Source: a virus
Lineage: Duplodnaviria > Caudoviricetes
Length of the DNA stretch: 61,563 bases
Reading direction: 5' to 3' (one strand)
IMG/VR virus record: IMGVR_UViG_3300044678_000872
Span: 1-61,563 of that record
In this document: piece by piece, positions 1 to 61,563 of the stretch
Numbering within the stretch: position 1 is the first letter of the stretch
Layout of the letters: each line of letters opens with the position of its first letter
Translations under genes and position numbers: made by a program
The notes under the pieces: generated by a model
Databases searched by the model: none
Told to the model about the DNA's origin: nothing
Seen by the model: the letters and a program-made list of their open reading frames with translations, nothing else

Positions 1-102
1 CGTAAGTCTGGCGACCTCGGCGGGGTCGTGCAGGGAAATAAAATAAAAAAAGGATCGATGTGGGGCGGGCGTTTCCTCAATACCGCTGACCTCTATCGTT
101 AA
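1..102 (+). CDS. 3' end of the gene upstream of the capsid gene (probable prohead protease/scaffold), partial
   Basis: Frame 1 is open from base 1 (RKSGDLGGVVQ...MWGGRFLNTADLYR*) to TAA at 100-102; it sits directly before the capsid gene. Confidence 0.6.
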   Translation, partial: RKSGDLGGVVQGNKIKKGSMWGGRFLNTADLYR

Positions 103-130
103 ACAAAATTCACTGGGAGGTGAAAAAAAC

Positions 131-1120
131 ATGTCAGAAGAACAAATTTTAGAAAAGGCAGCCGTTACAGGCGTTATTGCTTCAGGAGGAATTGGTGCGG
201 TTTCAACACCAGCATCACAACTTGGACCAGTAGGAACCGCAACACCATCAGATGGTGGTGGTATCCTAAACGCTGAACAGTCAGCCCAATTTATCGAATA
301 TATTTTCGATCAACAAGTTCTTGCTCGTGATGGTCGCCGTGTAACAATGCGTGGCAACACAGCAGAACTAGAGAAGTTAAACGTTGGTGAACGTGTAATC
401 CGTGCTGCTGCACAAGCAGACGCTGCATACACTAACGCTGGAGTTACTTTCACAAAAGTTGAAATCACAACTAAAAAAGTTAGATTAGACTGGGAAGTAT
501 CATCAGAAGCACTTGAAGACAATATCGAAGGCGCAGGATTGGAAGACCATTTGGTCCGTACAATGACTCGTGCATTCGCTAACGATCTTGAAGACTTAGC
601 AATCAACGGAACAGGTTCAGGAACAAATACATTCCTAAACATCCTTGAAGGCTTTTATGTAAAAGAACAAACTGGTAACAGTGCTGGTACATTTGGTACA
701 GACGTTGAAGACTTGCAAGCACTTGTGCTAGCAATGCCACGTAAGTATCGTGCATCAAGAGCAGCCATGAAGTTCTATGCTTCTAGCGAAACAGTAGCCG
801 ATATCATTAATGGTCTTGGCTCATCTGGAAACCTACCTTCAGAAAGAATCGTAGAACGCGTTATTGATGGTGTAGCACCACAAACATTAGGTGCTCCAAT
901 CCAATACCGTGTACTAGGTATTCCTTTGGTAGAAGTACCATTGATGCCTGCAGGATTCGTATCATTGACATTCCCAGAAAATCGTATTTGGGGATTCCAA
1001 AGAGACGTTACTGTTCATCGTGAGTTCCAACCTAAGAAAGATACTATTGAATATACTACTTTCTTACGTTTCGGAGCACAAATCGAAGAAACAGATGCAG
1101 TAGCATACGCAAAACAATAA
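131..1120 (+). CDS. Major capsid protein (HK97 fold)
   Basis: 329 aa; GGILNAEQ..QFI, EALEDNIEG, FANDLEDLAINGT motifs; strong SD GGAGGTG; followed by a terminator. Confidence 0.92.
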   Translation: MSEEQILEKAAVTGVIASGGIGAVSTPASQLGPVGTATPSDGGGILNAEQSAQFIEYIFDQQVLARDGRRVTMRGNTAELEKLNVGERVIRAAAQADAAYTNAGVTFTKVEITTKKVRLDWEVSSEALEDNIEGAGLEDHLVRTMTRAFANDLEDLAINGTGSGTNTFLNILEGFYVKEQTGNSAGTFGTDVEDLQALVLAMPRKYRASRAAMKFYASSETVADIINGLGSSGNLPSERIVERVIDGVAPQTLGAPIQYRVLGIPLVEVPLMPAGFVSLTFPENRIWGFQRDVTVHREFQPKKDTIEYTTFLRFGAQIEETDAVAYAKQ

Positions 1121-1142
1121 CCTAAATTATTTAGGGAATTAG

Positions 1143-1180
1143 AGGGGGAGACACTAAAAATGTCTCCCCTTCAACATTTT
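1143..1180 (+). terminator. Intrinsic terminator after the capsid gene
   Basis: GGGGAGACA-ctaaaaa-TGTCTCCCC stem followed by a T-rich tail. Confidence 0.75.
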
Positions 1181-1187
1181 ATATAAA

Positions 1188-1196
1188 TGATATAAT
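1188..1196 (+). promoter_or_regulatory. Extended -10 promoter (TGATATAAT)
   Basis: TGnTATAAT upstream of SD AAGGAGG and ATG 1221; the motif recurs across the window. Confidence 0.65.
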
Positions 1197-1220
1197 TAGT
1201 AAGGAGGAATTTTATTTATT

Positions 1221-2111
1221 ATGGAAATATTAAATGAAAGACAATATAAGAAAGTTACTTCGCTTACCGCGACTTTTACAGTTTCTCCAAGTGGAACATA
1301 CGTACTAGATTATGAAGACCTTTATACAGGAGAATCATTTTCAGCCTCTGCATCAACAATTTCTGGAGCAGTGTCATTTACTTTAGCACCAAAATATTTA
1401 GACTACACAGGATCCCTAGCAGCCTCAGTTAAAGACTCAAGTGGTAACACTGTCATTATGACAAACATAGAAATCATTAGACCATATTGCAACCTAGATT
1501 CTGTTGCCTCAGCATTATCAATTACTGACGGTAGTGAAATAGGATATGAAAGATTAGCAAGATACATTATAGACTCTCAAACACAAGGCTTTCCATTTGC
1601 TAGAAAAGAAAAAGATATTATAGGCATGGGAATGGACTATCTTCCTATTGATGAAAAAATTTATAAGATATACAAGGTGTATAAAAATGAAGAATTAGTT
1701 TATGACTCAAACCTTAGTGCTAGTGTAAATCTTGTAACATACTCAATTACTAAAGACGGATCTTCAATTACAAATGTAGAAAACGAATCTGATGCTGAAA
1801 ACAAAGTTAATTACAAACCAGTATGGCACGAACGATATTTAGACCCTGCTTTTGCAGACGGATCAGAGTATAGGGTAGATGCCGACTATGGCTGGAAAGT
1901 AGTTCCACAAGATATTCAAGAGGCATGTGAGATGCTGGTACAAGATATCAAGTCTGATAACTTAAGATATATAAATAGATATATAGAGTCATTTGATAAT
2001 GAAGACTTTAAAATTAAATTTGCTAAAAATCCTACCGCTGGTACAGGAAACATGTTTGTTGATAAAATTTTGGAGAAGTATAGAAACAGGCTTCGTATCG
2101 GGGTTTTGTAA
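1221..2111 (+). CDS. Head-tail adaptor/connector protein
   Basis: Follows the capsid gene; C-terminal YGW..VPQDIQEACEMLV and VDKILEKY resemble gp6/gp15-type adaptors. Confidence 0.7.
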   Translation: MEILNERQYKKVTSLTATFTVSPSGTYVLDYEDLYTGESFSASASTISGAVSFTLAPKYLDYTGSLAASVKDSSGNTVIMTNIEIIRPYCNLDSVASALSITDGSEIGYERLARYIIDSQTQGFPFARKEKDIIGMGMDYLPIDEKIYKIYKVYKNEELVYDSNLSASVNLVTYSITKDGSSITNVENESDAENKVNYKPVWHERYLDPAFADGSEYRVDADYGWKVVPQDIQEACEMLVQDIKSDNLRYINRYIESFDNEDFKIKFAKNPTAGTGNMFVDKILEKYRNRLRIGVL

Positions 2112-2584
2112 TGTTTCTTCCATCATCTACTTTAGACGATATATTGTTTCCAATGACTGCAGATGTATACTATGCTGTAACTAAACAACAAGACTATGGA
2201 AACATCTCAAAAACTTGGGTATTTGATAGAAAGATAGATTGTTCAATAATAAGTGAATTATCAACTAGAGGGTTTAATGGAGAACTTAGAACAAAAGGAA
2301 CAGACTTTATTTATGACTCAAATGCTTTTTTAAGAACCAAAGAAGATTTAAGAAAACATACCAATGGAAACTACTACCCTATAACATCTATTTCTATTAC
2401 TAATATCAAAGACCCTTCTGGGAATAATGTTTGGATTAATGGTCAAAATTTAACAAATTCTGCTGCGGTAGTAAATACTAAATATGAAGTAAAAACTATA
2501 GTACCTACATTTGACTATAACCATAACCTAAGACATTTTAGACTTTATATAAGCAAGTCACAGGTTCAGAAGTGGGAGTCATGA
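2111..2584 (+). CDS. Head closure (stopper) protein
   Basis: Gene order, size and beta-rich sequence; coupled to the previous gene (TAATG). Confidence 0.55.
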   Translation: MFLPSSTLDDILFPMTADVYYAVTKQQDYGNISKTWVFDRKIDCSIISELSTRGFNGELRTKGTDFIYDSNAFLRTKEDLRKHTNGNYYPITSISITNIKDPSGNNVWINGQNLTNSAAVVNTKYEVKTIVPTFDYNHNLRHFRLYISKSQVQKWES

Positions 2585-3267
2585 TTACCACTAAAATAAA
2601 CACAAAAAGTTTACTTGCAACAATGAATAGTGTTATTCAATATACTGAAGGATTTACATCAGAGTTAAAAAAGAATGAAGGAAGATTGTCTAAAAAAATT
2701 GCAGAATCTTCTATAGATGTTTTTTATCAATACCTAGATGGCTTAGCAAGAGTTCATCCAGGAATGCTTCATCATGTTTATGAATGGGGTCAAGTTGGAA
2801 ACTCATCAGCAAGATTATTTGAATTAACTTCAACACTTAATGGAAAGAATGCAATAGTCAGTGCTAACTTTTTACAATCTGATTCAACACCACCAAATAG
2901 TGATCAAGAGTTTTATGATAAAGCAACAATTATGGAAGAAGGAATTCCAGTTGTAATTAATCAAGTTGACGCTCAGGCATTGTTTTTTGAAGTAGATGGA
3001 GAAGAGTTTTTTAGAACTGGACCTATTTATATAGCAAACCCTGGCGGTGCAGCGACAAGAGGTTCTTTTGTTAAAGCATTTAATGAATTTTATGGTGTAT
3101 ATTTTAATCAAGTATATTTAGATTCAATTGGATTTTACAGACACTATTCAGATCCTAAAGAATATAGTAAAAAGTTTAGAAGTGCGTCTAAGAGCAGAAA
3201 TGCTAGATCTTTAGGAAAAGACGCTGCACTATCTTGGATTGCTAAAGGTCCTGGAGGAAGAGTATGA
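2581..3267 (+). CDS. Neck/tail completion protein
   Basis: Gene order in the neck module; ATGA overlap at 2581 is the likelier start. Confidence 0.5.
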   Translation: MITTKINTKSLLATMNSVIQYTEGFTSELKKNEGRLSKKIAESSIDVFYQYLDGLARVHPGMLHHVYEWGQVGNSSARLFELTSTLNGKNAIVSANFLQSDSTPPNSDQEFYDKATIMEEGIPVVINQVDAQALFFEVDGEEFFRTGPIYIANPGGAATRGSFVKAFNEFYGVYFNQVYLDSIGFYRHYSDPKEYSKKFRSASKSRNARSLGKDAALSWIAKGPGGRV

Positions 3268-3851
3268 AAATTTATAGACCAGAAAATTTAATTAATGAGT
3301 ATGTGTGGGAACAGTTTAAAACTCAGGCTCCTGCATTTTATAACCTATATCCAAAGACAGTAGGTGGACCAGACTTTATTCCATTTTTTCCAGCGGGTGT
3401 AGGAAATATTCCTCCTGAAGTTATAGATAACGATTTACCATTTATTATCTTTGATAAGTTTACTAAAGTAAGAACAGGTGCTTATAAGTATTTTTATCCT
3501 ATTAAAAGTGAACAGATGAGATATACCATTTATGGTGGATCTTTATCTGGAGATGTTCCAAACGGTGCAAATAGGTATGGTCTCACAATTAATTTAACTA
3601 GTCTTATAACAGCCATACTAGATAGGGAAGACGCAGCAGCATACGATATAAACGAATTTGCGGGCACTCTGAACGACTATAATGACAACTCCTACCCAGA
3701 CCTATTCAAATACAGTTTTCACTGTTTAAATGTGTTTCAATCGGGGTATGCAGAAAGTCAACAAGATGTATCTAATCTAATGGAATATAGACCTTCAAGG
3801 GATTTAATAATAAAGTATGATTATCACTCTAAACAATATAATGAGTCTTAA
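3264..3851 (+). CDS. Tail terminator protein (putative)
   Basis: Immediately precedes the major tail gene; ATGA overlap. Confidence 0.5.
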   Translation: MKIYRPENLINEYVWEQFKTQAPAFYNLYPKTVGGPDFIPFFPAGVGNIPPEVIDNDLPFIIFDKFTKVRTGAYKYFYPIKSEQMRYTIYGGSLSGDVPNGANRYGLTINLTSLITAILDREDAAAYDINEFAGTLNDYNDNSYPDLFKYSFHCLNVFQSGYAESQQDVSNLMEYRPSRDLIIKYDYHSKQYNES

Positions 3852-3919
3852 AACAACGATATAATAGTATTGAGGAAACAGCCCCACTTTTCCTTACAAA
3901 AAGGAGGGTGAAATAAAAT

Positions 3920-4612
3920 ATGGCAAATTTAGGTAATAGCAATCAAATTATCGTAGGTGCCGCTCGTCTGTTCGTGTCAAAAGGAACAGGTGGAAAAGGT
4001 GCTTTAAAGTATTCACAAGGTTCTGGTTCAGCAGCAGTTTACAACTTCTCTGGCTCAGGCAGCGTATCTGGTATTCCTCCATTCGCAAACGGAACACCGT
4101 TTGCAGACACAATGGAAGCAGCAACAGATTACAACAACGTTGGATACACCATGAATGGTTTGGAATTACAATTCCAACCAGACTTTGGTGAAGTTCAAGT
4201 TGATCAATTACTTGACGTAGCAAAACTTTACAAACAAGGTATGCAAGTTAACTTAGCAACAGCATTCGCTGAAGCAACACTTGAAAACCTATTGTTAGCA
4301 GTTGCTGCTCCAAGTTCAGATAAGTATGATGGTGCAACAGAAGATACATTAATTCTAAATTCTGGTGAACTAGGTGCAGTTCCAGTTGAACGAGCAATCG
4401 TTGCAGTTGGTCCAGGATCTGGAGACCCAGATGCAGTAGGTGCATCAGCAGTAGAACGCGTATATGTAGCACACCGTGCACTTTCAATTGAAAGCGTAAC
4501 AGTTTCTGCAAAGCGTGATGAACCATCAATGTTTGAAGTATCATTCCGTCTACTTCCAGCATCAAACGGATCTTACGGTAAAATCGTAGATCGTGTTCGC
4601 GGTTCAGTCTAA
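3920..4612 (+). CDS. Major tail (tube) protein
   Basis: IIVGAARLF, VGYTMNGLELQFQPDFGEVQVDQ, FAEATLENL motifs; strong SD; terminator follows. Confidence 0.85.
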   Translation: MANLGNSNQIIVGAARLFVSKGTGGKGALKYSQGSGSAAVYNFSGSGSVSGIPPFANGTPFADTMEAATDYNNVGYTMNGLELQFQPDFGEVQVDQLLDVAKLYKQGMQVNLATAFAEATLENLLLAVAAPSSDKYDGATEDTLILNSGELGAVPVERAIVAVGPGSGDPDAVGASAVERVYVAHRALSIESVTVSAKRDEPSMFEVSFRLLPASNGSYGKIVDRVRGSV

Positions 4613-4631
4613 CACAACTAAATAAACACTT

Positions 4632-4662
4632 AGCCCATCTCTCTTTTCGAGAGGTGGGTTTT
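4632..4662 (+). terminator. Intrinsic terminator
   Basis: GCCCATCTCTC-ttttc-GAGAGGTGGGT followed by TTT; TGCTATAAT promoter at 4664-4672 directly after. Confidence 0.8.
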
Positions 4663-4697
4663 GTGCTATAATTTTATATATATCCATAGGAGGATAA

Positions 4698-5033
4698 ATG
4701 GCAACAAGTGTCTATGAAGTTGTAGAAGTTGAATTACTAGACGGTACTAAAGTAACAATGAAACCTTTAAAGATCTCTTTATTAAGAGATTTTATGAAAG
4801 AGTTTCAAAAAATATCAGATGCATCAATTGCTGAAGACAACATTAAATCAATGGATCTTCTAGTAAGTTGTGCTGCAATCGCTATGAGACAGTATGATGA
4901 AAAATTAGCAGATAAAGCAAAACTTGAAGAGATTATTGATTTACCAACAGTTTATAAAGTAATTGAAGTGGCTGCAGGAATTAAGTTGAACGACCCAAAC
5001 GCACTAGCGGCGGCTCTAGTTGGGACGAACTAG
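4698..5033 (+). CDS. Tail assembly chaperone (gpG-like)
   Basis: Between the tail tube and tape measure genes; contains slippery heptamer CCCAAAC at 4994-5000. Confidence 0.8.
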   Translation: MATSVYEVVEVELLDGTKVTMKPLKISLLRDFMKEFQKISDASIAEDNIKSMDLLVSCAAIAMRQYDEKLADKAKLEEIIDLPTVYKVIEVAAGIKLNDPNALAAALVGTN

Positions 5034-5368
5034 ATCTCGCCGAGATAGAATCTAAAGTATTTCTTCTGGGATTCTGGAAGAATTACGAAGAACTTGAAGA
5101 TTCATTATCTTTACCTGAGTTGATAGAAATAATATCAACAAAAAGAGATGAAGATTATGAAAATAAAAAATTCTTCGCTTCCTTAAAAGGGATAGATTTA
5201 GATAAAAGTTCTAAGTCGTCTCAAGATGCTTGGGAACAAATGAAGGCAAGGGTTTTCAGCAAAGGAAAAACCTCTAATCCTAACGATATAGTAGCACTAC
5301 AAGGTTCTGCTGCAAGGCAAAAAGGCTTTGGAATCGGACAAGGGTTAGACTATGAGGTGATTAGTTAG
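4698..5368 (+). CDS. Tail assembly chaperone, -1 frameshift fusion product (gpGT-like)
   Basis: The -1 frame is open from 4985 to 5368 (PKRTSGGSSWDELDLAEIE...) with no good independent start; XXXYYYZ heptamer in the overlap. Confidence 0.75.
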
Positions 5369-8300
5369 TGGCTGACGTAGCCAAAGGTATTATTGACATT
5401 GAGATCAATACTGGTAATGCCGCTGCCCAATTAAAGGCTTTACAACAACAAATTAATGCTTTTACCCTTTCGGTAAATAAAAACAATTCATTTCAATCAA
5501 ATGCTGCTGCAAAATATACAAGTGAACTAAAAGATTTAATAAACGCAAGCAGATTCTTTACAGCAGAAACAGTAAAGATGAGAACATCTGCTGGTGCTCT
5601 TGATGCTACCTTAAGAAAAGGTCAAGGAACTCTTGGTCAATTCTTTAATGCCAAGTTTAATAGAAACAGTGCTTTATTTGCAGAGACTATGGGTCTTGCA
5701 TCAGAACGTGCAAGAACAATGCAAACTCAATTTATTGCAACTACTGGTGCTTCCAGAGGTATGCAAGAAGCATTGGCTATCAGACCACTTGCAGCATTTA
5801 ACTCACAGTTAACAATCGCTTCTCAAAGATCTCAAATTCTTACATCGATGTTCAAACAAGGAACAACACAATTAATTAATTTTGGTAAAAACGTACAGTG
5901 GGCTGGTCGTCAGTTGATGGTTGGTTTTACATTACCACTAACGGTATTTGGAACTACTGCAGGAAAAACCTTTATGGAATTAGAAAAACAAGCAGTAGCA
6001 TTTAAAAAAGTTTATGGAGATATCTTTACAACTCCAGCAGAATTACAAGGAAACCTTGAATCAGTTATGGCTCTTGGTAGAGAATATACAAAATATGGAA
6101 TTGCAGTTAAAGACACAGTAGGGCTGGCTGCCCAGGCTGCAGCAGCAGGTCGTAGAAATAAAGATTTAACAGATGCTGTAACTCAGGCAACAAGATTAGC
6201 AACTCTTGGTCAAATGAGTCAAAATGAAGCCCTTGATACTACTATTGCTTTACAGAGTGCATTTAGACTTAGCGGTCAAGAACTAGCAGATACAGTTAAC
6301 TTCTTAAACATGGTAGAAAACCAAACAGTTGTTAGTTTACAAGATTTGGCTGCAGCAATTCCGCGTGTTGCTCCAGTTATTCAAGGTTTAGGTGGAGATG
6401 TAAAAGATATGTCAGTATTTCTTGCAGCAATGCAAGAAGGTGGAGTATCAGCAGAACAAGGTGCTAACGCATTAAAGTCAGGTCTTGGATCTTTAATTAA
6501 CCCAACAAAAGCAGCAACCCAAATGCTTGCTGGATTTAACATTAATCTTGATGCTATTATTCAAGCAAATCGTGGTGACTTAATGGGTACAGTTATGGAA
6601 TTTGGAAAAGCATTACAAACATTAGATGAATTTTCAAGACAACAAGTTCTAGAACAAGTATTTGGTAAATTTCAATATGCACGTCTAGGAGCATTATTTG
6701 AGAACATTGTTAGAGATGGATCTCAAGCAAATCAAGTATTACAAACAATGGGCTTTAGTTCTGAACAATTAAGACAAACAGCAGAAAAAGAATTAGGGGT
6801 AATCGAAAATTCTTTTGGTGTTCAATTAATCGCGGCTATTGAAAAATTTAAATTAGCAATTGCACCTATAGGACAACTATTTGTTGAACTTGCTATTCCT
6901 GTTGTAAACTTTATCACTAGCATTGTTGATAAATTTAACAGTCTTCCAGACTTTACAAAGAAATTTATAGCATTTGCAACTATCATTACTGGTCTTGTTA
7001 TTCCTGCTGGAACTATGTTCTTTGGTTTATTAATGAACTTAAGTGGAACTCTTGCAAAACTTTTACAATCTATTGGAATATTTTCTAAAGGATTAATGAA
7101 AGGTGGACTCCTTGGCGGAGTTCAAGCACTGACACAATCAATGAAATACTTATCTCTTGAAGAAATAGATGCTGCTATTGCAGCAAAACAATTAGGTAAT
7201 GCAACAATGTCTTCGAACGATGCTTTTCGACAACAAGTTGCAGCAGCAGAGGGTGCTAGAGTTGCAGTTAAAAATCTTGGAGATACATATCAATATCTGA
7301 TTGCAAGAATGGCAGAGGCTGCTGGATTATCTAAAGTTACTTTTGCAACACCAGGTACTGCATTAAAAACAGCACAAGCCAGATCAAAAAATATTAAAGG
7401 TGCATTTCCAAGAAGATTTGCTACTGGTGGACCAGTTCCAGGAAGTGGAAATCAAGATACAGTCCCAGCAATGCTTACCCCTGGAGAATTTGTTGTAACA
7501 AAAGATGCAACTAAGAGTATAGGTACAAAATTTTTAGAAAGATTAAATATGGGTGGAGTTGCTGGATATAAGAATGGCACTAAAAAAATAGAAAATCAAA
7601 TAAATTTAGAAGCAATGAAAAATGAAGCAGGTGCTACAACATCAACGCAATCTGAAAGACAATCTACATTAGGTGCATCACAAAGAGCACATAATATTGC
7701 AGGACAAACAGCGGTTGCTGGACCTGGCGGCGTATCTACTTCTAGAGGAGTTATACCAGAAGGTTATACTTACCAAAAATTAGCAGATAGAATAATAGAT
7801 ATTGATGCTACATTAAACAATAATTTAAAAGATAAAGGTGTAACTGGAAGACAGTTGTTAAATGATTTTAAAGCAAGAAAAATGTCTGTATTTCAAACTA
7901 TGGATAATCAATTTGTTAATTTCTTTGAGGATGAAAAGATAAGATTACAAACAACAACAAATTTAAACTCAGGTCAAATTGCAAAAAAATTAAGACAGAT
8001 TGAAGCAAATTATACTAAAACTAAAAAACAAATATATAGAAGATATATTAAAACATTTTCAAGATATCCAGATAGAGTATTTACAGACACCGATCTAGGG
8101 AAAGTGTCAAATCAAGTTTATAGGGTTTTTGATAAAAACAGTACATTGAAAAATTTTCACAATGAACTTAAACAGTTTCGTAGTACAAGAATAAGAAAAA
8201 CAGAATTAAAAGAAACCGCTAGATCTGCAGGATTATCTACAAAAGGAACCATACCAGAACTGTTAAATAGAATAGAAGATGATAGAGTTGCAAAAGGTTT

Positions 8301-11300
8301 AGCACCAATGGATTCTAAACTAAAATCAAATATTATAAATAGAGGAACAAATGAACCAGCAAAAGGATCAAAAGAGTCAAGATTGTTTTATGGAGATAAA
8401 AATAAAGGTGGAAGATTTAATAGACGTGAATATGTAAAAACTATAGCAAAAGTACTTGGTAAAAAATTTGCTAAAGGTGGATCTGTTCCATCATTGTTAA
8501 CACCTGGTGAGTTTGTTGTAAATAAAGATGCAGCCGCTGCTAATAGACCATTCCTTGATGCATTAAATGCTGGTCAAGTAAAGAAATTCCAATTTGGAAC
8601 ACCAGCAGCAGAATATGACACAGAGGCTGGTCCAATGACAAGAAGTCAAAGCAGAAAAATGGGAATAAGATCAGTTGGTAATAGAGTACGTGGTGGAGCA
8701 AGTGCTGCATCATTTGGAGGATTTTTAGTTGGAGGAGCATTACAAACAAGTTCTAATGAAGCAGCAAGGTCAATTGGTGGAGTAGTTATTGCAGCATCAA
8801 TGGCACAGCAAGCATTTTCATTGCTTGGTCCAGTGGTAAAAAAGTTAGCAATAAGGTTGCCAATGCTTACAAATCCAGTAGGTTTAGCAATAACAGGATT
8901 TATGGCAACAGCAGGAATTTTAACATACGTTTTTAACAAACAACTTGCAAAGTTAACAGATGCTAGTGCCGCAATGACTAGAGCAATGTATGGTGGATCA
9001 GAAAGTTTAGAAAATTTTGCACAGGCATATGGAAGAAAAACTTTTAGACAACAAGCGATTGAATCAGCAACGTCTGCTGTTGGAGGTCAAACATCTCAAG
9101 AAAGTCAACAATTCTCATCTCAGTTTATGCAACAAGATCAAGGTCAACAATTATTAGAATCAATTAGGAAGATAAGAAAAGAAGGTGGAGATGCCGTACA
9201 AGCACTTAGAAATCAATTATCTCAGGCAGTTGTGTCTGGATTAATAACTACTGAAGAGGCTAAGACAATAGCAAAAGATGTTGGCGTAGCATTAAATGAT
9301 CAAAATTTAGCAGTTAATGCTGTAGGACAAATTGTTGAGTTGTTAGGTCCAAATGGAGAAAAGTTAGATAATAACACAATGCAAATTATTGCTGAAATTA
9401 GTCCAAAATTTAACTTTGCAGAAATGCGAGCACAAGCAGAAAAAGCATATCAAGAAGATACTGGATTTTTTGCAAAACTATTTGGAAGAAAAGAAGACCA
9501 AACTCAGGCAGTACTTACTGCAGATGTAGTGCAAGGATTAGCAATAACTACTGAAAATTTTGCAAATGCAACAGCAAAAGCAAGAGATCAATATATAAAT
9601 GGACAAATTGATCTTAAAAAATATAACGAAGAAATAGCAGCATATGCAGTAGCGGTGGGAACAGAGTCTACTAAGGCTACTCAAATATTTGCTAGAAATA
9701 TTGGGATTTCTGTTAATGATATAGAAAAGTTTGCTAAAGAAGTAGAAGTTAAAGGCTCATATGGTGATAAAGTTTGGACAGAGCCAACAAAAAGAGCAAA
9801 ACAAATACAAGCATTTTTTAAAGAACAAAGAAATGGCATTGACACAATGCTAGAAGGACTTGGAGACAAGACTTCTAATGAACTAATTAATGGAATATTA
9901 AAGTTTTCTGGTGGAGAGGGTCCTAAGTCAGCAGAAATATTTAATCAAATGCTTACTGGAACTTTAAGCCAAGATTTACTTAACCAAATTGTAACGTTTT
10001 TAAATAGTCAAGGGTTAACAGATGCAGCAAATCAATTTAAAAGTAAATTTGCTATTTCAACAAGACCAGCAGGTTTTATAGGACCAGTTGCACCTAACAG
10101 TGTGACCCCAGGAGAAGAACAACCTCCAGAGCCTGCACAAAAATCTAAAATTCAATTATTACAAGAGTCAATTACACAAACAAAAGAGTACACAAAAGCA
10201 ATAGATACTTTAATGAAGAAAGGTTTAACAGCAGAAGCGGCTGCTAATTTAGATGCTGCTACAGCAATTGAAATTGTAAAAACTGGTAGATATAAATTAA
10301 TAAAATCAATTAATGATCAAGTTACTGCACAAGCAGTATTGCAAAATGTTTTAAAGTCAAAAGATGAAAGAAGACAAGATATTCTTGACGCAGAAAATGA
10401 TGCAATAGATAATAATATTAGTTTAATTCAAGATCAAATAAATGCAGTTAATAGATTAAATGAACTTGATCAAAGACAAGTTAGTTTAAGGCAAAAAGGT
10501 TTAGATGAACTTTCAAAGAAAGAAACTGCAGTTAATAAAGTTTACAACGATAGGGTAAGTGCTCTTACTAGAGTTAAAGAAGCCAATGCTCAAGTAACTC
10601 AACAACAACAAGATAGAGTTAATCTTGCTTCAGCATTGACTGGTGGAGATATTGCTGCCGCAGCCCAAGCCGCTGCAACTATGACAGAAAATTTTGCATC
10701 AGGTCAAATAGATCAAGCACAAGCAGAATTAGATCTTCAAAGACAAAGAGAAGTTGAAGCCTTGACGGTATCTGTAAATGGTCAATTATTAACTAGACAA
10801 CAAATAGAATCACAGATTGATGTATTTAATGAAAGAATATATCAAAGAAACTTAGCAACATTACCTTTACAAGATCAAATATTTGGACAAGAACAAAGAA
10901 AATTAGCAATACAAAGAGAAATTGATAATATTCAATTAAACATAAGACAGAAACAAATACAAGAAGAGCAAAGGGCTGGAAGACTAGTTGGATATTATAA
11001 GTCAATGGCTTGGTGGACTAATCAAAGAGCCAAAGGTACATTTGAAGGAGAACCTCAAGCAACTGGTGGAGTTATACAAAAGAAAGCATTTGGTGGATTT
11101 TTAAAATATACATCTAATGAGCCAGCACCAGGAATGGCAATGGGTGGAAAGATGAAAAAGTATGCAGTTGGAAACATTGTTCCAGGGCTTGGAAATACAG
11201 ATAGGGTTCCAGCATTACTTACACCAGGAGAATTTGTTGTTAGAAAATCAGTAGCCTCAGAAAATATGGATATGTTGAAAGCATTAAATGGGGATGTGTT

Positions 11301-11505
11301 CCCATCAATAAAAGGTGGAAATCCTTCAGTAGAATTGGGTTCTGTACCAACAACACAAGCAACTATAAATAATACTCCAGTGTATACTTATAATGTAAAC
11401 GTAAATGTTCCAAATACAGATGCTTCTCCAGAACAAATAGCAAATGTAGTTGTAGCAAAACTTAGAAGAACATCAGATGCAAATTTAAGGAGTAGTAGAT
11501 TTTAA
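5368..11505 (+). CDS. Tape measure protein
   Basis: 2045 aa, Ala/Gln-rich helical, TP901-type core, hydrophobic segments, three LTPGEFVV repeats; follows the chaperone. Confidence 0.93.
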   Translation: MADVAKGIIDIEINTGNAAAQLKALQQQINAFTLSVNKNNSFQSNAAAKYTSELKDLINASRFFTAETVKMRTSAGALDATLRKGQGTLGQFFNAKFNRNSALFAETMGLASERARTMQTQFIATTGASRGMQEALAIRPLAAFNSQLTIASQRSQILTSMFKQGTTQLINFGKNVQWAGRQLMVGFTLPLTVFGTTAGKTFMELEKQAVAFKKVYGDIFTTPAELQGNLESVMALGREYTKYGIAVKDTVGLAAQAAAAGRRNKDLTDAVTQATRLATLGQMSQNEALDTTIALQSAFRLSGQELADTVNFLNMVENQTVVSLQDLAAAIPRVAPVIQGLGGDVKDMSVFLAAMQEGGVSAEQGANALKSGLGSLINPTKAATQMLAGFNINLDAIIQANRGDLMGTVMEFGKALQTLDEFSRQQVLEQVFGKFQYARLGALFENIVRDGSQANQVLQTMGFSSEQLRQTAEKELGVIENSFGVQLIAAIEKFKLAIAPIGQLFVELAIPVVNFITSIVDKFNSLPDFTKKFIAFATIITGLVIPAGTMFFGLLMNLSGTLAKLLQSIGIFSKGLMKGGLLGGVQALTQSMKYLSLEEIDAAIAAKQLGNATMSSNDAFRQQVAAAEGARVAVKNLGDTYQYLIARMAEAAGLSKVTFATPGTALKTAQARSKNIKGAFPRRFATGGPVPGSGNQDTVPAMLTPGEFVVTKDATKSIGTKFLERLNMGGVAGYKNGTKKIENQINLEAMKNEAGATTSTQSERQSTLGASQRAHNIAGQTAVAGPGGVSTSRGVIPEGYTYQKLADRIIDIDATLNNNLKDKGVTGRQLLNDFKARKMSVFQTMDNQFVNFFEDEKIRLQTTTNLNSGQIAKKLRQIEANYTKTKKQIYRRYIKTFSRYPDRVFTDTDLGKVSNQVYRVFDKNSTLKNFHNELKQFRSTRIRKTELKETARSAGLSTKGTIPELLNRIEDDRVAKGLAPMDSKLKSNIINRGTNEPAKGSKESRLFYGDKNKGGRFNRREYVKTIAKVLGKKFAKGGSVPSLLTPGEFVVNKDAAAANRPFLDALNAGQVKKFQFGTPAAEYDTEAGPMTRSQSRKMGIRSVGNRVRGGASAASFGGFLVGGALQTSSNEAARSIGGVVIAASMAQQAFSLLGPVVKKLAIRLPMLTNPVGLAITGFMATAGILTYVFNKQLAKLTDASAAMTRAMYGGSESLENFAQAYGRKTFRQQAIESATSAVGGQTSQESQQFSSQFMQQDQGQQLLESIRKIRKEGGDAVQALRNQLSQAVVSGLITTEEAKTIAKDVGVALNDQNLAVNAVGQIVELLGPNGEKLDNNTMQIIAEISPKFNFAEMRAQAEKAYQEDTGFFAKLFGRKEDQTQAVLTADVVQGLAITTENFANATAKARDQYINGQIDLKKYNEEIAAYAVAVGTESTKATQIFARNIGISVNDIEKFAKEVEVKGSYGDKVWTEPTKRAKQIQAFFKEQRNGIDTMLEGLGDKTSNELINGILKFSGGEGPKSAEIFNQMLTGTLSQDLLNQIVTFLNSQGLTDAANQFKSKFAISTRPAGFIGPVAPNSVTPGEEQPPEPAQKSKIQLLQESITQTKEYTKAIDTLMKKGLTAEAAANLDAATAIEIVKTGRYKLIKSINDQVTAQAVLQNVLKSKDERRQDILDAENDAIDNNISLIQDQINAVNRLNELDQRQVSLRQKGLDELSKKETAVNKVYNDRVSALTRVKEANAQVTQQQQDRVNLASALTGGDIAAAAQAAATMTENFASGQIDQAQAELDLQRQREVEALTVSVNGQLLTRQQIESQIDVFNERIYQRNLATLPLQDQIFGQEQRKLAIQREIDNIQLNIRQKQIQEEQRAGRLVGYYKSMAWWTNQRAKGTFEGEPQATGGVIQKKAFGGFLKYTSNEPAPGMAMGGKMKKYAVGNIVPGLGNTDRVPALLTPGEFVVRKSVASENMDMLKALNGDVFPSIKGGNPSVELGSVPTTQATINNTPVYTYNVNVNVPNTDASPEQIANVVVAKLRRTSDANLRSSRF

Positions 11506-12089
11506 TGGCTACATCAACATATTTTCAAAATAGATTTGAATATGCAAGACCACAGGCTATAGCATGGGCTAATTCATACACAATAAGTGGTGGATTATTT
11601 CTTCCAGAAGGTAATACTGAAGGAGAAGACTTTTTAATTTTATCTGATCATAATAGAAGTGATATTAATTTTACAAAACAAAGATTAGAAAACAAACAAA
11701 GAATGATTTCAGGAGCAATGCGTTCATACCACATTGCAGATAAGGTTAACGTATCATGGTCTTGGGAAATGCTTCCATCAAGAGCCTTTAGTGGTGACCC
11801 TGGATTTGATTCCTCTGGACTACAAACATATTCAGCAACTGAATACACAGCAGACGGAGGAGCAGGAGGGGTTGACATAGTTAAATGGTACGAAAATCAC
11901 CCTGGCTCTTTCTTTATGTTTTTAGCATACGATAGATTTGATAGATTTGAAAGTGTTCCATATTCACACTTAGGACAATATAATGAAGTAGTAGAAGTTT
12001 ATTTTTCTGACTTTGATTATTCGGTTATTAAAAGAGGTCCAACAACACATGATTTCTGGAATATATCGGTAGCAGTTGAGGAAGTATAA
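11505..12089 (+). CDS. Distal tail/minor tail protein
   Basis: Directly after the tape measure gene, coupled; 194 aa, beta-rich. Confidence 0.6.
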   Translation: MATSTYFQNRFEYARPQAIAWANSYTISGGLFLPEGNTEGEDFLILSDHNRSDINFTKQRLENKQRMISGAMRSYHIADKVNVSWSWEMLPSRAFSGDPGFDSSGLQTYSATEYTADGGAGGVDIVKWYENHPGSFFMFLAYDRFDRFESVPYSHLGQYNEVVEVYFSDFDYSVIKRGPTTHDFWNISVAVEEV

Positions 12090-15000
12090 TGTTTACAGAT
12101 GAAGACTTATTAGATCATCTCCAAACAGTAAATACCTTACAAATAGAATCACTGGTAACTGCTGAATGGAATCTTAATGATTTGCAAGAAATAAATAACT
12201 ATGGAAATTATAGATATAGACCAAACGATTCTGCATCTCCAATATACAACGCACTTATTTCTTCTTATGATAGTAATGATGAAGGTAATTTTTATTTAGA
12301 TTCTTTAGAGTCAACAGTTATATCAGAATATGCTGTGGATAATAATGATGCATCTTTATTGTTTACTACCCCAGAAGTTGATAGGTCTTTATACTTTTCA
12401 CTAAAAGAATGTTTTCAACCATTTAGACCAAGGTCGGGTATTAATAAAGTATTATTTTTTAATGATAAGTATGTTGATAATATAACTTCAGCAAGAAGAC
12501 CAAGATATTATTTTGCATCTAGATATGATAAATTTAAATACTGGAATTCATATAGAAAAGAACTATATAAAGCAAGTGCTAGTGCAAACTTTATTAGTAA
12601 AGAAAGGGGTATATCAAGTCAATCTGATGTAAATGAAATAGGTTATGAGATTGAAGATACAGTACCATTTATAGTTTATGAGGATGATTTTGCTATTAAT
12701 AGAATAGTTGTTAAAATGCAAACTAACTTAGCAGAGTCATCAAAAGGTTTAGTAAGAAATGTTTTAGATGGCGTAAGTTTAGAAGATCCTTTAGGAGATA
12801 GAACTAAATCAAGCATCCCAAAACGTTGGAATATTCAATATCTAGATCAAAGTGATAACTGGATAAATGCTATATCATTTGACGAGGACAGCACAAGAAG
12901 AGATGGAACTGATGTTGTTAAATGGGATGGGTATACAGAAATTTATTATGGCTTGATTGTGCCAGATGACTATAAAAATAATTTTAATTTAGTAGATAGT
13001 TTAAGTTCAAGTGCATTTTTAGTTAATGGACTTTTAGCAGGAGAGTCATATTTAGTTGGTTCAGACATAAATAATGCTGGAGAACTTTATATTTGGAATG
13101 GATCATCTTGGGATATATCTGTACCAGAGTATGGTTTTTCTTTGGTAGAAGATGATGACACAAAAAGAATTGGAATGGTTAGAACATTAGTTGATCCAGA
13201 ATATTTTGATACTGATGGGGTTAGAACGTATAGGGAAGTAAAGTATATACGAGGTTTGCGGGTAGTGGTAGAAACAATGTATGGACCTAATACTACTTTT
13301 GATTTAATAGAATTATCTCCTAGGCTAAAAGCAGATATATCAAACTATGTAGTATCATTTGAAACAAATAGATCTTTGGCTAAGTCAAATACTGGTTTGC
13401 CAGTGGGTGGACTAGTTGCATCTAATGGTCAAATTAATTTAATGAACTATGATGAAACTTTTAGTGAAAACAATGAAGATAGTCTTATTCAAGGACTATT
13501 AAAGCCAAATGTAAAGTTTGATTTTTATGAAGGAATTTTAGATGTAAATGGATTTGATAAATTTATACCAATTAAAACTTTATACTCAGAAGAGTTTCCT
13601 GTAGTTGTAGGTGGATTATCTGATATATCAGTTTCACTTAGAGATAGTTATTTTAGATTTGAAACAGCGGTAGCACCTTCAATATTATTAAACAATACTA
13701 CACTTACAAAAGCAGTAGCAGTTTTATTAGATAATATTGGGTTTAGTAATTATATATTTAAAAATATAACAACAAAAAATGATCCAGTTATTCCGTATTT
13801 CTTTGTTGAGCCAGATGCTTCAGTTTCAGAAATATTGGAAAGACTTTCTGTCTCAACACAAACAGCAATGTTTTTTGACGAAAACAATGATTTTGTAATA
13901 ATGACAAAAGACTATCTACTGCCAGAAACAGCAGATAGGTCAACTGACTATATTTTATACGGAGAAAGAACAGCAGTATCTAGTGGATCAGTTTTACCAA
14001 ACATTATTAGTGTAGAAGGGGTAGAAACAAAGATTCTTAATAATGGAAAAATTAACTATATTACTAGATATATTCAAAGATCTGCAGCATCATTATCTCA
14101 AGCAACTAAAGTTGATGAAGATAGAACTTACATATATAAACCAGTTTTATTATGGGAAGTTGGAAATGATATAGCAACAAAAACAATTAACGAACAGTCT
14201 AAATCAACTGGATTTGCATTGGGTGCTGTTGCTTTAAATACAACACTTAGTGCTGAGCCGCCACGAGTAGAAAGTAATGTAGTTATAAATAACATTATAG
14301 ACTTAGGAGAAAATGTTTACTGGCTTCCAAGATTTCAAGGGTACATGTATGCAAATGGAGAGATTATTAGATATGACGCTGTTGAATATATAATTCCAGG
14401 TCAAGGAGTAAGTTGGATATCAAATAATCAAGAGTATCAAAAATATTTTTCTACATTACCATTTAATGGAAAAATGTATCCAACTGGAAATGTTAGAATA
14501 TACTCAGAGCCATACTATATTAATTTAACTTCTGCAAGTGTTGTTGGTTTAGATCCAGGAGTAACTTATAAAAACGGAGAAGTAAAAACTCACGGTAGAG
14601 CACAGTTTGGTACAACAATAACAGAGCATAGTTCTGGACTACCTTCATACTGGTCAAACAATAATAATGTTCGTGGTTTAAAAATGTCTTCTAATTATAT
14701 TTTTACTACAACACCAACAGATTTAATTAGTAAGCCACAAAAAGCAAGCACAGCCTTAACTATTGGTATGGATAATACAACAGCATTATCGTCAACAAGA
14801 ACTGGTATTATTGCAAACTTTATGCGTCAATCTATACCATCTGATGACGTAATTAAAGATTATAAAACAACTTCATCTGGAACAATTCAATCATCAGCAT
14901 TTGTATTTACAGGTCCAACTCCAATGCCAACAGCAATAGATAAAAGAGATTTTGTTACATATGTTTATAAAGAACTAGAGTCAGACTTTAAGCACTTTGG

Positions 15001-16456
15001 AACTAGGATGAGAATTATTGGAAAATCAAAATCTGGAGATAAAGTTTTAACACCTCAAAATGCTACTGACTACTACACGGTAGAACCTCTAATTGCAAAC
15101 GATACTCCAAAAATTGAAGGTGGCTCTGGAGGTATATCATTTCTTTTAAATCCAGATAAAGGTCAAGGATATTTTTATGAAATAATATCTTTAACTGGAG
15201 ATAACTTAGAAAGATACACAACAGCAGATGGAACTACAGGTCAAACAACAAGTGTTGTTCACAACATTATATTTTATAAAGTACAGCCAGGAACAGTAAA
15301 CGGACAAACAGTAGCAGTTCCTTATAAACTGTGGGGTGGTCTTGGAAAAATATTAGTAGATGAGGGAAGATTTGTTGGAAATGACAGGGTAGTAAATCAA
15401 CAAAATCCAACAGTATATGATTTATCTGCTGAATACGAAGACATTGGAACAACTAGAAGATTTTATTTATATTTAAACAATACTTTAATATCTATAGTAG
15501 ACGATACAGATCCTTTACCAATATATAACAATATTGCTTTATTTACTAGAGGATCTTCAAAATGTATGTTTGATAATGTATACTCTTTAAAAAATCTTCA
15601 AAGTAAAGAAAGTAGTGTTTCTGTAGTTAATAGTACATCCAAACCTTTTTCAAATAGAGAGATTCTTTCATCAGATGCATTAAGAACATACGCAATATCT
15701 GGAATAGTTCAATCAACATATTTATCTGGTATTAGTGCAAACAGTGGTCCTAAGTATTCAATATACTATGATGAGTTTGGAACTATATTAAGAGAGTGTG
15801 CATATTTTAATATTAAGTACGATAAAGCATATCCAGCATTTTTAGCATTCTTAGCACCAACATTTAATAGTGAAAGAACGTATACAGCCTCTGGATTTAG
15901 AGCGGGGTCATATGGTGCAGAATTTTTAATTTTTAATAATACAGATAAGGCTATAGTTCTTGATGAAACTTCAGGTAGTTATCTAAGAATTATAGGGGTT
16001 ACATTTACACAAAATACATCAAATGTATTGACAGTAGACGATTACTTTAAAGATTTATCTAATTTCAGTGATCCAGTAATTGTTAACAATGTTATTACTT
16101 CTCCACAGATATCAGACAAAACATATCAAAGTGTTAAAACAAGTAGATCAAAGTATGGAGATAGATCTTTTAGTTTAGAGTCCCCATATATTCAAAGCGA
16201 TGATCAAGCACGAGATATAATGGATTGGATGATTAAAAAAACTATAAGACCAAGAAAGAATGTTTACATTGAAACTTTTGGTACCCCACATTTACAGTTA
16301 GGTGACTTAGTGACAATAGATTATAGATTTCCAGAGCAAAATAATCAAGAAGGAACTTTGTTTGTTGATAAAGATAAAAAATTTGTTATTACAGAAATAT
16401 TTTATTCTAGATCAACTAGTGGTGTAAGAAATAGGTTAAGGATGGTTGAAGCATAA
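12089..16456 (+). CDS. Large tail tip/baseplate hub protein
   Basis: 1455 aa; C-terminal SKYGDRSFSLESPYIQ...GTPHLQLGDLVTI resembles tail hub (Tal/gpJ-like) proteins. Confidence 0.7.
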   Translation: MFTDEDLLDHLQTVNTLQIESLVTAEWNLNDLQEINNYGNYRYRPNDSASPIYNALISSYDSNDEGNFYLDSLESTVISEYAVDNNDASLLFTTPEVDRSLYFSLKECFQPFRPRSGINKVLFFNDKYVDNITSARRPRYYFASRYDKFKYWNSYRKELYKASASANFISKERGISSQSDVNEIGYEIEDTVPFIVYEDDFAINRIVVKMQTNLAESSKGLVRNVLDGVSLEDPLGDRTKSSIPKRWNIQYLDQSDNWINAISFDEDSTRRDGTDVVKWDGYTEIYYGLIVPDDYKNNFNLVDSLSSSAFLVNGLLAGESYLVGSDINNAGELYIWNGSSWDISVPEYGFSLVEDDDTKRIGMVRTLVDPEYFDTDGVRTYREVKYIRGLRVVVETMYGPNTTFDLIELSPRLKADISNYVVSFETNRSLAKSNTGLPVGGLVASNGQINLMNYDETFSENNEDSLIQGLLKPNVKFDFYEGILDVNGFDKFIPIKTLYSEEFPVVVGGLSDISVSLRDSYFRFETAVAPSILLNNTTLTKAVAVLLDNIGFSNYIFKNITTKNDPVIPYFFVEPDASVSEILERLSVSTQTAMFFDENNDFVIMTKDYLLPETADRSTDYILYGERTAVSSGSVLPNIISVEGVETKILNNGKINYITRYIQRSAASLSQATKVDEDRTYIYKPVLLWEVGNDIATKTINEQSKSTGFALGAVALNTTLSAEPPRVESNVVINNIIDLGENVYWLPRFQGYMYANGEIIRYDAVEYIIPGQGVSWISNNQEYQKYFSTLPFNGKMYPTGNVRIYSEPYYINLTSASVVGLDPGVTYKNGEVKTHGRAQFGTTITEHSSGLPSYWSNNNNVRGLKMSSNYIFTTTPTDLISKPQKASTALTIGMDNTTALSSTRTGIIANFMRQSIPSDDVIKDYKTTSSGTIQSSAFVFTGPTPMPTAIDKRDFVTYVYKELESDFKHFGTRMRIIGKSKSGDKVLTPQNATDYYTVEPLIANDTPKIEGGSGGISFLLNPDKGQGYFYEIISLTGDNLERYTTADGTTGQTTSVVHNIIFYKVQPGTVNGQTVAVPYKLWGGLGKILVDEGRFVGNDRVVNQQNPTVYDLSAEYEDIGTTRRFYLYLNNTLISIVDDTDPLPIYNNIALFTRGSSKCMFDNVYSLKNLQSKESSVSVVNSTSKPFSNREILSSDALRTYAISGIVQSTYLSGISANSGPKYSIYYDEFGTILRECAYFNIKYDKAYPAFLAFLAPTFNSERTYTASGFRAGSYGAEFLIFNNTDKAIVLDETSGSYLRIIGVTFTQNTSNVLTVDDYFKDLSNFSDPVIVNNVITSPQISDKTYQSVKTSRSKYGDRSFSLESPYIQSDDQARDIMDWMIKKTIRPRKNVYIETFGTPHLQLGDLVTIDYRFPEQNNQEGTLFVDKDKKFVITEIFYSRSTSGVRNRLRMVEA

Positions 16457-17193
16457 TGGCTAAAAAAGGTACAACTAGACCATCAGGAAATACTGCTAAA
16501 GCACCAATTACTTCTAGTTCTCCAGCAGTAAAAAAATTAGCAGAGGCTGTTAAAAAAGCAAATACTGGAGTTCAGGGCACAAAAAAATCAGGAACATCTA
16601 GTAACAATTTATTTGCATACTCTTATACAAAACCATTTTATGCTAAAGTGGAAACAGATAAAACAAAAAAGAAAAAATCAAAAACTTTGCCAGGAGAAAC
16701 TCCTGCACCACCAGCCCCACCACCACCAGGTCCACCAGTATATGACGATAACATTCCTTATACTCCACCACCAGTTATGGTGCCAGAAAGAGATGTTGTT
16801 AATTTAGCGGTAGAACAACTTGATTCAAAAACTATAGAGAACTTACTATTTGAAAATATAGGAGCAAATGAATTAACTAAGTTTGTTAGACATGATACTG
16901 TGCAAGGAAATAATCCACTATACAATATTATTTCTAATCTATCAGACATTAGAAGAAAGTTTGACCCTGTTGATCTAATATCAGTTCAGGTACCAGACTC
17001 ACCATTTCAGGGTAACTCTATAGATTTAAATAAAAAAATTCCAACAGAAGAATATTTACAAGCATTAGGATTAACTGATTATGTATACATAGATTCAAAC
17101 GGAGATTTGATAATAGAGGTTGTTAATATGAGAGATAAAGAGATAGTAGAAGTCCAGATAGATTCAAATGGTACAATATACGAGGTGAACTAA
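16456..17193 (+). CDS. Virion-associated protein with Lys-rich N-terminus and polyproline linker
   Basis: Coupled within the tail module; APPAPPPPGPP tract. Confidence 0.5.
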   Translation: MAKKGTTRPSGNTAKAPITSSSPAVKKLAEAVKKANTGVQGTKKSGTSSNNLFAYSYTKPFYAKVETDKTKKKKSKTLPGETPAPPAPPPPGPPVYDDNIPYTPPPVMVPERDVVNLAVEQLDSKTIENLLFENIGANELTKFVRHDTVQGNNPLYNIISNLSDIRRKFDPVDLISVQVPDSPFQGNSIDLNKKIPTEEYLQALGLTDYVYIDSNGDLIIEVVNMRDKEIVEVQIDSNGTIYEVN

Positions 17194-17194
17194 T

Positions 17195-18346
17195 TTGATT
17201 ACAACAGACGGAAAACAGATAATTGCTAAGTATCTTTTAGATCAAGCACCAGCATTTGCAACCCATATTGCTGCTGGATGTGGAACTAAGCCACTGCTTA
17301 GTGGAGATGAGGCAAACATATCTGCCTCAGTTCAATCATTAGATTTTGAATTATTCAGAGAGCCAATTCTTGCAAAAGGTTTTGTAAATGAAGGTGGAGT
17401 AGAAAAAATAGTTTTTAAGGCTCAAATGCCAACTACCCAAAGATATTTAATTTCAGAGGTAGGTCTTTATCCAGCAGGAACAAATGTTATCGCTGGAAAA
17501 TATGATAGTAGATTGTTAGTTACATTTACATCAGCAGAACCTTGGTCATATGTAACAAATGGATCAGCATCTGCTATAGAGTTTGAACCAAATGGAGTTT
17601 TAAATTTAACAAGTGGAAGTGCAATAACTAACGACATTACCACAACAACAAAGGGTCAATTCATAAATTCTGATTCTACAATATTTAATACATCTTCAAG
17701 ATCATCTAGATTAGAGCAGCCAAGACTGCTTAGTCGTGCATTAATGGTTAGTGGGAGTAGTTCATTTTTAACACTAGACCCAGGGGACCCAACTAAACTT
17801 ATAGCAACTAGTAGTGCTTCTTATATAGAAAATAGTAGTATAAATTTTGATTTTAGTCAAAACATTACTACAGATAAATTAAAACTAGCATTTAGTTTAT
17901 TAAGTAGAACTGCTTCAGTAGACACCGCACCAGACTCTGTTAGAATTCTTTTAGAGTTTACAAATGGAACAACGTTACCAGGTACCTCACCAAAAGCAAA
18001 GTTAAGTATGATACTTTCATCATCTGACTTTCAGGTAGATGGTAATGCAAATAGGTATGTAGTAGTAACTAAATCTTTATCTAATTTTGAAAGAGATACA
18101 GATTTTACATTTTCAAATATTAATGGAATAAGGATATATACATCTATTTTAGTTGGGGGTGTGCCAACAGATAATTATTTAGTTGCATACGATGGGTTAA
18201 GAATAGACAATGTATCTACAATTAATCCACTATATTCTTTAGTAGGTTATGATGTTATTAAAACAGATAACGGTTTACCAATTTTAAAACAAGAAAATAC
18301 AAATAATTATATAGAGTATAGATTTGGTATTGGAGTGACGTCTTAA
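17195..18346 (+). CDS. Minor tail/baseplate protein
   Basis: MITTDGKQIIAKYLL...ISEVGLY N-terminus resembles tail-fibre collar/baseplate proteins. Confidence 0.6.
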   Translation: MITTDGKQIIAKYLLDQAPAFATHIAAGCGTKPLLSGDEANISASVQSLDFELFREPILAKGFVNEGGVEKIVFKAQMPTTQRYLISEVGLYPAGTNVIAGKYDSRLLVTFTSAEPWSYVTNGSASAIEFEPNGVLNLTSGSAITNDITTTTKGQFINSDSTIFNTSSRSSRLEQPRLLSRALMVSGSSSFLTLDPGDPTKLIATSSASYIENSSINFDFSQNITTDKLKLAFSLLSRTASVDTAPDSVRILLEFTNGTTLPGTSPKAKLSMILSSSDFQVDGNANRYVVVTKSLSNFERDTDFTFSNINGIRIYTSILVGGVPTDNYLVAYDGLRIDNVSTINPLYSLVGYDVIKTDNGLPILKQENTNNYIEYRFGIGVTS

Positions 18347-18816
18347 TGGCAAAGGTTATTATTCCTTTAGAAGAATTGCCACCACCAAATCGTGACGGAA
18401 CCCATGTTGTAAGATTTAGAATAATTACTGACGGTAGAGCAAGCATTTCAGAGTGGTCTAAACTTTTTAGAATGCAAAGTATTGGTCAGATAAGTGATGG
18501 TCTAGTATCCGCTAACTTAACAGTATTAAAAGTAGGTGGTCCATATGAAGTAAGATGGACACCGAGCATTGAAACTTTAGCATCAACTTCTGCATCAGCA
18601 AGTGTCAATAGTTATGATATATTTGTAGATGAAAATGATGGGAATGGATTAAAATATTACTCTAGAGTAAATACAAACTCAGTAACTGTATATAGTGATA
18701 CAACAACTAGCATTAGAGTATATGGTCAGTTACCAACACATCCAACTCCACCAATTACATCTCTTGCATTAAAAGAAACATTTGGAGTTTTTGATACAGG
18801 GATGATTAGTTTATGA
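18346..18816 (+). CDS. Minor tail protein
   Basis: Coupled within the tail module; beta-rich. Confidence 0.45.
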   Translation: MAKVIIPLEELPPPNRDGTHVVRFRIITDGRASISEWSKLFRMQSIGQISDGLVSANLTVLKVGGPYEVRWTPSIETLASTSASASVNSYDIFVDENDGNGLKYYSRVNTNSVTVYSDTTTSIRVYGQLPTHPTPPITSLALKETFGVFDTGMISL

Positions 18817-21086
18817 GTGGATCCTATCCAAAAGTATTCGATACATCAACAAATCAATGGACAAATCTTCTTGATGAAAATTTTACAATAGATGCTATTG
18901 GTGGTATTACATCAGCAAGTCCTCAAGCAGATGATATTTTTAGATATGTTTCAGCATCTGGTGAATACATAAATACACCACTTGTTGCTGTTTTAGAAGG
19001 AAAGGATATATCAATAAATACTATTAATGCTGGTAGTGGATCGGTAGTCGGTAGTTTAATAATGGGAAGTGGGTCCGTATCTGGAAACTTATCTGTAGGA
19101 AGTACTTTAACAGTTGGTGGAGTATTAATTAGTGGCGGAGGAGGCTCTGGAAGTGTTAGCAATGAACAAATTCAAGACGGAGCAGCACCCTTATTTAATC
19201 ACGCATTTCATACTAACATAACAGCAACTTATGATGACGCAAATAACAGAGTTTTACTTTCAACTTCAGCAAGCCCAACAACAGAAAATATTCAAGATGT
19301 TGTTGCTCCATTATTAAACCATGCTTTTCATACTAACGTAACAGCAACTTACGATGACGCAAATAACAGAGTTTTACTTAATTCAACTGCAGCAAATACA
19401 ACAGAACAGATTCAAGACGCTGCAGCATTATTATTAGATCACGCGTTTCATACAAGAGTAACTGCAGTATATGACGATGTAAACAATAGGGTACTATTAA
19501 CATCTAGTGCATCAGCAACTATATCATCAGAAGACATTCAAGACGCAACATCACCTTTATTTGATCACGCTTTTCACACCAACATAACAGCAACCTATGA
19601 TGATGCAAACAATAGAATTTTACTAGCAGCAAGCCTACCATCTGGAACAACTGGACAAACTAATTTTTATGACGTTGTAAGAGATTATGCAGTTGTTGCT
19701 GGAGAAGCAAATTCAACAACTAAAATTCAAAATGCTTTAAATGCAGCAAGAGACGCGGGTAGTGGAATAGTTTACATTCCAGCAGGAACTTATAATTTAC
19801 AAAGTACTTTAAGAATATACACTGGAACAACACTATACTTAACCCCTAAAACAGTAATGTTTAGACAGTTTGCAGATACAGCAATGCTTGTTAATGGTGA
19901 CTCAGGTGCAAGTTATTCTGGATATTCTGGTCAAAGCAATATAAGGATTATTGGTGGTATTTGGGAATCAAGAGGACAGGCTTATCCAATTGATCCAGCC
20001 ATGGGTATTAGTATTGGTCATGCAACAGATGTAATTATTCAAGATTTAACTATATCAAATATTGGTGGATACCATGCTATTGAAATTAACTCTAGTAAAA
20101 ATGTTAGAATACAAAATTGTAGATTTGTTGGATATGTTAATACAGGAAGTCGTGGATATTCAGAAGCAATTCAGATTGATTTAGCAAAAAGTTCAGGAGT
20201 TTTTGGTGCATTTGGTTCATATGATAATACTCCTTGTGAAGATGTTATTATTCAAGGATGTTATTTTGGAGCATCTGGGACTGCTGGAACTACAGCGTGG
20301 GCAACTGGTATAGGAACACATAGTTATACAGCAACTTATTATCATAAATATTGTAAATTTATTGATAACACATTTGAAGGATTAACTGAATATGCTATTA
20401 GAACATTCAACATGTATAGTGATTTGCTCATTAGAGGAAATACAATTAAAAATTGTTTTGGTGGAATAGCAATAGGACCAGACGCTGGTGGAACTGAAGT
20501 TTCTCCTGGCATAACAGTAAACTATGCTGAGCCAGACGGTCCAGATATGCTTTTGTATGCAGATGGTCATACATCTTATAACATTACAATTGCAGACAAT
20601 ATTATTGACAATAGTGGAACTACAGGAACAAATGGTATATGGGTAATAGATGCAGAAAATGTGAATATAACAAATAATACGATTAAAGGTATAACTAGAT
20701 CTGGAAGTAATTTAGCAGACGGCATTCTTTTTGTTGGGGTAAAAAATGGAATAATATCTAATAATTTATTACAAGATATAGGAGACGATGGAATAGATCT
20801 TAGAGCAAGTTCTTTAAATATTCTGGTATCTAATAATGTTACTAGAAACGTATCTAAAACCACAAATAATACTTTTCGTCATATATACCTTAGTGAATCA
20901 ACTAGTAATTGTTCTATAATTGGAAATAGAGGGTATAGAAGCAGTGGAAATATAGCACTTAATGGACTTCATTTTACAGGTACTACAAGTGTTATAAAGT
21001 TTTTTGGAAATTTCTTTGGATCTTCTGCAACAAATGCAGTAAGTAATGCATCCACTGGATCAAGCGATTTAGCCACTAATGGCTAA
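18813..21086 (+). CDS. Tail spike/receptor-binding protein with right-handed beta-helix (pectate-lyase-like)
   Basis: IQNALNAARDAGSGIVYIPAGTY cap followed by many NIxIxNNxI repeats; four N-terminal tandem repeats. Confidence 0.85.
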   Translation: MSGSYPKVFDTSTNQWTNLLDENFTIDAIGGITSASPQADDIFRYVSASGEYINTPLVAVLEGKDISINTINAGSGSVVGSLIMGSGSVSGNLSVGSTLTVGGVLISGGGGSGSVSNEQIQDGAAPLFNHAFHTNITATYDDANNRVLLSTSASPTTENIQDVVAPLLNHAFHTNVTATYDDANNRVLLNSTAANTTEQIQDAAALLLDHAFHTRVTAVYDDVNNRVLLTSSASATISSEDIQDATSPLFDHAFHTNITATYDDANNRILLAASLPSGTTGQTNFYDVVRDYAVVAGEANSTTKIQNALNAARDAGSGIVYIPAGTYNLQSTLRIYTGTTLYLTPKTVMFRQFADTAMLVNGDSGASYSGYSGQSNIRIIGGIWESRGQAYPIDPAMGISIGHATDVIIQDLTISNIGGYHAIEINSSKNVRIQNCRFVGYVNTGSRGYSEAIQIDLAKSSGVFGAFGSYDNTPCEDVIIQGCYFGASGTAGTTAWATGIGTHSYTATYYHKYCKFIDNTFEGLTEYAIRTFNMYSDLLIRGNTIKNCFGGIAIGPDAGGTEVSPGITVNYAEPDGPDMLLYADGHTSYNITIADNIIDNSGTTGTNGIWVIDAENVNITNNTIKGITRSGSNLADGILFVGVKNGIISNNLLQDIGDDGIDLRASSLNILVSNNVTRNVSKTTNNTFRHIYLSESTSNCSIIGNRGYRSSGNIALNGLHFTGTTSVIKFFGNFFGSSATNAVSNASTGSSDLATNG
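19164..19626 (+). repeat. Four in-frame tandem repeats (about 40-43 aa period) in the tail spike
   Basis: Unit ExIQDxxxxL(F/L)(N/D)HAFHTx(I/V)TAxYDDxNNR(V/I)LL, four copies. Confidence 0.9.
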
Positions 21087-21106
21087 CATGATATACTGGA
21101 GGTATT

Positions 21107-21529
21107 ATGGCAGCAATATCACTACCTGAACGTGGACAACCACTAGACGTAAACTATATTTACGACATAGTAAGTCAGGTTAATTCTATTGAAAACAGAA
21201 TAGCGGTTAGAAACACGTCTGTTTCAAATATAAATGGTAATACTGATACCACAAGCAATCTTAGATTTTATGCACAACAACAGGCTTTAATTACAAGCGA
21301 ATCAAAAGCCAACACTACTGAAACAATTACGTTTACATATCCAGTGTTTAAGTTTGCCCCTGTTGTAACAGCAACAGTAGTAAACAGATCTGGATCAACC
21401 TATGGTGACGATGTTATATGCACCTTAAGAAATATAACAACTTCAACAGCGGCAGTAGTAGTTAGATTTAACTCTGCTGGAAAAGTTGACCTTTTGGTTA
21501 ACCTGGTAGCAGTGGGCATACCTAACTAA
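21107..21529 (+). CDS. Minor tail protein (H-type lectin-like C-terminus, putative)
   Basis: End of the tail module; FTYPVFKFAPVVTATV motif; SD GGAGG. Confidence 0.5.
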   Translation: MAAISLPERGQPLDVNYIYDIVSQVNSIENRIAVRNTSVSNINGNTDTTSNLRFYAQQQALITSESKANTTETITFTYPVFKFAPVVTATVVNRSGSTYGDDVICTLRNITTSTAAVVVRFNSAGKVDLLVNLVAVGIPN

Positions 21530-21550
21530 TTTATGATATACTTTTGAACC

Positions 21551-21769
21551 ATGGCACAAATAGTAAATCAAGAATATTTAATCTGTAGCAAATGCTCTGG
21601 CAGAATGCTAGTAGATAGAGTATTTCTATCTTATGATCATCTAGAGGTATACTGCTTGGTTTGTGGAAAAAGAGAGATGTTTAATCATCCAGATAAGCAT
21701 GGAGAAGTTCCAAGATGGATAATGAAAGTAGAGAAAGCCAGGTTAAAAATAACTGGCAACAGCCTATAA
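21551..21769 (+). CDS. Small zinc-ribbon protein
   Basis: CSKCSGRM...CLVCG; TGATATACT promoter just upstream. Confidence 0.65.
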   Translation: MAQIVNQEYLICSKCSGRMLVDRVFLSYDHLEVYCLVCGKREMFNHPDKHGEVPRWIMKVEKARLKITGNSL

Positions 21770-22260
21770 AGCCAAGTTCAAAGATATTTTTTTTAAATAA
21801 AGATATTGTTAGATTGGTACATACAAACAGGGCTAATAACATTTGTGTTGTATATAATTTTATAAAAGATAAAGAGCAAACCTTACTATATTCTGATTTT
21901 AAAAAGCATAGAAAAAAAGCATACACAGTTAAAAATATGTTAAAAATATTTGGTAGATCAAGAATACAACTAGAAAGATGGATTAAAAAAGAACTTGTTT
22001 TGCCCCCAACAGGTGCTGTAGTTGGAGGAAAAAGAGTATTTGGAGAAATGGCATATTATTCAGAAGAAGACATCTTTACAATTCGTGATGTTCTTGCTAC
22101 AATACATACAGGAAGACCAAGGAAAGATGGAAGAATTAATTCAAGAAAAAATGTTCCTACAGAAAAGGACTTGCGTTCTTTGCTTGGAGATGCTATGATG
22201 TTATATACCAAAACAAAAAGTGGGGAATTTATCCCTATTTGGACAGAAGAAACGTGGTGA
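21715..22260 (+). CDS. DNA-binding protein (MerR-like HTH, putative)
   Basis: YTVKNMLKIFGRSRIQLERWIKK...YYSEEDI pattern. Confidence 0.55.
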   Translation: MDNESRESQVKNNWQQPIKPSSKIFFLNKDIVRLVHTNRANNICVVYNFIKDKEQTLLYSDFKKHRKKAYTVKNMLKIFGRSRIQLERWIKKELVLPPTGAVVGGKRVFGEMAYYSEEDIFTIRDVLATIHTGRPRKDGRINSRKNVPTEKDLRSLLGDAMMLYTKTKSGEFIPIWTEETW

Positions 22261-22263
22261 ATT

Positions 22264-22464
22264 ATGTCTGACAAGACAACGGTATCGGTAACACTTGGTT
22301 ATACTTTAAATTTAGGAAATTTTCAAAGTTTGAGACTAGATCTAGGATGCACTGACTTCCTTCGTGAAGGCGAAGATGAAGACAAGGCTATGGAAAGAGT
22401 ATATAACTTTATTGAAAATAAACTAGTTAATAAAATTGAGGAAGCCAAGAAAGAACTAGAGTAG
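22264..22464 (+). CDS. Hypothetical protein
   Basis: VTLGYTLNLGNFQSLRLD; coupled in the operon. Confidence 0.65.
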   Translation: MSDKTTVSVTLGYTLNLGNFQSLRLDLGCTDFLREGEDEDKAMERVYNFIENKLVNKIEEAKKELE

Positions 22465-22769
22465 TGGCACAGAAGCAATTACGACATGCATTACTTACAA
22501 GATATAAAAAATTGGCTATTTCTAATAGCATTGATTCTAATATTAATATTCACATAGAGCAGTGGGCTGCCGATTCTTTAATTGAGTCATATGGTTTAGA
22601 TATGTGCTATGAGTTGTTAGATTATTATTTTAGAATATCAGAGACTCCTAGTTGGAAATGGTTTGCTAATAACGCAGATAAGTTATACAAGAACTTGCAA
22701 GGTAAGAAAGAAGATGATAGAATTAGGACAGTACTTCGTGAACAAGCAAAAGATTGGTTAAATAAATAA
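22464..22769 (+). CDS. Hypothetical protein (possible helicase loader)
   Basis: Coupled directly upstream of the DnaB-like helicase; function from position only. Confidence 0.5.
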   Translation: MAQKQLRHALLTRYKKLAISNSIDSNINIHIEQWAADSLIESYGLDMCYELLDYYFRISETPSWKWFANNADKLYKNLQGKKEDDRIRTVLREQAKDWLNK

Positions 22770-23995
22770 TGTCAGCAGAATTAGAAGGTAAAGTATTATC
22801 TGCTGTATTAAAAGATAAACAAGTACACATATTATTACAAGCAAATCCAGATGCTTTGTTTAAAACCCATAAAGATGTTTGGGATTTTATTAGAACATAT
22901 CAAGAACAAAATAGTACAGTTCCGCCAATTAATTTGGTAATAGAAAAATTTAGAGATTTTAATCCTCTTGGAGAAATTGGTGGTACAAAACACCATTTAG
23001 AAGAATTAAGAACAGAACATTTACAAAGTAGTTTAAGTAATGTACTCATGGATACAGCGGGAAAGTTAAAGTTAAATCAGCCAGTAGAAGCATTAAATAG
23101 TATTATTTCTAAAACTGCTGATCTAAAAAGAATTACTGCAGAAATTAGAGACATTGATGCTGTAGATGTAGATGATGCTGTAGCATATTATGAGCACGTA
23201 AAGGAGATGCATGATAAAGGTATTCACGGTATTCAAACAGGGCTTGCAGGTTTTGACAACTATCTTCCTGCGGGTATTACTGCTGGTCAGTTTGGCATTC
23301 TTCTTGCTTATCCTGCTATTGGTAAGTCTTGGCTCGCACTTTTTATGGCTGTTCAAGCATGGAAGAATGGAAGAAAACCATTATTTATCTCGTTAGAAAT
23401 GACAGAGTCAGAGGTTCGTAATCGTGCTTATACAATTATGGGTCAAGGAATGTGGTCTCATAGAAAACTAAGTTCTGGAATTGTAGATACTGAATCATTT
23501 AAGAATTGGGGAAAGACTCACTTAGAAAGAATGCCATCATTTCACATTGTTTCTAATGATGGACTAGGAGAAGTGTCTCCATCAATTTTGCGGGGTAAGA
23601 TAGATCAATATAATCCTGATATAGTATTCGTTGACTATATTCAATTAATGCAATCAAATAATTATACTGATAATGAAGTAGTAAAAATTAAAAATATATC
23701 TAGAGAATTAAAGATCCTTGCTATATCTGCACAGGTTCCTATAGTTGCAATTGCTTCTGCTACCCCAGATGATGCTACAGACATGTATACAGTTCCGTCA
23801 TTAGGGCAGGTAGCCTGGTCTAGACAGTTAGCCTATGATGCTGATTGGGTATTGGCATTAGGTCGTGCAGCAGGAAGTAGTATTTTAGAGTGCGTATTTA
23901 GAAAGAATAGGCATGGATTTTGTGGAGATTTTATGATTGATATTGATTTTGATAGCGGTAGGTTTATGTATAAAGATAATGAGCCTTCTTCATAA
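22769..23995 (+). CDS. dnaB: Replicative DNA helicase, DnaB-like
   Basis: Walker A AYPAIGKS, FISLEM, Walker B VFVDYIQLM, DAD, KNRHG. Confidence 0.93.
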   Translation: MSAELEGKVLSAVLKDKQVHILLQANPDALFKTHKDVWDFIRTYQEQNSTVPPINLVIEKFRDFNPLGEIGGTKHHLEELRTEHLQSSLSNVLMDTAGKLKLNQPVEALNSIISKTADLKRITAEIRDIDAVDVDDAVAYYEHVKEMHDKGIHGIQTGLAGFDNYLPAGITAGQFGILLAYPAIGKSWLALFMAVQAWKNGRKPLFISLEMTESEVRNRAYTIMGQGMWSHRKLSSGIVDTESFKNWGKTHLERMPSFHIVSNDGLGEVSPSILRGKIDQYNPDIVFVDYIQLMQSNNYTDNEVVKIKNISRELKILAISAQVPIVAIASATPDDATDMYTVPSLGQVAWSRQLAYDADWVLALGRAAGSSILECVFRKNRHGFCGDFMIDIDFDSGRFMYKDNEPSS

Positions 23996-24002
23996 ATAAC
24001 GT

Positions 24003-24011
24003 TGATATAAT
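24003..24011 (+). promoter_or_regulatory. Extended -10 promoter for a leaderless mRNA
   Basis: TGATATAAT, 6 nt, then ATG 24018; no SD. Confidence 0.65.
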
Positions 24012-24017
24012 TATGGT

Positions 24018-24332
24018 ATGTCGTATAGCCATAAAAAAATACAACAGTTTTACTTAGAAGGTGAAATCTTTGATGATTCTCATATCTCTAGGTTAAAAGA
24101 TCAATATGTATTTATGCTTGTAAACGGCATGAGAAGTAAAGGATATGTTCCTAGATATGATATTGACACAGACTTTACTATAAGTTATAATGGTAAGACA
24201 TTTGATTTTAAATTATCAGTTTATGGGGTTTATGTTGGAAAGGTTAAAGCAAAATGCATTCTAGGCATAGACAAAAATACGACAATAATGTTGAATACTA
24301 CACAGAAACTCAGATCAGAAGAAGTCTTTTAG
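24018..24332 (+). CDS. Hypothetical protein
   Basis: 104-aa ORF between helicase and primase, with its own promoter. Confidence 0.65.
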   Translation: MSYSHKKIQQFYLEGEIFDDSHISRLKDQYVFMLVNGMRSKGYVPRYDIDTDFTISYNGKTFDFKLSVYGVYVGKVKAKCILGIDKNTTIMLNTTQKLRSEEVF

Positions 24333-25207
24333 CCTCTGGCATAGAGATAGTTTCAGAAGTAGATATAGACTTTATTATATTTTGTCCATTTCATAATAAC
24401 TCAAGAACACCTGCTGGAGAAATTCACAAAACAAACGGAATGTTTTATTGCTTTGCTTGTCAGGAAACTAAAGAACTAACAGAAGTTATAATGCAAGCCT
24501 CTGGTAGATCATACTTTGAAGCAGCAAGACTTATAGACTCTAAGTCTGATAATAAAAATTTAGTTGAGGTATTGCAAGAAACATTAGATAAGATTGTAGA
24601 GTTTCAAGAGTATGATTTATCTATGATAGAAAGATTAAATGAGAATGCTTTAAACTCTAGTAGAGCAGCAACATATTATAAGTCTAGGAAGATAACTAAA
24701 GATAGTGTATTAAAATATAAACTTGGATTTTCAGAAAAACAAGATATGGTTACTATACCTGTTTATTCTCCAGATGGATTATGTTTAGGGTTTGTTGGAA
24801 GATCCATAGAGGGAAAAGTTTTTAAAAATACTCCTGGTCTTCCTAAAAGTAAAACTTTATTTAATTTACAAAGGGCAAAAAGACACGATAAGGTTTTTGT
24901 TGTAGAGTCTTCATTTGATGCTATTAGACTAGAGCAAGTAGGGGTGCATGCAGTAGCAACACTTGGAGCAACAATATCTAAAGAACAAAGAAAACTTTTA
25001 AAACAATATTTTAATCAGGTTATTGTTTTAGGAGATAATGATGAGGCTGGACAAAATATGTCTAAAAAAATGATATCTTTTTTTGGATCAGGATGCATAG
25101 CACCAACGCTTCCAGAGGGAATAAAAGATGTGTCAGATTTATCAGACGAAGATTTAAAAAACTTTGTAAATAGATTTGACGACATGCTGTCCACTGTGCT
25201 ACAATAA
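24254..25207 (+). CDS. dnaG: DNA primase (CHC2 zinc finger + TOPRIM)
   Basis: CPFH...CFAC, VVESSFDA, VATLG, LGDNDEAG. Confidence 0.92.
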   Translation: MHSRHRQKYDNNVEYYTETQIRRSLLASGIEIVSEVDIDFIIFCPFHNNSRTPAGEIHKTNGMFYCFACQETKELTEVIMQASGRSYFEAARLIDSKSDNKNLVEVLQETLDKIVEFQEYDLSMIERLNENALNSSRAATYYKSRKITKDSVLKYKLGFSEKQDMVTIPVYSPDGLCLGFVGRSIEGKVFKNTPGLPKSKTLFNLQRAKRHDKVFVVESSFDAIRLEQVGVHAVATLGATISKEQRKLLKQYFNQVIVLGDNDEAGQNMSKKMISFFGSGCIAPTLPEGIKDVSDLSDEDLKNFVNRFDDMLSTVLQ

Positions 25208-25248
25208 TATAACGCTCATATACAGAGCAAATACTAAGGAGAAAAAGT

Positions 25249-25899
25249 ATGTCAATTATTAAAGGGTTAAAGAATATCGAAGCAGTTATTGATAAACCAA
25301 AATCAAATGCTTCAGGAGAAAAAGTAACTTGGCTTAAGTTAGAAGATGGTCAAAGTTCTCAAATAAGATTCGTTAGCGAATTAGATGCAGACTCCCCACA
25401 CTATGAAGAAAAGCGTGGCGTTGCAATTGTTGTAAGTGAACACTCAAATCCAGATGACTATAAACGTAAAGCAGCATGTACTGCTGATACACAAGGTCGT
25501 TGTTTTGGATGTGAAATGTTTAGAAAGAATCCAAAAGGTGGTTGGAGAGCACGTCTTCGTTTCTACTGTAACGTATTAGTAGATAATGGAATTGATGCAC
25601 CTCATATTGCTGTTTGGAGTATGGGTGTAAGCAAGGCTGCAACATTTAACACAATTAGAGAATACATGTCAGATTCAACCAGTATCTCAAATATGGTTTG
25701 GAAATTAAAAAGAAATGGAAAAGGAACAGAAACAAATTATGTTCTACTTCCAATGAAACAAGATTCAGAACCATTTAACTGGGGATCATATGAATACCCT
25801 AATCTTGAAAAAGTTGTTAGAGAAGTTCCGTATGCAGAACAAGAAAACTTCTTTATTGGCTTTAGTAATGAAGCAACCTCAGCGTCTGTTGACTGGTAA
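25249..25899 (+). CDS. Single-stranded DNA-binding protein (gp32-like, putative)
   Basis: WLKLEDGQ..QIRF, Zn ligands H..C..CFGC, KRNGKGTETNY; acidic/aromatic C-terminus; promoter TTGACG-18-TACAAT upstream. Confidence 0.7.
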   Translation: MSIIKGLKNIEAVIDKPKSNASGEKVTWLKLEDGQSSQIRFVSELDADSPHYEEKRGVAIVVSEHSNPDDYKRKAACTADTQGRCFGCEMFRKNPKGGWRARLRFYCNVLVDNGIDAPHIAVWSMGVSKAATFNTIREYMSDSTSISNMVWKLKRNGKGTETNYVLLPMKQDSEPFNWGSYEYPNLEKVVREVPYAEQENFFIGFSNEATSASVDW

Positions 25900-25918
25900 G
25901 TAACTGAAAGGCTATGGC

Positions 25919-28900
25919 TTGAATTACGTTCCTTTACACGTTCATACACACTATTCATTAATGGATGGTGTTGCAACTCCAGAAGAGTATTGTAAACGTG
26001 CAAAACAAAACGGCATGACAGCCATAGCCATTACAGATCATGGTGCACTATCTGGACATCGTCCTATGTATCGTGCTGCAAAAGAGCAGGGTATAAAGCC
26101 AATCCTTGGCATAGAAGGATATATTACTAATGATAGATTTGATCAAAGAGATAAAAAAGCAAGAGCAGGAGATCCTTTAGATTTAGTTTACAATCATATT
26201 GTTATTCTTGCTAAGAATCAACAAGGGTTAGAAAATTTAAATAGATTAAATGAAATAGGTTGGACAGAAGGATTTTATAAAAAACCTAGAATTGATTTTG
26301 AAGTATTAGAAAAACACAAAGAAGGCTTGATTGTTCTATCAGCCTGCATGTCTGGTCTTATTGCGAAGGCTTTAGAGTTTAAAGAATATGCTGTTGCAAA
26401 AAAACATCTTAAGTGGTTTAAAGAAGTTTTTGGTGAAGATTTTTATGTTGAATTAATGCCTCACAATTCTAAAGAACTTAATAATGAATTATTAGAACTA
26501 GCAGACTCTATGGATATAAAGTCTGTAGTTACACCAGACTGTCATCACGCAAGTACAGATCAAAAAATAATTCAAGAAATTATGTTGTTGTTAAACACTC
26601 ATGCAAAACTACAAAAAGATGCTAAGTTTGAAAAGTCTCAAAAGATAGACAATGTTATGAAACGTTTAGACTATTTGTATGGTGAAGATAGACCAATGTC
26701 TTTTAGATCTTTTGACATACACCTACTTTCATATGATGAAATGAAGCAGGCTATGAATATGCAGGGTATAACTAGAGAAGATATATATACTAACACTTTA
26801 GATATAGCAGATAAGATAGAAGATTATGATATTAAATCTGGATTAGATTTATTGCCTACAAAAATAGATAATCCTCATATGGGATTAGTAGATTTAGCAT
26901 TAAAAGGTTTAACAGAAAAAGGATTATATGATATTCCAGAGTATAGAGAAAGAATGCAAGAAGAGTTAGATATCATTAGAGATAAAAATTTTTCTCCTTA
27001 TTTTTTAATTGTAAGTAATATGCTTAACTGGGCAAAGAGCCAAGGAATTTTAGTAGGTCCAGGTCGTGGATCGGCTGCTGGTTCTTTAGTTTGCTATGCA
27101 CTTGGAATAACAGATATTGATCCAATAAAGTATGGTCTTTTGTTTTTTAGATTTGTTAACCCAGATAGAAATGATTTTCCAGATATTGATTCTGATATTG
27201 CAGATAATAGAAGAGATGAACTTAAAATGTATCTTGAGTCTCAATATCAAAATGTAGCATCTATTGCAACATTCTTAATGTTTAAAGGAAAGGGTGTAGT
27301 AAGAGATGTTTCTAGAGCATTCAATATACCTTTGTCAGAAGTAAATAAGGTTTTAAAAACTGTTGACGATTGGGATGATTTTATAAAATCTAAAAATGCT
27401 CAATGGTTTAGATTAAAATACCCAGATGTTGTTAAGTATGGAGAGCAGTTGCGTGGTCGAATTAGAGGTACAGGAATTCATGCTGCTGGTGTTGTGACAG
27501 CAAAAGAACCTATTTTTAAATATGCACCACTTGAAACTAGATCATCACCTGGAAGTAAAGAAAGAATTCCAGTAGTTGCTGTTGATATGGAAGAGGTAGC
27601 AGATATTGGTTTGATTAAACTAGATGTTTTAGGATTAAAAACTTTAACTGTTATTGATGATACATTAAAAGTAATTAAAAAAAGACATAAGATAAATATT
27701 GATTTAAAAGAAATTCCATTAGATGATCCTAAAGTTTATGAAATGCTTTCTGATGGAAGAACAAAAGGAGTGTTTCAATGTGAAGCAACTCCTTATACAA
27801 ACCTATTAGTTAAAATGGGTGTAAATAATTTAGACGAATTGGCTGCCTCTAATGCACTTGTTAGACCAGGAGCAATGAATACAATTGGTAAATCATATCT
27901 TGCAAGAAAGCATGGTAGAGAAATAACAGAATACATTCATCCTATTATGCAAAATTTTACTAAAGATACATATGGTTGTGTTTTATATCAAGAACAAGTT
28001 ATGCAGGCTTGTGTTTATCTTGGTGGCATGACAATGTCAGAAGCAGACAAGGTACGTAAGATTATTGGTAAGAAAAAAGATGCAAAAGAATTTGATGAAT
28101 TTAAAGACAGATTTGTCACTGGTGCATCAAAACATATTACCCCATTCAAAGCAGAGGGTCTATGGCACGATTTTGAGGCACATGCAGGCTATTCATTTAA
28201 TAAGTCACACGCAGTTGCTTACTCAACTTTATCATACTGGACTGCTTGGTTAAAGTACTACTACGGTATTGAGTTTATGTATTCTTTATTAAAAAATGAA
28301 CAAGATAAAGATGCTAGAACAGAATATCTAATTGAGGCAAAGCGAATGGGAATTGCATTAAAGTTACCACATATTAATGAATCTGATAGTGATTTTAAGA
28401 TCGAGGGTAAAGGAATAAGAATAGGACTATCTGCTATCAAGTGGATATCAGATGGAATATCTTCTAAGATCATAGATAAAAGACCTTTTGAAACATATAA
28501 ACAATTTTCAGATTTTGTTTTTACAAAAGGTAGTGGTGTAAACTCAAGAGCAATTGCAGCACTTAACGCAGTAGGAGCATTAACATTTCCTGATAACACA
28601 AGGGATGAAGTTTCTATTAGAGAAAATTTATATGAGTATTTAAATTTGCCAGAATTTAAAACAACAGTTCCACAACATTACTATGCATATATAGATGACG
28701 TAGAAGATTTTGATGAGGTTGGTGTATTTATTTTAATGGGAGTAATTAAAAATATTAAAAGAGGAAAGGGTTGGTCTCGTGTAGAAATAATGGATGCAAC
28801 AGGAATGCTTGGTATATTTGATGATGAAGATACAAAAATTGAACCAGGTAAAACATATATTTTAGCAGTAGCAAATAATAGAATTATGGAAGCAGTTCCT

Positions 28901-29200
28901 GTAGATGAAGTTAAAGATTCATTGAGCAATCCATTAATTAAATTCTTAAATTATAAAACACTTCCCTATAGCGGAGAAGAGTATTATGTGCTATCATTTA
29001 AACCTAGAACAACAAAAGCAGGAAAGAAAATGGCTAACATGATAGTTGCAGATACAAGTAGAGATATGAAATCAATAGTTATATTTCCAGCAAAATATTC
29101 AGAAGGCTTTATGAAGTGTGAGCCAGGTAAGGCTAAAAAGATGACTTTTGAAACAGCAAAAGATGGAACAGAAGTCCTAAGAGAAGTTATAAACGGATAG
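25919..29200 (+). CDS. dnaE: DNA polymerase III alpha subunit (family C)
   Basis: PHP HVHTHYSLMDG/TDHG, GPGRGSAAGS, FPDIDSD, KLDVLGL, YSFNKSHA. Confidence 0.97.
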   Translation: MNYVPLHVHTHYSLMDGVATPEEYCKRAKQNGMTAIAITDHGALSGHRPMYRAAKEQGIKPILGIEGYITNDRFDQRDKKARAGDPLDLVYNHIVILAKNQQGLENLNRLNEIGWTEGFYKKPRIDFEVLEKHKEGLIVLSACMSGLIAKALEFKEYAVAKKHLKWFKEVFGEDFYVELMPHNSKELNNELLELADSMDIKSVVTPDCHHASTDQKIIQEIMLLLNTHAKLQKDAKFEKSQKIDNVMKRLDYLYGEDRPMSFRSFDIHLLSYDEMKQAMNMQGITREDIYTNTLDIADKIEDYDIKSGLDLLPTKIDNPHMGLVDLALKGLTEKGLYDIPEYRERMQEELDIIRDKNFSPYFLIVSNMLNWAKSQGILVGPGRGSAAGSLVCYALGITDIDPIKYGLLFFRFVNPDRNDFPDIDSDIADNRRDELKMYLESQYQNVASIATFLMFKGKGVVRDVSRAFNIPLSEVNKVLKTVDDWDDFIKSKNAQWFRLKYPDVVKYGEQLRGRIRGTGIHAAGVVTAKEPIFKYAPLETRSSPGSKERIPVVAVDMEEVADIGLIKLDVLGLKTLTVIDDTLKVIKKRHKINIDLKEIPLDDPKVYEMLSDGRTKGVFQCEATPYTNLLVKMGVNNLDELAASNALVRPGAMNTIGKSYLARKHGREITEYIHPIMQNFTKDTYGCVLYQEQVMQACVYLGGMTMSEADKVRKIIGKKKDAKEFDEFKDRFVTGASKHITPFKAEGLWHDFEAHAGYSFNKSHAVAYSTLSYWTAWLKYYYGIEFMYSLLKNEQDKDARTEYLIEAKRMGIALKLPHINESDSDFKIEGKGIRIGLSAIKWISDGISSKIIDKRPFETYKQFSDFVFTKGSGVNSRAIAALNAVGALTFPDNTRDEVSIRENLYEYLNLPEFKTTVPQHYYAYIDDVEDFDEVGVFILMGVIKNIKRGKGWSRVEIMDATGMLGIFDDEDTKIEPGKTYILAVANNRIMEAVPVDEVKDSLSNPLIKFLNYKTLPYSGEEYYVLSFKPRTTKAGKKMANMIVADTSRDMKSIVIFPAKYSEGFMKCEPGKAKKMTFETAKDGTEVLREVING

Positions 29201-29212
29201 AAAGATAGGTAT

Positions 29213-30220
29213 ATGAAAACAATAGAAATAGAAGATTTCTTATCTCAATTAAATCCTGAGTTAAGGAAAAGAGTTAGCAATGCAACAGATATAGAAGTTC
29301 ATAAACAAAAAACACCAAGTATAAGTCTTAACAATGCACTTAAGGGTGGCTTTGCATACGGTAGACAGGTTTTAGTTTGGGGTAATAAGTCTGCTGGTAA
29401 GTCTTCTTTTTGTTTACAAATGATTGGTGAAGCACAAAAAGAAGGAAAGTTATGTGCATGGATAGATGCTGAGCAATCTTTTGATCCAGAGTGGGCTAAA
29501 AAACTTGGCGTAGATACAGATAAATTAGTATACTCTGCTGCAAGAACTATTAATGATATGGTAGATGTTGCTACTCAATTAATGAAAGCAAAGGTAGACA
29601 TTATAATAGTAGATTCTATATCTGCATTATTACCTGCTATATATTTTGAAAAAGATTCTGATGAACTAAAGGCTTTAGAAAACACTAAACAAATAGGTGC
29701 AGAAGCCAAAGATATGACTAATGCTGTAAAGATGCTTAACTATGCAAATAATCAAGATGGTCAAACATTGTTGGTACTAATTTCACAATTAAGAAATAAC
29801 ATTGGTGCGATGTATGCATCTCATATGCCAACAGGTGGTTTAGCCGTTAAGTTTTTCTCTAGCACTGTAGTAAAACTATGGTCAAGTGACTCTGATAACA
29901 ATGCGTTAAAGTCAAAGATTACAGTAGGAGATAAATTAATTGAAGGCAAGGTTGGTAGAAAAGTTAACTGGCACATTGATTTTAATAAAACTGGACCAGG
30001 ATTTCTTGCTGGAGAATATGATTTTTATTTTGATGGAGATACCATCGGGGTAGATAAGGTAGCAGATCTTGTAGACACTGCAGAACTTTTAGGCATTATT
30101 GAAAAAGGTGGGGCTTGGTATACAGTTCTTGGTGAAAGACTACAGGGCAGAGCAAAGGTAATTGAATACCTAAAAGACAATCCAGAGAAATTAAAAGAAC
30201 TTGAATCAACAATTAAATAA
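29213..30220 (+). CDS. recA: RecA-family recombinase
   Basis: GNKSAGKSS, WIDAEQSFD, IIVDSISAL, ISQLR, IEKGGAWY. Confidence 0.93.
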   Translation: MKTIEIEDFLSQLNPELRKRVSNATDIEVHKQKTPSISLNNALKGGFAYGRQVLVWGNKSAGKSSFCLQMIGEAQKEGKLCAWIDAEQSFDPEWAKKLGVDTDKLVYSAARTINDMVDVATQLMKAKVDIIIVDSISALLPAIYFEKDSDELKALENTKQIGAEAKDMTNAVKMLNYANNQDGQTLLVLISQLRNNIGAMYASHMPTGGLAVKFFSSTVVKLWSSDSDNNALKSKITVGDKLIEGKVGRKVNWHIDFNKTGPGFLAGEYDFYFDGDTIGVDKVADLVDTAELLGIIEKGGAWYTVLGERLQGRAKVIEYLKDNPEKLKELESTIK

Positions 30221-30371
30221 CAAATATACTTTATATCCTGGTAAGTTTATTTGCCATACATGTAAAGCAATAGCAGCAACAGCAAGGATGTATAAAGAAA
30301 CACAAGAGTTAACGTGGATGTGTGCTGAAAAGCATTTGTCTAAAGTTTCTTTTAACGTAAGAGGATATTGA
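30201..30371 (+). CDS. Small zinc-binding protein (not in the ORF track)
   Basis: 56 aa MNQQLNNKYTLYPGKFICHTCK...WMCAEKHLSKV; fills the gap, TGATG coupling to the next gene; start uncertain. Confidence 0.65.
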   Translation: MNQQLNNKYTLYPGKFICHTCKAIAATARMYKETQELTWMCAEKHLSKVSFNVRGY

Positions 30372-30673
30372 TGAGTGAGCGTAGCGAGTTAAAGCGAATC
30401 GGTGCTAAACCACATGTCAATTCAGGTAGAGGACCAGTCAAGGCTGATGGATCATTGGATGACTTCGTTGTAGATGTCAAGGAATATTCCAAATCCTATT
30501 CTGTCAGCCAAGACTCTTGGGCTAAGATTGTATCAGACACAATGAAAGTAGATAGAAAAAAGGATCCAGCACTTATGGTAGTTTTAGGCGAAGGAAATAA
30601 AAAAGTTCGTCTTGCTATAATAGAGTGGGAAGTATTCGAACAGTTGAGAGAGAGCAATGGAAACAACAGTTGA
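30371..30673 (+). CDS. PD-(D/E)xK nuclease, Holliday junction resolvase-like
   Basis: E...NSGRG..KADG...VDVKE motif. Confidence 0.65.
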   Translation: MSERSELKRIGAKPHVNSGRGPVKADGSLDDFVVDVKEYSKSYSVSQDSWAKIVSDTMKVDRKKDPALMVVLGEGNKKVRLAIIEWEVFEQLRESNGNNS

Positions 30674-30968
30674 TATATTAAATAAAGTATCTGTGTTAAA
30701 TGACATTTCTGAATATATGAAAGACGAAGAGTTAACTAATGCATTAGTAGTAGTTGCTAAATTAATTTCAAACCCAGATATCCCTCCAGCAAAGGCTACA
30801 TTATTAATAACTCAGTTACAAGCATATTCTGCAAAGTTTGGAATGCTTGCATCTTGGTACTCTCATGTAAAAAAAGATGAAAGAGTAAAGAAAAATTTAT
30901 ATTATTCTGCTAGAGAAGCAATAGATAAACTAGTTGATGCTCTTAAATATAGTGTAAGGACTTACTAA
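30657..30968 (+). CDS. Hypothetical helical protein
   Basis: ORF in the operon with typical codon use. Confidence 0.65.
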   Translation: METTVDILNKVSVLNDISEYMKDEELTNALVVVAKLISNPDIPPAKATLLITQLQAYSAKFGMLASWYSHVKKDERVKKNLYYSAREAIDKLVDALKYSVRTY

Positions 30969-31744
30969 TGAGTAAAAGGCTGGTAAATAAAATTAATACA
31001 AAAGATTCAAATTCAATAAATATAAACTCTAATGATATTATTAAAAAAATACATGAGGGGTATGAGGCTCAAAGCAAAATAAAAGATGGAGTAAGAGTAA
31101 GAAAAGGATTTACAGCATCTGGATTAACTTATGGTGCTGGTCATTGTCCAAGAATGTGGTACTTGTGGTTTGAGGGAAATGAAGCAAAATCAAATAATGA
31201 CTGGTATTCAGTAGCAAACATGGACTCTGGAAACGATAGACATACTAGAATTCAAGAGGCTATGGATACTGCAGGTATCTTGATTACAAAAGAAGCGATA
31301 TTAAAAAACGAAGATCCAGTTATATCTATGAGGACAGATGCAATAATAAAGTGGGAAGATCAAGAAATTCTTACTGAAATTAAAACTATGTCTGAAGATT
31401 CATTTCAAAGAGCATATAAGCCTAGAAGATATCATATAGAACAATTATTAATCTATATGCGGGTAATGAGAAAAACATTTGCATACTTAATATATGAATC
31501 AAAGAATAGCCATGAGATGAAGTTTTTTGATATTCATATAAATCAAAAATATAAAGACTTTACTAATTACTTATGGGACTGGATGAAAAAAGTTCAAAAG
31601 GCTTTTGATGATCAAACCCTTCCTGAAAATCCTTATAGAAATAAATATAACTCAAAGGTTTGTAAGTCATGTGATTTTTTTGAAGCATGTCAAACTAAGC
31701 CTGAAGGTGTTATTAAAATTGAGGCTAGGAAAGAACTTGAATGA
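30968..31744 (+). CDS. Cas4-like PD-(D/E)xK exonuclease
   Basis: CPRMWY, G..RH, D..EIKT, QLLIY, C-terminal CKSCDFFEAC Fe-S ligands. Confidence 0.8.
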   Translation: MSKRLVNKINTKDSNSININSNDIIKKIHEGYEAQSKIKDGVRVRKGFTASGLTYGAGHCPRMWYLWFEGNEAKSNNDWYSVANMDSGNDRHTRIQEAMDTAGILITKEAILKNEDPVISMRTDAIIKWEDQEILTEIKTMSEDSFQRAYKPRRYHIEQLLIYMRVMRKTFAYLIYESKNSHEMKFFDIHINQKYKDFTNYLWDWMKKVQKAFDDQTLPENPYRNKYNSKVCKSCDFFEACQTKPEGVIKIEARKELE

Positions 31745-32034
31745 TAAAGATATGCCAGTGGTGCGAAAAGGAGTTTAAGTCTGTTAGCAAAAATCAGATT
31801 TATTGTAAATCAGAATGTCGCATTGAGTCAACTAAACAAAAAATTACTCAAAGATATCAAACCTCTAAGTTTAAAAATAGAATTGGTAAAGAAAGAAGAT
31901 GTGCTGGAGGTTGTGATACTTTGTTAAGTGTTTACAATGATGCTGGTTTTTGTGATAACTGTTTGGTAAATAACAAGAAGGTAGACAAATTTATAAAAGA
32001 CATAAAGGATTATTTTGATTATGAAAAAAAATAA
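31741..32034 (+). CDS. Cys-rich zinc-finger protein
   Basis: CQWC, YCKSEC, CAGGC, CDNC. Confidence 0.7.
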   Translation: MIKICQWCEKEFKSVSKNQIYCKSECRIESTKQKITQRYQTSKFKNRIGKERRCAGGCDTLLSVYNDAGFCDNCLVNNKKVDKFIKDIKDYFDYEKK

Positions 32035-32629
32035 ACTTTTATATGTTGGACATCCTAAAAGTATTTTAGCAATAGATGCCTCTACTAACTCTATGGCTTT
32101 CTCTGTTTATGTAGAAAAAAAGTTAGTTAAGTTTGGAAAGATTAACTTTCATGGTAATCATGTTTATGAAAAAGCAGGGGATGCATGCAAAAAACTTATA
32201 CCTTTTCTAAAAGATTTTGATGTAGAAGCAGTTGTTATTGAGTCTGCAATATATACAAACTCACAAAAAACCGCTATGTACTTGGCTTTAGTTCAAGGAG
32301 CAATTATTGGATCAGTACAAGTTTATGGAAATAGAAATGTTGTTTCTTGTTCTCCTGTTGCTTGGCAAAATTGGATTGGAAATAAAAAGTTAAGTAAAGA
32401 AGAAAAACAAGTTATTAGGAATGCTAGCCCTGATCATTCATTTTCTTGGTATAAACAAAAAGAAAGAGAGTTCAGAAAAGCAAGAACTATAAAATATGTA
32501 AACATAAATTTTGATATAAATACAGATGATGATGATGTTGCTGATGCTATAGCAATAGGTTGGTATGCAACTAATAATTGGAATAAACTAGTAAATGAAC
32601 CTAAAAACATTGACAAGGCTCAGGGTTAG
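32021..32629 (+). CDS. RuvC-like Holliday junction resolvase
   Basis: ILAIDAST, VVIES, DDVADAIAIG. Confidence 0.85.
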   Translation: MKKNKLLYVGHPKSILAIDASTNSMAFSVYVEKKLVKFGKINFHGNHVYEKAGDACKKLIPFLKDFDVEAVVIESAIYTNSQKTAMYLALVQGAIIGSVQVYGNRNVVSCSPVAWQNWIGNKKLSKEEKQVIRNASPDHSFSWYKQKEREFRKARTIKYVNINFDINTDDDDVADAIAIGWYATNNWNKLVNEPKNIDKAQG

Positions 32630-32636
32630 TGATAGA

Positions 32637-32789
32637 ATGAAACTGTATACAAATAAGGCTTGGCTAACTAAAAGGGTTATAAATGATAAAAAGACTCCTG
32701 AAGATATTGCAAAAGAATGCGGATGCAGTACAGAGACTATCTATGTATACATGGCAAAATTTAATATTAAAAAAACGAAGAGGAAATAA
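32637..32789 (+). CDS. Small HTH DNA-binding protein
   Basis: KTPEDIAKECGCSTETIYVYMAKFNI; ATG 32637 preferred. Confidence 0.65.
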   Translation: MKLYTNKAWLTKRVINDKKTPEDIAKECGCSTETIYVYMAKFNIKKTKRK

Positions 32790-33124
32790 TGGCTGAGTAT
32801 AAGACTCCAAACTTTGAAAAAGAACTAGAAGATAGAATGAAGTTTATTCGTGATATCTCAACCCAAGCACCTGCGGGTAGAAAGATCTTGGATGAATGTT
32901 TAGATATAGCAGAACTACTTATTAAAAAGAATCAATCATATGGTAGTTCATATAGCCATCCTATAAATATATTTAGTAAGTCTACCCCAAAAGAACAGAT
33001 ATTTATTCGTATTGATGATAAACTTAATAGAATACACAAGGGCAAAGAGTATGCTTCTGAAGATACTATTTTAGATCTTATTGGATACCTTGTATTATTA
33101 AGGACATTAGATGACAACAGATGA
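32789..33124 (+). CDS. Nucleotide-modification-associated domain 1 (DUF1599-like) all-alpha protein
   Basis: KKNQSYG, RIDDKLNRI, EDTILDLIGYLVL. Confidence 0.75.
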   Translation: MAEYKTPNFEKELEDRMKFIRDISTQAPAGRKILDECLDIAELLIKKNQSYGSSYSHPINIFSKSTPKEQIFIRIDDKLNRIHKGKEYASEDTILDLIGYLVLLRTLDDNR

Positions 33125-33629
33125 TTTAGTAAAACACTTAGACCTTGTAAACCAAGTTGCTTCTGAGTACTTAAAAGGTTTTGATGCTTCTCAAATTTCA
33201 AACACCTTGGATATTCCACGCCCAAGAGTTATGGCACTGCTTAACGATTGGCGTTCTTTAGTTTCAAATAATCAAGCCATTCATGCAAGAGCAAAAGAAG
33301 CACTTGCTGGAGCAGATCAACACTACTCATCTTTAATTAGAAAAACATATGAAGTTATAGATGCCGCAGACTCTACTGCAAATCTAACAGCAAAAACAAC
33401 CGCTATCAAACTGATAGCAGATATTGAAAGTAAAAGACTTGAGATGCTGCAAAAAGCGGGGTTGTTAGATAATAAAGAAATAGCAGAACAAATTATTGAA
33501 ATGGAAAGAAAGCACGACATATTAATTAAAATACTAAAAGATATTGCTTCATCTCATCCTGAAATAAGGGAAGAAATTGTAAAAAGACTTTCAGAGATTC
33601 AAACTGAGGTGATTGTAATTGACAATTGA
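33111..33629 (+). CDS. Terminase small subunit (putative)
   Basis: N-terminal HTH plus coiled coil, directly upstream of the large subunit. Confidence 0.55.
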   Translation: MTTDDLVKHLDLVNQVASEYLKGFDASQISNTLDIPRPRVMALLNDWRSLVSNNQAIHARAKEALAGADQHYSSLIRKTYEVIDAADSTANLTAKTTAIKLIADIESKRLEMLQKAGLLDNKEIAEQIIEMERKHDILIKILKDIASSHPEIREEIVKRLSEIQTEVIVIDN

Positions 33630-35391
33630 TTTTAGTGATTTTATAGAAGCATTGGATGAAAGTCCTTTTTTAGAAAACCCAGTAGATGTTAGAACATTTG
33701 TTACAGGTAAAGATTATTTAAATCAACCAGAGTTATCTGAATATCAATATACTCTTGTAGAATGTATGAGCCAAATATATAAAGAAGAAGATGTTGAAAG
33801 ATGGTTGGGTAAAGAAGAAGGAAAAGATCATTATAAAAAATATACTAAGCAAGAAGTTATTCTTATGTGTGGAAAAGGTAGTGGTAAAGATCATACTTCT
33901 ACTATTGGTTGTGCTTATATTGTATATAAACTATTATGTTTAAAAGATCCATCAAGATATTTTGGCAAGCCATCTAACGATGCTATAGATTTGATTAACG
34001 TAGCGGTAAACGCTCAACAAGCGAAGAACGTATTCTTTAAAGGCTTTAAATCAAAGATTGAAGGATCTCCTTGGTTTGCTGGAAAGTATGAAGCAAAGGT
34101 AGATAATATAGAATTTAATAAATCAATTACAGTTTACTCTGGACATTCTGAGCGTGAATCAGCAGAAGGATTAAACTTAATTTTAGCAGTACTAGATGAA
34201 ATCTCTGGATTTTCAATGGAAACTTCTTCAGGAAATGATCAGGGTAAGACAGCAGATAACTTATATAAAGCATTTAGAGGATCTGTAGATTCACGTTTTC
34301 CAGATTTTGGTAAAGTAATACTATTATCTTTTCCTAGATTTAAAGGTGATTTTATTTCTCAAAGATATGAAGATGTGGTTGCAGAGAAAGAAACTACATT
34401 AAGAACTTATGAGTTTACAATAAACCCACTACTTAGCGATGATGATACAAATAATAAGTTTCAAATAGAATGGGATGAAGATCATATCATATCTTATAAG
34501 TACCCTGGAGTTTTTGCTTTACGTAGACCAACGTGGGAAATGAATCCAACTAGAAAAATTGAAGATTTTAAATTAGCATTTTTTACAGATCCTTCAGATG
34601 CTTTAATGCGTTTTGCCTGTATGCCAACAGTTTCATCAGATGCATTTTTTAAATCAAGAGAGAAAATAGAAAAAGGTTTGTCTAATAGAAACCCATTAGA
34701 TAGCGTTAGAAGATTTGATATTAACTTTAAACCAAATCCAGATACAGTTTATTATGTTCACGCAGATCTTGCACAAAAGCATGATAAGTGTGCAGTTGCA
34801 ATAAGCCATGTTGATAAGTGGGTAAGTGTACAATCTTTTAATGACTATGAACAAATTGTTCCATTTGTTGTAGTAGATGCTATTGCTTGGTGGGAGCCAC
34901 ATCGTGAAGGACCAGTAGACTTAAGTGAAGTAAAGAATTGGATTATAGATTTAAGAAGACAAGGATTTAATTTAGGATTAGTAACTTTTGATCGTTGGCA
35001 ATCATTTGATATCCAACAAGAATTAAAGCAGGTAGGGATAAAGACTGAAACTTTATCTGTAGCGAAGAAACATTATGAAGATTTAACTATGTTGTTTTAT
35101 GAAGAAAGATTAGTAGCCCCACATATAGATATATTATTAGAAGAATTATTAGAACTTAGAATTATAGGAAATAGGGTAGATCATCCTCGTAAAAAATCAA
35201 AAGACTTGGCTGATGCTATGTGTGGATCAGTTTATAACTCTATATCAAATACAGAAAGAAATAGAATTAAAGAAATAGATATTCATACTTGGTCTCAGGG
35301 CGGTACAGACTCAGACAATGCAGATGATTTTTTTCCAGATAAGATTAAAGGTAGTTCCTTAGATTGGAACGGAGGGTACCGTCTTGTCTGA
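33619..35391 (+). CDS. terL: Terminase large subunit
   Basis: Walker A GKGSGKD, Walker B AVLDE, LSFPR, nuclease HADLA..D, DHP..SKDLADA. Confidence 0.93.
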   Translation: MTIDFSDFIEALDESPFLENPVDVRTFVTGKDYLNQPELSEYQYTLVECMSQIYKEEDVERWLGKEEGKDHYKKYTKQEVILMCGKGSGKDHTSTIGCAYIVYKLLCLKDPSRYFGKPSNDAIDLINVAVNAQQAKNVFFKGFKSKIEGSPWFAGKYEAKVDNIEFNKSITVYSGHSERESAEGLNLILAVLDEISGFSMETSSGNDQGKTADNLYKAFRGSVDSRFPDFGKVILLSFPRFKGDFISQRYEDVVAEKETTLRTYEFTINPLLSDDDTNNKFQIEWDEDHIISYKYPGVFALRRPTWEMNPTRKIEDFKLAFFTDPSDALMRFACMPTVSSDAFFKSREKIEKGLSNRNPLDSVRRFDINFKPNPDTVYYVHADLAQKHDKCAVAISHVDKWVSVQSFNDYEQIVPFVVVDAIAWWEPHREGPVDLSEVKNWIIDLRRQGFNLGLVTFDRWQSFDIQQELKQVGIKTETLSVAKKHYEDLTMLFYEERLVAPHIDILLEELLELRIIGNRVDHPRKKSKDLADAMCGSVYNSISNTERNRIKEIDIHTWSQGGTDSDNADDFFPDKIKGSSLDWNGGYRLV

Positions 35392-35734
35392 TGAAGAAGA
35401 TTTAAGCGATATCATTTTAAAACTAATAGAAATGGGTGCATTAGAAGTTAGAGGATATGATGATGTAAGCAATCAGTTTATTTATAATCTAACCCCCCAG
35501 TGTCAAGAGTTAATGCCAGAGTTATTTGATGAACACTTTAAGATGATTAATGAACTAGCCTTCAAATTATGGTCAAAGGAACTAATAGAAATGACCTTTG
35601 ATAAAAACGGTATTCCAATGGTTATGCCTAAAGATATAGAACATACAAGATCTATTATGTATACCCTGCCAGATGAAGAAAGATTCTTTCTAGAGAACCT
35701 TATAAATAAGTATGAAAAAGACATGAAAGAATAG
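35384..35734 (+). CDS. Hypothetical protein
   Basis: SD GGAGG; acidic ORF. Confidence 0.65.
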   Translation: MSDEEDLSDIILKLIEMGALEVRGYDDVSNQFIYNLTPQCQELMPELFDEHFKMINELAFKLWSKELIEMTFDKNGIPMVMPKDIEHTRSIMYTLPDEERFFLENLINKYEKDMKE

Positions 35735-35749
35735 TGATATAATTTTATT

Positions 35750-36652
35750 ATGCCTTACGATATTATAAGAAATGGTCCAGGATGCAATGGCGGCTATGCC
35801 GTTGTAGGACCTTCAGGTGCACTTGGGTGCCATAAAACAAGAGGCTCTGCTATTCAACAACAACGTGCTTTATATGCAGCAGAAGCAGATAGTAAAAAAG
35901 TTGTAAAAGCAGAAGAGTGGGAAGGTAAGCCACTATACGATGAATTGTCAGATGCAGAAAGAATGCTTGCAGATTCATTATTAAAGTTAGCACAAGAGGC
36001 AGGACCTCTTGATAAAGCAGAAGGAATTTGGGTTGGCTATGTAGATGGTGAAAATAATGAAAATAATTCCATAGGAGTAAACTGTGGAAACTGTGCACTA
36101 CATAAATCATCAGTTGCTTGTGCAATATTAGAAATGCCAATTGAAGAAGAAGGTGCCTGCAGATTTGCAGTAATACCAGATGGATATGTCACCGTAGGAA
36201 ACGATAACTCAGATGACATGAACGATGATTTTGATATGTCAAAGGCTTCACTTGCAGATTTAGATTTAAGACCAACAGACTCAATGGCAAACAATGCTCG
36301 TAGAGGTTTAGAATTAAGAAGAAAATTTGGTCGTGGCGGTACAGCAGTTGGAGTTGCTCGTGCTCGTGATCTTATGAATAAAAATAAATTAAGTCCAAGT
36401 ACAGTACTAAGAATGTATTCTTTCTTTTCTCGTCACGAAGTAGACAAGCAAGGTAAAGATTGGAACAACTCAGAAAGACCATCTAATGGAAAAATTGCTT
36501 GGCTTCTATGGGGTGGCGATTCAGGATACGCATGGGCTACATCAAAAAGAAATGCAATTATGAGAATCAGATCACAAAAATCTGATGGTGTTTGGATAGA
36601 TTCTCCATTTAGTTTACAAAAATATATTGACAAAACCGACTTTGAACTGTAG
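35750..36652 (+). CDS. Multidomain head-associated protein with a central Cys4 (HiPIP-like) domain
   Basis: N-terminal GCHKT..AIQQQRALYA; CGNC..C..C; C-terminal GGTAVGVARARDL/RMYSFFSRHE/IAWLLWGG; leaderless promoter at 35735-35743. Confidence 0.6.
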   Translation: MPYDIIRNGPGCNGGYAVVGPSGALGCHKTRGSAIQQQRALYAAEADSKKVVKAEEWEGKPLYDELSDAERMLADSLLKLAQEAGPLDKAEGIWVGYVDGENNENNSIGVNCGNCALHKSSVACAILEMPIEEEGACRFAVIPDGYVTVGNDNSDDMNDDFDMSKASLADLDLRPTDSMANNARRGLELRRKFGRGGTAVGVARARDLMNKNKLSPSTVLRMYSFFSRHEVDKQGKDWNNSERPSNGKIAWLLWGGDSGYAWATSKRNAIMRIRSQKSDGVWIDSPFSLQKYIDKTDFEL

Positions 36653-36655
36653 AAT
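36627..36655 (+). promoter_or_regulatory. Sigma70-type promoter
   Basis: TTGACA-17-TAGAAT with extended TG. Confidence 0.7.
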
Positions 36656-36676
36656 AGAATAGTCGAAAGGTTAGTG

Positions 36677-36817
36677 ATGAATAGTGAAAAATCTGTTGAG
36701 GTTTTACAATCTTTGCTTCAGTATTATCGTGCAAAGTGCTCCCAACTTGAGTATGAGTTTCTTCTCTTCAAAGTTAATACCGAACTTAAACTTAAAGAAT
36801 CAAAAACCAAAGAATAA
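36677..36817 (+). CDS. Small coiled-coil protein (not in the ORF track)
   Basis: 46 aa MNSEKSVEVLQSLLQYYRAKCSQLEYEFLLFK...; SD GAAAGG, downstream of the promoter. Confidence 0.65.
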   Translation: MNSEKSVEVLQSLLQYYRAKCSQLEYEFLLFKVNTELKLKESKTKE

Positions 36818-36836
36818 AAATAAAGGTAAATCTCAA

Positions 36837-37046
36837 ATGAAAAACTTAATAGATAAAGATAGTGTCAATGTTGCTATAGTAAATGATAAAGCATATTGGG
36901 TACACAACAATACATTCTATACTGCAGTAATAATGGAAAATGGAGAGATAGATGCAGACAATGCATCCCCTGTAGATGTTTTTACCGCTTCTAAAAAAGA
37001 GGCTAAAAATCTTTTAAAGATCCTAGATTCACTTAAAGAAAAATAA
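36837..37046 (+). CDS. Hypothetical protein, paralog of 37052..37324
   Basis: VNDKAYWVHNNTFY vs IDNKAYWMYNNKLY; start uncertain, ATG 36837 preferred. Confidence 0.6.
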   Translation: MKNLIDKDSVNVAIVNDKAYWVHNNTFYTAVIMENGEIDADNASPVDVFTASKKEAKNLLKILDSLKEK

Positions 37047-37051
37047 AATAC

Positions 37052-37324
37052 ATGTATTCTAACCCAATCTATTATGTCCTACTAGGCATATCCTTTATAA
37101 GTTTTTGTAGTTATATTTATAATGTCAGGGAAGCAAAGAAATTAAAAAATATTGAACTTATAGATGTAACAACCATTGACAACAAAGCATATTGGATGTA
37201 TAATAATAAGTTATACTGTGGAGACATTTATAATAACTCTATAAAAGGTAAAAGTGCTATAGAGATAGATACCTTTGGTATGAAGCCAAAAGACGTAGAA
37301 GAAATGGTCAGGAATTTTAAATGA
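37052..37324 (+). CDS. Membrane-anchored hypothetical protein
   Basis: N-terminal hydrophobic helix plus KAYW domain. Confidence 0.6.
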   Translation: MYSNPIYYVLLGISFISFCSYIYNVREAKKLKNIELIDVTTIDNKAYWMYNNKLYCGDIYNNSIKGKSAIEIDTFGMKPKDVEEMVRNFK

Positions 37325-37671
37325 TAATAGTTGTAGAGGGAACAAAAGGTTTCTCTGACTATGAAATTTTTATGAGAGCAATGGGCGTTGCTTTATCTAA
37401 TGCAGTTGTGAATAATGAGATTCAAGTATGGTCTGCAGGTCCTCATAAAATAAATAATTTTACTGCAGCATTTTGTAACTCATCTGAAAACTATTTAAAA
37501 CAAAAAGGATTTAAAGTTACTTTTTCAAAAACAAGTCCAGTTTGGATCGCTCAAAACTTGTCTTACGTTAATTACTTTGCTTTTTTCAGTTTACCTAAAG
37601 AATCATTATCCAGACTTGTGCAGCAAGCACAACAAGTAGAAAGTTGCGAAGTTGGAATTTTTAGATATTAG
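37321..37671 (+). CDS. SLOG/YspA-like protein (putative)
   Basis: MIIVVEGTKGFSDY N-terminus. Confidence 0.5.
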   Translation: MIIVVEGTKGFSDYEIFMRAMGVALSNAVVNNEIQVWSAGPHKINNFTAAFCNSSENYLKQKGFKVTFSKTSPVWIAQNLSYVNYFAFFSLPKESLSRLVQQAQQVESCEVGIFRY

Positions 37672-37954
37672 TCTTAACAATTGGTCTATTATAGTATTTT
37701 TCTTTTATGCAATATTTTTAATTTGTATGACCTTAGCAGTTTTTGGGGGTCGTGGAAATAGATTATTGTTTTCGTTTATAGTTATAACTTTTGTACTATA
37801 TAATACAACATTGTTTTTATATGGATTATCAACGTCACAAATAGGTTTTATTCTTATAGTAGTGTTTCAGTTTTTTCTTACCCTTCTTACTTTTATATAT
37901 TTAAATAATGATGTACCAGCACTAGGAGATAAGGGTTTTATTGATGAGGATTAA
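37652..37954 (+). CDS. Membrane protein with about three TM helices
   Basis: Three hydrophobic stretches. Confidence 0.6.
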   Translation: MEFLDISLNNWSIIVFFFYAIFLICMTLAVFGGRGNRLLFSFIVITFVLYNTTLFLYGLSTSQIGFILIVVFQFFLTLLTFIYLNNDVPALGDKGFIDED

Positions 37955-38165
37955 TGGTTTTAGTAAGATGGAAAGTATAGTAAAGTCTAATCCAGATCTT
38001 AGTTGGGATAACTGGTGCGTAGTTGTTGAAACAGAAGATGATGGGTACTATACTAAAAACGGAGTGTTTAAAGATAAAAAGTGGAAAAGTCAATATAGAT
38101 TTGAAATGGTGGATTACGGTGTGTGGGAAATTCCAGATAGGTTTCTAACACATGTACAAGTTTAA
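37944..38165 (+). CDS. Hypothetical protein
   Basis: ORF in the operon with a purine-rich leader. Confidence 0.6.
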   Translation: MRINGFSKMESIVKSNPDLSWDNWCVVVETEDDGYYTKNGVFKDKKWKSQYRFEMVDYGVWEIPDRFLTHVQV

Positions 38166-38433
38166 TGATAACGCACAGTGTCTTAATATGGACACAAATT
38201 TATTTTTTGATAAATACGAAGAAGATAAAAATGTATCTGTTGTTGTTGACGCATTGTGCGTTAGGTGTCCAGCACAAAGACAATGCCTTGCCTACGCAGT
38301 CAGTAACCAAGAATGGGGAGTTTGGGGTGGAGTTTATTTTGAGGGTGGAAAGATATCTAAAGAGTTTAATTCTCATAAAACAAAAGAAGACTGGTTTAAT
38401 GTTTGGTCTGGTATTGTAATGGATGCTAACTAA
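38152..38433 (+). CDS. whiB: WhiB-family Fe-S transcription factor
   Basis: AQC..D.NLFF...LCVRCPAQRQCL..A...EWGVWGG. Confidence 0.93.
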   Translation: MYKFNDNAQCLNMDTNLFFDKYEEDKNVSVVVDALCVRCPAQRQCLAYAVSNQEWGVWGGVYFEGGKISKEFNSHKTKEDWFNVWSGIVMDAN

Positions 38434-38678
38434 TGTATACATCACTAATGAAAAAAGCAGTTCGTTCTTTTAAAGTACCAAAAGATTTTAAGATAGACAT
38501 ACTTGACTATGATACCTTTCTTACGATACAATTTTATGAGAGCCAGTGGAAACATTACACTGACACAGAAAGATTTCAATGCATACAATACTTAAATAAA
38601 GTAAAGGGTGCATTGGAAAATCTAGGGGCAAAGGTTGCATTAGACCCTATCCTAGATGTAAAATATCCGAGCAAGTAG
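38433..38678 (+). CDS. Hypothetical protein
   Basis: Coupled to whiB (TAATG). Confidence 0.65.
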   Translation: MYTSLMKKAVRSFKVPKDFKIDILDYDTFLTIQFYESQWKHYTDTERFQCIQYLNKVKGALENLGAKVALDPILDVKYPSK

Positions 38679-38698
38679 AATCAGAGAGAGGTAAAAAT

Positions 38699-39100
38699 AT
38701 GCCAGCAATTACAACAATTGTAGGTAATTTAGTTAGAGATCCAGAAGAAAAAAGTTTTGGACCTGACAAGAACGTAACAAACATCCGTGTTGCCTGTACA
38801 GACCGTATGCCAGATGGCAAGGGTGGATGGAAAGATGGAGATACAGCATTTTATAACGTATCTGCATGGAGAAGCCTAGGAAAATATATGGCTTCTTCAC
38901 TAAAAAAGGGCGATAGAGTTATCGTTCAAGGTAAAATCAAATACCATGAATTTAAAAAAAGTGATGGTAGCAATGGTCATGCTTATGAAATTGAAGCATC
39001 TGATCTTGGTATATCCTTAAATGCTAAAACAGCAAAGGGCGGTAGTGAAACAACTACTATCAATACTACATCTAATGAATCAAATCCTTGGGAATCATAA
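38699..39100 (+). CDS. ssb: Single-stranded DNA-binding protein (bacterial Ssb type)
   Basis: TIVGNLVRDPE, FYNVSAWR, SLKKGDRVIVQG, NPW tail. Confidence 0.9.
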   Translation: MPAITTIVGNLVRDPEEKSFGPDKNVTNIRVACTDRMPDGKGGWKDGDTAFYNVSAWRSLGKYMASSLKKGDRVIVQGKIKYHEFKKSDGSNGHAYEIEASDLGISLNAKTAKGGSETTTINTTSNESNPWES

Positions 39101-39124
39101 GGCTATAATTAGATAGTATAATTG

Positions 39125-39158
39125 TAGAGGGTAGAGAAATCTGCCCTCTATTTTATTT
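39125..39158 (+). terminator. Intrinsic terminator
   Basis: TAGAGGGTAGA-gaaa-TCTGCCCTCTA followed by TTTTATTT. Confidence 0.8.
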
Positions 39159-39173
39159 ATTAGGAGACAATAA

Positions 39174-39560
39174 ATGGGAATGTATATTCAAGAAAAAGAT
39201 GATAAAGTAAAACAATCATTTAAGCCTAAAAAATGGCAGCCAATGATATTAAATGGAAAAGATGCAATTGTTCCTACAGAAGCAGGTAAATGCTTTTGGG
39301 AAGCACAACTACATTTGACCTTACCTAAAACAGGTAGACCAACATATGTAAAGATGAACTACTCAAGAGACTATAAAGGTAAAAACGATACCACTGGAAC
39401 AAATACATACGCTATTCCAGCAGATGTAGAATCTGTACAGTTTACACTCTCATGGTACTTTAATGCTAAACCAGACACACCAATTTCGTGTATGGTTTAT
39501 CACAATGGATCAACAGACATTGTTTCTGAAATAAGACAATTCAAAGGAATGATATTATAA
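39174..39560 (+). CDS. Hypothetical protein coupled to the M23 peptidase
   Basis: SD AGGAG; TAATG overlap. Confidence 0.65.
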   Translation: MGMYIQEKDDKVKQSFKPKKWQPMILNGKDAIVPTEAGKCFWEAQLHLTLPKTGRPTYVKMNYSRDYKGKNDTTGTNTYAIPADVESVQFTLSWYFNAKPDTPISCMVYHNGSTDIVSEIRQFKGMIL

Positions 39561-39949
39561 TGGCATCACCAATTAAAGATGGAAAGATTACAACAGCATA
39601 CAAAAAACTAGGTAAGATGTGGTCGAAAGGCTATCATACTGGGGTCGACTATGCAGTTAAGACAGGAACACCAGTACTTGCAGTTGCAGATGGAAAGATT
39701 GAACCAGCAAGTTGGGGAAAATCTTATGGAACTCAAGCAGTACAAAAAGTTGAAGGCGGATGGGTAATTTATGCACATCTATCAAAACTTGATGTAAAAG
39801 CAGGAGATAAAGTAACCAAGGGTCAACAAATTGGATTAAGTGGAAACACAGGAAACTCTTCTGGACCACACTTACATTTTGAAATGCGTGACAACATTCG
39901 TTGGTCAGCAGGAAAAGATTTAGATCCAACAGCAATTCTTAACTCATAA
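39560..39949 (+). CDS. M23 peptidase (endolysin candidate)
   Basis: HTGVD, YAHLS, SGNTGNSSGPHLHFE. Confidence 0.92.
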   Translation: MASPIKDGKITTAYKKLGKMWSKGYHTGVDYAVKTGTPVLAVADGKIEPASWGKSYGTQAVQKVEGGWVIYAHLSKLDVKAGDKVTKGQQIGLSGNTGNSSGPHLHFEMRDNIRWSAGKDLDPTAILNS

Positions 39950-40045
39950 TATATTATATTTTTAAATAATAAAGTATAATGTAAGTAGGCATATATTGCC
40001 TTGGAGTGAAAAGGAATTAATAAAAGAAGACTTAAAATAAGAGCA

Positions 40046-41413
40046 ATGCTTTTAGCACCATTGTTATTAGCATTGTTCTTTTCTTTTGTACCCCAAACTA
40101 ATGCAAACGTAGCACCTTGTGATACTTATCAAGTAAACGGTGGCGATCAAGCATTCTTAATGAATTTAAATACACCTCTTGAATGGGGTGGAACAGTTTA
40201 TACAAATAATATTTATGTAAGTCCAAAAGGAACTATTACATTTGGTGTAGGAGATTATACATTTTGGACTTTCCCACCAAGTCCATCTATATCAATTGGA
40301 TCTTGGGATTACCATGCATTTGCTAATACACCAGGTGCTCAGTGGGATCCTGGTTGGGGTGTAGGAAAAGATTTATATGTAAGATATGGATCAACTGCAA
40401 CATCTATATGTGTTGATTGGAAAGTAATGTTGTGGGGTCAAACAACTGGAGATCCTGTTTATATTAGAATGTTAGCAGAAGTAAATCCAGTTAATTATAC
40501 TTGGACTCCAACTTATCAAGTAAGTTCTAATGCACCAGCAGGTGCAAGATATGGTGCTAGATATGTTCAGAATGGTCAAGTTTTTCCATTAAGTGTTCAA
40601 ACCATTACAGAGCCACCCGCTCCAAGTCCTACGCCAACTCCTACGGAAACTCCTACGCCTACTCCAACACCTACACCAACACCTACTGAAACACCTTCAG
40701 AAAGCCCTACACCTACTCCTACGCCTACAGAAACAGTAGAGCCTAGTCCAGAGCCAACTCCTACAGAAACTCAGAGTCCAAATCCTGATCCAGTTGGTCC
40801 AGGTCCAACTGAAGAACCTGTTGTTGTACCAACTGACGAACCAGTAGAAGAAGTCCAAGAAGAAACGCCAGTGGAAGAAGAACAAGTTTTAGAACCTTCA
40901 CCTGAACCAACTCCTTTAGAAGAAATTATAGCAGTTGAAGAAGAAATGAATAATGCAATTGAAGAACTATTGGTTAATGAAGAAGAAATTACAGATGAAC
41001 AGTTAGAAAACATTGCAGAATTATTAATTCAAAACTATGAAGTAGATGAAGCAATGCCAGTAGCAGATTTAATTGAAGGATTAAATGATGAGCAAACTTT
41101 AGAATTTTTAGAACAATTAGATGAGAATCAAATAATTGAATACCGTGAAGGTGTTGAATTAGAAGCAGGTGTTGCAGTTGTATTTGAACAACTGTCAGAC
41201 CCTGCAGCCTTATTAGGAGAGTTTGTATCAGATCCAGGACAAGTGTTAGAAGCACTTGGACAATTGGGTGCTGATATGACAGAAGAAGAAAGAGAGGACT
41301 CACAAACAGTTGTTGTTGCAACAGTTATTGTGGGTCAATTAATAGGATCTGTAGCAATGTCTTCAAGCATAGTACAGATGAATGCAAGAGCAGAAATAAG
41401 GAGGATAACATGA
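40046..41413 (+). CDS. Exported protein with Pro/Thr linker, acidic stalk and C-terminal hydrophobic segment
   Basis: Signal-peptide-like N-terminus, beta domain, (PT)n repeats, Glu-rich region. Confidence 0.7.
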
Positions 41414-41895
41414 TAAAGGCAATACTAAAACCTTTTAAGTTTATCTTCAAAGCAGTTAAGTTCGTAGTTATGTTACCCATAAACCTAGTTAAGTTTATTC
41501 TAATCAAGGTTATGGCGGTAATTAAATATGTTCTTAATCTTGTTTGGAAGATACTTAAAGGTATATATAAAGGAATAGTCGTGGTAATTAAAGAAGCAAG
41601 TCAAGTTATTACCTGGATTATTACAAGTATCTGGAATGCAATTAAATGGGTATTTATTAATACCTGGAAATTAATTGTATGGGTATTTGAAAAAGCAGTA
41701 AAGTTAGTTAAATTTATATGGGCATGGCTAGTAGAAGCATTTGTAGAAACATTAAACCAATTGTGGACATTGCTAGGTATGTTCGCAGCATGGCTAGTAC
41801 TTGAAGGTAGTGCAAAAACTATCGTAGGGTATGCAATTATAACTGTCTTAATCGTATGGCTAGTAACTATACGAATAAGGGAAGGAGACGAATAA
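41410..41895 (+). CDS. Amphipathic membrane protein
   Basis: K/W/hydrophobic periodic helix plus two TM segments; ATGA coupling. Confidence 0.65.
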
Positions 41896-42179
41896 TGGCA
41901 AAAGAAACAAAACTAGATGACGAAAAAGCAATGGGAGCAGTCAGTGGTATTAAAAATATTCTTCTTAGAATAATCGCTGTATTTGCAGCCAATGGGCTTG
42001 GAGTTATTGGTGCTGGTGCAATCATCGGTATCGACACTATGAGTGCAATAATTCTTGCAGGAACTCTAGGTGTTGCTACAGTAGTTGAAAAACTAGCACG
42101 AGGATTCATTGATGATGGAAGACTAAGCATTGATGAAATCAATAGTGCATTTAACTCAGTAGATAAGAAAGCAAATTAA
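41895..42179 (+). CDS. Holin-like membrane protein
   Basis: Two TM segments, charged C-terminus; SD AAGGAG, ATG 41895. Confidence 0.5.
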   Translation: MAKETKLDDEKAMGAVSGIKNILLRIIAVFAANGLGVIGAGAIIGIDTMSAIILAGTLGVATVVEKLARGFIDDGRLSIDEINSAFNSVDKKAN

Positions 42180-42269
42180 TACTGGGGGGAATCTGGCTTA
42201 GGAGATCTAGGGCTGGAGGTTTTTGGCTGGTGGGTTGCCTAAAACACTTTGAAGGGGTATAATTGTACT

Positions 42270-42401
42270 ATGTCAGATTCTAACTATTGTCAAGATTGTA
42301 AAAGATTAAAAGATATTGCTTGTACTTGTGGTATGTCATTTGGGGACAAGATTAAGACTTCCAACGTAAATTGGGCTTCTTGGTCTGATACTAGAAAGTA
42401 A
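42270..42401 (+). CDS. Small Cys-rich leaderless protein (not in the ORF track)
   Basis: 43 aa MSDSNYCQDCKRLKDIACTCGMSFG...; TATAAT at 42258-42263, 6 nt before ATG. Confidence 0.6.
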   Translation: MSDSNYCQDCKRLKDIACTCGMSFGDKIKTSNVNWASWSDTRK

Positions 42402-42420
42402 CTTGACTTGGGAATTTTTG

Positions 42421-42449
42421 TTGACAATAGGTATTTTTTCAGGTATGAT
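42421..42449 (+). promoter_or_regulatory. Sigma70-type promoter
   Basis: TTGACA-17-TATGAT. Confidence 0.65.
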
Positions 42450-42496
42450 GGTATTTACAGAACCAGGAATCTACGAGTATTTAAGAAAGAAGAAGT

Positions 42497-42679
42497 ATGT
42501 TAAACGATCCAAAAGCAAAAAGCATACATCAGAGTTTTATTAAAAAGTTTGGTCAAAGAGTAGATATAGATTATCTTAATACAGAAGATGTAGTTAATTT
42601 CTTTTTACAGTCCTCTGATGAATACGATAGACAAGTGTTACAAAATAGATTAGATAGATATAATGCAAATCAACGCTAG
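42497..42679 (+). CDS. Hypothetical protein
   Basis: 60-aa ORF downstream of the promoter. Confidence 0.5.
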   Translation: MLNDPKAKSIHQSFIKKFGQRVDIDYLNTEDVVNFFLQSSDEYDRQVLQNRLDRYNANQR

Positions 42680-42845
42680 AGGCATTCCTACTAGATGTTG
42701 CCCTATGTGTGGCACCAATATATTTAAAGTTTTAGTTACATTTGACGAAGAATATAATATAGAGCAATATTTATTAGATTCAGAGTGTGCAGAATGTGGA
42801 ACTTTAGTTACAGCCCCAACACCATTAGATTTGGAAACTACATGA
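42663..42845 (+). CDS. Zinc-ribbon protein
   Basis: CPMCG...CAECG. Confidence 0.7.
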   Translation: MQINARGIPTRCCPMCGTNIFKVLVTFDEEYNIEQYLLDSECAECGTLVTAPTPLDLETT

Positions 42846-43579
42846 AGATAAAATTTGTACCAATAAAAACAGCAATGCATGATAATAGTACCTATATTGA
42901 TTTGCCAGTTCCAGCAACTAATTTAATACCTGAATGGTTTAAAGAAATGCCACAACATATGAGTGGTGAAAAAAAAGATGCATTGTTTAAATTTAGTAAT
43001 CATGCAACAAACACAACAGTGAAAGCATGTTCTCCATTTTTAGACGGATTAAGTTCGGGTTACATATTTACTCTTCCATCAGATGTAGAGGTAAGAAGAA
43101 CTACAGATGAACATAATTTAAAATTTAGATATAGGGTAAATGAAGAAATTATATCTAACCATGATCCAATTCAACACCCAGGAATGCCAGTTCCAGAAGG
43201 TGGACAATTTAGTAATGTATTCAAGTGGTCATTTCCTTATAGAATTATTACGCCAAAAGGTTACAGCATGTTGTTTACTCATCCACTGAATAGACACGAC
43301 CTTCCTTTTAGAACATTTAGTGGAGTTGTAGAAACAGATTCATACACTCTTGCTGTTCAATTCCCATTTCAATTTACAAAAGAATTAGAAAAAGGTGATT
43401 CCTATATTATAAAGAAAGGAACCCCAGTTGTACAAATGGTTCCAATTAAAAGAGATAGTTGGGAACGAGAAAAGATTAAGCCAAATGAAGATGAAATTAA
43501 AAAGAATGTGTTTGAATATTTTTCTACAATTTCAAGATCATACAAGAAAAACTTTTGGCAAAAAAAAGAATATAAATAA
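42842..43579 (+). CDS. Hypothetical beta-rich protein (DUF6065/dUTPase-like fold, putative)
   Basis: TVKACSPF, TPKGYSMLF, GVVETD, IKKGTPVVQMVP; ATGA start at 42842. Confidence 0.55.
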   Translation: MKIKFVPIKTAMHDNSTYIDLPVPATNLIPEWFKEMPQHMSGEKKDALFKFSNHATNTTVKACSPFLDGLSSGYIFTLPSDVEVRRTTDEHNLKFRYRVNEEIISNHDPIQHPGMPVPEGGQFSNVFKWSFPYRIITPKGYSMLFTHPLNRHDLPFRTFSGVVETDSYTLAVQFPFQFTKELEKGDSYIIKKGTPVVQMVPIKRDSWEREKIKPNEDEIKKNVFEYFSTISRSYKKNFWQKKEYK

Positions 43580-43587
43580 GGAGAATA

Positions 43588-43854
43588 ATGGCACAAAAGA
43601 AAACATCTGATAGAAATACTAACAGAGCAAATGGCAAGGCTATAAAACAAAATCCTAAAGAGCCTAATGTTGGTGCTACAGGTAAAAGTCGTGGTGGATA
43701 TAATTTGGCTAAAAGACCAGATAAGGCTGCTGCTTGGGATGCTGCTAAAAAACGTCTTGCTCGTAAGGCTCGTAGAAAAGCGGCTAACCTAGCCTATAAG
43801 CATGGAGTAAGAACAGGACAACTTAAGAGGTCTACAGCAAGTGCAGATTCGTAA
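43588..43854 (+). CDS. Small highly basic protein
   Basis: SD AAGGAG; KKRLARKARRKA. Confidence 0.65.
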   Translation: MAQKKTSDRNTNRANGKAIKQNPKEPNVGATGKSRGGYNLAKRPDKAAAWDAAKKRLARKARRKAANLAYKHGVRTGQLKRSTASADS

Positions 43855-44050
43855 GCATAAGGATTATCGTGTCAATGAACTTGCAGAATTGATAGAGCAT
43901 TTGCAAGACGTAAAGTATCACATAAAGCCTTTTGAAATGGCAGAGGCTATTGTGATCTTTATGGATGATTTGCGGGGTAAAGAGTATGCTAGAAAAATAC
44001 AAGACTATGTAAAGTCTGACTACAAGTTTCAATCAAAGAATAAGGTATAA
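43841..44050 (+). CDS. Hypothetical protein
   Basis: GTG start with SD GAGG. Confidence 0.55.
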   Translation: MQIRKHKDYRVNELAELIEHLQDVKYHIKPFEMAEAIVIFMDDLRGKEYARKIQDYVKSDYKFQSKNKV

Positions 44051-44057
44051 TATTACT

Positions 44058-44462
44058 ATGTATGAATATAATGTAAAAAAGGTTTATAAAGTAGTGGATG
44101 GAGATACCATTGATGTTGATATTGATTTGGGCTTTAATGTTTCTTATTTCCAACGTGTCCGCCTTGCAGGTATCGACACACCAGAATCTCGCACAACAGA
44201 CTTACGAGAAAAAGAACTAGGATTACAATCAAAAGAGTGGCTTAAAAAGAAACTGGAAGGTGCTGAAAACATTGTTATTAAAACACAAAAACCAGATTCA
44301 ACAGAAAAATATGGTCGCATTCTAGGTGACTTACATATTAAGGGTTTTGATAAGTCCCTTAATCAAATGATGATTGATGAAGGATACGCTTGGGGATACA
44401 TGGGAGATACTAAAGTTAAAGACTTTCCAGCACTATTAGCAAAAAGAAACAAAAAGGCATAA
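44058..44462 (+). CDS. Staphylococcal nuclease-like (thermonuclease) protein
   Basis: VVDGDT, RVRLAGIDTPE, KYGRILG, GYA; leaderless promoter TATAAT at 44046-44051. Confidence 0.9.
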   Translation: MYEYNVKKVYKVVDGDTIDVDIDLGFNVSYFQRVRLAGIDTPESRTTDLREKELGLQSKEWLKKKLEGAENIVIKTQKPDSTEKYGRILGDLHIKGFDKSLNQMMIDEGYAWGYMGDTKVKDFPALLAKRNKKA

Positions 44463-44463
44463 A

Positions 44464-45393
44464 GTGTTAGCAGATATCAAAGTAGTTGGCTGCGGTGGCG
44501 GTGGAGTCAATGCTATTAATCGTATGGTTGACATGGGTTTATCTGGAGTTGAATTTGTTGCATTAAATACAGATGCTCAAGCATTAATTACAAGTCCAGC
44601 AAATATAAAATTAGATATTGGTCGTAACGTTACCAAAGGACTTGGTGCAGGTGCTGATCCAGAACAAGGAAGATTAGCAGCAGAAGAAAATATAGATGAT
44701 ATTAAAGATATAGTTTTTGGTTCAGACATGGTGTTTGTTACAGCAGGTATGGGTGGCGGAACAGGAACAGGAAGTGCTCCAGTAGTTGCAAGAGCAGCAA
44801 AAGATGTTGGTGCATTAACAATAGGTATTGTTACTACCCCATTCTTTTTTGAAGGTAAACAAAGAATGAATAAAGCCTTAGCGGGTATAGAAAAATTAAA
44901 AGAAAACGTAGATACTATTATAGTAATTCCTAATGAAAACTTATTAACTCTATTAAGTCCAAAAGTAACTATGACAGAAGCATTTGAAGAAGTAGATACT
45001 ATTTTATTAAAAGGTATTGCTTCTATTACTGATTTAATTACTACCCCTGGATTTATTAACGTGGACTTTGCAGACGTAAGACGTGTAATGGAGAACGCAG
45101 GAACAGCATTTATGGGTCTTGGATTTGGAGAAGGAAAGAATAGAGCAGATCAAGCAGCAGAGTCAGCAACTACTAGCCCTATATTGGATGTTAACTTAAA
45201 GGGTGCAAAAGGTATATTGCTTTCAATTGCATCAGCATCAAATATTACTATGGCTGAAGTTTCAACTATAACAAATGCAGTTTCAGAAAATGCTCATGAG
45301 GATGCAAACATAATTTTTGGTACAGTTGTTGATGAATCACTTGAAGATCAGATTCGTGTAACTGTAATTGCAACTGGTTTTGACGGTGAATAG
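44464..45393 (+). CDS. ftsZ: FtsZ GTPase, globular core only (no C-terminal tail)
   Basis: GCGGGGVNA, NTDAQAL, GLGAG, GMGGGTGTG, PF.FEG, INVDFADV, RVTVIATGFD, then stop after 2 residues. Confidence 0.97.
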   Translation: MLADIKVVGCGGGGVNAINRMVDMGLSGVEFVALNTDAQALITSPANIKLDIGRNVTKGLGAGADPEQGRLAAEENIDDIKDIVFGSDMVFVTAGMGGGTGTGSAPVVARAAKDVGALTIGIVTTPFFFEGKQRMNKALAGIEKLKENVDTIIVIPNENLLTLLSPKVTMTEAFEEVDTILLKGIASITDLITTPGFINVDFADVRRVMENAGTAFMGLGFGEGKNRADQAAESATTSPILDVNLKGAKGILLSIASASNITMAEVSTITNAVSENAHEDANIIFGTVVDESLEDQIRVTVIATGFDGE

Positions 45394-46058
45394 TGTCAGA
45401 ACCGCTTCATCATTTTTATCATATATACTCTAAAGGTCAATGGGAAGTTCCAGTACAAGATCACATTAGAGCATTAAAACAATACGGAATATATAATAAA
45501 CTATCTTCATTAAACGTAGGCATAGTGGGACCTCCAGAAACTAGAGAGGCTGTTAAAAATTATTTAAACTCTCAAGATATAAAATATAACGTATGCACTG
45601 AGGTAGATGATGGCTGGGAACAAGAAACATTAGATGAATTGTGGAACTTTGCAAAAAATAATGATGGTTATGCTTTATACGCACATACTAAAAATGCTGT
45701 AAACATAAACCCTCTTCATGTTTCTTGGAGAAAGTCTATGACATATTATAATGTTGTTAATTGGCAAAGTTGTGTTAAACTATTAGATAATAATTATTGT
45801 GCTGTAGGATGTCACTATTTATTAATAGATAACAAACTAGATGAAAGAATGCATGGCTTTTATGCAGGAACATATTGGTGGACGAAGATGAAATATTTAA
45901 AAAATTTTCCAAGACCAGCAAGAACTAATAGGTATGACGCAGAGGGTTGGATTGGATTTTTAAAACCTGTTGCAGAAGATATGGGTGATACATACGTTTT
46001 TCATGACTATACTCCATTTCACCCAGCAAGTGGATTAGGGTTTGTAACAGAATGGTAA
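45393..46058 (+). CDS. Glycosyltransferase-like protein (paralog 1)
   Basis: HFYHIY, WEQ.T, YAHTK, FYAGTYWW, AEGWIG; GT function inferred from family resemblance and context. Confidence 0.5.
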   Translation: MSEPLHHFYHIYSKGQWEVPVQDHIRALKQYGIYNKLSSLNVGIVGPPETREAVKNYLNSQDIKYNVCTEVDDGWEQETLDELWNFAKNNDGYALYAHTKNAVNINPLHVSWRKSMTYYNVVNWQSCVKLLDNNYCAVGCHYLLIDNKLDERMHGFYAGTYWWTKMKYLKNFPRPARTNRYDAEGWIGFLKPVAEDMGDTYVFHDYTPFHPASGLGFVTEW

Positions 46059-46699
46059 ATAACATATATCATTTTTATCACATATACGCTAATGGCAGTT
46101 GGAAAGATCCAGTAGATCAACATATAAAAGCATTAAAAAAATCTGGTTTGTATGAAGAAATAAAAACTTTAAAAATAGGATTAGTTGGTACATCAACAAG
46201 AATACAATCAGTAAAAGATTATTTATTAAGTATAGATATTAACTTTGAAGTAGTTGCAGAAAGTTTAACTGGGTGGGAACAAACTACGCAGATACCATTA
46301 CATCAGTTTGCACAGTCAAATGATGGATATGTTCTTTATGCACACACAAAAGGTGCTCATTCACAACAGCATCCTAACATTCCTTGGAGAGAAACTATGA
46401 TTCATTTTAATGTTTTAAAATGGAAAGAGTGCGTTGAAGCATTAAAAGACCATGACACAGCAGGATGTTTTTGGATACCAAGTGCTCCAAACTCACCAGA
46501 ACATTCTGGACACAATGGGTTTTACGGTGGAACTTTTTGGTGGACAACTTTAAAATTTATTAGAACCTTGCCAGAGCCAATGCTTGATCATAGGTGGAGA
46601 GCAGAGGGGTGGATAGGCATTAGACAAAATATTGATGGGCTAAAACCATTTTCATTCTTGCCAGGTAGTCCAGGAAACTATGTTGCTTTAGATGTCTAA
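46052..46699 (+). CDS. Glycosyltransferase-like protein (paralog 2)
   Basis: Same motif set: HFYHIY, WEQTT, YAHTKG, FYGGTFWW, AEGWIG. Confidence 0.5.
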   Translation: MVNNIYHFYHIYANGSWKDPVDQHIKALKKSGLYEEIKTLKIGLVGTSTRIQSVKDYLLSIDINFEVVAESLTGWEQTTQIPLHQFAQSNDGYVLYAHTKGAHSQQHPNIPWRETMIHFNVLKWKECVEALKDHDTAGCFWIPSAPNSPEHSGHNGFYGGTFWWTTLKFIRTLPEPMLDHRWRAEGWIGIRQNIDGLKPFSFLPGSPGNYVALDV

Positions 46700-47464
46700 A
46701 ACAATACATTTAAATCTATTAATAACTAATTCATAATCTTCGTGGCGATTCATATTCTCCATCGTAATACTTTCTATACCATCTAAATTTTTTATACATT
46801 TATTTATATACTTTAAGTAAGTTTTATTTTTCATAAAGTCAGCATAGTTATTGTTAGAAATGTGTATGCTTTTAACATAATTTGGATTAGGCATAGACCC
46901 AGATTCAATGTATTCATTTGCGGTATCAAAATGAGCATAAAGATTATCTATGTTTGACTCTTCTATAAACTTATTAATATAATCAGATTCATATCCAAAG
47001 TTATTGTTATACACCCTTGCATTGTTTTCTAAACAAAAAGATATTCCACGTTTACTAAATATAGATGATACAAAGTCAAAAAATATAAAATACTCAGTGA
47101 CATCGTCTCCCTGCCTTGTTGAAGGAGATCCATAAACTACGTGCTTTGCACCAAGCATAGAAGCATAGACAGCAACCTGATCAAAATGCTTTGAAAGGTA
47201 TATATAATCATCTTTGTTTAATTTACATATCTCAAAGTCTATTCCAAAGGTAATGCTTTGAAATGAATTAACTTTTAGTCCAGCCCTTTGTATTTTAAAT
47301 TTAAGATCTTCAATATCTTTTACTGATACGTCTTGCCATTTTTTATCTAACACATAGGTCAATGGTAGTTCTACATACTCAAAACCATATCTTTTTATTG
47401 TATGTAAGACTGTCTCTAACTTCTCTTCTTCAAGAAGACCTAGCAATGATACCGCTGTTATCAT
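46688..47464 (-). CDS. Sugar phosphate isomerase/epimerase (xylose isomerase-like TIM barrel)
   Basis: GFEYVEL, LGAKHVVYGSP, LENN, HFDTAN, HIS, TME metal ligands. Confidence 0.8.
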   Translation of the reverse strand: MITAVSLLGLLEEEKLETVLHTIKRYGFEYVELPLTYVLDKKWQDVSVKDIEDLKFKIQRAGLKVNSFQSITFGIDFEICKLNKDDYIYLSKHFDQVAVYASMLGAKHVVYGSPSTRQGDDVTEYFIFFDFVSSIFSKRGISFCLENNARVYNNNFGYESDYINKFIEESNIDNLYAHFDTANEYIESGSMPNPNYVKSIHISNNNYADFMKNKTYLKYINKCIKNLDGIESITMENMNRHEDYELVINRFKCIVLDI

Positions 47465-48200
47465 ATATAAATACCCTCATATCCTCTAGTACGTCCTTCT
47501 TGCTAATCAAATAATTCCAATGGTTATAGGTTGTTTTCATATCATATACCACATCAGCCTTCTCAACATAATTTTTTGATTTATATTTAAATAGATCAAA
47601 AACTTCTTGGTTTGTTATAGGTTGGGTAGCACAGTTAAGAATTTTTATATCCTGAGTTTGTACAAATTTAATCATTTGTTGTACAAGATTTACATTTATC
47701 CATTGCAGTTGGTTGTGTGGATTAACTGTATCTAAATAATCATAGTTCCTTGTAATTAAGTCAAAAAGTATGTTCTTCTTCATACCCTCACCATAGACCG
47801 TAGGAAGCCTCAAAATGCGGTAATTTAGCCCTTTTACGGCATCTTCTAGCAGCCTTCTATGGTTGCTATAGGGTTGATCAGAAAACGTCTCATCTAGTTC
47901 AAAATTTCTATTTCCTTTTGAGTAATCAAATATGTCACAAGTGGATATGTGTATTACTTCATTAGCAGTTGAAGCCTTTACAGCCTCTATAAGTCTAGAT
48001 ACCTTAGCCAAATCATCTTGTGGATTTTTATTTGCTTGCCACTTCACGGCTGAAGGTGCTGCAATTATTAGGGTATCGTGATTAATATCTGGTAGTTTAT
48101 GTATATTTTTAGAGTTATAAATATTACCTATTTGTTTGCCATAGTCTTTCATTAACTGTTGACCTATGAAACCTGAGTATCCAACTAAACTAATTGCCAT
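47430..48200 (-). CDS. NAD-dependent epimerase/dehydratase (extended SDR)
   Basis: GYSGFIG, HISTCD, Y.NHR, ILRLPTVYG. Confidence 0.85.
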   Translation of the reverse strand: MAISLVGYSGFIGQQLMKDYGKQIGNIYNSKNIHKLPDINHDTLIIAAPSAVKWQANKNPQDDLAKVSRLIEAVKASTANEVIHISTCDIFDYSKGNRNFELDETFSDQPYSNHRRLLEDAVKGLNYRILRLPTVYGEGMKKNILFDLITRNYDYLDTVNPHNQLQWINVNLVQQMIKFVQTQDIKILNCATQPITNQEVFDLFKYKSKNYVEKADVVYDMKTTYNHWNYLISKKDVLEDMRVFIYDNSGIIARSS

Positions 48201-49254
48201 CAATTTCCCTCTTAACTAATTCATAAGTAGATACTATAGATGAAATTTTACCACAGAGTACTGATATCACACAACCATCTCTTACAATAGATGTAGTCCT
48301 AAGATCATTAATGTCTTCTCTAAGTTTTACTTTTGGAGACAGATATAGTTCTTTTATTGGGGTAGAATTATTTACTCCTTTAAAATACTCTGAGCAATGA
48401 GTTAATAGTTTATGTATATCAGATTTAAGCATTAGATCTTTATATATTAAATCTCTTCTAAGTTTAGTTATAAATTCTTTGTAGTATACAGTTCTAAAAT
48501 ATGGGGTATAAGAAACACTAGATAGAGTTATATCACCTAATCCATTCTGATAGGCTGATACATACTTACCATCCATAATAGTAATACAAACATCTTCTTT
48601 GAAGAAGTTATCTACAATTGGAATAATACATATCTCATATTTTAAATTAAGCATTTTATCTTTTGACACTATACCAAGGTTAGGACTATTGTATGTACAG
48701 TTAATAATAAAATCATACTTCTCATCATCTATTTTGTTACCATCAATTTCAATAATATTTCTTTTAAGTTTCAAGGATATATTTTTAGAGTTCATAATCC
48801 TTTCTTTAAAGTATTCGTATGCCTTCTTTAAGTTTATAACTTCTTCTGTGGTAGATATCCCACCCTCAATTAGTTCAGTATTCACAAAAGGCTCAACCTC
48901 AAAGTTATCTATTTCTCTAAAGGGTACTCCAAAACTTTTATATTTATTGATATAGTCTTCCAAGTTTACTTTGCTATTCTTTTCTATTAAGTAATAGTTA
49001 TCTTTAACAGGAGATATTAAATCATAATACTTGTCTTTAAATGATTGATAGTTGTTTAGTATTTGATCAATCGTTTCATTAGACCTCGGATAGTGAAACC
49101 CCTTGTGTATTCTATGCTGATTGTTTGAAGCAGCACCTTTAAATATATCTTTTCCTTTTTCATATAAATCAATTTGTATATCTGGATAATCATTTACAAG
49201 TTCTAGGGCAATAGAGCATCCATAAAATCCCGCTCCAATAATTGCAATCTTCAT
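48190..49254 (-). CDS. FAD-dependent oxidoreductase
   Basis: IAIIGAGFYG, ASNNQHRIHKGFHYPRS, IMDG, GKI. Confidence 0.85.
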   Translation of the reverse strand: MKIAIIGAGFYGCSIALELVNDYPDIQIDLYEKGKDIFKGAASNNQHRIHKGFHYPRSNETIDQILNNYQSFKDKYYDLISPVKDNYYLIEKNSKVNLEDYINKYKSFGVPFREIDNFEVEPFVNTELIEGGISTTEEVINLKKAYEYFKERIMNSKNISLKLKRNIIEIDGNKIDDEKYDFIINCTYNSPNLGIVSKDKMLNLKYEICIIPIVDNFFKEDVCITIMDGKYVSAYQNGLGDITLSSVSYTPYFRTVYYKEFITKLRRDLIYKDLMLKSDIHKLLTHCSEYFKGVNNSTPIKELYLSPKVKLREDINDLRTTSIVRDGCVISVLCGKISSIVSTYELVKREIDGN

Positions 49255-49970
49255 TAGACTGTCACATTCATTTCAGAAAGTCTGCCGTTCCAGTTTGATT
49301 GGGCTTTGTATATGTCTAAGTATTGAAAGTTTCTAATTCTTCTAGGAGTGCTTGTTCCATATGGATTTTCAATTTGAATAGTTTGATCCCTACTTCCACA
49401 AAGTTCTGTAAAGTTCCCATCTTGATACTTTAATAAATGATCTTCAAAGTCAACGCCCCATTGTTTTTTTAACTGAATCATTCTTGGATCAGTCGATGTG
49501 TTCTTGCAGTTTAAAACTCTATCAATTTGATTGGTCAACCAAGATATTTTATATAATCCTATATTCATAGATACAGTTATGTCTAATGGACATGTATCTC
49601 TACCATCTTCTGGAAAATACTTTTCTAAATTAAACACAAAATTAGGACCAACCCAACAGGTATCGTGCATATAGAAGATGTAGTCGTAATCTTTATAGGC
49701 TTCCTGGTTTTCTACAATATGAATCATGGGGGTATATTCAAATGAATTCTGTTGTTCACAATATATCTTATGTATACCAAACTTATTTCTTAATTCTATC
49801 TCTTTACTAGATGCCTCTATAGGGTCCTGAAAGTCACCCATAACTAACAGGATGCTATCTCTTTTTATTCCAGCCTCTAACAATGACCATATATTCTTAT
49901 CTATAGTTGTTTCATAAAAGCCTTTGCATGAAGATACAGCAAAAAGGACATTGTAGTTTTTTATTCTCAT
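49254..49970 (-). CDS. Glycosyltransferase-like protein
   Basis: NSFEYT, YIFYMHDTCWVG, SMNIGLY resemble GT-A-like motifs; first gene of the sugar cassette. Confidence 0.5.
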   Translation of the reverse strand: MRIKNYNVLFAVSSCKGFYETTIDKNIWSLLEAGIKRDSILLVMGDFQDPIEASSKEIELRNKFGIHKIYCEQQNSFEYTPMIHIVENQEAYKDYDYIFYMHDTCWVGPNFVFNLEKYFPEDGRDTCPLDITVSMNIGLYKISWLTNQIDRVLNCKNTSTDPRMIQLKKQWGVDFEDHLLKYQDGNFTELCGSRDQTIQIENPYGTSTPRRIRNFQYLDIYKAQSNWNGRLSEMNVTV

Positions 49971-49979
49971 ATCTTGTCA

Positions 49980-50003
49980 ATTATATCAGTGCGTGCTATA
50001 ATA
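49980..50003. promoter_or_regulatory. Back-to-back extended -10 promoters
   Basis: TGATATAAT on the - strand (49988-49980) and TGCTATAAT on the + strand (49995-50003). Confidence 0.65.
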
Positions 50004-50062
50004 TTATGGTTACTCTGCCGAATGGGGGGTAGCAAATAACTCGCTGAAAAGGAGGCAAAAAC

Positions 50063-50491
50063 ATGGTAAGTTCACTAATGCGACAAATGCAACTAGAACC
50101 TTTTTTCTTAGGTTTTGATGATGCATTTAATCAGTTGATGGGATTAAAAAATGACCTCAACAAACATATTTCAAATTATCCACCTTACAATATCAAAAAA
50201 ATTGACGACAATGAATTTGAATTAGAATTCGCTGTTGCTGGTTTTGATAAAAAAGATGTCAAGGTTATGATGGATATGGGCAAACTCCGTGTTTCTGGAA
50301 CAATTGGGGAAAGAGAAGACAGTGCAGAATTTCTACATAAAGGAATTGCTACACGATCATTCTCTTCTACATTTGCTCTAGGAGAACACGTTGAAGTTGA
50401 ATCAGCCGAGGTAGAAAATGGACTACTCAAGGTACGTCTAAAAAAATATCTGCCAAAGCATTTACAACCTAAAGAAATTATAGTAAGATAA
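50063..50491 (+). CDS. Small heat shock protein (Hsp20/IbpA family)
   Basis: YPPYNI, AVAGF, FLHKGIATRSF, NGLLKV; SD AAGGAGG. Confidence 0.95.
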   Translation: MVSSLMRQMQLEPFFLGFDDAFNQLMGLKNDLNKHISNYPPYNIKKIDDNEFELEFAVAGFDKKDVKVMMDMGKLRVSGTIGEREDSAEFLHKGIATRSFSSTFALGEHVEVESAEVENGLLKVRLKKYLPKHLQPKEIIVR

Positions 50492-50518
50492 TAGTATTCC
50501 TTTTAGTAGGGGAATCTG

Positions 50519-50558
50519 GAAGGCGGGGGTTGACAAGACCTTCGCCTTCTGCTATTCT
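50519..50558 (+). promoter_or_regulatory. Hairpin (likely terminator) overlapping a sigma70 promoter
   Basis: GAAGGCGGGGGT-tgacaag-ACCTTCGCCTTC; TTGACA(50530)-17-TATTCT, 6 nt to ATG 50565. Confidence 0.65.
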
Positions 50559-50564
50559 AAGCCT

Positions 50565-51302
50565 ATGAAAGTATATTGGGCTCCTGTTAACTATAACTTA
50601 TTTGCAGCACCTAAAGATAGCAATATGTTTTATTATGACCCAAGATCTTTGCTTTCCATTCTTAATGATTCAAGGAATAAAGAAACAGATATATCAAATT
50701 TTTTTAGATGCCCAACTGTTACAGGATTAACAAAAAATATTTTTATACTAGAAAATCCATTAGAGACTAATACAATATTAGATAGAAAAACTAATAAATT
50801 TAAAGTTAACAATAATATGCAGTTAAAATTTACTAAGCCACATGAACCATCTATAAATCAAAACCTATTATTTACTCATGAATTACAGTGGATATTTTTT
50901 ACCGAAGAGCCTAGTTTAAAAATGACTTTAACATCTCCATATTTTTCTTATGCTCCTCATACTCAATATGGATCTATTGTTCCAGGAAGTTTTGATATTG
51001 GAAAATGGTTTAGAAATATAAACTTAGAATTTAACATCTGGAATGATAAGGATGAACTACATATCAAAGAGGGAGAGCCATTGGCTTATGTTCACTTTGA
51101 TACAGATAAAACAGTGGAATTAGTTAGATTTAACTTAAACACTCAACTAAAAACTTACATCGACAGTATTGCTAAACTAAGTAGTTATGAGCCGAGGGTA
51201 CCACTTTTATCACGGTATGAAAGGTTTAAAAGAACTAGAATGAAAGACTTAATAATGAAAGAAATAAAAGCAAATATAGTTGACAATACTTATAACATTT
51301 GA
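50565..51302 (+). CDS. Hypothetical protein, distant paralog of 42842..43579
   Basis: FRCP, PGSFDIGKWFR, IKEGEPLAYVHF. Confidence 0.55.
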   Translation: MKVYWAPVNYNLFAAPKDSNMFYYDPRSLLSILNDSRNKETDISNFFRCPTVTGLTKNIFILENPLETNTILDRKTNKFKVNNNMQLKFTKPHEPSINQNLLFTHELQWIFFTEEPSLKMTLTSPYFSYAPHTQYGSIVPGSFDIGKWFRNINLEFNIWNDKDELHIKEGEPLAYVHFDTDKTVELVRFNLNTQLKTYIDSIAKLSSYEPRVPLLSRYERFKRTRMKDLIMKEIKANIVDNTYNI

Positions 51303-51308
51303 TATCAT
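51280..51308 (+). promoter_or_regulatory. Sigma70-type promoter
   Basis: TTGACA-17-TATCAT with TG extension. Confidence 0.65.
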
Positions 51309-51334
51309 AGATAGTCTAACAGATTGGAAAAAAT

Positions 51335-51727
51335 ATGCCACTACATAACCACTTAATGGTTAATGGTTTTACCCTATTCCCACCACAAGATACAAAGTTA
51401 GCAGAAGACTGGATGAAGTCCCTTGTTGAATCAATCGGTATGAAGATTGTTCAAGGTCCTTTTGCATCTTATGTAGATAAAGAAGGAAATCGTGGTTTAA
51501 CAATTGCAACTATTATTGAAACATCTCACATTGCAATGCATGTATGGGACGAGCCAGATCCAGCATTAGTTCAGTTTGATTTATACACTTGCTCAACTCT
51601 AGATGTTGAAATGATATTAAAAAATCTACAAGATAGTATAGGATTATTCAATTATCAAACAATGGTAGTTGAAAGAAAAGAAGGCTTCAATATCATTCCA
51701 GAAGATAAATGGATTGAACTAGCATGA
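51335..51727 (+). CDS. speD: S-adenosylmethionine decarboxylase-like pyruvoyl proenzyme
   Basis: GLT...IETSHIAMHVWDE...QFDLYTC. Confidence 0.85.
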   Translation: MPLHNHLMVNGFTLFPPQDTKLAEDWMKSLVESIGMKIVQGPFASYVDKEGNRGLTIATIIETSHIAMHVWDEPDPALVQFDLYTCSTLDVEMILKNLQDSIGLFNYQTMVVERKEGFNIIPEDKWIELA

Positions 51728-51993
51728 CAATGCCAGACTGGTCAAACTGGGATTCTCATAAATTATTAATAGAAGCAGAATATAAAAATAGGATGAATTT
51801 CTTTGAATGGCGTGACCTTGGTCTTGCTAACAAATGGATATCAGAATCATTTTGCGATACTCATGACACAGGGTATATGACAGACGAAGAAGAGCAAGCA
51901 TGGGAAAACGGAGAAGATCCATGCATGGTTGTATTCAGAGTCTGGGAAGACAATATAGAAACTGAGTCTGGCAATAACGAAAAACTATTTTAA
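51724..51993 (+). CDS. Hypothetical acidic protein
   Basis: ATGA coupling; FCDTHD...GEDPC. Confidence 0.65.
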   Translation: MTMPDWSNWDSHKLLIEAEYKNRMNFFEWRDLGLANKWISESFCDTHDTGYMTDEEEQAWENGEDPCMVVFRVWEDNIETESGNNEKLF

Positions 51994-51998
51994 TAACT

Positions 51999-52826
51999 AT
52001 GTTGTTAGAAGATAGAATAAAAGAATTAGGGTATTCCTTTACGTCTAATAACAATGTAATTAAAGTTATAGTTCCAGACGCTGATAGAATCAATGTTATA
52101 AATAATCTATCTAAAGAATTAGATTGTGAGATATCTAAAGACTCAGTATCATCTTTAGGAAGTTTGCGTATTGACAATAAAAAGATATACGTAAAGCCTT
52201 TAGAAAGCCAAACAAAGGGTACTGAAGCAGCCGTATTTACTCACCTTCAAAGTCAATTTAATGAGATAGGAAATCCTATAGTTCTTCATATAGGATCAAA
52301 AACTTATTTTATAGATGGGGTAAGAAAAGTTAGAGGATTTAAAAAAGCAGACTTTGTATTTACTTTTCAAAGTATGCCTGTTGTTTACTGCTCTCATAAG
52401 ACTGACGATAAGTTTTTCCAATGGGCGGGGTTTACAGAAAAAGGAATTAAATATCATCCTGAAGTATCTATCTTTATAGATGATCTTATTAATAAGTTTA
52501 AAGATACTGAAGATATATCTTTGTACTCTAAGACATTAAAAAGATGTATTGAAGATGATGATTTAAAACTTTTAGCAGTGTATGGAAGTGGGGAAAAGAG
52601 GGTGGAGTTTGTATTAAAAGATAGTATTACTCTAAAGAAGGTAAACGATAGTGAGTATGAACTAACTGGTGTACAATATGAATACCCTCAGATTCCTGGT
52701 GGAGATGATGAACCTGTCTTGGTTGCAAGAATGGCTACTAATAGACAGCAACGCATACTGCCAAAGCATTTTAATGGAGTAAGGTTAAGTATATTCCCAA
52801 GCCATAGAACTGGCAAAGATTTTTAG
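51999..52826 (+). CDS. Putative PD-(D/E)xK endonuclease
   Basis: E...KKADFV...YCSHK...FFQWAG pattern. Confidence 0.45.
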   Translation: MLLEDRIKELGYSFTSNNNVIKVIVPDADRINVINNLSKELDCEISKDSVSSLGSLRIDNKKIYVKPLESQTKGTEAAVFTHLQSQFNEIGNPIVLHIGSKTYFIDGVRKVRGFKKADFVFTFQSMPVVYCSHKTDDKFFQWAGFTEKGIKYHPEVSIFIDDLINKFKDTEDISLYSKTLKRCIEDDDLKLLAVYGSGEKRVEFVLKDSITLKKVNDSEYELTGVQYEYPQIPGGDDEPVLVARMATNRQQRILPKHFNGVRLSIFPSHRTGKDF

Positions 52827-52841
52827 TATAAAGGAGAAATT

Positions 52842-53144
52842 ATGGAAAATTATGTTTTGTTAGACTTTTGGGCTGATTGGTGTGCACCATGTAAAATGAT
52901 GAAGCCTATTATAGATAAGATCGAGGCAGACTATCCTAACCTTACTGTGGTTAGAGTAAACGTAGATGAGGACGCGGCGATGGTACAAGACTATAATGTT
53001 AGTTCTGTTCCTACATATATTTTGATGAATAAAGATAAAGAGATTTTGAGTTTCGCGACAGGTGCTATGCCTGAGTTTAAGTTTAAAAAAGAATTAAAGT
53101 TAGATGTTTTAGAGTTCGGCGAAAACAGTACAAATGCTTCCTAA
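52842..53144 (+). CDS. trxA: Thioredoxin
   Basis: LDFWADWCAPCK, VNVDE, SVPT. Confidence 0.95.
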   Translation: MENYVLLDFWADWCAPCKMMKPIIDKIEADYPNLTVVRVNVDEDAAMVQDYNVSSVPTYILMNKDKEILSFATGAMPEFKFKKELKLDVLEFGENSTNAS

Positions 53145-53265
53145 TCTAAGTCCCTTAGAAATAAGCATTGCATTGCTAGGTTTTAGCCTATTGACTTTTG
53201 CTTCTCTTTATACTATACTTGAATACAGAAGTAAGGGAAAACACATAGATAAGAAAAGGTGGTAG
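53134..53265 (+). CDS. Small membrane protein (not in the ORF track)
   Basis: 43 aa, one TM segment plus a basic tail; also contains TTGACT-17-TATACT (53191-53219). Confidence 0.45.
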   Translation: MLPNLSPLEISIALLGFSLLTFASLYTILEYRSKGKHIDKKRW

Positions 53266-53267
53266 GT

Positions 53268-53483
53268 GTGGGTAAAGAAGTGTTGGATAGAGAAGATGTT
53301 GTTAGTATGATTGAAGAAATTAATGATGTGTTTCGTAGGGTAGAAGAAGAAGGTATAGACCAAAATGGTTATGATTCTAATGAGTATCTTACCTTTAAAG
53401 AAATACGTAAAGATATTGTGGGTATTATAAATAACCATATGAATTATATGGATGGTGGAAGGGGCACTGGAACTGATGTCTAG
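53268..53483 (+). CDS. Hypothetical protein
   Basis: GTG start with SD AGGTGG. Confidence 0.55.
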   Translation: MGKEVLDREDVVSMIEEINDVFRRVEEEGIDQNGYDSNEYLTFKEIRKDIVGIINNHMNYMDGGRGTGTDV

Positions 53484-53706
53484 GTTTTATGATAAGGACT
53501 TTAATCCTTTATTCCCAGATGATAGTATTTCTGACATTGTAAGGCAAGATAGGGATGCCCAAGATGCTAAGTTGGATAGGATTGTTAGAGAGTCCTCTCA
53601 TCGTAGAGAGATCATGATGGCACAGAAAATTATTGATGAGAATACCCTTTGTCTTTCTGGGGTTGAACCTTGTGAGTTTTGCTACAACGAACTTAATAAC
53701 GAATGA
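53476..53706 (+). CDS. Hypothetical protein
   Basis: Coupled; C-terminal C..CEFC. Confidence 0.55.
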   Translation: MSRFYDKDFNPLFPDDSISDIVRQDRDAQDAKLDRIVRESSHRREIMMAQKIIDENTLCLSGVEPCEFCYNELNNE

Positions 53707-53798
53707 TCTACTACATAGCATTGTTGACAACATTAAACACCGCCTACATTGTGTACAAAGAATATAGGTATTGGAAGGCAGCAAAAGATTTATGGTAA
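53703..53798 (+). CDS. Small membrane peptide (not in the ORF track)
   Basis: 31 aa MIYYIALLTTLNTAYIVYKEYRYW...; overlaps both neighbours. Confidence 0.45.
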   Translation: MIYYIALLTTLNTAYIVYKEYRYWKAAKDLW

Positions 53799-54193
53799 AT
53801 AAAGATGTAATTATTAAATTGGTTGAAGAGTTGGATAAGTACTACGTTATGGATGGTACTGAGTATGAGTCTTTTATTCATAATATGATTTATGATGATT
53901 ACGAAAAAGATCCAGAAGGTTCATTTTTTATGGATTCTTCTCACCATTTTAGTATTGGTGTAACTTTAAAGTTTTTTGCAAAATTAGGCTTAGATGTTCT
54001 TGAAGAGGTAAATAGTCGGGATGATCTTTTGTTTGCTCAGATAAATAAAAGTTTGAAGAATAATGAAGTTTTTACAGAACTTGTTGAAAAAGAATTTGAC
54101 TTTGTCAATCCTTCTATGGAGCAGGCTGAAAGACGTTTGGAAGAATATATTGAGAAACACAGAAAGGAACTAGAAGATGGTGAAATGGCATAA
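53792..54193 (+). CDS. Hypothetical acidic protein
   Basis: ORF in a contiguous operon. Confidence 0.6.
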   Translation: MVNKDVIIKLVEELDKYYVMDGTEYESFIHNMIYDDYEKDPEGSFFMDSSHHFSIGVTLKFFAKLGLDVLEEVNSRDDLLFAQINKSLKNNEVFTELVEKEFDFVNPSMEQAERRLEEYIEKHRKELEDGEMA

Positions 54194-54578
54194 GGCTAAC
54201 CTTGACCCTGAAGATATAGCAAAAATTATTCGTGAGGGTAGGGAAGAAAACGATAAAAAGTTTGAAACCTATGCAGAATATGTAGGATATATTGCCAAAG
54301 ACAATGATAGGATTCTTAATGAATATGACCATGATCATTCTAAATGTGAACCTAATGAAGAGACTAAACAAGCCATGATAGAGGCTATAAAAGAGTCTAT
54401 GGATGATGTATTTGTAAGTTCTGTAGATGGCTCTGAAAGCACCCTTATGGAAGTGTTAGATGCCCTTGGATCTGACTATGATGAAGATGGCATACCTTAT
54501 TGGGAAGATGATAGTGGCTTAGCCCAACGTGGCTATAATTATAAAGACCAACAAATCGAGGGTAGGGATAATGTCTGA
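54177..54578 (+). CDS. Hypothetical acidic protein
   Basis: SD AAGGA; contiguous operon. Confidence 0.6.
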   Translation: MVKWHKANLDPEDIAKIIREGREENDKKFETYAEYVGYIAKDNDRILNEYDHDHSKCEPNEETKQAMIEAIKESMDDVFVSSVDGSESTLMEVLDALGSDYDEDGIPYWEDDSGLAQRGYNYKDQQIEGRDNV

Positions 54579-54822
54579 ACAATGGAAAGCAAGTAATCTG
54601 CAATATAGATATGCTAATTGGGAAAATATTGAAATGTGGCAAGAAAGAAAGTGGGCTAGTAAGGCAAGTGATATTACTATAACTAAGCCAGATGGAACAG
54701 TTGAGGTTCGTCCTAATCCTGTTAAACCTTTTATCCCTAAGAAGAAAAGAAAAAAGGGTCTTAATGATAAAAGACAAAAAATGTTTGACGGTAATTACAT
54801 AAAAGGTAAAGATAATGTTTAA
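54571..54822 (+). CDS. Hypothetical basic protein
   Basis: ATG 54571 with a purine-rich leader. Confidence 0.55.
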   Translation: MSEQWKASNLQYRYANWENIEMWQERKWASKASDITITKPDGTVEVRPNPVKPFIPKKKRKKGLNDKRQKMFDGNYIKGKDNV

Positions 54823-55009
54823 AAGAGAAATTAAAGAAGTACTAGATGACATTAGATATTCTGAAGAACTATTATCTATGGAAGAATTATCTGATGCTAT
54901 GAAAGATTATATCAAGTATACTGATGAATTGATTGTATCTTTACAAGCCTATATTGACTATCTATTAATAGGTGAAGATAGTATTGATGGGGACGATATT
55001 AAGCCTTAA
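54815..55009 (+). CDS. Hypothetical protein
   Basis: Coupled ORF. Confidence 0.55.
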   Translation: MFKREIKEVLDDIRYSEELLSMEELSDAMKDYIKYTDELIVSLQAYIDYLLIGEDSIDGDDIKP

Positions 55010-55152
55010 TGTGGATTATAGAGACTGTTAAGGATAAAGAAAGCCAGGAATATAATCAGGCTAGATGCTATGCTTGCGGGTATACAATGAATACAGATCT
55101 ATTCACTAGAGATGATTTAACAATGATTATGGAAGCACATAAATGCAAATAA
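55009..55152 (+). CDS. Small zinc-ribbon protein (not in the ORF track)
   Basis: 47 aa, CYAC...HKC; TAATG coupling. Confidence 0.55.
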   Translation: MWIIETVKDKESQEYNQARCYACGYTMNTDLFTRDDLTMIMEAHKCK

Positions 55153-55167
55153 TCGGGGTAAATAAAG

Positions 55168-55540
55168 ACCCTTTCTTAATCCTTTATATAACCATATGAA
55201 CAATAGAACCAATGAAGATATGTTCCTATTCTGGTTTATTATATGCATGTCCATGACCATATTATTGTTCCTAATTACCCCCAAAAAATAAAACAAAATA
55301 GAACAATACTATACTAAATATGTTATAAGATATAAAAATATAGAATGATATGGAATAAAATGGAGGGAAATGGGTGATTGGGCATTTGCCCGCCCTTTCG
55401 TAATCCTTTGCAGCACCGCTGCCCTATCATAATATTTATAATATGTCAATAGTTTTGGGCATATTTTTATATATTCGTAATGTTTTTTTGCCCTTTTATT
55501 TTGCATAATTCTGGGTATATTTTGATAGATTCTTAATACT
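55168..55540. repeat. AT-rich convergent intergenic region with repeated TTC(G/T)TAAT boxes
   Basis: Boxes at 55173, 55397, 55474, 55530; the first two share CCCTTTCkTAATCCTTT. Confidence 0.6.
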
Positions 55541-55595
55541 TTTTGATAGATAGTATATGTATTCTTCCAGATAATATGCAGATTTTTATAGATAA

Positions 55596-56147
55596 TTATA
55601 TTGAGTCAAAATATATTGGTCCTTTACATGAAGGACTATATTCTATTGCACTTTCTACTGCTATTTTTAATCTTCTATTTATATCTTTGTACCCGCGGGT
55701 TGTGTATAGGGAACCGAAGGCTATGGTGCCGCCCGATCCTATGGCACCTTCGGTGATCTCGTTGAGTTGGAAGTCGGAGGAATCAAATTCGAAGAGGCGT
55801 CCACGCACGGCGATCAACGCCAGGATGCCGCCATCCTTATCATCGGCGGGGGAAGTAGAAGGAGAATATATACCTATAGCATTCTTAAATACTTGACAAA
55901 ATTTAGTTCTTAAAAATCTAGTTAATTCTTTTCCATTATATCCAGAAGGATCTGGAAGATCTATAGAATGTAATAATTGTCCTAAACCTGTTTCACCAGC
56001 ATAACCTATTAAATATTTTCCATTCTTTTGTATCTTAGGATCAATAATAGATATCATAATACTTTCATCCGATGCCCCCGAATCCGCAGCCATAAAAACT
56101 TTGCGGGGGGTAGAAAGATTATCTACTATACCTACTATACAAGTCAT
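55596..56147 (-). CDS. Ntn-hydrolase peptidase (HslV/proteasome beta-like)
   Basis: N-terminal (M)TCIVG, AADS, KI, IGYAG, AIGSGG. Confidence 0.85.
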   Translation of the reverse strand: MTCIVGIVDNLSTPRKVFMAADSGASDESIMISIIDPKIQKNGKYLIGYAGETGLGQLLHSIDLPDPSGYNGKELTRFLRTKFCQVFKNAIGIYSPSTSPADDKDGGILALIAVRGRLFEFDSSDFQLNEITEGAIGSGGTIAFGSLYTTRGYKDINRRLKIAVESAIEYSPSCKGPIYFDSI

Positions 56148-56183
56148 AATAATATACCTTTGATCATAATATATACCTCACTA

Positions 56184-56212
56184 ATAATACCATTGAATAA
56201 AAAATAAGTCAA
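56184..56212 (-). promoter_or_regulatory. Early sigma70 promoter (module A)
   Basis: TTGACT-17-TATTAT with ATTAAGAA boxes upstream. Confidence 0.7.
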
Positions 56213-56303
56213 TAACTGGCATTCTTATATAGTCCTTCTTAATACTATTCTGGGAAAAAAATCTTGACATTCTTAATACTATATGGTAGAGCCGATCTGC
56301 GCG

Positions 56304-56343
56304 GACCCAGGACCCCAGGGCACGATCCCTGAGAGCCCAGGTC
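56304..56343 (-). terminator. GC-rich hairpin without U tail (terminator or processing site)
   Basis: GACCTGGGCTCTCAGGG-atcgtg-CCCTGGGGTCCTGGGTC just after a stop codon. Confidence 0.55.
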
Positions 56344-56352
56344 AACTAGGTC

Positions 56353-56619
56353 TTACTTGGCAGCCTCGTCTATCATGTCATCATAGTCTTTATAGTCTTT
56401 GTCTGGGTCTATATCCATTTCTTTACAAAGTTGAACAAAGGTATCGTCTATGATTTTGACACCCTCATCATTTAAGGTACAAAGGTTAGCATTGACAGAT
56501 ATTGCCAATGGAATACCTAAATCATTGTAGGTAAAAAAATCATCATGCAATCCTGTTCCTAAAGTTATGGTAGAGGTACTGAACTCCACAATAGCCTGAA
56601 TTTTATTATCTGTGTCCAC
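56353..56619 (-). CDS. Hypothetical protein
   Basis: FFTYNDLGIPLA; SD GAGG. Confidence 0.65.
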   Translation of the reverse strand: MDTDNKIQAIVEFSTSTITLGTGLHDDFFTYNDLGIPLAISVNANLCTLNDEGVKIIDDTFVQLCKEMDIDPDKDYKDYDDMIDEAAK

Positions 56620-56875
56620 GATATTCCTCTCCGTTGATATTGACTAACTTGTCTTCTGGATATGCTACTATGAACTTGTCTGGTATGTCAAGCCCATGTC
56701 TGTCTATCTGATAGTTAATTCCGTCTGCAAGGTTCTTAGCAGTTATCGCAATACTATCTTCTTGTTTGATTAGATAGAAAGGAATAGCGTACTTCCAATC
56801 AGACAGAGTTAATCTACTATCAGCCATTAGGTCTGCTAGTTTCTGTGCTATCTTTTCTGTTTTAATTTTAACCAC
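56606..56875 (-). CDS. Hypothetical protein (leaderless)
   Basis: TTGACC-17-TAAACT (56909-56881), 5 nt before GTG. Confidence 0.65.
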   Translation of the reverse strand: MVKIKTEKIAQKLADLMADSRLTLSDWKYAIPFYLIKQEDSIAITAKNLADGINYQIDRHGLDIPDKFIVAYPEDKLVNINGEEYRGHR

Positions 56876-56912
56876 CCTTTAGTTTATCACTTCATACCGA
56901 TTTGGTCAAGCC

Positions 56913-57140
56913 TTAGTCTTCGAACGTGTCAAGCATTACTATCTTAAGATAACTACCATCGGGTACAGATATAGTCTTAGTTTCATCATAATTATCTAAA
57001 ACTATAATATCCCATCCATCATTAGTATCTAATAGATTTATAACTTGAAATACTTCTTGCTTTAGTTTAATTAGATCCCCGACTTCGAGGTAATTAACTA
57101 GAATTCGATCTACTACTTTATATTCTTCCATCGTTATCAT
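56913..57140 (-). CDS. Small beta-barrel (SH3/KOW-like) hypothetical protein
   Basis: LEVGDLIK motif; SD AGGAG. Confidence 0.6.
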   Translation of the reverse strand: MITMEEYKVVDRILVNYLEVGDLIKLKQEVFQVINLLDTNDGWDIIVLDNYDETKTISVPDGSYLKIVMLDTFED

Positions 57141-57148
57141 TATATCTC

Positions 57149-57556
57149 CTATTCTCTATCTAGTTGTACTATGATATTTAACATATCATCATATGGTTTT
57201 TCTGTTATGAAGTACCCGATTCTGTTGACAAAGCACCAACCATTAACAATACAGGTATGCCCCTCTTCATCATCGATATACGTCCAGATACGGTTTGGCT
57301 CATTTTGACCAATAGCAGCCACATGGTCATACTCGGCACCGTAGGTCTCAAACATTAGACCTCCAGAGCCATCGTTAAAGGAAGCATTCTTATCTAAGTG
57401 GTTTACCATTGGTTTAAAATGAAACTCCCACTCTTCTACAGATAACAATACTTGATTGTAGTATGGTGAGTCTGGATTAATATCTGGGTCCAAGCAACTA
57501 CACAACTCGTTGCCACAGAAGTCACAGCCCTCTTCGAATTCTTCACTCACTGCCAT
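57149..57556 (-). CDS. Hypothetical protein
   Basis: CDFC..CSC N-terminus; FETYG, IWT, VNRIGYFIT; start approximate. Confidence 0.65.
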   Translation of the reverse strand: MAVSEEFEEGCDFCGNELCSCLDPDINPDSPYYNQVLLSVEEWEFHFKPMVNHLDKNASFNDGSGGLMFETYGAEYDHVAAIGQNEPNRIWTYIDDEEGHTCIVNGWCFVNRIGYFITEKPYDDMLNIIVQLDRE

Positions 57557-57791
57557 CATCCTCATATAAAATAGTCATGTCAAAGTTATCTAAAGCACCA
57601 TCAGAATATTGAACATGGTCCATATAATTCATATTCATATATTCTTCAATTGCTGTTTCTAACTCATCAGTGTCATCGTCTGCAGTCATATCGTTAAATG
57701 CTGGATAGATATCTGCAATCTCTTCAGCAGACAAACTTACGTTAGCCCACATTTGAAGACCAACTTCAACACTATCTATATACTTAGCCAT
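57543..57791 (-). CDS. Hypothetical acidic protein
   Basis: Start MAKYID at 57791 with SD GAGGAGG. Confidence 0.65.
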   Translation of the reverse strand: MAKYIDSVEVGLQMWANVSLSAEEIADIYPAFNDMTADDDTDELETAIEEYMNMNYMDHVQYSDGALDNFDMTILYEDDGSE

Positions 57792-57885
57792 TTGTTTCCT
57801 CCTCGTTTGGTAAGAATTCATACACAACTGTTTGACATTTACTGCACTCCATATTACCTGTACAGCCGTTTGGGCAATTAGACAT
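57784..57885 (-). CDS. Micro zinc-binding protein (not in the ORF track)
   Basis: 33 aa MSNCPNGCTGNMECSKCQ...; SD GAAAGGA. Confidence 0.55.
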   Translation of the reverse strand: MSNCPNGCTGNMECSKCQTVVYEFLPNEEETNG

Positions 57886-58129
57886 TCTGTTTCCTTTCCC
57901 AGTTTAGTCGGTGCCACTGAATATCATATAACAGATTGGACACTTCTACAAGTGCGTCCATTCTTGCACACATAATATCCAATTCTTCTTTAGTCCAAGT
58001 AGGCATGTCCATTTGCCATGAAAGGTCAGCCATAAGAACTTTTAATCTACCTGATAAAATTTCATCTGTAGATATATTGTATTTAAAGTAAGACTGTAAT
58101 TGTCTTAGTTCTTTATCTTCTTCTACCAT
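57878..58129 (-). CDS. Hypothetical protein
   Basis: Start MVEEDK with SD GGAG. Confidence 0.6.
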   Translation of the reverse strand: MVEEDKELRQLQSYFKYNISTDEILSGRLKVLMADLSWQMDMPTWTKEELDIMCARMDALVEVSNLLYDIQWHRLNWERKQNV

Positions 58130-58320
58130 GCTGGCTCCAATCCAAATGGTGGGGGTGGTACGGCTTCTTCCCATTGAGAGTCTACTTCACCTTCAACAAC
58201 TTTGCAACCCTCTGGCATAGGTTCGCTACCAAAGTATGCGTCATAGGCTTTATAGGCTGTTTCTTCGTCTGGTGCTTCTATGTGATACCAAGTACCTGAC
58301 AATACATTAAACTTAGGCAT
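58123..58320 (-). CDS. Hypothetical protein
   Basis: TAATG coupling; IEAPDEETA motif. Confidence 0.6.
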   Translation of the reverse strand: MPKFNVLSGTWYHIEAPDEETAYKAYDAYFGSEPMPEGCKVVEGEVDSQWEEAVPPPPFGLEPAW

Positions 58321-58406
58321 TAGTAACCTGCCTTACATTCTGAGTTGTGACCAAAAGTAAAGTTGCAACCACATACCCAATGATGACAATTACATTTGTC
58401 TGACAT
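58320..58406 (-). CDS. Cys/His-rich micropeptide (not in the ORF track)
   Basis: 28 aa MSDKCNCHHWVCGCNFTFGHNSECKAGY; SD GGAGG; coupled at both ends. Confidence 0.55.
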   Translation of the reverse strand: MSDKCNCHHWVCGCNFTFGHNSECKAGY

Positions 58407-58546
58407 TATTCCTCCACCTTAATCATATAGGCTAGTACCTCTAGACTATTACAATTAACACAATCACAGTCTCCCACATGACCCTCTACCTTGTCAAGCA
58501 TATCTGTAAGTATTTTTTCAATGGGGGTATCTAAATCAAAATCCAT
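58406..58546 (-). CDS. Small metal-binding protein (not in the ORF track)
   Basis: 46 aa, H..DCDCVNC; SD GAGG. Confidence 0.55.
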   Translation of the reverse strand: MDFDLDTPIEKILTDMLDKVEGHVGDCDCVNCNSLEVLAYMIKVEE

Positions 58547-58745
58547 AATGACCCTCTCTAACATAAAATGAATAAGCCTGGGCAAATCTATTCCATACTC
58601 TTAATCCATCACAATTTTTACAATAGAATGATCCTGGAATATCTGAGCATTCCCATTGACAATTGTCACCTTGTTTTGTATCATACCAACAAAGATCGGT
58701 TACCATGATTGTGTTCCTGTTCTCATATACCATTGGACATAACAT
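58536..58745 (-). CDS. Small Cys-containing hypothetical protein
   Basis: C..C..C..CKNC; start uncertain. Confidence 0.5.
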   Translation of the reverse strand: MLCPMVYENRNTIMVTDLCWYDTKQGDNCQWECSDIPGSFYCKNCDGLRVWNRFAQAYSFYVREGHYGF

Positions 58746-58808
58746 ATATTACATCTCATATAGGCTTTGAATTTACCTAAGTCTGTGTTACAATCTAAAC
58801 ATTTATAA

Positions 58809-59069
58809 TCACTCATTAGCAAACCTACTTTCTAGTTCTGCCATAATATCTTGTTGCCATTGTCTATGTATACCATCTGTGTTAAAATCCCAAAACTCCA
58901 CGGCTTGGTCATGAACAAATCTAGTTACATCCATCCATGCAGTTTCACCATAGAATTTTTTAGCATGATGACCATTTAAACTAACTTTATAATCAGCCCA
59001 ATAATCTTCGGGGTTGACAAAAACTTCTAATCCATTTTTACTATATATACTTTTATACTTATTATCCAT
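58809..59069 (-). CDS. Hypothetical protein
   Basis: KFYGETAWMDV.R; SD AAGGTGG; first gene after the promoter. Confidence 0.65.
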   Translation of the reverse strand: MDNKYKSIYSKNGLEVFVNPEDYWADYKVSLNGHHAKKFYGETAWMDVTRFVHDQAVEFWDFNTDGIHRQWQQDIMAELESRFANE

Positions 59070-59101
59070 ATACCCACCTTAATATAGTTCCACCATAAAT
59101 A

Positions 59102-59130
59102 AATATACCCTCTTAATGGGATAAAGTCAA
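59102..59130 (-). promoter_or_regulatory. Early sigma70 promoter (module B)
   Basis: TTGACT-17-TATATT; TTAAGA boxes upstream and in the spacer. Confidence 0.7.
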
Positions 59131-59178
59131 GAACATTCTTAAAGGTTCTTAATAGGTATAAAACAGACATCGACTGCG

Positions 59179-59251
59179 CGATCCTGACCAGATTTGAACT
59201 GGCGACCTCTACCGTGACAGGGTAGCGTTCTAACCACTGAACTACAGGACC
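59179..59251 (-). tRNA. tRNA-Asp (GTC), CCA not encoded
   Basis: GGTCCTG-TA-GTTC(AGTGGTTA)GAAC-G-CTACC(CT GTC AC)GGTAG-AGGTC-GCCAG(TTCAAAT)CTGGT-CAGGATC-G cloverleaf. Confidence 0.95.
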
Positions 59252-59254
59252 AGG

Positions 59255-59283
59255 TAGGCAGTTTTAATTCATGCCCAGGAATT
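59255..59283 (-). ncRNA. Putative H-type pseudoknot motif, copy 1
   Basis: AATTC-C-TGGGCA-T-GAATT-AAAAC-TGCCTA. Confidence 0.5.
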
Positions 59284-59288
59284 TTAAT

Positions 59289-60296
59289 TTATTTAACTCC
59301 AGCCAATTCCTTGACGGCTCTAAATAATTTATTTTTTTCTGCGTTTGCCATAGCGTCAAAACCAGAAGCAGAAGCAAGACGATTTTCTGAATTATTCTTG
59401 CGTTCTTGCTTGTAGTAATCTAGGCGTTCTGTTAAGGCATTGAACATGCCCCATGCAGTACCCTTGATGTTTGCATTAGTAGGTGAGTCAAAATATAAAT
59501 CATTGACTAGATTTATTTTACTGTCCCACTTAGTAACACTTGCTTTTTTATCCTTATCTGGTTTTGGATAAATTGCAGTAATGATGTCATAGACTTGTTT
59601 GTCATTGACTTTTGTTTCAAATAAGGCTTTGGCTTCTTTTTCAAAGTCGTCCATATATTGAATTGTTAATCCAAGAGCCTCTCTTGCAACTTGAATCTTT
59701 CCCTCAACTGTTGCAGTATGGCGTAGTTTGAAAGATTGTTTCACACTACCCAATGCAAGGTTAAGAGTATTTTGGCACACAACTCTAACAGGTGTGATAC
59801 TTGCTTGAACAGCAACTGAGCCGTCATGTGAGGTATGCACTAAGAGATAGGTTGTAGTTTTATCATTAGCACCATTAGGGTCTAAAGTAAATTCTTTAGG
59901 AATTACTAAAGAGCCAAATACGATTGTGCCATTTTTAATTGAACCAGCAGATTCCCAACTTGCACCACCATGCAATAGGTTATCTCCAAATTCAAATAGT
60001 TGTTCGTTTTGAACAACTTTGTATCTTTCGCCAACAACACCTAAAATGTCTGTGCCGTTGTCAAATGGATTAGTGCGTGTCACATAGTAATTTGATTTGT
60101 GACTACGATAGTTTTCTGGATTTTGAATTTCCTCTAACTGTATATTCCAATTAGATAGTTTTGCACTATCTAACATTGTGCTAGTGTTAATGTGTTCGTC
60201 CTTATCGAACAACACGTTTGCTAGACCATGCCAAGCAGGTGCACCTCTAAGTGCAAATGCTACTTGCCCATCTTTTTCTTCTAAGGCGTGTGCCAT
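59289..60296 (-). CDS. DUF932-family phage/plasmid protein
   Basis: PAWHGL, LGVVGERYKVVQN, ESAGS, SHDGS, TPVRVVCQNTL, RHT, GTAWGMFNALTE. Confidence 0.9.
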   Translation of the reverse strand: MAHALEEKDGQVAFALRGAPAWHGLANVLFDKDEHINTSTMLDSAKLSNWNIQLEEIQNPENYRSHKSNYYVTRTNPFDNGTDILGVVGERYKVVQNEQLFEFGDNLLHGGASWESAGSIKNGTIVFGSLVIPKEFTLDPNGANDKTTTYLLVHTSHDGSVAVQASITPVRVVCQNTLNLALGSVKQSFKLRHTATVEGKIQVAREALGLTIQYMDDFEKEAKALFETKVNDKQVYDIITAIYPKPDKDKKASVTKWDSKINLVNDLYFDSPTNANIKGTAWGMFNALTERLDYYKQERKNNSENRLASASGFDAMANAEKNKLFRAVKELAGVK

Positions 60297-60325
60297 AGGG
60301 TTTTCCTTTCGTTGTAGATATTTAT

Positions 60326-60354
60326 ATCTTATATTAAAGGTCTGACAATGTCAA
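60326..60354 (-). promoter_or_regulatory. Early sigma70 promoter (module C)
   Basis: TTGACA-17-TAAGAT; SD GAAAGGA downstream. Confidence 0.7.
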
Positions 60355-60415
60355 GGATTTCAGGATTATATTTCTACTCTTCTTAAAAGAACAAATCGGA
60401 CATCGGTTGCGCGAT

Positions 60416-60512
60416 CCTGGAGCCGCAAACCCTACGGATGCGGTCCAGGTTCTAAATACCGTTGTGGAACCTAGGTGATTACACAGTTCAAACCACAGCG
60501 GCATTTAGAATT
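60416..60512 (-). other. Two adjacent stem-loops (structured 3' UTR or small RNA)
   Basis: 18-bp stem TTCTAAATGCCGCTGTGG/CCACAACGGTATTTAGAA (one mismatch), then CCTGGACCGCA/TGCGGcTCCAGG. Confidence 0.55.
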
Positions 60513-60519
60513 CTATTGT

Positions 60520-60957
60520 CTACCAACTAGATTGATATTTGAATGACCATTCTTCGGGGTATTCAGTCAAGACCTTTTCTAATTGTTCTATAGTGTCTTG
60601 AATATCACTAAAGTAGTATTCGTTATATTCATAGTTACCAAAGAAGAATCCCTCTTGCCTTGGCAATAAAGTTTTTGCCTCTTCTTTATCTATTAATACA
60701 ATCTTACAAGTATCTAATAATAATTGTAGTTGGTCTCGTGACACGTAGTATTCTTCACAGTTGTCAACACCATTTTGGACGTGGTCAACAAACCATTTAT
60801 GAATCTGATTTGCTTTTCTCCAATAAGCAACTTGAACTTCTAGCGTTGCAGTATCAAGTGCAAACGGTGCCTCTTGAACTAGTTTATTATAAAGGTCTGG
60901 ATTTTTCCAGCCATTGAAAGTCATTTGTCTTGCTGTTAAATACATATCTAATCCCAT
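60520..60957 (-). CDS. Hypothetical phage protein
   Basis: MGLDMYL...VAYWRKANQIHKWFV...GFFFG...YQSSW; SD AAAGGA. Confidence 0.8.
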   Translation of the reverse strand: MGLDMYLTARQMTFNGWKNPDLYNKLVQEAPFALDTATLEVQVAYWRKANQIHKWFVDHVQNGVDNCEEYYVSRDQLQLLLDTCKIVLIDKEEAKTLLPRQEGFFFGNYEYNEYYFSDIQDTIEQLEKVLTEYPEEWSFKYQSSW

Positions 60958-60983
60958 TTGAATTCCTTTTCTAGTAGGGTTGG

Positions 60984-61012
60984 TGAGCAGTTTATACCCA
61001 TGCTCAGGGGGT
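60984..61012 (-). ncRNA. Putative H-type pseudoknot motif, copy 2
   Basis: ACCC-CC-TGAGCA-T-GGGT-ATAAAC-TGCTCA. Confidence 0.5.
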
Positions 61013-61109
61013 TGTCAAGAGTGGGGGCTAGGCGATTTGCAAGCCCCGACCCTTGCCTTTGGCTACCATGTATATGGAACTAATATCCATGTGTATGGTT
61101 ATGCCAAAT

Positions 61110-61563
61110 CTATAAGTATCTACTTACAGATTGGTAAGTTGAGGTTGAGACTACTTCCTCATCTGACATACTTAGAACACGAATTGCATTTTGTATTTCT
61201 GCAAGTCTATCCTCGAAGCCACCAATATAGTTGCGACCATATCCTTGTGATTGAAAGGGTGGCTTAGGTGCTTCTGGTTCTACTGGTATCTTATCTCTTG
61301 GAACTTCTACTTCAACATCAACTCTGATATTGTCATCATTATGCCAAGCATTTCTAACAGAAATAGTCTTTTGTTTATCTTTTACTGAGTCAAGATGAGC
61401 ATAAGCAATCTGGGCTACTTTGTTTTTCCAATCAGCGTAGTCTGTTTCATGCTTACTTAATAGCAACTCATAATTCATTTGTTGGTTTTTCATTTCTTCT
61501 ACTTTTACTTCTAATGCTTTGATAACCTTAGTTCTGGCTACCTTTACATTTATTGCTTTTGCC
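61110..61563 (-). CDS. Hypothetical protein, 5' end at or just beyond the window edge
   Basis: Frame stays open upstream of the tracked start: AKAINVKVARTKVIKALE... Confidence 0.7.
   Translation of the reverse strand, partial: AKAINVKVARTKVIKALEVKVEEMKNQQMNYELLLSKHETDYADWKNKVAQIAYAHLDSVKDKQKTISVRNAWHNDDNIRVDVEVEVPRDKIPVEPEAPKPPFQSQGYGRNYIGGFEDRLAEIQNAIRVLSMSDEEVVSTSTYQSVSRYL

Follow-up and report, generated by a model that had tools for sequence, protein, structure and literature searches.

Mycobacteriophages glycosylate proteins of their virions using glycosyltransferases (GTs) that they encode themselves (PMC12363180; PMC13313380), and virion glycosylation is described for Che8, Corndog and Myrna (Freeman et al. 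2023, Cell Host Microbe, as cited in PMC12363180 and PMC13313380). The DNA analysed here, a stretch of 61,563 nucleotides referred to as the window, resembles these phages in that it is of actinophage type and encodes its own GTs away from the structural genes, with virion proteins as the proposed substrate. In the outline that these sources give, the targets in the three phages are capsid and tail-tube subunits, whereas the motif considered here, Ser-Ala-Ser (SAS) together with Ser-Gly-Ser (SGS), occurs in neck, distal tail, spike and fibre proteins and the capsid carries no candidate site. The window GTs, which match no Pfam GT model, are known from sequence and predicted fold, in contrast to the glycosylation described for Che8, Corndog and Myrna. 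Che8 also differs from the window in that its structural proteins show no tripeptide excess (SAS 5 vs 3.03 expected).

In genome organization the window resembles Wakanda (Stanwilliamsviridae), one of the large Streptomyces siphophages: head, neck, tail and replication genes follow each other in the same order, the capsid is about 40% identical and the minor tail protein about 25%. Phages of the Wakanda type are high in GC and about 127-133 kb long, unlike the low-GC clade to which the window belongs (clade A: uncultured, roughly 100-kb actinophages encoding WhiB and FtsZ). They have no match to PF00535 and no excess of either tripeptide (Wakanda: SAS 4 vs 3.13 expected, SGS 5 vs 3.03).

Serine-rich repeat glycoproteins (SRRPs) of Gram-positive cocci receive O-GlcNAc from GtfA/GtfB on units of the Ser-Ala-Ser type; they contain hundreds of dipeptide-type repeats and need the GT-B-fold GtfA/B enzymes plus an accessory Sec system. 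Long SAS-containing tandem arrays are likewise present in the fibres of one clade A genome (G007); unlike in SRRPs, most SAS sites here are isolated, and family searches of the window found no GT-B or GT4 family. The glycan shields of enveloped animal viruses are built on N-linked N-x-S/T sequons by host machinery in the secretory pathway. The pattern in clade A looks similar in that motif number appears to be kept through a turnover of sites in variable parts of the surface; it differs in that the motif is Ser-based, the phage is assembled in the cytoplasm and the reader is a proposed one.

Motifs were counted in 75 ORFs chosen by hand from a mechanical ORF list. The neck and tail genes, all on the plus strand, are as follows.

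1221..2111, plus strand: head-tail adaptor-like neck protein, 296 aa (phrog_442 head-tail adaptor, E 5.7e-6); 3 SAS vs 0.17 expected
2572..3267, plus strand: neck protein, 231 aa (phrog_11539; syntenic with neck genes of Wakanda); 1 SAS
3920..4612, plus strand: major tail (tube) protein with an Ig-like domain, 230 aa (phrog_2175; syntenic with the Wakanda major tail protein); 0 SAS, 3 SGS
5368..11505, plus strand: tape measure protein, 2,045 aa (PF10145 PhageMin_Tail, E 5.9e-25); internal, used as negative control; 0 SAS, 0 SGS
12089..16456, plus strand: large minor tail protein, 1,455 aa (phrog_10359 minor tail protein, E 2.8e-58; ~25% identity to Streptomyces phage minor tail proteins); 3 SAS, 2 SGS
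17195..18346, plus strand: tail protein, 383 aa (phrog_9983), the marker for clade searches; 3 SAS, 2 SGS
18346..18816, plus strand: small distal tail protein, 156 aa, without a match in family searches; 2 SAS, overlapping (SASAS)
18813..21086, plus strand: tailspike, 757 aa (phrog_2234, E 2e-87; PF13229 Beta_helix), C-terminal part a right-handed beta-helix, N-terminal 280 aa with four ~40-aa repeats, 4 SAS and 4/5 of its SGS; 4 SAS in all
21107..21529, plus strand: last ORF of the distal tail module, 140 aa, position conserved across the clade; 1 SGS

An earlier note, made from the sequence, had counted about 16 SAS by eye in six neck and tail proteins of some 3,300 aa; the exact figure is 16 in 3,278 aa. 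All 13 contexts that it quoted are found in the proteins, as are the SGS occurrences it gave for the tail tube (GSGSAA, SGSGSVSG) and the spike (GSGSV, three times); the sole SAS context missing from its quotes is RSASKS in 2572-3267. The absence of SAS that it reported from the tape measure and DnaE also holds (0 in 2,045 aa and 0 in 1,093 aa), and the few other proteins with SAS have a single one each, as it had said (25249-25899, FtsZ at 44464-45393 and DUF932 at 59289-60296). Its third SAS-free protein, a terminase, is not confirmed, as none of the window ORFs matched any terminase family; the packaging genes of relatives lie upstream of the capsid gene, beyond this window. The capsid protein contains no SAS, no SGS and no S-x-S of any kind. 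SAS is written with mixed codons (Ser TCN/AGY; Ala GCA/GCT/GCC/GCG), which rules out a DNA word and places the signal at the protein level.

Composition predicts 2.05 SAS in the six proteins where 16 are observed, and 2.72 for all structural ORFs except the tape measure (4,492 aa). Not one of 5000 shuffles reached 16, whether residues were permuted over the full length of each protein (mean 2.03) or within blocks of 30 aa (2.33) or 15 aa (3.02), so the enrichment outlasts correction for both global and local composition. In the structural set no tripeptide ranks above SAS (Poisson p = 3.4e-8), and SGS is sixth (12 vs 3.14 expected, p = 1.1e-4). Beyond 1221-21086 SAS is at expectation (3 vs 3.14 in 12,078 aa); the comparison of structural with non-structural proteins that the earlier note had proposed thus places the SAS excess in the outer virion proteins only. 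The excess is confirmed as real and dependent on residue order, and it is stronger than first noted. That the excess is an artefact of statistics or composition, produced by Ser-rich proteins, by low-complexity tracts or by selection after the fact, could be argued on the grounds that the six proteins were selected after the motif had been noticed, that two SASAS overlaps and one internal repeat raise about 13 independent loci to 16, and that the window is extreme among its close relatives (12 SAS vs 5-6 in four orthologous proteins). This reading retains next to no probability: besides the shuffles at three block sizes, SAS is the top tripeptide in a structural set defined a priori, and the excess recurs in three other genomes and 24 lineages and is null in 14 sister lineages, Wakanda and Che8. 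These controls refute it.

Clade A comprises at least 24 distinct lineages, and over 24 of them SAS occurs 167 times vs 40.3 expected and SGS 101 times vs 41.8, so the motif is not specific to this genome, as the earlier note had it, and is common to the clade. In three other clade genomes (G006, G007 and G008) the SAS observed/expected ratio (O/E) is 3.2, 5.5 and 6.7 in neck and tail homologs, 1.3, 1.0 and 1.0 in non-structural homologs, and 0.6, 0.5 and 0 in the tape measure, with 0 in the capsid; in these genomes as in the window the excess is limited to outer virion proteins. The sister clade B (14 lineages) shows none (SAS 17 vs 17.1, SGS 19 vs 18.9). Its tail module is syntenic with that of clade A, at 38-43% identity and with 8-10% Ser, and since the same module occurs there without the excess, the fold does not force the motif. 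Clades A and B are split by one branch (SH-aLRT 100). The difference between them is a single evolutionary event, with which every trait that sets the clades apart agrees equally well.

All three positions of the motif are shown to be specific in clade A. Among S-x-S tripeptides Ala reaches an O/E of 4.1 and Gly 2.4, the others staying at or below 1.6 bar one conserved S-W-S site; replacing the first Ser by Thr lowers the ratio from 4.1 to 1.7 (x-A-S), and replacing the last lowers it from 4.1 to 2.0 (S-A-x). Single sites are not conserved above background: relatives keep 3/12 and 4/12 of the SAS of the window, where tripeptides as a whole are retained at 0.52-0.53. In two proteins aligned over clade A, SAS falls at 15 and 11 distinct positions, most of them in few lineages, and SAS columns are less conserved (0.52 vs 0.70 and 0.57 vs 0.65) and often correspond to gaps in clade B. 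Exposure of the sites at the surface is suggested by this alignment variability alone. Across 205 dereplicated contexts little is common beyond positions +1 to +3; there, 48% of the residues at +1 are Val or Ala, and Tyr is 2.5-fold over-represented at +3.

Such a pattern could also arise as an unmodified structural or evolutionary by-product, in which lineage-specific Ser/Ala/Gly turns in loops and fibre shafts, with repeats of the A-S-x-x-Y-L-T type, were spread by duplication and mosaic exchange. Fibre ORFs of G007 contain 12-14 tandem 10-residue repeats built around SAS, and those of G006 share the scaffold with S, N, D or A preceding A-S; in the window three of 14 SAS loci read SAS-x-x-[Y/F]-[I/L/N] and two of the four spike SAS lie within the ~40-aa tandem repeat. 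The preferences at +1 and +3, the many sites that are insertions relative to clade B and the single origin of the trait point the same way. Against this, the 205 contexts share so little that most sites are not copies of one module, 15-aa block shuffling predicts only 3.0 SAS, and clade B and Wakanda have the same folds without the motif. A strict requirement for Ser on both sides is unexpected for a generic small-residue turn, and the sites occupy many independent positions in unrelated protein families. We consider a by-product of this kind rather unlikely, though of some weight.

The proposed enzymes lie far downstream of the tail genes.

45393..46058, plus strand: GT-A-fold protein of family DUF8361, 221 aa, directly downstream of FtsZ
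46052..46699, plus strand: tandem paralog of the preceding protein, putatively of the same fold, 215 aa (42% identity; 38% in a second alignment)
46688..47464, minus strand: xylose-isomerase-like TIM-barrel protein, 258 aa (PF01261, E 5.5e-13)
47430..48203, minus strand: short SDR protein, nucleotide-sugar epimerase/reductase-like, 257 aa (PF01370, E 2.5e-8; phrog_540)
48190..49254, minus strand: FAD-dependent oxidoreductase, 354 aa (PF01266 DAO, E 4.8e-9)
49254..49970, minus strand: GT-A-fold protein of an unnamed viral family, 238 aa (AF2 pLDDT 90; Foldseek)

The three GT-like proteins of the earlier note are GT-like by predicted fold only; comparison with the glycosyltransferase models of Pfam, PHROG and NCBIfam gave no match to any of them. 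The model of 45393..46058 (AF2 pLDDT 95.7) leads in Foldseek to GT-A transferases and nucleotidyltransferases and aligns with heparosan synthase 2 (VIA Z 13.4, rmsd 3.5, 178 residues); its homologs carry PF27674. For 49254..49970 the top Foldseek matches are RmlT, TarP and TarS (E 2e-5, TM about 0.4), and H102-D103-T104 and E176-D177 are invariant in 19 homologs. On these predicted models the window GTs appear closest to polysaccharide and teichoic-acid transferases, not to protein O-GTs. The sugar-modifying enzymes that the earlier note placed here are recognizable as the isomerase-like TIM barrel, the SDR epimerase/reductase-like protein (weak match to the dTDP-4-dehydrorhamnose reductase structure 1vl0, E 0.001) and the FAD oxidoreductase.

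That SAS/SGS is a sequon specific to this genome and read by the GTs of the 45393-49970 island, exactly as the earlier note proposed, is improbable. The island with its three GT-A-fold and three sugar-type enzymes is present and conserved in the close relatives L014 and L015, and the window has the highest SAS count among close relatives. The excess, however, is clade-wide, and G006 and G007, which are without this island, keep their SAS O/E of 3.2 and 5.5, which refutes the pairing in its narrow form. In G006 (complete) and G007 (87% complete) the 49254-type GT was not found and no ORF has a BLASTP match (E 1e-5) to the three sugar-type enzymes of the window; their other GTs are GT2, PF11397 and one DUF8361. 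The 49254-type GT was found in 0 of 25 related records searched. DUF8361 occurs in 4/25 clade A and 0/8 clade B records, and was not found in the 87% of G007 available despite the strong SAS signal there. The slot next to FtsZ holds unrelated cassettes in different lineages; a relation between the GT2 found there in G006 and G007 and DUF8361 is undetectable (hhalign probability 0.3). GTs and sugar enzymes are present in complete clade B genomes too, among them PF11397 (E 5e-56) and Glyco_trans_1_2 (E 1e-21) in G031 and GT2 in G032, so that GT presence does not predict the motif and no GT family covaries with it. Close to an even chance attaches to the view that the island is unrelated to the virion, acting for example on host cell-envelope polymers, and that SAS has a separate cause. 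Its best structural matches are wall-teichoic-acid and polysaccharide glycosyltransferases, 45393-46058 resembling heparosan synthase, hyaluronan synthase, ArnC and TarP; it includes a minus-strand insert in a plus-strand genome, exchanged between lineages like an accessory module, and the motif does not track GT content. On the other side, soluble GT-A enzymes as small as these three (215-238 aa) can equally modify proteins, the structural matches, at TM about 0.4-0.58, are weak and say nothing about the acceptor, and the Pfam matches of the window include no hydroxymethyl-pyrimidine or other DNA-hypermodification enzymes.

The reading that we tentatively prefer, at somewhat less than an even chance, is that S-[A/G]-S is a candidate acceptor motif for Ser modification on exposed virion proteins, probably O-glycosylation, by a phage or host enzyme. 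Of the sequon proposed in the earlier note, the role of SAS as a Ser acceptor remains the best account of the pattern and the pairing with the island falls away. Across the clade the pattern resembles what selection for a modification site, for instance one for sugar attachment, would leave. S-[A/G]-S, mainly SAS and often followed by Val or Ala, would serve as a short recognition motif that clade A accumulated in variable surface segments of neck, tail tube, distal tail, spike and side fibres, with one or both serines receiving an O-linked modification. Selection would act on the number of sites per protein and not on fixed positions, sites being gained and lost while density is maintained. 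The enzyme may come from the variable set of phage GTs or from the host, and is not specifically one of the 45393-49970 island. Modification of the motif, its nature as a glycan and the identity of the enzyme that adds it are all inferred. Of the possible modifications glycosylation leads, since every clade genome examined that is sufficiently complete encodes small GT-A-fold transferases along with nucleotide-sugar enzymes; GT enzymes are available in the window, G006 and G007.

Under a promiscuous cytoplasmic enzyme, avoidance of SAS might be expected in non-structural proteins, which show none (O/E about 1). The capsid, the main target of the known mycobacteriophage systems, is without a site, and Che8, with proven virion glycosylation, leaves no tripeptide footprint. 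In a further actinophage system a mycobacteriophage tail protein is methylated by a host enzyme and the modification is needed (PMC13445384). It is like the present case in the kind of protein concerned, and its enzyme is one that the phage does not encode; a host enzyme in clade A would account for the lack of any link between phage GT content and the motif. It is unlike the present case in that a methyl group and not a sugar is added and the abstract reports no excess of an acceptor motif.

The 75 ORFs analyzed were chosen by hand from a mechanical ORF list, and their starts are likewise mechanical. The earlier note had counted about 16 Ser-Ala-Ser (SAS) tripeptides in six neck and tail proteins, and the count is borne out: the six (ORFs 1221-2111, 2572-3267, 12089-16456, 17195-18346, 18346-18816, and 18813-21086; 3,278 aa) contain 16 SAS vs 2.05 expected from composition, and all the quoted sequence contexts were found. 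The "terminase" mentioned there was not found among the window ORFs. None of 5000 shuffles reached 16 SAS with whole proteins, with 30-aa blocks, or with 15-aa blocks (means 2.03, 2.33, and 3.02, respectively), and shuffling at these three block sizes excludes global or local composition as the cause. The six proteins are a post-hoc choice; the a-priori structural set, that is, all ORFs at 1221-21086 minus the tape measure (4,492 aa), has SAS as its top-ranked tripeptide (16 vs 2.72 expected, p = 3.4e-8), accompanied by Ser-Gly-Ser (SGS, 12 vs 3.14, p = 1.1e-4). The remainder of the window (12,078 aa) contains 3 SAS vs 3.14 expected, the tape measure has none, the capsid (131-1120) has no SAS, no SGS, and no S-x-S at all, and the tail tube has three SGS. 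The candidate motif is found mainly in low-copy neck, tail, and fibre proteins. Its codons mix TCN and AGY serines and four alanine codons, which excludes a DNA-level motif and places the signal at the protein level. Given two SASAS overlaps and one internal spike repeat of ~40 aa, the 16 SAS reduce to ~13 independent loci. The tailspike (18813-21086, plus strand) has four tandem repeats of ~40 residues with a conserved HAFHT core at residues ~120-280, upstream of the beta-helix; two of its four SAS lie at repeat ends.

The window is a full IMG/VR viral record with linear ends, a CheckV completeness estimate of 57%, and a GC content of ~33%, and nearly all of its genes are on the plus strand, in the following order:

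131-1120, capsid (phrog_1623), first in the gene order
neck proteins, an Ig-domain tail tube protein, and the 2,045-aa tape measure
distal-tail module, with the beta-helix tailspike as its last gene
DnaB, primase, DnaE, RecA, and SSB
38152-38433, plus strand, WhiB-family transcription factor (PF02467, E 2e-13)
44464-45393, plus strand, FtsZ (Pfam Tubulin and FtsZ_C)

Further genes are odd for a siphophage, namely Hsp20, a staphylococcal-nuclease homolog, thioredoxin, S-adenosylmethionine (AdoMet) decarboxylase, and DUF932 (50063-50491, 44058-44462, and others). The closest cultured relatives are Streptomyces siphophages of ~126-133 kb with a gene order identical to that of the window, at ~40% identity for the capsid and ~25% for the minor tail protein; a megablast search of cultured phages with the tail region gave no match. 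Because of these relatives and the WhiB gene, the window is, judged from its sequence, an actinophage with unusually low GC, and WhiB in a phage of 33% GC, given that its nearest cultured relatives are high-GC Streptomyces phages, points to a low-GC actinobacterium as host. Freshwater actinophages of this general kind that encode WhiB have been described (PMC6802176, PMC10914622), and the available portions of these papers mention neither glycosylation nor FtsZ.

The motif is a trait of a whole clade. Searching viral contigs gave 10 loci with the 383-aa tail protein as query and the best 80 of 157 relatives with its profile, and the synteny from tape measure to DnaE is strict in all loci found. 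Four orthologous proteins of close relatives (60-80% identity) contain 5-6 SAS vs 1.4-1.5 expected and 7-9 SGS vs ~1.5; the same four proteins in the window show a stronger SAS excess (12 vs 1.72). Within this SAS-rich lineage (clade A), the 48 loci with a complete distal-tail module have 314 SAS vs 80.6 and 183 SGS vs 83.3, and dereplication to 24 lineages (65,959 aa) leaves 167 SAS vs 40.3 (O/E 4.15) and 101 SGS vs 41.8 (2.42). The excess is weakest at the base of the clade, in lineages like L043 and L047. The centre of S-x-S prefers Ala (4.1) and then Gly (2.4), and Ser is strongly favored over Thr at both the first (4.1 vs 1.7) and the last position (4.1 vs 2.0). The wider context is weak, with Val or Ala in 48% of 205 dereplicated sites at +1, Ser or Thr at +2, and Tyr enriched 2.5-fold at +3.

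Three longer clade A genomes were taken, G006 (complete, direct terminal repeats, 101.7 kb), G007 (87% complete), and G008 (76% complete). The SAS O/E of their neck and tail homologs is 3.2, 5.5, and 6.7, respectively, that of the non-structural homologs 1.3, 1.0, and 1.0, that of the tape measure 0.6, 0.5, and 0, and that of the capsid 0. Upstream of the head genes, they have a fibre-gene region with further SAS-rich ORFs, which in one related record holds Gly_rich_2, Mtd_N, and collagen-repeat proteins. Two minus-strand fibre ORFs of G007 (89517-90386 and 90433-91920, or L103:9517-10386 and L103:10433-11920) contain 13 and 14 SAS within 12-14 tandem 10-residue repeats, and the N-terminus of one of them is presumably of the Mtd_N kind. 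In their C-terminal domain, these G007 fibres show a distant relationship to minor tail proteins of Gordonia phages; the match is confined to this domain, and the Gordonia phage relative has no SAS array. The A-S-x-x-Y-L-T scaffold recurs in the G006 fibres, where its first position is filled by S, N, D, or A.

No SAS excess is seen in the three loci that were most distant in the first search. A profile search from these three (best 80 of 203 relatives) gave 38 loci with a complete distal-tail module, each with 0-2 SAS vs 0.8-1.6 expected at similar Ser content, and the 14 dereplicated lineages of this SAS-poor sister clade (clade B; 36,610 aa) have 17 SAS vs 17.1 and 19 SGS vs 18.9. A shift from Ser to Thr in a shared [ST]-A-[ST] does not compensate for this (TAT 1.45, TGT 1.59, SAT 0.75). 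A maximum-likelihood phylogeny built from the 1,455-aa tail protein and rooted at the midpoint (39 rows, comprising the window with 24 lineages of clade A and 14 of clade B) splits the two clades on one branch with an SH-aLRT of 100, and the motif arose once. The complete clade B genomes G031 and G032 (~105 kb, direct terminal repeats) have a SAS excess in no category, with 1 vs 1.55 and 0 vs 1.50 in their neck and tail homologs. Streptomyces phage Wakanda (4 SAS vs 3.13) and mycobacteriophage Che8 (5 vs 3.03) have no excess either, and together with the 14 sister-clade lineages they exclude a generic property of tails and fibres. Since the motif is present in some same-fold homologs and missing from others, an explanation by the fold alone is disfavored.

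We also noticed that individual sites are not preferentially kept, and no positional conservation of SAS was found. Relatives retain 3/12 and 4/12 of the window SAS sites, where 52-53% of all tripeptides are retained, and more distant relatives 2/9 and 3/9 vs 30-35% of tripeptides; the sites interchange with SGS, SPS, SAA, AAS, TAS, NAS, and VAN. In clade A, the alignments place SAS at 15 distinct positions of the 1,455-aa protein and at 11 of the 383-aa one, most of them occupied in only 1-10 of 25 sequences, and clade B has two positions in each. Conservation of SAS columns is below average (0.52 vs 0.70 and 0.57 vs 0.65 in the 1,455-aa and 383-aa proteins, respectively), and these columns are often gaps in clade B. 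This fits sites that lie in variable and probably exposed segments and are gained and lost repeatedly.

The glycan island downstream of FtsZ (45393-49970) includes three enzymes with Pfam/PHROGs/NCBIfam recognition:

46688-47464, minus strand, xylose-isomerase-like TIM barrel
47430-48203, minus strand, short SDR epimerase/reductase
48190-49254, minus strand, FAD oxidoreductase

It also has three GT-like ORFs (45393-46058, 46052-46699, and 49254-49970), none of which has a GT match in Pfam, PHROG, or NCBIfam. A six-frame search of the window with PF00535 was empty, no GT family is among those listed in Pfam scans of the other 59 ORFs (25 of 32 in one scan), and ESM Atlas gave weak GT leads for the three GT-like ORFs, which matched no family at all. 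Homologs were gathered for 49254-49970 (20, of which 19 sequences were aligned) and 45393-46058 (87, with 40 aligned), and these two ORFs were modelled. The 49254-49970 model (pLDDT 90) resembles the wall-teichoic-acid GT-A transferases RmlT, TarP, and TarS (Foldseek E 2e-5, probability 1.00, TM ~0.4). The 45393-46058 model (pLDDT 95.7) is close to heparosan synthase, hyaluronan synthase, ArnC, and TarP (VIA Z 13.4 to 12) and also to GlmU-type nucleotidyltransferases (Z 12.4); its homologs have PF27674 DUF8361 as their only family label, on which no literature was found, and 46052-46699 is its paralog (38-42% identity). With respect to the acidic DxD-type metal and nucleotide-sugar binding motif of GT-A enzymes, sequence alignment identified H102-D103-T104 and E176-D177 as invariant positions in the 49254-49970 family and E76, H98, K100, R113, and E184 in the DUF8361 family. 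For the GT candidates, neither single-sequence nor profile searches of the PDB gave anything useful, searches with the FAD and TIM-barrel enzymes gave no match, and the SDR had only a weak RmlD-type match. Both modelled ORFs are predicted to be a single Rossmann-like alpha/beta/alpha GT-A domain, a fold that, as modelled, gives no readout of the acceptor. The "three GT-like proteins" of the earlier note stand at the fold level (two models and one paralog) and fall away at the level of curated GT sequence families.

The proposal that SAS/SGS is a genome-specific acceptor sequon tied to the island at 45393-49970 finds the whole island in the close relatives L014 and L015; relatives without it keep the motif, and this exact form of the idea is improbable. 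The GT of the 49254-49970 type is in 0 of 25 related records, and DUF8361 was seen in four of the 25 clade A records and in none of the eight from clade B. The island's epimerase was not found in the records of five relatives, whose contigs end short of the island's position. G007 lacks DUF8361, including at both positions occupied in other genomes. G006 and G007 encode a 215-aa GT2 immediately after FtsZ, with no detectable relation to DUF8361, along with a second GT2 in G007, a PF11397 GT in G006, and Polysacc_synt_2 dehydratases, a DegT aminotransferase, and an FkbM methyltransferase (25 of 46 families listed in one scan). SAS-poor G032 has one GT2, and SAS-poor G031 has a PF11397 GT (E 5e-56), a GT1-like protein (E 1e-21), two epimerases/dehydratases, an FkbM methyltransferase, a sulfotransferase with APS kinase, and 2OG-Fe(II) oxygenases (25 of 28 families listed). 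Covariation of the motif with DUF8361, the 49254-49970-type GT, GT2, or PF11397 does not hold, in a test that is weak given the single motif origin, mostly fragmentary contigs, and host enzymes outside its reach. Gene-content comparison gave no enzyme that clade A shares and that both complete clade B genomes lack; this distribution is limited to FtsZ and a few small ORFs.

The slot from FtsZ to ~49970 is a variable glycan-gene hotspot, with two DUF8361 GT-A genes and a four-gene minus-strand cassette in the window, and the 215-aa GT2 with, after it, unrelated ORFs of 457, 199, 153, and 265 aa in G006 and G007. FtsZ homologs are present in the latter two genomes and not in G031 and G032. A separate region of G031 (L184:11573-19361 and L186:349-7471) encodes the PF11397 GT, a 2OG-Fe(II) oxygenase, Asp/Arg hydroxylase domains, a collagen-repeat protein, the sulfotransferase, and APS kinase, which hints at hydroxylated, glycosylated, or sulfated collagen-like fibres in the sister clade.

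Order dependence, specificity at three positions, restriction to the exterior, restriction to one clade, occurrence in many unrelated proteins, and site turnover together point to a motif that is recognized by some reader, more than to a packing requirement. The simplest reader would be one for which S-[A/G]-S is the acceptor of a Ser modification, and O-glycosylation is the leading candidate since the clade genomes are rich in small GT-A and nucleotide-sugar genes and since actinophages are known to glycosylate their virions (PMC12363180, PMC13313380). Such a role of S-[A/G]-S, by a phage or a host enzyme, is a real possibility, if somewhat short of probable. An enzyme of the host is just as possible, and it would account for the missing GT covariation; the available text of one paper provides a precedent in a host methyltransferase that modifies a mycobacteriophage tail protein (PMC13445384). 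The island itself may well act on another substrate, for example, host envelope polymers. The main rival holds that the loops and fibre shafts of clade A follow a Ser/Ala/Gly style peculiar to the lineage, of which the A-S-x-x-Y-L-T repeat is part, and are unmodified. The repeats of the G006 and G007 fibres are of this style, and the order-dependent, three-position specificity favors recognition; we regard this rival as possible but less likely than the acceptor reading. If the motif is unmodified, lineage-specific and order-dependent tripeptide selection across many unrelated exterior proteins would still be unusual and would need another explanation. In summary, the observation of the earlier note is confirmed and extended, and its interpretation is partly supported.

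Phage virion glycosylation is known from a few mycobacteriophages, and no acceptor motif is named in the portions of the texts available. The phage-encoded GTs of the Che8/Corndog/Myrna type have a counterpart in the window at the level of predicted folds. The substrates of that type are major capsid and tail-tube subunits, whereas the window capsid lacks the motif, which does not equal absence of glycosylation, and the tail tube has only its three SGS. If S-[A/G]-S is a glycosylation acceptor, it would be a readable sequon spread over tail and fibre proteins, in contrast to the few capsid and tail-tube sites of known phage virion glycosylation. The serine-rich-repeat glycoprotein/GtfAB system differs in its GT-B (GT4) enzymes GtfA and GtfB and its long Ser dipeptide repeats; the window has no long Ser dipeptide tracts, and GT4/Glycos_transf_1 is not among the Pfam families listed for its ORFs (25 of 32 in one scan). 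In the glycosylated phage Che8 (L197), the capsid (5051-5872) and the major tail protein (7613-8422) both end in Gly-Ser.

A broader and more doubtful extension of the acceptor reading is that the whole freshwater-type actinophage clade decorates its exposed virion through Ser-[Ala/Gly]-Ser O-glycosylation, with selection maintaining the density of sites as their positions turn over. The decorated parts would be the neck, tail tube, tail tip, spikes, and side fibres, and the glycan would be diversified by exchange of GT and sugar cassettes in the hotspot beside the phage FtsZ. If true, it would give bacteriophages their own version of an evolving glycan shield, and one whose sequon can be read. 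Glycosylated phage proteins would be predictable from sequence alone if S-[A/G]-S is the acceptor, metagenomes could be scanned for the trait, and GT cassette swapping would amount to glycan diversification on a constant protein scaffold. Two sister clades of the same tail architecture, one with the motif and one without, make the question directly testable despite uncultured hosts.

Outside the structural region of the window, no tripeptides are more over-represented than TPT and PTP. A 455-aa non-structural protein without a family match (40046-41413, plus strand) has a long Thr-Pro low-complexity linker at residues 154-240 with 13 TPT.

What the first reader, a model, noticed from the sequence alone, without database searches (positions are those of the whole stretch)
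44046..45393. Phage-encoded true FtsZ lacking the C-terminal linker and anchor peptide
Seen: a 309-aa protein with all FtsZ GTP-binding motifs and the catalytic T7 loop (NVDFAD) ends at IATGFDGE*. It is AT-rich like its neighbours and tightly packed between a phage nuclease and a GT-like gene, under a leaderless -10 promoter, with no dcw neighbours. Known: cellular FtsZ needs its C-terminal peptide to bind SepF/FtsA, tail-less FtsZ is dominant-negative, and described phage tubulins (PhuZ, TubZ) are far more divergent than this. Inference: it either co-polymerises with and poisons the host Z-ring (enlarging a small host for a bigger burst) or forms an untethered filament that organises phage DNA or assembly.
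Basis: partly seen in the sequence, partly recalled or inferred. Interest (0 to 1): 0.88.

Follow-up and report, generated by a model that had tools for sequence, protein, structure and literature searches.

The report
Tail-less true FtsZ in lake actinophages
A family of large phages that probably infect lake actinobacteria carries its own well-conserved copy of the bacterial cell-division protein FtsZ, always cut off just before the tail that normally ties FtsZ to the membrane, so the phage may be tampering with how its host divides.

Summary
The gene is real. Window 44464-45393 (+) encodes a 309-aa protein that passes NCBI's FtsZ equivalog model (392.6 bits, cut-off 295.2) and ends two residues after the globular core. 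It has no linker and no C-terminal peptide.

It is not an artefact. Contigs from 4 of 4 independent lake-metagenome runs bridge both junctions without change. A related complete phage genome with terminal repeats (101,664 bp) carries one too.

It is not a one-off. All 48 complete genes on other viral contigs (62-97% identity) are 308-312 aa with the same ending. They form one clade (100/100) of actinobacterial type on a long stem, are under strong purifying selection (median dN/dS 0.055-0.10), and match the phage's base composition. Of 112 positions conserved in cellular FtsZ, 97 are kept, including all GTP-binding loops and the catalytic loop.

WhiB and TerL point to an actinobacterial host.

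Function is inferred only. The likeliest reading (0.45) is an untethered FtsZ core that co-assembles with host FtsZ and disturbs or re-purposes the division ring. The main rival is a filament of the phage's own. Eight literature searches found no published description.

The parts
44464..45393 (+). Phage ftsZ: 309-aa true FtsZ consisting of the globular core only (no N-terminal extension, no C-terminal linker, no C-terminal peptide)
   Evidence: ORF; TIGR00065 392.6 bits vs cut-off 295.2; Pfam Tubulin + FtsZ_C; gapless alignment of residues 2-307 to solved FtsZ chains, E 1.6e-112; ends 2 residues after the core
44476..44952 (+). N-terminal GTPase domain (residues 5-163), including the GGGTGTG box at 44752-44772
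   Evidence: PF00091 E 5.1e-46; G97-G103 invariant in 18 phage sequences and conserved in 103 cellular ones
45058..45075 (+). Catalytic (T7-type) loop N199-V-D-F-A-D204
   Evidence: N199, D201, F202, A203, D204 invariant in the phage clade and at least 95% conserved in cellular FtsZ. The name and role of the loop are recalled from established FtsZ knowledge
45100..45384 (+). FtsZ C-terminal subdomain (residues 213-307). The stop follows at 45391-45393, where cellular FtsZ continues into its linker
   Evidence: PF12327 E 1.1e-31, profile 1-95/95; alignments A1 and A2
44058..44462 (+). Upstream staphylococcal-nuclease-like endonuclease. Its stop lies 1 base before the ftsZ start. This neighbour is conserved only in FtsZ sub-clades A and B
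   Evidence: PF00565 3.2e-15; phrog_452 2.5e-45; junction sequence; synteny
45393..46699 (+). Two paralogous genes (221 and 215 aa, 42% identical). The first start overlaps the ftsZ stop. They open a variable cassette that differs between related phages
   Evidence: no Pfam or PHROG match; Atlas lead DUF8361, mostly viral
46688..49970 (-). Four reverse-strand genes of sugar-modifying type (xylose-isomerase-like TIM barrel, NAD epimerase/dehydratase, FAD oxidoreductase, one unknown). They belong to the variable cassette
   Evidence: Pfam PF01261 5.5e-13, PF01370 2.5e-08, PF01266 4.8e-09; present in L005 and L002, replaced by another cassette in L003, L125, L128, L131 and sub-clade C
38152..38433 (+). 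WhiB-like gene: marker of an actinobacterial host, and a conserved upstream neighbour in all FtsZ sub-clades
   Evidence: PF02467 47.1 bits vs cut-off 23.6; among 14 control genomes only Corynebacterium matches; also in 4 of 5 related records; synteny
33619..35391 (+). Large terminase: lineage marker
   Evidence: Best isolated-phage matches are Streptomyces phages at 56% identity over 95% of the protein; 94% and 77% identity in related FtsZ-bearing phage records

Best explanation
The gene encodes a catalytically competent FtsZ polymerisation core. An ancestor of this actinophage lineage captured it from an actinobacterium and stripped it of everything that connects FtsZ to the membrane and to its regulators.

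During infection it is made from an operon together with a nuclease and glycan-type enzymes. Its GTP pocket, catalytic loop and nearly all universally conserved positions are unchanged. I therefore infer that it enters host FtsZ filaments as an extra subunit with no C-terminal peptide. Mixed filaments would carry fewer anchor-binding peptides and, lacking linkers, would tend to bundle and turn over slowly. As a result, the division ring would be detached, frozen or re-purposed, and the infected cell would stop dividing while the phage replicates.

Shown: identity as FtsZ, conserved truncation, single phage clade, purifying selection, long residence in phage genomes, actinobacterial-type origin, and the absence of a phage SepF in five records.

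Inferred: polymerisation, co-assembly with host FtsZ, the effect on division, and the benefit to the phage.
For: (1) True FtsZ: TIGR00065 392.6 bits vs 295.2, with a gapless match to solved FtsZ chains.
(2) The machinery is intact: 97 of 112 columns that are at least 95% conserved in 103 cellular FtsZs are kept at 90% or more in 31 phage sequences. Only 3 differ across the whole clade, all conservatively (L240I, G257S, A269I). Retention of cellular constraints to this degree is what compatibility with cellular FtsZ would require. Known phage tubulins with filaments of their own have drifted far from FtsZ.
(3) The tail loss is the conserved, selected state. All 48 complete genes on other viral contigs are 308-312 aa and end 2-4 residues after ...ATGF. 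The 120 best of 8000 database relatives are 308-313 aa. All 113 cellular FtsZs extracted are 347-517 aa.
(4) Selection: median dN/dS is 0.055 (10 pairs), 0.102 (15 pairs) and 0.092 (253 pairs) within the three sub-clades, with unsaturated dS.
(5) No tether of its own: 0 of 5 related phage records, one of them complete, have a SepF domain, and each has exactly one FtsZ.
(6) Precedents read in papers. The GTPase domain suffices for polymerisation, a variant without the peptide forms rings but cannot divide, and loss of the linker increases bundling and slows turnover (10.1101/632075, passages). A natural tail-less FtsZ co-polymerises with the full-length one (10.1101/412759, passages).
(7) Phages are known to target FtsZ with small inhibitors such as T7 Gp0.4 (PMC13423816, abstract seen).
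Against: Nothing here measures polymerisation, co-assembly or an effect on cells.

Identity to candidate-host FtsZ cores is only 56-60%, and the real host is unknown.

The natural tail-less FtsZ1 of Agrobacterium is harmless when deleted and did not polymerise alone. The Caulobacter GTPase domain alone did not cause lethal bulging. So a tail-less core is not automatically a poison.

The phage clade has 18 signature residues, 10 of them between positions 176 and 269, in the central helix and C-terminal subdomain. These could equally mean that it has evolved self-assembly properties of its own.

Strong conservation of GTP-binding and catalytic residues fits any polymerising role, not specifically co-assembly.
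Confidence: 0.45

Rival explanations
1. A cytoskeleton of the phage's own. The phage FtsZ forms homopolymers that are not attached to the membrane, and these organise phage DNA replication, capsid assembly or positioning inside a very small host cell. That would be analogous in role to PhuZ or TubZ, but built from a canonical FtsZ core.
For: All polymerisation and GTPase motifs are kept, and the GTPase domain alone is reported to be sufficient to polymerise (10.1101/632075). The clade has 18 positions fixed to residues that occur in under 5% of cellular FtsZs. Ten of them lie between positions 176 and 269, in the central helix and C-terminal subdomain, which is compatible with altered assembly behaviour. 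The stem is long at 0.93 changes per site. The gene sits in a large (~100 kb) phage genome.
Against: No partner of the kind used by known phage or plasmid tubulin systems was recognised next to the gene, and the neighbours vary between sub-clades. The protein has stayed far closer to cellular FtsZ than any described phage tubulin. That closeness is not needed for a filament that assembles only with itself.
Confidence: 0.25
2. Host-maintenance gene. The phage supplies extra FtsZ to keep host FtsZ-dependent processes running after host gene expression is shut off, as photosynthesis or nucleotide genes do in other phages.
For: It is a host-derived housekeeping gene under strong purifying selection with all catalytic residues kept. 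That is the usual signature of phage-borne host-like metabolic genes.
Against: Without the C-terminal peptide it cannot, by established knowledge, bind the membrane anchor. A variant without the peptide forms rings but cannot support cytokinesis (10.1101/632075). The truncation is universal in the clade, so the part needed for normal function has been selected away. Keeping a doomed cell dividing has no obvious benefit for a lytic phage.
Confidence: 0.08
3. Decoy or sink. The core acts without joining filaments in a functional way. It might titrate host factors that bind the FtsZ globular domain, or shield the phage from a host defence that monitors FtsZ.
For: At least one defence protein is reported to sense a phage protein in complex with FtsZ (PMC13423816, abstract), so FtsZ is a node in phage-host conflict. 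Clade-specific changes fall in residues 257-263. From memory, these align with the E. coli segment 266-272, which is known for inhibitor resistance and the lower filament face. This mapping is a recalled lead, not a test.
Against: A pure decoy would not need an intact GTP pocket and catalytic loop, yet these are invariant. No defence or anti-defence gene was identified beside it, and I did not scan the neighbours against PADLOC.
Confidence: 0.1
4. Artefact or decaying passenger: an assembly chimera with host DNA, or a recently captured fragment that is degenerating.
For: Truncated host genes on viral contigs are often artefacts. Several FtsZ hits in the annotated phage collection are bacterial DNA or full-length cellular-type genes: 6 of 6 checked are 383-443 aa with tails, and two lie in ftsQ-ftsA-ftsZ-lpxC context.
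Against: Both junctions are bridged by unchanged contigs in 4 of 4 independent runs, and the stretch is held by runs of 18 studies. The gene is present in a complete phage genome with terminal repeats. dN/dS is 0.04-0.15. GC3 equals that of phage core genes. The gene order TerL-WhiB-FtsZ is conserved, with TerL at 77-94% identity.
Confidence: 0.01

Closest known systems
Cellular FtsZ of Actinomycetota (division-ring protein; TIGR00065)
   Same: Same family by the curated equivalog model. It shares 56-61% identity with no gaps across the whole core. In the tree it groups with actinobacterial-type FtsZ against an outgroup set (100/97) that includes Staphylococcus-, Enterococcus-, Acinetobacter- and Salmonella-labelled records. 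All GTP-binding and catalytic motifs are shared.
   Different: It has no linker and no C-terminal peptide, while cellular ones are 347-517 aa. It is not in a division gene cluster. It is phage-borne and forms its own clade on a 0.93 stem. It has 18 clade-specific residues and phage-like codon composition.
Natural tail-less FtsZ paralogues of Alphaproteobacteria (Agrobacterium tumefaciens FtsZ1; the truncated FtsZs of Rhizobium meliloti and Magnetospirillum gryphiswaldense)
   Same: Same architecture: a complete GTPase core truncated after the globular domain, existing alongside a full-length FtsZ. FtsZ1 joins the full-length protein's ring and co-polymerises with it (10.1101/412759, passages read). 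This is the best model for how the phage protein may behave.
   Different: Those are chromosomal paralogues in a different phylum and are dispensable for division. I did not include them in a tree. The phage clade groups with actinobacterial FtsZ, so the truncation probably arose independently. Here the full-length partner would belong to another genome (the host), so the relationship may be antagonistic rather than cooperative.
Phage and plasmid tubulins PhuZ and TubZ
   Same: They are members of the tubulin/FtsZ superfamily encoded by phages, and they form cytoskeletal filaments during infection (PMC3678025, abstract seen).
   Different: They are very divergent from FtsZ. The window protein matches no PHROG family at all. 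Non-FtsZ tubulin-type chains in the PDB match at only E 7e-7 to 1e-4. It is not a member of those families.
Small phage-encoded inhibitors of FtsZ (T7 Gp0.4; also lambda Kil and the prophage DicB, both recalled)
   Same: Possibly the same goal: interfering with the host division ring during infection (PMC13423816, abstract).
   Different: Those are short, unrelated peptides that bind FtsZ. This would be interference by a look-alike subunit, which none of my literature searches found described for a phage.
FtsZ/tubulin-like GTPase of megaphage G
   Same: A phage gene annotated as ftsZ-like and regarded as host-derived (10.1101/2024.12.16.628780, passages).
   Different: The authors describe it as a FtsZ/tubulin-like GTPase with a CetZ-type KEGG assignment that clusters away from phage tubulins. 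It is not presented as a canonical FtsZ, and I did not compare the sequences.

Membership tests
FtsZ (TIGR00065 equivalog) | Whole-protein score above the curated equivalog cut-off | tested here: met
   392.6 bits against a cut-off of 295.2, covering profile positions 18-325 of 353; 398.8 bits in the six-frame genome search
FtsZ (TIGR00065 equivalog) | Two-domain core: tubulin-type GTPase domain followed by the FtsZ C-terminal subdomain | tested here: met
   PF00091 E 5.1e-46 and PF12327 E 1.1e-31, the latter over its full profile. The order of strands and helices in the model agrees with the FtsZ fold as I recall it, at moderate confidence (pLDDT 69.7)
FtsZ (TIGR00065 equivalog) | Nucleotide-binding loops, including the GGGTG(S/T)G signature | tested here: met
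   GGGG.NA, NTD.Q, GLGAG, GGGTGTG, PF.FE and PN motifs are conserved in both the cellular and phage sets and invariant in 18 phage sequences
FtsZ (TIGR00065 equivalog) | Catalytic loop N-x-D-x-x-D, which completes the GTPase site of the neighbouring subunit | tested here: met
   N199, D201 and D204 are invariant
FtsZ (TIGR00065 equivalog) | Disordered C-terminal linker plus conserved C-terminal peptide that binds membrane anchors (needed for division function, though not for family membership) | tested here: not met
   The protein ends 2 residues after the core. The cellular relatives have a linker, and a conserved ...D(V/I)PDF(L/M)K-type end is visible in most of those printed. All 48 complete phage-clade genes lack both
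FtsZ (TIGR00065 equivalog) | Location in a cell-division / cell-wall gene cluster | tested here: not met
   The neighbours are a nuclease and variable sugar-type cassettes in a phage genome. For comparison, ftsQ-ftsA-ftsZ-lpxC is seen in bacterial records
FtsZ (TIGR00065 equivalog) | GTP-dependent polymerisation and GTP hydrolysis | not testable with these tools
   Needs purified protein
PhuZ / TubZ phage tubulins | Sequence membership in the divergent phage/plasmid tubulin families | tested here: not met
   No PHROG family at E 0.001 or better. The best solved relatives are all FtsZ at E 1e-112 to 1e-75, and other tubulin-type chains reach only E 7e-7 or weaker
Tail-less cellular FtsZ paralogues (Agrobacterium FtsZ1 type) | Core-only architecture alongside a full-length FtsZ | tested here: met
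   The architecture is met; the full-length partner would be the host's
Tail-less cellular FtsZ paralogues (Agrobacterium FtsZ1 type) | Common descent with the alphaproteobacterial truncated paralogues | not tested
   No such sequence was in my trees. The phage clade groups with actinobacterial-type FtsZ, which argues for an independent origin

The most novel reading that the evidence does not exclude
An abundant lineage of lake actinophages disables or takes over host cell division with a 'Trojan subunit'. This is a captured FtsZ reduced to its polymerising core. It would co-assemble with host FtsZ and strip the ring of its membrane-anchor and regulatory contacts. That would be a new class of phage division effector, acting by subunit mimicry rather than by a small inhibitor. 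It would also be a natural experiment on what the FtsZ tail is for.
Probability: 0.4. Interest if true: 0.85.

Novelty: new variant of a known kind. Interest (0 to 1): 0.74.

Why it matters
FtsZ is among the most studied bacterial proteins, and its tail is regarded as indispensable for division. Here nature has kept a tail-less but otherwise near-perfect FtsZ under strong selection, across a deep clade of phages found in lake metagenomes from 18 studies.

If it co-assembles with host FtsZ, it gives a new mechanism of phage control over the host cell cycle. It would also be a ready-made tool for perturbing the actinobacterial division ring. If instead it forms its own filament, it shows a phage cytoskeleton at an early stage of divergence from FtsZ, bridging cellular FtsZ and the highly diverged PhuZ/TubZ proteins.

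Either outcome can be tested directly with standard biochemistry and imaging in model actinobacteria. The gene is also a convenient marker for this phage lineage in freshwater surveys.

Tried and rejected
Complex prediction. I folded the candidate-host FtsZ core (alignment A3, residues 1-318) with the phage FtsZ (alignment A2). The verdict was 'no answer' (scores 0.00 and 0.01, mark 0.32) and the controls were not folded. This is not evidence either way.

RNA evidence. No RNA holder was listed for window 43500-46500, so nothing can be said about expression.

Earlier findings of this scan.

Donor lineage. I tried to place the phage clade within Actinomycetota. The quick 151-row tree put it outside the crown group. 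The careful 70-row tree put it inside (84/95), but with only 33-53% bootstrap further in. An AU test did not reject a sister relationship with the small-genome order (lnL difference 6.4, p 0.326). The donor stays unresolved, so I dropped any claim about a specific donor or about the age of the capture.

Rows left out of the trees. The 151-row tree used 31 non-identical complete viral genes of the 62-97% tiers, 2 outlier viral genes (L167, L170), all 80 genome-contig loci, 16 of the 31 loci of the small-genome order (every second one), and 22 of the 140 lower-ranked representatives (every sixth one under 650 aa). The 70-row tree was a hand-picked subset: 11 viral, L170, 44 actinobacterial-type and 14 outgroup rows. 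L079 and L167 were omitted as long branches.

Promoter idea. Rejected as unsupported, because site counts equal the shuffled expectation.

Phage-collection 'precedents'. There were 27 records with FtsZ matches, all under 60% identity. I checked 6 and all were full-length cellular-type genes. The other 21 were not inspected.

GTDB genomes. None of the best 80 of 599 confirmed stretches exceeded 61% identity, so no member of the phage clade was seen in cellular genomes.

Structure model. Confidence was only moderate (pLDDT 69.7, with the last 25 residues under 50), so I did not run fold searches on it. I used it only for the order of helices and strands.

Literature. Searches found no description of a canonical or tail-less FtsZ encoded by phages. 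The freshwater phage paper PMC6802176 has 0 occurrences of 'FtsZ' in its text. The listing for the Nanopelagicales phage isolation paper PMC10202952 shows 0 occurrences.

From memory, not from any call: that PDB 1rlu and its relatives are Mycobacterium tuberculosis FtsZ; the names T1-T7 for the loops; SepF as the actinobacterial FtsZ anchor; lambda Kil and DicB; and the alignment of residues 257-263 with E. coli 266-272.
Full report
THE OBSERVATION

Window 44464-45393 (+) is an open frame of 309 codons that starts with GTG and ends ...IATGFDGE*. It carries the Pfam tubulin/FtsZ GTPase domain (E 5.1e-46) and the FtsZ C-terminal subdomain over its whole profile (E 1.1e-31). It scores 392.6 bits against NCBI's FtsZ equivalog model, whose cut-off is 295.2. 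Residues 2-307 align without any gap to solved FtsZ chains at E 1.6e-112.

An alignment with the nine nearest cellular representatives shows that the phage protein stops two residues after the last strand of the globular core. The cellular proteins continue through a long variable linker, and four of the nine show a D-L-D-V-P-D-F-L-K end. The phage protein also lacks the short N-terminal extension.

The stated start of the finding (44046) lies upstream of the neighbouring nuclease gene.

CONTEXT

The window is a whole viral record, linear and estimated 57% complete. It encodes a major head protein, a 2045-aa tape measure, a tail spike, DnaB helicase, primase, a UvsX-like recombinase, large terminase and DNA polymerase.

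Upstream of ftsZ lies a staphylococcal-nuclease-type endonuclease, whose TAA stop is one base before the ftsZ GTG. The ftsZ TAG overlaps the GTG of the next gene. Promoter-like sites in the region occur at the shuffled expectation (42 against 41.0 +/- 6.4). The gene therefore looks like an internal, translationally coupled member of an operon.

The two downstream genes (221 and 215 aa, 42% identical to each other) have no Pfam or PHROG match. An Atlas look-up places the first with the mostly viral DUF8361 family, which is a lead only.

IS IT AN ARTEFACT? NO

Runs from 18 studies, nearly all labelled lake or freshwater metagenomes, hold at least half of the sampled words of window 43500-46500. 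I laid four of these runs, leaving out the possible source. In each of them:
- One unchanged contig spans 43831 to 44583 or 44614, across the nuclease-ftsZ junction.
- Another unchanged contig spans 44908 or 45111 to 46500, across the ftsZ-downstream junction.
- No joints or indels were reported.

A related record, G065 (101,664 bp, direct terminal repeats, rated 100% complete), carries exactly one FtsZ-type gene.

The gene's GC3 (14.8%) equals that of the phage's terminase (16.2%) and polymerase (17.2%). It is far from ftsZ in the five small-genome-order loci measured (28-36%).

IS IT A ONE-OFF? NO

The large protein collection returned 8000 scored relatives. The best 120 are all 92-100% identical and 308-313 aa, from several data sources.

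Scanning the viral contig collection with an alignment gave 54 loci in identity tiers of 95-97%, about 80% and 62-65%. I extracted the full frame at each. All 48 complete genes on contigs other than the window are 308-312 aa and end 2-4 residues after ...ATGF. Three further genes cut by a contig end show the same ending.

By contrast, all 113 cellular FtsZ genes I extracted are 347-517 aa. All 61 genomes searched in one small-genome actinobacterial order carry a single FtsZ in an open frame of 379-402 aa.

PHYLOGENY

In a 151-row tree the 31 non-identical tail-less viral proteins form one clade (SH-aLRT 99).

In a careful 70-row tree with labelled outgroups:
- The viral clade has 100/100 support and a stem of 0.93 changes per site.
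- Viral plus actinobacterial-type rows separate from an outgroup set (100/97) that includes Staphylococcus-, Enterococcus-, Acinetobacter- and Salmonella-labelled records.
- The viral clade falls within the crown Actinomycetes (84/95), but with weak support deeper in (33-53% bootstrap).

An AU test does not reject a sister relationship with the small-genome order (p 0.326). The safe statement is this: the clade is of actinobacterial type, is a single clade, is phage-specific and is long-branched. The donor lineage is unresolved.

The best cellular matches are nearly all labelled Actinomycetota at a flat 56-61% identity.

SELECTION AND CONSERVATION

Nei-Gojobori dN/dS within the three sub-clades has medians of 0.055 (10 pairs), 0.102 (15 pairs) and 0.092 (253 pairs). 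It is 0.138 between sub-clades A and B (30 pairs). dS is not saturated.

Of 112 alignment columns that are at least 95% conserved in 103 cellular FtsZs, 97 are kept at 90% or more in the phage clade. Nine have a different consensus: three across the whole clade (L240I, G257S, A269I) and six in one sub-clade only. All nine are conservative. The remaining six keep the cellular consensus residue but at under 90%. Every nucleotide-binding motif and the N-x-D-F-A-D loop is invariant.

Eighteen positions are fixed in the phage clade to residues found in fewer than 5% of cellular sequences. Ten of them lie between positions 176 and 269, which by the model's secondary structure is the long central helix and the C-terminal subdomain.

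From memory, residues 257-263 align with E. coli 266-272. That segment is known for inhibitor resistance and for the lower filament face. This is a lead, not a result.

LINEAGE AND HOST

The terminase is 56% identical over 95% of its length to large Streptomyces phages, and many Gordonia phages follow. The window encodes a WhiB-like protein (47.1 bits against a cut-off of 23.6). Among 14 control genomes only the actinobacterium matches.

Related records show the following:
- TerL is 94% identical in a sub-clade A record and 77% identical in three sub-clade C records, including the complete genome.
- WhiB is present in 4 of 5 related records.
- The order TerL - WhiB - FtsZ is the same as in the window.

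So ftsZ has been inherited within one actinophage lineage. It diverges faster (62-65% between sub-clades A and C) than the terminase does.

The gene keeps a fixed slot, and the nuclease neighbour is found only in sub-clades A and B. Downstream lies a variable cassette of glycan-type genes:
- In the window these are a TIM-barrel, an epimerase and an FAD oxidoreductase.
- In other phages they are a HAD-plus-nucleotidyltransferase fusion, a methyltransferase and a weak GT2 match.

One cassette type is 82-92% identical between phages whose FtsZs are only 62-65% identical, so the cassette is exchanged by recombination.

None of five related records has a SepF domain.

MECHANISM

Shown:
- a catalytically intact FtsZ core;
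- loss of the tail as the conserved state;
- no phage-encoded SepF.

From papers (passages read):
- The GTPase domain is sufficient to polymerise.
- A variant without the terminal peptide makes rings but cannot divide.
- Loss of the linker increases bundling and slows turnover.
- The Caulobacter core alone does not cause the lethal bulging seen with the linker-less, peptide-bearing form (10.1101/632075).
- Agrobacterium's natural tail-less FtsZ1 needs the full-length FtsZ to reach midcell, co-polymerises with it, and is dispensable (10.1101/412759).

My best inference (0.45) is that the phage protein enters host filaments as a subunit without a tail. That would dilute the contacts with anchors and regulators, change filament dynamics, and so block or re-purpose the ring during infection. 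The near-complete retention of cellular constraints argues for this reading, because a filament that assembles only with itself would not need them.

Rivals:
- A filament of the phage's own (0.25), favoured by the 18 signature residues.
- A decoy or sink (0.10).
- Host maintenance (0.08), disfavoured by the missing peptide.
- An artefact (0.01).

No experiment or prediction here measures binding. The one complex job gave no verdict and is listed only under Tried and rejected.

COMPARISON AND NOVELTY

The protein is a member of the FtsZ family by every sequence criterion tested. It lacks the tail and the genomic context of a division FtsZ. It is not a PhuZ or TubZ. Architecturally it resembles the tail-less alphaproteobacterial paralogues, probably by independent loss.

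The FtsZ-like gene of megaphage G is described by its authors as a CetZ-type tubulin-like GTPase. FtsZ matches in the annotated phage collection are cellular-type genes in the 6 of 27 records I inspected.

Eight literature searches found no description of a canonical, tail-less FtsZ clade in phages. Supplementary tables could not be read.

I rate it a new variant of a known kind, with interest 0.74.

Noticed in passing
L170 4926-5948 (viral contig record G069, 34,531 bp): Another viral contig encodes a more distant FtsZ (53% identical, about 334-340 aa). It keeps a short tail of roughly 24 residues ending ...DFRDLFKK. Two of its genes resemble window genes (46-49% identity), but no TerL or WhiB match was found on this 33%-complete record. 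It sits on a long branch whose placement changes between trees. It may be a separate capture, or a stage before complete tail loss.
   Followed up: partly
window 45393-49970; L003 6917-12732; L133 5920-9781; L141 5920-9616: Directly downstream of ftsZ is a hypervariable slot filled by alternative cassettes of sugar-nucleotide or glycan-type genes. One cassette type is 82-92% identical across phages whose FtsZs are only 62-65% identical, so it moves by recombination. It may modify virions, DNA or the host envelope.
   Followed up: partly
window 45393-46058 and 46052-46699: A tandem pair of paralogous genes (42% identity), both starting ...HFYHIY, with no Pfam-A or PHROG match. The Atlas places the first with the mostly viral DUF8361 family (score 0.98), whose automatic names vary between methyltransferase and glycosyltransferase.
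   Followed up: partly
window 39560-42179: A possible lysis or envelope module about 2-5 kb upstream of ftsZ. It holds a 129-aa metallo-endopeptidase-type protein (phrog_7767 1.4e-29, with many endolysin families also matching), a 455-aa protein with a hydrophobic N-terminus and a long Pro/Thr-rich linker, and two small hydrophobic proteins.
   Followed up: no
phage-collection records H16/H17 (Acinetobacter phage MD-2021a), H18 (a Salmonella enterica contig), and H1, H6, H10, H13: Records filed in the phage collection contain ordinary bacterial division clusters (ftsQ-ftsA-ftsZ-lpxC) or full-length cellular-type ftsZ genes of 383-443 aa. They look like host DNA or mislabelled records.
   Followed up: yes
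proteins P0121 (840 aa), P0122 (826 aa), P0125 (744 aa): The top-scoring representatives in the 50%-clustered library have two FtsZ-matching stretches each. They are either tandem FtsZ fusions or mis-joined gene calls. I did not examine them.
   Followed up: no
window 44494-44526 and 44824-44856 (inside ftsZ): When run contigs were laid at 90% likeness, short pieces with higher-GC loose ends stopped at the most conserved ftsZ segments. This is most simply explained by cellular ftsZ genes of co-occurring bacteria matching over these short stretches.
   Followed up: no
window 59178-59251 (-): A single tRNA-Asp (GTC) gene lies near the end of the window.
   Followed up: no

Follow-up and report, generated by a model that had tools for sequence, protein, structure and literature searches.

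A compact intercistronic RNA pseudoknot in a Caudoviricetes sequence belongs to a large, previously uncatalogued family

Two short sites on the minus strand of the 61,563-nt stretch of Caudoviricetes DNA analysed here (the window) belong to a large and hitherto uncatalogued family of H-type RNA pseudoknots, each about 30 nt long. The initial annotation of this DNA had placed one copy 3 nt before a tRNA-Asp and the other upstream of an ORF that begins at 60957, and both placements were reproduced (Table 1). The shared core CCTGRGCATGRRTWWAAACTGC, which it had described as fixed, occurs exactly twice in the window, even with three mismatches tolerated, and 0 of 100 dinucleotide-preserving shuffles of the window matched it. 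A covariance model made from relatives found these two window sites alone, the next best match having an E-value of 0.6.

Table 1. Coordinates of the two pseudoknot copies and of the features beside them in the window
Feature	Position	Strand	Details
tRNA-Asp (GTC)	59178..59251	-	69.6 bits; 5' end 3 nt (CCT) past copy 1
Pseudoknot copy 1	59255..59283	-	39.8 bits, E 5.5e-10 (covariance model)
Copy 1, stem 1	59283-59279; 59270-59266	-	5' arm AATTC; 3' arm GAATT
Copy 1, loops and junction	59278; 59271; 59265-59261	-	Loop 1 C; junction T; loop 3 AAAAC
Copy 1, stem 2	59277-59272; 59260-59255	-	TGGGCA with TGCCTA; one G-U pair
DUF932-family gene	59289..60296	-	PF06067, E 9e-55
145-aa ORF	60520..60957	-	phrog_7971, function-less label; ATG 26 nt past copy 2
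Pseudoknot copy 2	60984..61012	-	42.6 bits, E 7.9e-11 (covariance model)
Copy 2, stem 1	61012/61011-61008; 60999-60996	-	5' arm; 3' arm GGGT
Copy 2, loops and junction	61007; 61000; 60995-60990	-	Loop 1 C; junction T; loop 3 ATAAAC
Copy 2, stem 2	61006-61001; 60989-60984	-	TGAGCA with TGCTCA
Sigma-70-like promoter match	60991..61018	-	TTGACA 61018-61013, 16-nt spacer, TATAAA 60996-60991; consensus match only
Upstream ORF	61110..61562	-	5' end cut by window edge; stop 101 nt ahead of copy 2

Family size, fold and covariation

The core pattern CCTGRGCATG-N5-AAACTGC, by which the initial annotation had proposed to collect homologues, was found in at least 120 IMG/VR contigs and its reversed form in 5; the minor G variant of the core by itself was also found in at least 120 contigs, and a scan of a genome collection gave at least 119 loci. 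The earlier reservation that two copies are thin evidence is superseded by hundreds of copies. Named phages with hosts among the Proteobacteria, Cyanobacteria, Actinobacteria and Firmicutes have the element, as do a crAss-like phage, one ssDNA Microviridae genome and bacterial MAGs; named carriers include Arthrobacter phage Molivia, Mycobacterium smegmatis phage Labelle, Roseobacter phage SIO1 and Lentibacter phage ICBM2, whereas IMG/VR contigs come with no host labels. Genomes hold one to seven copies, and the distribution is patchy across unrelated phages. In E. coli, one weak plasmid match was obtained among 5426 genomes using one stem 1 variant, a query that detects near-identical stem 1 only. 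A literature search returned no description of the element under the core strings CUGAGCAUG and CTGAGCATG or as a phage intergenic pseudoknot, and the available parts of two preprints from 2026, in which intergenic regions are mined with language models, do not mention it. According to the available part of Fremin et al. 2023 (PMC10690425), that study lists 10,006 candidate viral RNAs, itemised in supplements, one of which overlaps tRNA-Asp in one of 27 places; the pseudoknot could be among these candidates, for example as the one overlapping tRNA-Asp.

In the consensus, stem 1 consists of 3–5 variable pairs and a conserved closing C-G pair, stem 2 (UGRGCA/UGCYCA) has 5–6 bp, loop 1 is a single, nearly invariant C, and loop 3 reads NN-AAAC. 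Across 130 sequences, 89.8% of cells form a pair, as against 25–38% with partners slid, and the covariation score is 0.406 versus 0.130 in shuffles, none of 500 of which scored as high. The sequence of stem 1 is different in nearly every copy, yet it remains paired, with columns 8-19 pairing in 130/130 (4 pair types) and columns 7-20 in 129/130. At the R position of stem 2, A stands opposite U in 112/112 and G opposite C in 18/18; stem 2 swaps include A-U/G-C, G-C/A-U and C-G/G-C, and additional compensatory swaps occur at +3/+23, +5/+21 and 0/+9. The covarying H-type fold first read from two copies is borne out by this larger set, in which both stems are kept. The stems annotated for copy 2 stand as well; their register (ACCC/GGGT with a CC loop) is shifted by one relative to the family, in which the first C of the 'CC' pairs with the G of 'CATG' to leave a 1-nt loop 1, and copy 2 permits both registers. 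Counted independently of the search pattern, AAAC is present in loop 3 of 115 of 118 stem-1-compatible matches and loop 1 is C in 181 of 183, so that both are about 97–99% fixed, while the junction base, flanked by invariant pairs, is U in 63%, A in 28%, C in 7% and never G.

It is extremely improbable that the element acts at the level of DNA, whether as an operator or promoter, as a recombination linker or as an ssDNA structure. The initial annotation had cautioned that copy 2 overlaps a possible promoter, and it does overlap a TTGACA-16-TATAAA match; many copies have a TATAAA-like loop 3, the element borders gene cassettes, and one copy resides in the ssDNA Microviridae genome. However, stem 1 covaries without conservation of its sequence, G-U pairs are tolerated on the sense strand only (15/130 at +3/+23 and 11/130 at +2/+24), and about 85% of copies share the orientation of the genes around them (same-strand coding upstream in 210/247 and downstream in 209/249). 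These three observations make the DNA operator that had been named as an alternative unlikely. The -35 box is absent at the L024 orthologue of copy 2, and a promoter role in general was rejected on the lack of promoter enrichment near phage copies (matches downstream of 7/251 versus upstream of 8/251). An RNA initiated at the TTGACA/TATAAA match would be without the copy 2 pseudoknot. Several copies in relatives of the window's phage lie directly upstream of promoter-like sequences.

Comparison with known RNA classes

In agreement with the initial annotation, which had assigned the element to no named family, a search of the whole window with Rfam 15 (4227 models) at the gathering threshold matched the tRNA alone, and at E ≤ 10 no match was obtained on the element's strand in 59150-61100. 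The sole overlap was an opposite-strand match to CRISPR-DR21 at chance level (21 bits versus a threshold of 48; E 1.6). Rfam likewise gave no match on the element in 18 bacterial, 6 named-phage and 29 viral loci. The DUF2800 RNA (RF02960) adjoins the pseudoknot at two loci and was rejected as its identity, as the pseudoknot lies outside the model in both: at L183 it occupies 887-911 and the model match begins at 912, and at L197 the match stops at 137, just before the pseudoknot at 138-162. An intrinsic terminator was also rejected, T making up just 35–43% at +26..+32.

The -1 frameshifters of luteoviruses (BWYV, PEMV, ScYLV) are H-type pseudoknots of 26–30 nt with a conserved C in a very short loop 1, one junction nucleotide and an A-rich loop 3 with an AAAC-like end, located 5–6 nt past the A-site codon; in the BWYV frameshifter, the loop 1 C forms a C+ triple, the junction base is extruded and the A's of loop 3 lie in the minor groove. 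The phage element has the features of the BWYV class, namely a C in a short loop 1, a single base at the junction and a loop 3 rich in A, and appears analogous to the luteovirus frameshifters in these, in size and in its distance of 5–6 nt from the A-site codon, which suggests a loop and junction pattern like that of small triplex-stabilised pseudoknots. In contrast, stem 2 has 3 bp in the luteovirus elements and 5–6 bp in the phage element, which lies past a stop codon in DNA phages and has neither a slippery site nor an open -1 frame. Frameshifting by -1 was rejected: of 58 copies close to a stop, none has a slippery heptamer, and the -1 frame closes after a median of 7.5 codons; so was stop-codon readthrough of the MuLV type, with the zero frame closing a median of 7 codons past the stop.

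In size, H-type fold, A-rich 3' loop and invariant junction nucleotides, the element also has much in common with the preQ1-I (RF00522), SAM-II and guanidine-III riboswitches, and invariant unpaired nucleotides at a helix junction are typical of small pseudoknot riboswitches. A role as a small ligand-sensing aptamer of the preQ1-I size and fold class, in which a ligand-stabilised fold tunes the access of nucleases, ribosomes or Rho, is nevertheless distinctly unlikely. Its invariant unpaired loop 1 C and loop 3 AAAC cluster at the helical junction, as such an aptamer would have it, and nine of the 12 tRNAs found next to the element are Asp or Asn, that is, queuosine-carrying, although the eight Asp cases derive from one ancestral module, which makes the queuosine point weak. 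The element also answers to the description of a 'sophisticated' RNA in the available part of Weinberg et al. 2017 (PMC5737381). Nonetheless, preQ1-I itself is disfavoured, with no covariance-model match to RF00522 at E ≤ 10 and no queuosine or preQ1 biosynthesis or transport genes among the flanking families, and no other Rfam riboswitch model matched. Unlike preQ1-I, the element has no Shine-Dalgarno sequence in stem 2 and no defined link to a gene function. The distance from pseudoknot to start codon (mostly 19–28 nt) places the Shine-Dalgarno sequence outside the fold, and terminator-like sites occur downstream of just 4/251 copies, so that an expression platform is lacking; a position past a stop codon is also atypical for a riboswitch, and the flanking genes are functionally unrelated.

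Position between genes

None of 261 copies lies within an open frame of at least 100 codons. The spacing from the upstream stop codon to the 'CC' is 8–12 nt in 51 of 133 copies and below 8 nt in four of 133, which corresponds to about 4–9 nt to stem 1, with no reading-frame preference; bacterial loci have the same peak (15, 9 and 11 cases at 8, 9 and 10 nt), and in 35/133 copies the stop of the upstream ORF is more than 40 nt away. A tRNA, of five types in all, follows 2–12 nt downstream in 12/133, whereas in 39/133 the 60 nt downstream contain no start codon and the first 20 nt no tRNA. Directly past stem 2, position +24 is an A in 74%, and 37/259 copies continue with ACC and 23/259 with ACCA, the commonest 4-mer (control mean for CCA, 3.5), with ACCA unenriched in the bacterial set (1/120); at +25..+30, G is depleted to 3–8% and the stretch is C/U-rich. 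Terminator-like sites within 110 nt are no more frequent downstream (4/251 viral copies) than upstream (9/251), and since neither these nor promoters are enriched downstream in phages, most copies must lie inside operons.

The families flanking the element are diverse (DUF932, HSP20, RNR, glutaredoxin, SNase, Zn_ribbon_8, scaffold and primase). In phages of Staphylococcus, Streptococcus and Lactobacillus, it is found in late operons, before scaffold genes. The location in early-region leaders proposed in the initial annotation was too narrow: the element is intercistronic, near the upstream stop, and extends to late operons and to the 3' regions of bacterial small ORFs. At 21 bacterial loci, the pseudoknot lies at or just past the stop of a tiny, Cys-containing ORF of 16–27 aa; several of these continue into an intrinsic terminator and at least one into a convergent gene, which makes the position a 3' one. 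The stop codon often lies inside stem 2 at these loci, so that the 8-nt minimum seen in phages is not universal. The small peptides matched no family in NCBIfam, and a search of the literature for four hexa- or heptapeptide strings from them found these in no paper.

In the window, the TAA stop of the DUF932-family gene is 9 nt ahead of the 'CC' of copy 1, and the order of DUF932 gene, pseudoknot and tRNA-Asp recurs at seven other loci (L003, L010, L011, L039, L049, L108 and L111). A general link to DUF932 was rejected on the example of Streptomyces phage Karimac, whose DUF932/DUF945 homologue (52% identity) is followed by an ordinary terminator-like hairpin, with the motif absent. The L024 orthologue of the ORF at 60520..60957 also has a pseudoknot upstream, and homologues of the upstream ORF, a family of ~140 aa, are pseudoknot-flanked at L002, L030, L060, L061, L087, L103 and L106. 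The best RNA data, contigs from four lake metatranscriptomes, overlap the DUF932 gene and the gene at 61106-61563 in part, and neither pseudoknot.

Possible roles of the pseudoknot

Of the roles named in the initial annotation (ligand binding, nuclease blocking, antitermination and processing), each is still a candidate. We tentatively favour, with a probability of roughly one in three, a role of this compact, triplex-type pseudoknot as an intercistronic processing and stability barrier. The element would act as a folded 'punctuation mark' on polycistronic phage mRNA, remaining folded while the upstream ribosome terminates; such persistence of the fold during termination would explain the sharp 8-nt lower limit. 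RNase P may then cut at a downstream tRNA, or an endonuclease may cut in the G-poor spacer, and the leftover pseudoknot would form a compact 3' terminus that blocks 3'-5' exonucleases, so that the stability and expression of the adjacent cistrons would be uncoupled. MALAT1 and MEN-beta provide a parallel, as in these RNAs a 3' triple helix is followed by a tRNA-like RNA that is cut by RNase P. In both settings, a compact A-rich tertiary structure stands just before a tRNA or tRNA-like unit (with a gap of 2–12 nt in phages), and by analogy a cut by RNase P would make the structure the 3' terminus of the upstream RNA. However, the MALAT1/MEN-beta structure is a U-A-U triplex with a poly(A) tract, whereas the element is a pseudoknot and mostly precedes genes rather than tRNAs. 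Repeated, sense-oriented, structured elements between cistrons and past stop codons are also known from E. coli REP/BIME and the RNase III sites of T7; these share the placement of the phage element but are long, lineage-specific hairpins, in contrast to 30 nt with fixed loops in phages with hosts of multiple phyla.

Several points speak against a barrier. A plain hairpin would do as an exonuclease block, while the near-invariance of the loop 1 C, AAAC and stem 2 across host phyla suggests a specific partner, ligand or chemistry, which the criterion given in the available part of Weinberg et al. 2017 (PMC5737381) likewise favours. That the element comes before the abundant scaffold and capsid genes in the Staphylococcus, Streptococcus and Lactobacillus phages is explained no less well by an advantage for the gene downstream, and the bacterial small-ORF loci, where the stop codon often falls inside stem 2, already have a terminator hairpin downstream.

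The spacing from the stop codon would also suit a translational insulator or roadblock, in which a mechanically stable pseudoknot positioned where the mRNA enters the terminating ribosome would halt post-termination sliding or 70S scanning and shield the next ribosome-binding site, tRNA or structured RNA, so that neighbouring cistrons are translated independently. The 8-nt minimum amounts to a spacer of about 5 nt before stem 1, and a spacer of that length puts a structure at the ribosomal entry channel; the architecture resembles that of frameshift-stimulating pseudoknots, and copies separate minor head genes from scaffold genes, whose required outputs differ greatly, and lie directly ahead of tRNAs and the DUF2800 RNA. 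We consider insulation rather unlikely, since genome compaction and unobstructed termination explain the spacing equally, the distant copies (35/133) and those with no start codon or tRNA downstream (39/133) do not fit, the strong sequence conservation is left unexplained, and the reading fails for those copies that run into a terminator and then a convergent gene.

A similarly slim chance attaches to a site-specific RNA processing signal, either a new, tiny self-cleaving ribozyme or a site for a universal endonuclease such as RNase P, that separates cistrons or frees tRNA precursors. The element shares the niche and patchy distribution of the phage ribozymes (hammerhead, twister, pistol, hatchet and HDV-like theta), being dispersed, sense-oriented and intergenic, in one to seven copies per genome, and at two loci it lies near a ribozyme, with a hammerhead ~300 nt from the copy in L062 and a pistol ~170 nt from that in L086. 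The 5' half of pistol is itself a hairpin whose loop pairs downstream. A pseudoknot with several nucleotides at least 97% conserved across many host phyla corresponds to what the available part of Weinberg et al. 2017 (PMC5737381) describes as the signature of a ribozyme or riboswitch. Further points in favour are the junction base, variable but never G between invariant pairs, the prevalence of A at +24 and of ACCA past stem 2, and the tRNAs 2–12 nt downstream. RNase P would read stem 2 and the following A(CC) as an acceptor-like helix. However, the element is about half the size of the phage ribozymes and has no parts of the P4/J4-2 type. It also differs from theta ribozymes, which according to the available part of PMC10879173 lie no more than 5 nt from their tRNAs, chiefly Met, Sup and Leu. 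To our knowledge, ~30 nt is smaller than any natural self-cleaving class. No model of a known self-cleaving class matched the element in scans that detected the RAGATH-1 hammerhead of L062 (70.6 bits) and the pistol of L086 (49.4 bits) as positive controls. The low frequency of ACC, and of ACCA in bacteria, also counts against processing, as does a stack of 9–11 bp with no mimic of the T-loop, in contrast to RNase P substrates, in which a coaxial stack of about 12 bp ends in a T-loop; ARAGORN and Rfam called the true tRNA only.

Very unlikely, in our assessment, is a nascent RNA that acts on RNA polymerase or Rho, like put or EAR, and renders elongation complexes refractory to termination or polarity from the stop codon onwards, where the RNA is untranslated. 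The element must fold right behind the terminating ribosome, and it precedes untranslated tRNA and ncRNA segments and a G-poor, C/U-rich stretch; its conservation across phyla could moreover follow from the universality of RNA polymerase as a partner. Nonetheless, antitermination would be senseless for copies before promoter-like sequences or before a terminator and a convergent gene, and known antiterminator RNAs are larger.

In its widest form, the proposal is that the pseudoknot is a new, self-contained functional RNA class, whether as a self-cleaving ribozyme smaller than any other in nature or as a minimal binder of a ligand or host machine, and serves as a universal intercistronic signal in phages of nearly every major bacterial phylum, ssDNA microviruses included, and in some bacteria; we regard this as unlikely. 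Phage genomes are densely packed, and unrelated phages have few cis-acting RNA signals in common; nucleotides fixed at 97–99% within 30 nt across such phages usually mark a biochemically demanding RNA role. Whichever role applies, be it 3'-end protection, cleavage, control of ribosome or polymerase, or ligand sensing, it would represent a general rule of phage operon organisation, and the pseudoknot would give designers of synthetic operons a compact, portable part. Experimental handles are offered by the pairing with a small Cys-containing ORF in bacteria and by the recurrent order of pseudoknot and tRNA, of which Arthrobacter phage Molivia (SSB gene, pseudoknot, tRNA-Gly) and L060 are further examples.

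Fold and conservation of the pseudoknot

The initial annotation had described two covarying RNA pseudoknots of no named family, and reading the minus strand located both where it had placed them (see table). Even with 3 mismatches permitted, the window has two occurrences of their common 22-nt core, and 0 of 100 shuffled windows have any. In an ungapped alignment of 130 distinct family sequences, 89.8% of cells are paired under the proposed pseudoknot, compared with 25%–38% when partners are slid by 1–3 columns, and the covariation score (0.406, versus 0.130 ± 0.008 shuffled) was reached by 0 of 500 shuffles, which bears out the claim that both stems pair despite sequence change. In stem 1 of this alignment, the C-G pair at columns 9–18 was held constant by the search pattern, columns 8–19 pair in 130/130 sequences (UA 59, AU 56, CG 12, GC 3), columns 7–20 in 129/130 with four pair types, and columns 6–21 in 108/130; columns 5–22 pair in 42/130, and therefore lie outside the core. 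Stem 2 has A-U (112) or G-C (18) at +4/+22 with zero exceptions, G-C (113) or G-U (15) at +3/+23, and U-A (86), U-G (11), or no pair (33) at +2/+24. Compensation also separates orthologous sites: stem 1 is CCC/GGG in copy 2 and TCTC/GAGA in contig L024, where the pseudoknot lies upstream of the orthologue of the gene after copy 2.

A covariance model returned 158 matches (E ≤ 0.5) across 100 loci, among them diverged copies with compensatory A-U pairs at +3/+23 and +5/+21, a C-to-U wobble at +6, and loop 3 extended by 2 nt; one subclass of these terminates in AAAAGGCUCA. One copy, in L027, has an insertion of ~30 nt, apparently a hairpin, between the 5' arm of stem 2 and the 3' arm of stem 1, and the junction can therefore accommodate large insertions. 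Two extra scans with different positions left free gave conservation figures independent of the search pattern: loop 3 ends in AAAC in 115 of 118 matches with a compatible stem 1 (exceptions TAAC, AAAG, and AAAA), loop 1 is C in 181/183, the stem 1 closing pair is C-G in 178 and swapped to G-C in 3, and at the junction (n = 183) the base is U (115), A (51 or 52), or C (12), and never G. The consensus is NNNC-C-UGRGCA-h-GNNN-NNAAAC-UGCYCa.

No Rfam 15 model matched the pseudoknot in the window or 53 other loci, whether matches had to pass gathering thresholds or E ≤ 10 alone, in agreement with the earlier failure to name a family; tRNAs, a glutamine-II riboswitch, hammerhead and pistol ribozymes, and DUF2800 RNA were recovered in the same scans as positive controls. 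The fold type is already familiar. Small triplex-reinforced luteoviral frameshifting pseudoknots have a 1-nt loop 1 that is C, a single dispensable base at the junction, and a loop 3 with A's at its end, a loop and junction pattern like that of the phage element at the level of secondary structure, and preQ1-I bears a looser likeness. Neither frameshifting nor readthrough is supported: in 58 copies that have a stop close by, no slippery heptamer stands in frame, and all three frames are shut after a median of 5–7.5 codons; stop distances in 133 copies have no three-base periodicity. What is not familiar is the family, how widely it spreads over phages of hosts from several phyla, and its placement after stop codons. 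Text searches of the literature, which covered Fremin et al. 2023 by its text, found no description of the element.

Positions of the pseudoknots and neighbouring features (L numbers, other viral or bacterial contigs or loci)
Feature	Locus	Position	Strand	Remark
Copy 1	Window	59283..59255	-	AATTC-C-TGGGCA-T-GAATT-AAAAC-TGCCTA
tRNA-Asp(GTC)	Window	59251..59178	-	3 bases (CCT) beyond copy 1
DUF932 gene	Window	59289..60296	-	PF06067, E 9e-55; TAA 9 nt before "CC" of copy 1
Copy 2	Window	61012..60984	-	(A)CCC-C(C)-TGAGCA-T-GGGT-ATAAAC-TGCTCA
ORF	Window	60957..60520	-	ATG 26 nt past end of copy 2
Structured spacer	Window	60390-60515	-	Between ORF 60957..60520 and DUF932 promoter
Stretch of 31 nt	Window	60465-60495		
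Copy with ~30-nt insertion	L027	3079-3146		
RAGATH-1 hammerhead and pseudoknot	L062	5649-5733 and 6050-6087	same	One gene apart
Pistol ribozyme and pseudoknot	L086	5749-5818 and 5539-5577	same	About 170 nt apart
Pseudoknot directly 5' of DUF2800 RNA	L183; L197	887-1071; 1-162		RF02960; 157 and 121 bits
tmRNA-model matches	L001; L050	2105-2185; 11486-11558		Viral contigs
Glutamine-II riboswitch	L005	7880-7936		Viral contig
Small ORF and pseudoknot	L166; L134; L147	1149-1231; 6059-6159; 1996-2121		Also L178, L169, L244, L369, L370, others
Tandem pseudoknots	L147; L479 (crAss-like cr7_1)	2054-2121; about 655-726		Also L177
Glutaredoxin CDS over pseudoknot	L124 (Lentibacter phage ICBM2)	1480-1530		
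gp30 CDS over pseudoknot	L251 (phiEcoM-GJ1)	1381-1623		
DnaA-box-like sites	L060; L103	about 10080; about 4860		Also L161, L229

Carriers and placement between genes

The pattern CCTGRGCATG-N5-AAACTGC matched at least 120 IMG/VR contigs, and its reversed control 5 in the whole collection. The minor G variant accounts for 18 of the 130 unique copies gathered first and, searched alone, matched at least 120 contigs, so that by proportion we infer a family of at least ~800 contigs. A stricter pattern found at least 119 loci in a species-representative genome collection. BLAST with three common stem 1 variants, with the sequence read in 14 records, identified as carriers phages Lentibacter ICBM1-3, Roseobacter SIO1, Celeribacter P12053L, Paracoccus ParMal1, Vibrio D456, Synechococcus S-EIVl, Mycobacterium Labelle, Arthrobacter Molivia, Clostridium tetani phiCT19406B, Staphylococcus SA13 (85 Staphylococcus records matched the query), Streptococcus Javan271, and Lactobacillus phig1e, along with crAss-like cr7_1 and one 5-kb Microviridae genome; the SA13, Javan271, and phig1e copies are a weakened variant with a stem 2 mismatch or U-G wobble. 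GC content of carrier loci spans 30% to 59%. Copies number from one (ICBM2, Labelle, ParMal1) to 6–7 (S-EIVl and contig L030, the latter with 7 within 14.6 kb), always on one strand within a genome. In the cr7_1 tandem, the first unit has its closing pair swapped to G-C and a U-A pair at +3/+23.

The window phage is tailed and encodes a 2045-aa tape measure protein, a large DNA polymerase, and a DnaB-like helicase; its record has an estimated completeness of 57%. DNA runs labelled "lake water metagenome" contain at most 87% of the window's sampled words, and the RNA-run contigs containing this phage span neither copy.

Open frames of at least 100 codons enclose 0 of 261 unique viral copies. 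Of the two strands, the pseudoknot strand carries the longer open frame upstream in 210/247 cases and downstream in 209/249. Because of this intergenic, co-oriented placement and the strand-specific G-U pairs, the only comfortable reading is that the element acts at the RNA level on the sense strand, and action at the DNA level is highly improbable. Of the 133 first-scan copies, 121 lie no more than 200 nt after the end of an ORF of 60 aa or longer. Downstream, a start codon comes within 60 nt for 82 copies (mainly at 19–28 nt) and a tRNA at 2–12 nt for 12 (Asp 8; Val, Asn, Ala, and Arg 1 each), and 39 have neither. Flanking genes are functionally unrelated, with DUF932 (15), HSP20 (13), and ribonucleotide reductase (4) upstream, and Zn_ribbon_8 (10, assigned at 32.8 bits, slightly below the Pfam cut-off), SNase (4), and glutaredoxin downstream. 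In Firmicutes phages the pseudoknot separates minor-head genes from the scaffold gene, and in a crAss-like phage it precedes the primase gene. Two deposited coding sequences cross it, and both the annotated start of the ICBM2 glutaredoxin and the reality of the hypothetical phiEcoM-GJ1 gp30 look doubtful.

Within 110 nt, neither terminator-like sites (4/251 downstream, 9/251 upstream) nor strong promoter-like sites (7/251 and 8/251) are enriched downstream, and most copies are therefore operon-internal. The pseudoknot is not itself an intrinsic terminator, and a role as an antiterminator is improbable. Several bacterial copies precede an intrinsic terminator. Past stem 2, G drops to 3%–8% over about six positions, and ACCA is the most frequent tetramer, in a minority of copies (23/259; control mean for CCA 3.5), with no such trend in the bacterial set. 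In relatives of the window phage, some pseudoknots are followed by DnaA-box-like nonamers (TTATCCACA / TGTGGATAA) and by AAAAATTTTC tracts, which could mark an origin or DnaA-binding region.

A proposed punctuation role and its alternatives

The element is a real, widespread, and strongly constrained sense-strand intercistronic pseudoknot outside Rfam. We rank first, at a probability of about one in three, a role as a processing and stability "punctuation" mark, in which the folded RNA would form a nuclease-resistant boundary right after the stop codon, so that adjacent cistrons would no longer share a fate. It fits the most contexts: operon-internal, before tRNAs, before promoters (relatives of the window phage), and before terminators (bacteria). 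Its weakest point is the invariance of the loops and stem 2, which it explains least well, so that several rivals stay alive. Binding of a ligand could account for such invariance, and yet the flanking genes share no function; a sensor is quite unlikely.

The "CC" stands 8, 9, 10, 11, and 12 nt after the stop codon in 20, 10, 6, 4, and 11 of the 133 copies, less than 8 nt after it in 4, and more than 40 nt after it in 35; bacterial loci peak likewise (8, 9, and 10 nt in 15, 9, and 11 cases). This 8-nt floor leaves about 5 nt ahead of stem 1, which is about the nearest that a structure can stand without being unwound by a ribosome whose A site holds the stop codon. The floor suggests that the fold must persist while the ribosome terminates, as it would if it insulated cistrons from ribosomes, a rival we consider unlikely; compaction together with a need to leave termination unblocked would give the same picture.

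RNA neighbours and the bacterial small ORF

A tRNA lies 2–12 nt away in several unrelated modules, ordered DUF932, pseudoknot, tRNA-Asp; SSB gene, pseudoknot, tRNA-Gly (Molivia); or tandem pseudoknots, then tRNA (crAss-like contigs). After RNase P processing at the tRNA, the upstream mRNA would end a few nucleotides beyond the pseudoknot, an arrangement resembling the MALAT1 triple helix with mascRNA. That the pseudoknot is itself a ribozyme or RNase P site is about as unlikely as insulation. Self-cleaving hammerhead and pistol ribozymes occur on the same strand in the same intergenic neighbourhoods. A theta or HDV-like ribozyme was rejected, since those carry P4/L4 and J4/2 elements and adjoin mostly tRNA-Met, Sup, and Leu (PMC10879173).

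Two Firmicutes loci place the pseudoknot directly 5' of DUF2800 RNA. L185 and L206 share a homologous upstream gene, and L168 the same context; in all three, a different conserved sequence that Rfam does not recognize follows the pseudoknot. The two tmRNA-model matches span only about 75–80 nt and adjoin tRNAs.

In 21 bacterial loci (18 of 20 inspected, L163, and two from a peptide-based pattern), the pseudoknot is tied to a 16–27-aa ORF with consensus MKRFxxPRxAHCxEGC; three of the 18 have divergent peptides and one is cut at a contig end. By record title, the 18 belong to Aminicenantes, Thermodesulfobacteriota, Anaerolineae, Spirochaetota, Actinobacteria, and others. A Shine-Dalgarno sequence is visible in most of the 21 loci, and a promoter-like one in several; the stop is usually UGA within CCUGAGC, or an in-frame stop 1–3 codons before. 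Several loci have an intrinsic terminator after it, and at least one then has a convergent gene. The peptide pattern occurs in 3 of 201 sampled genomes of one phylum, all 3 with the pseudoknot, and five such genomes have one pseudoknot locus each, one being a tandem pair. NCBIfam search of the peptides gave no family match, and neighbouring genes vary (DUF72, peptidase C26, SerRS, M20 peptidase).

The element combines a pseudoknot, several positions with at least 97% conservation, and hosts in many phyla, the features by which Weinberg et al. 2017 (PMC5737381) mark RNAs with "sophisticated" functions.

The structured spacer of the window has a long hairpin (TTCTAAATGCCGCTGTGG...CCACAACGGTATTTAGAA) and then a minihelix, CCTGGA-CCGCA-loop-TGCGG-C-TCCAGG, with no ARAGORN or Rfam call. 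The minihelix 3' side and trailer (CAGGATCGCGCA..CGATGTC.G.TTT) duplicate the tRNA-Asp 3' acceptor strand and trailer at 59190-59150, and the minihelix may be a tRNA remnant or tRNA-like processing signal. The 31-nt stretch within the spacer was found in RNA contigs from 4/4 lake metatranscriptomes with identical, unrelated flanks on both sides, and is therefore common to another expressed sequence.
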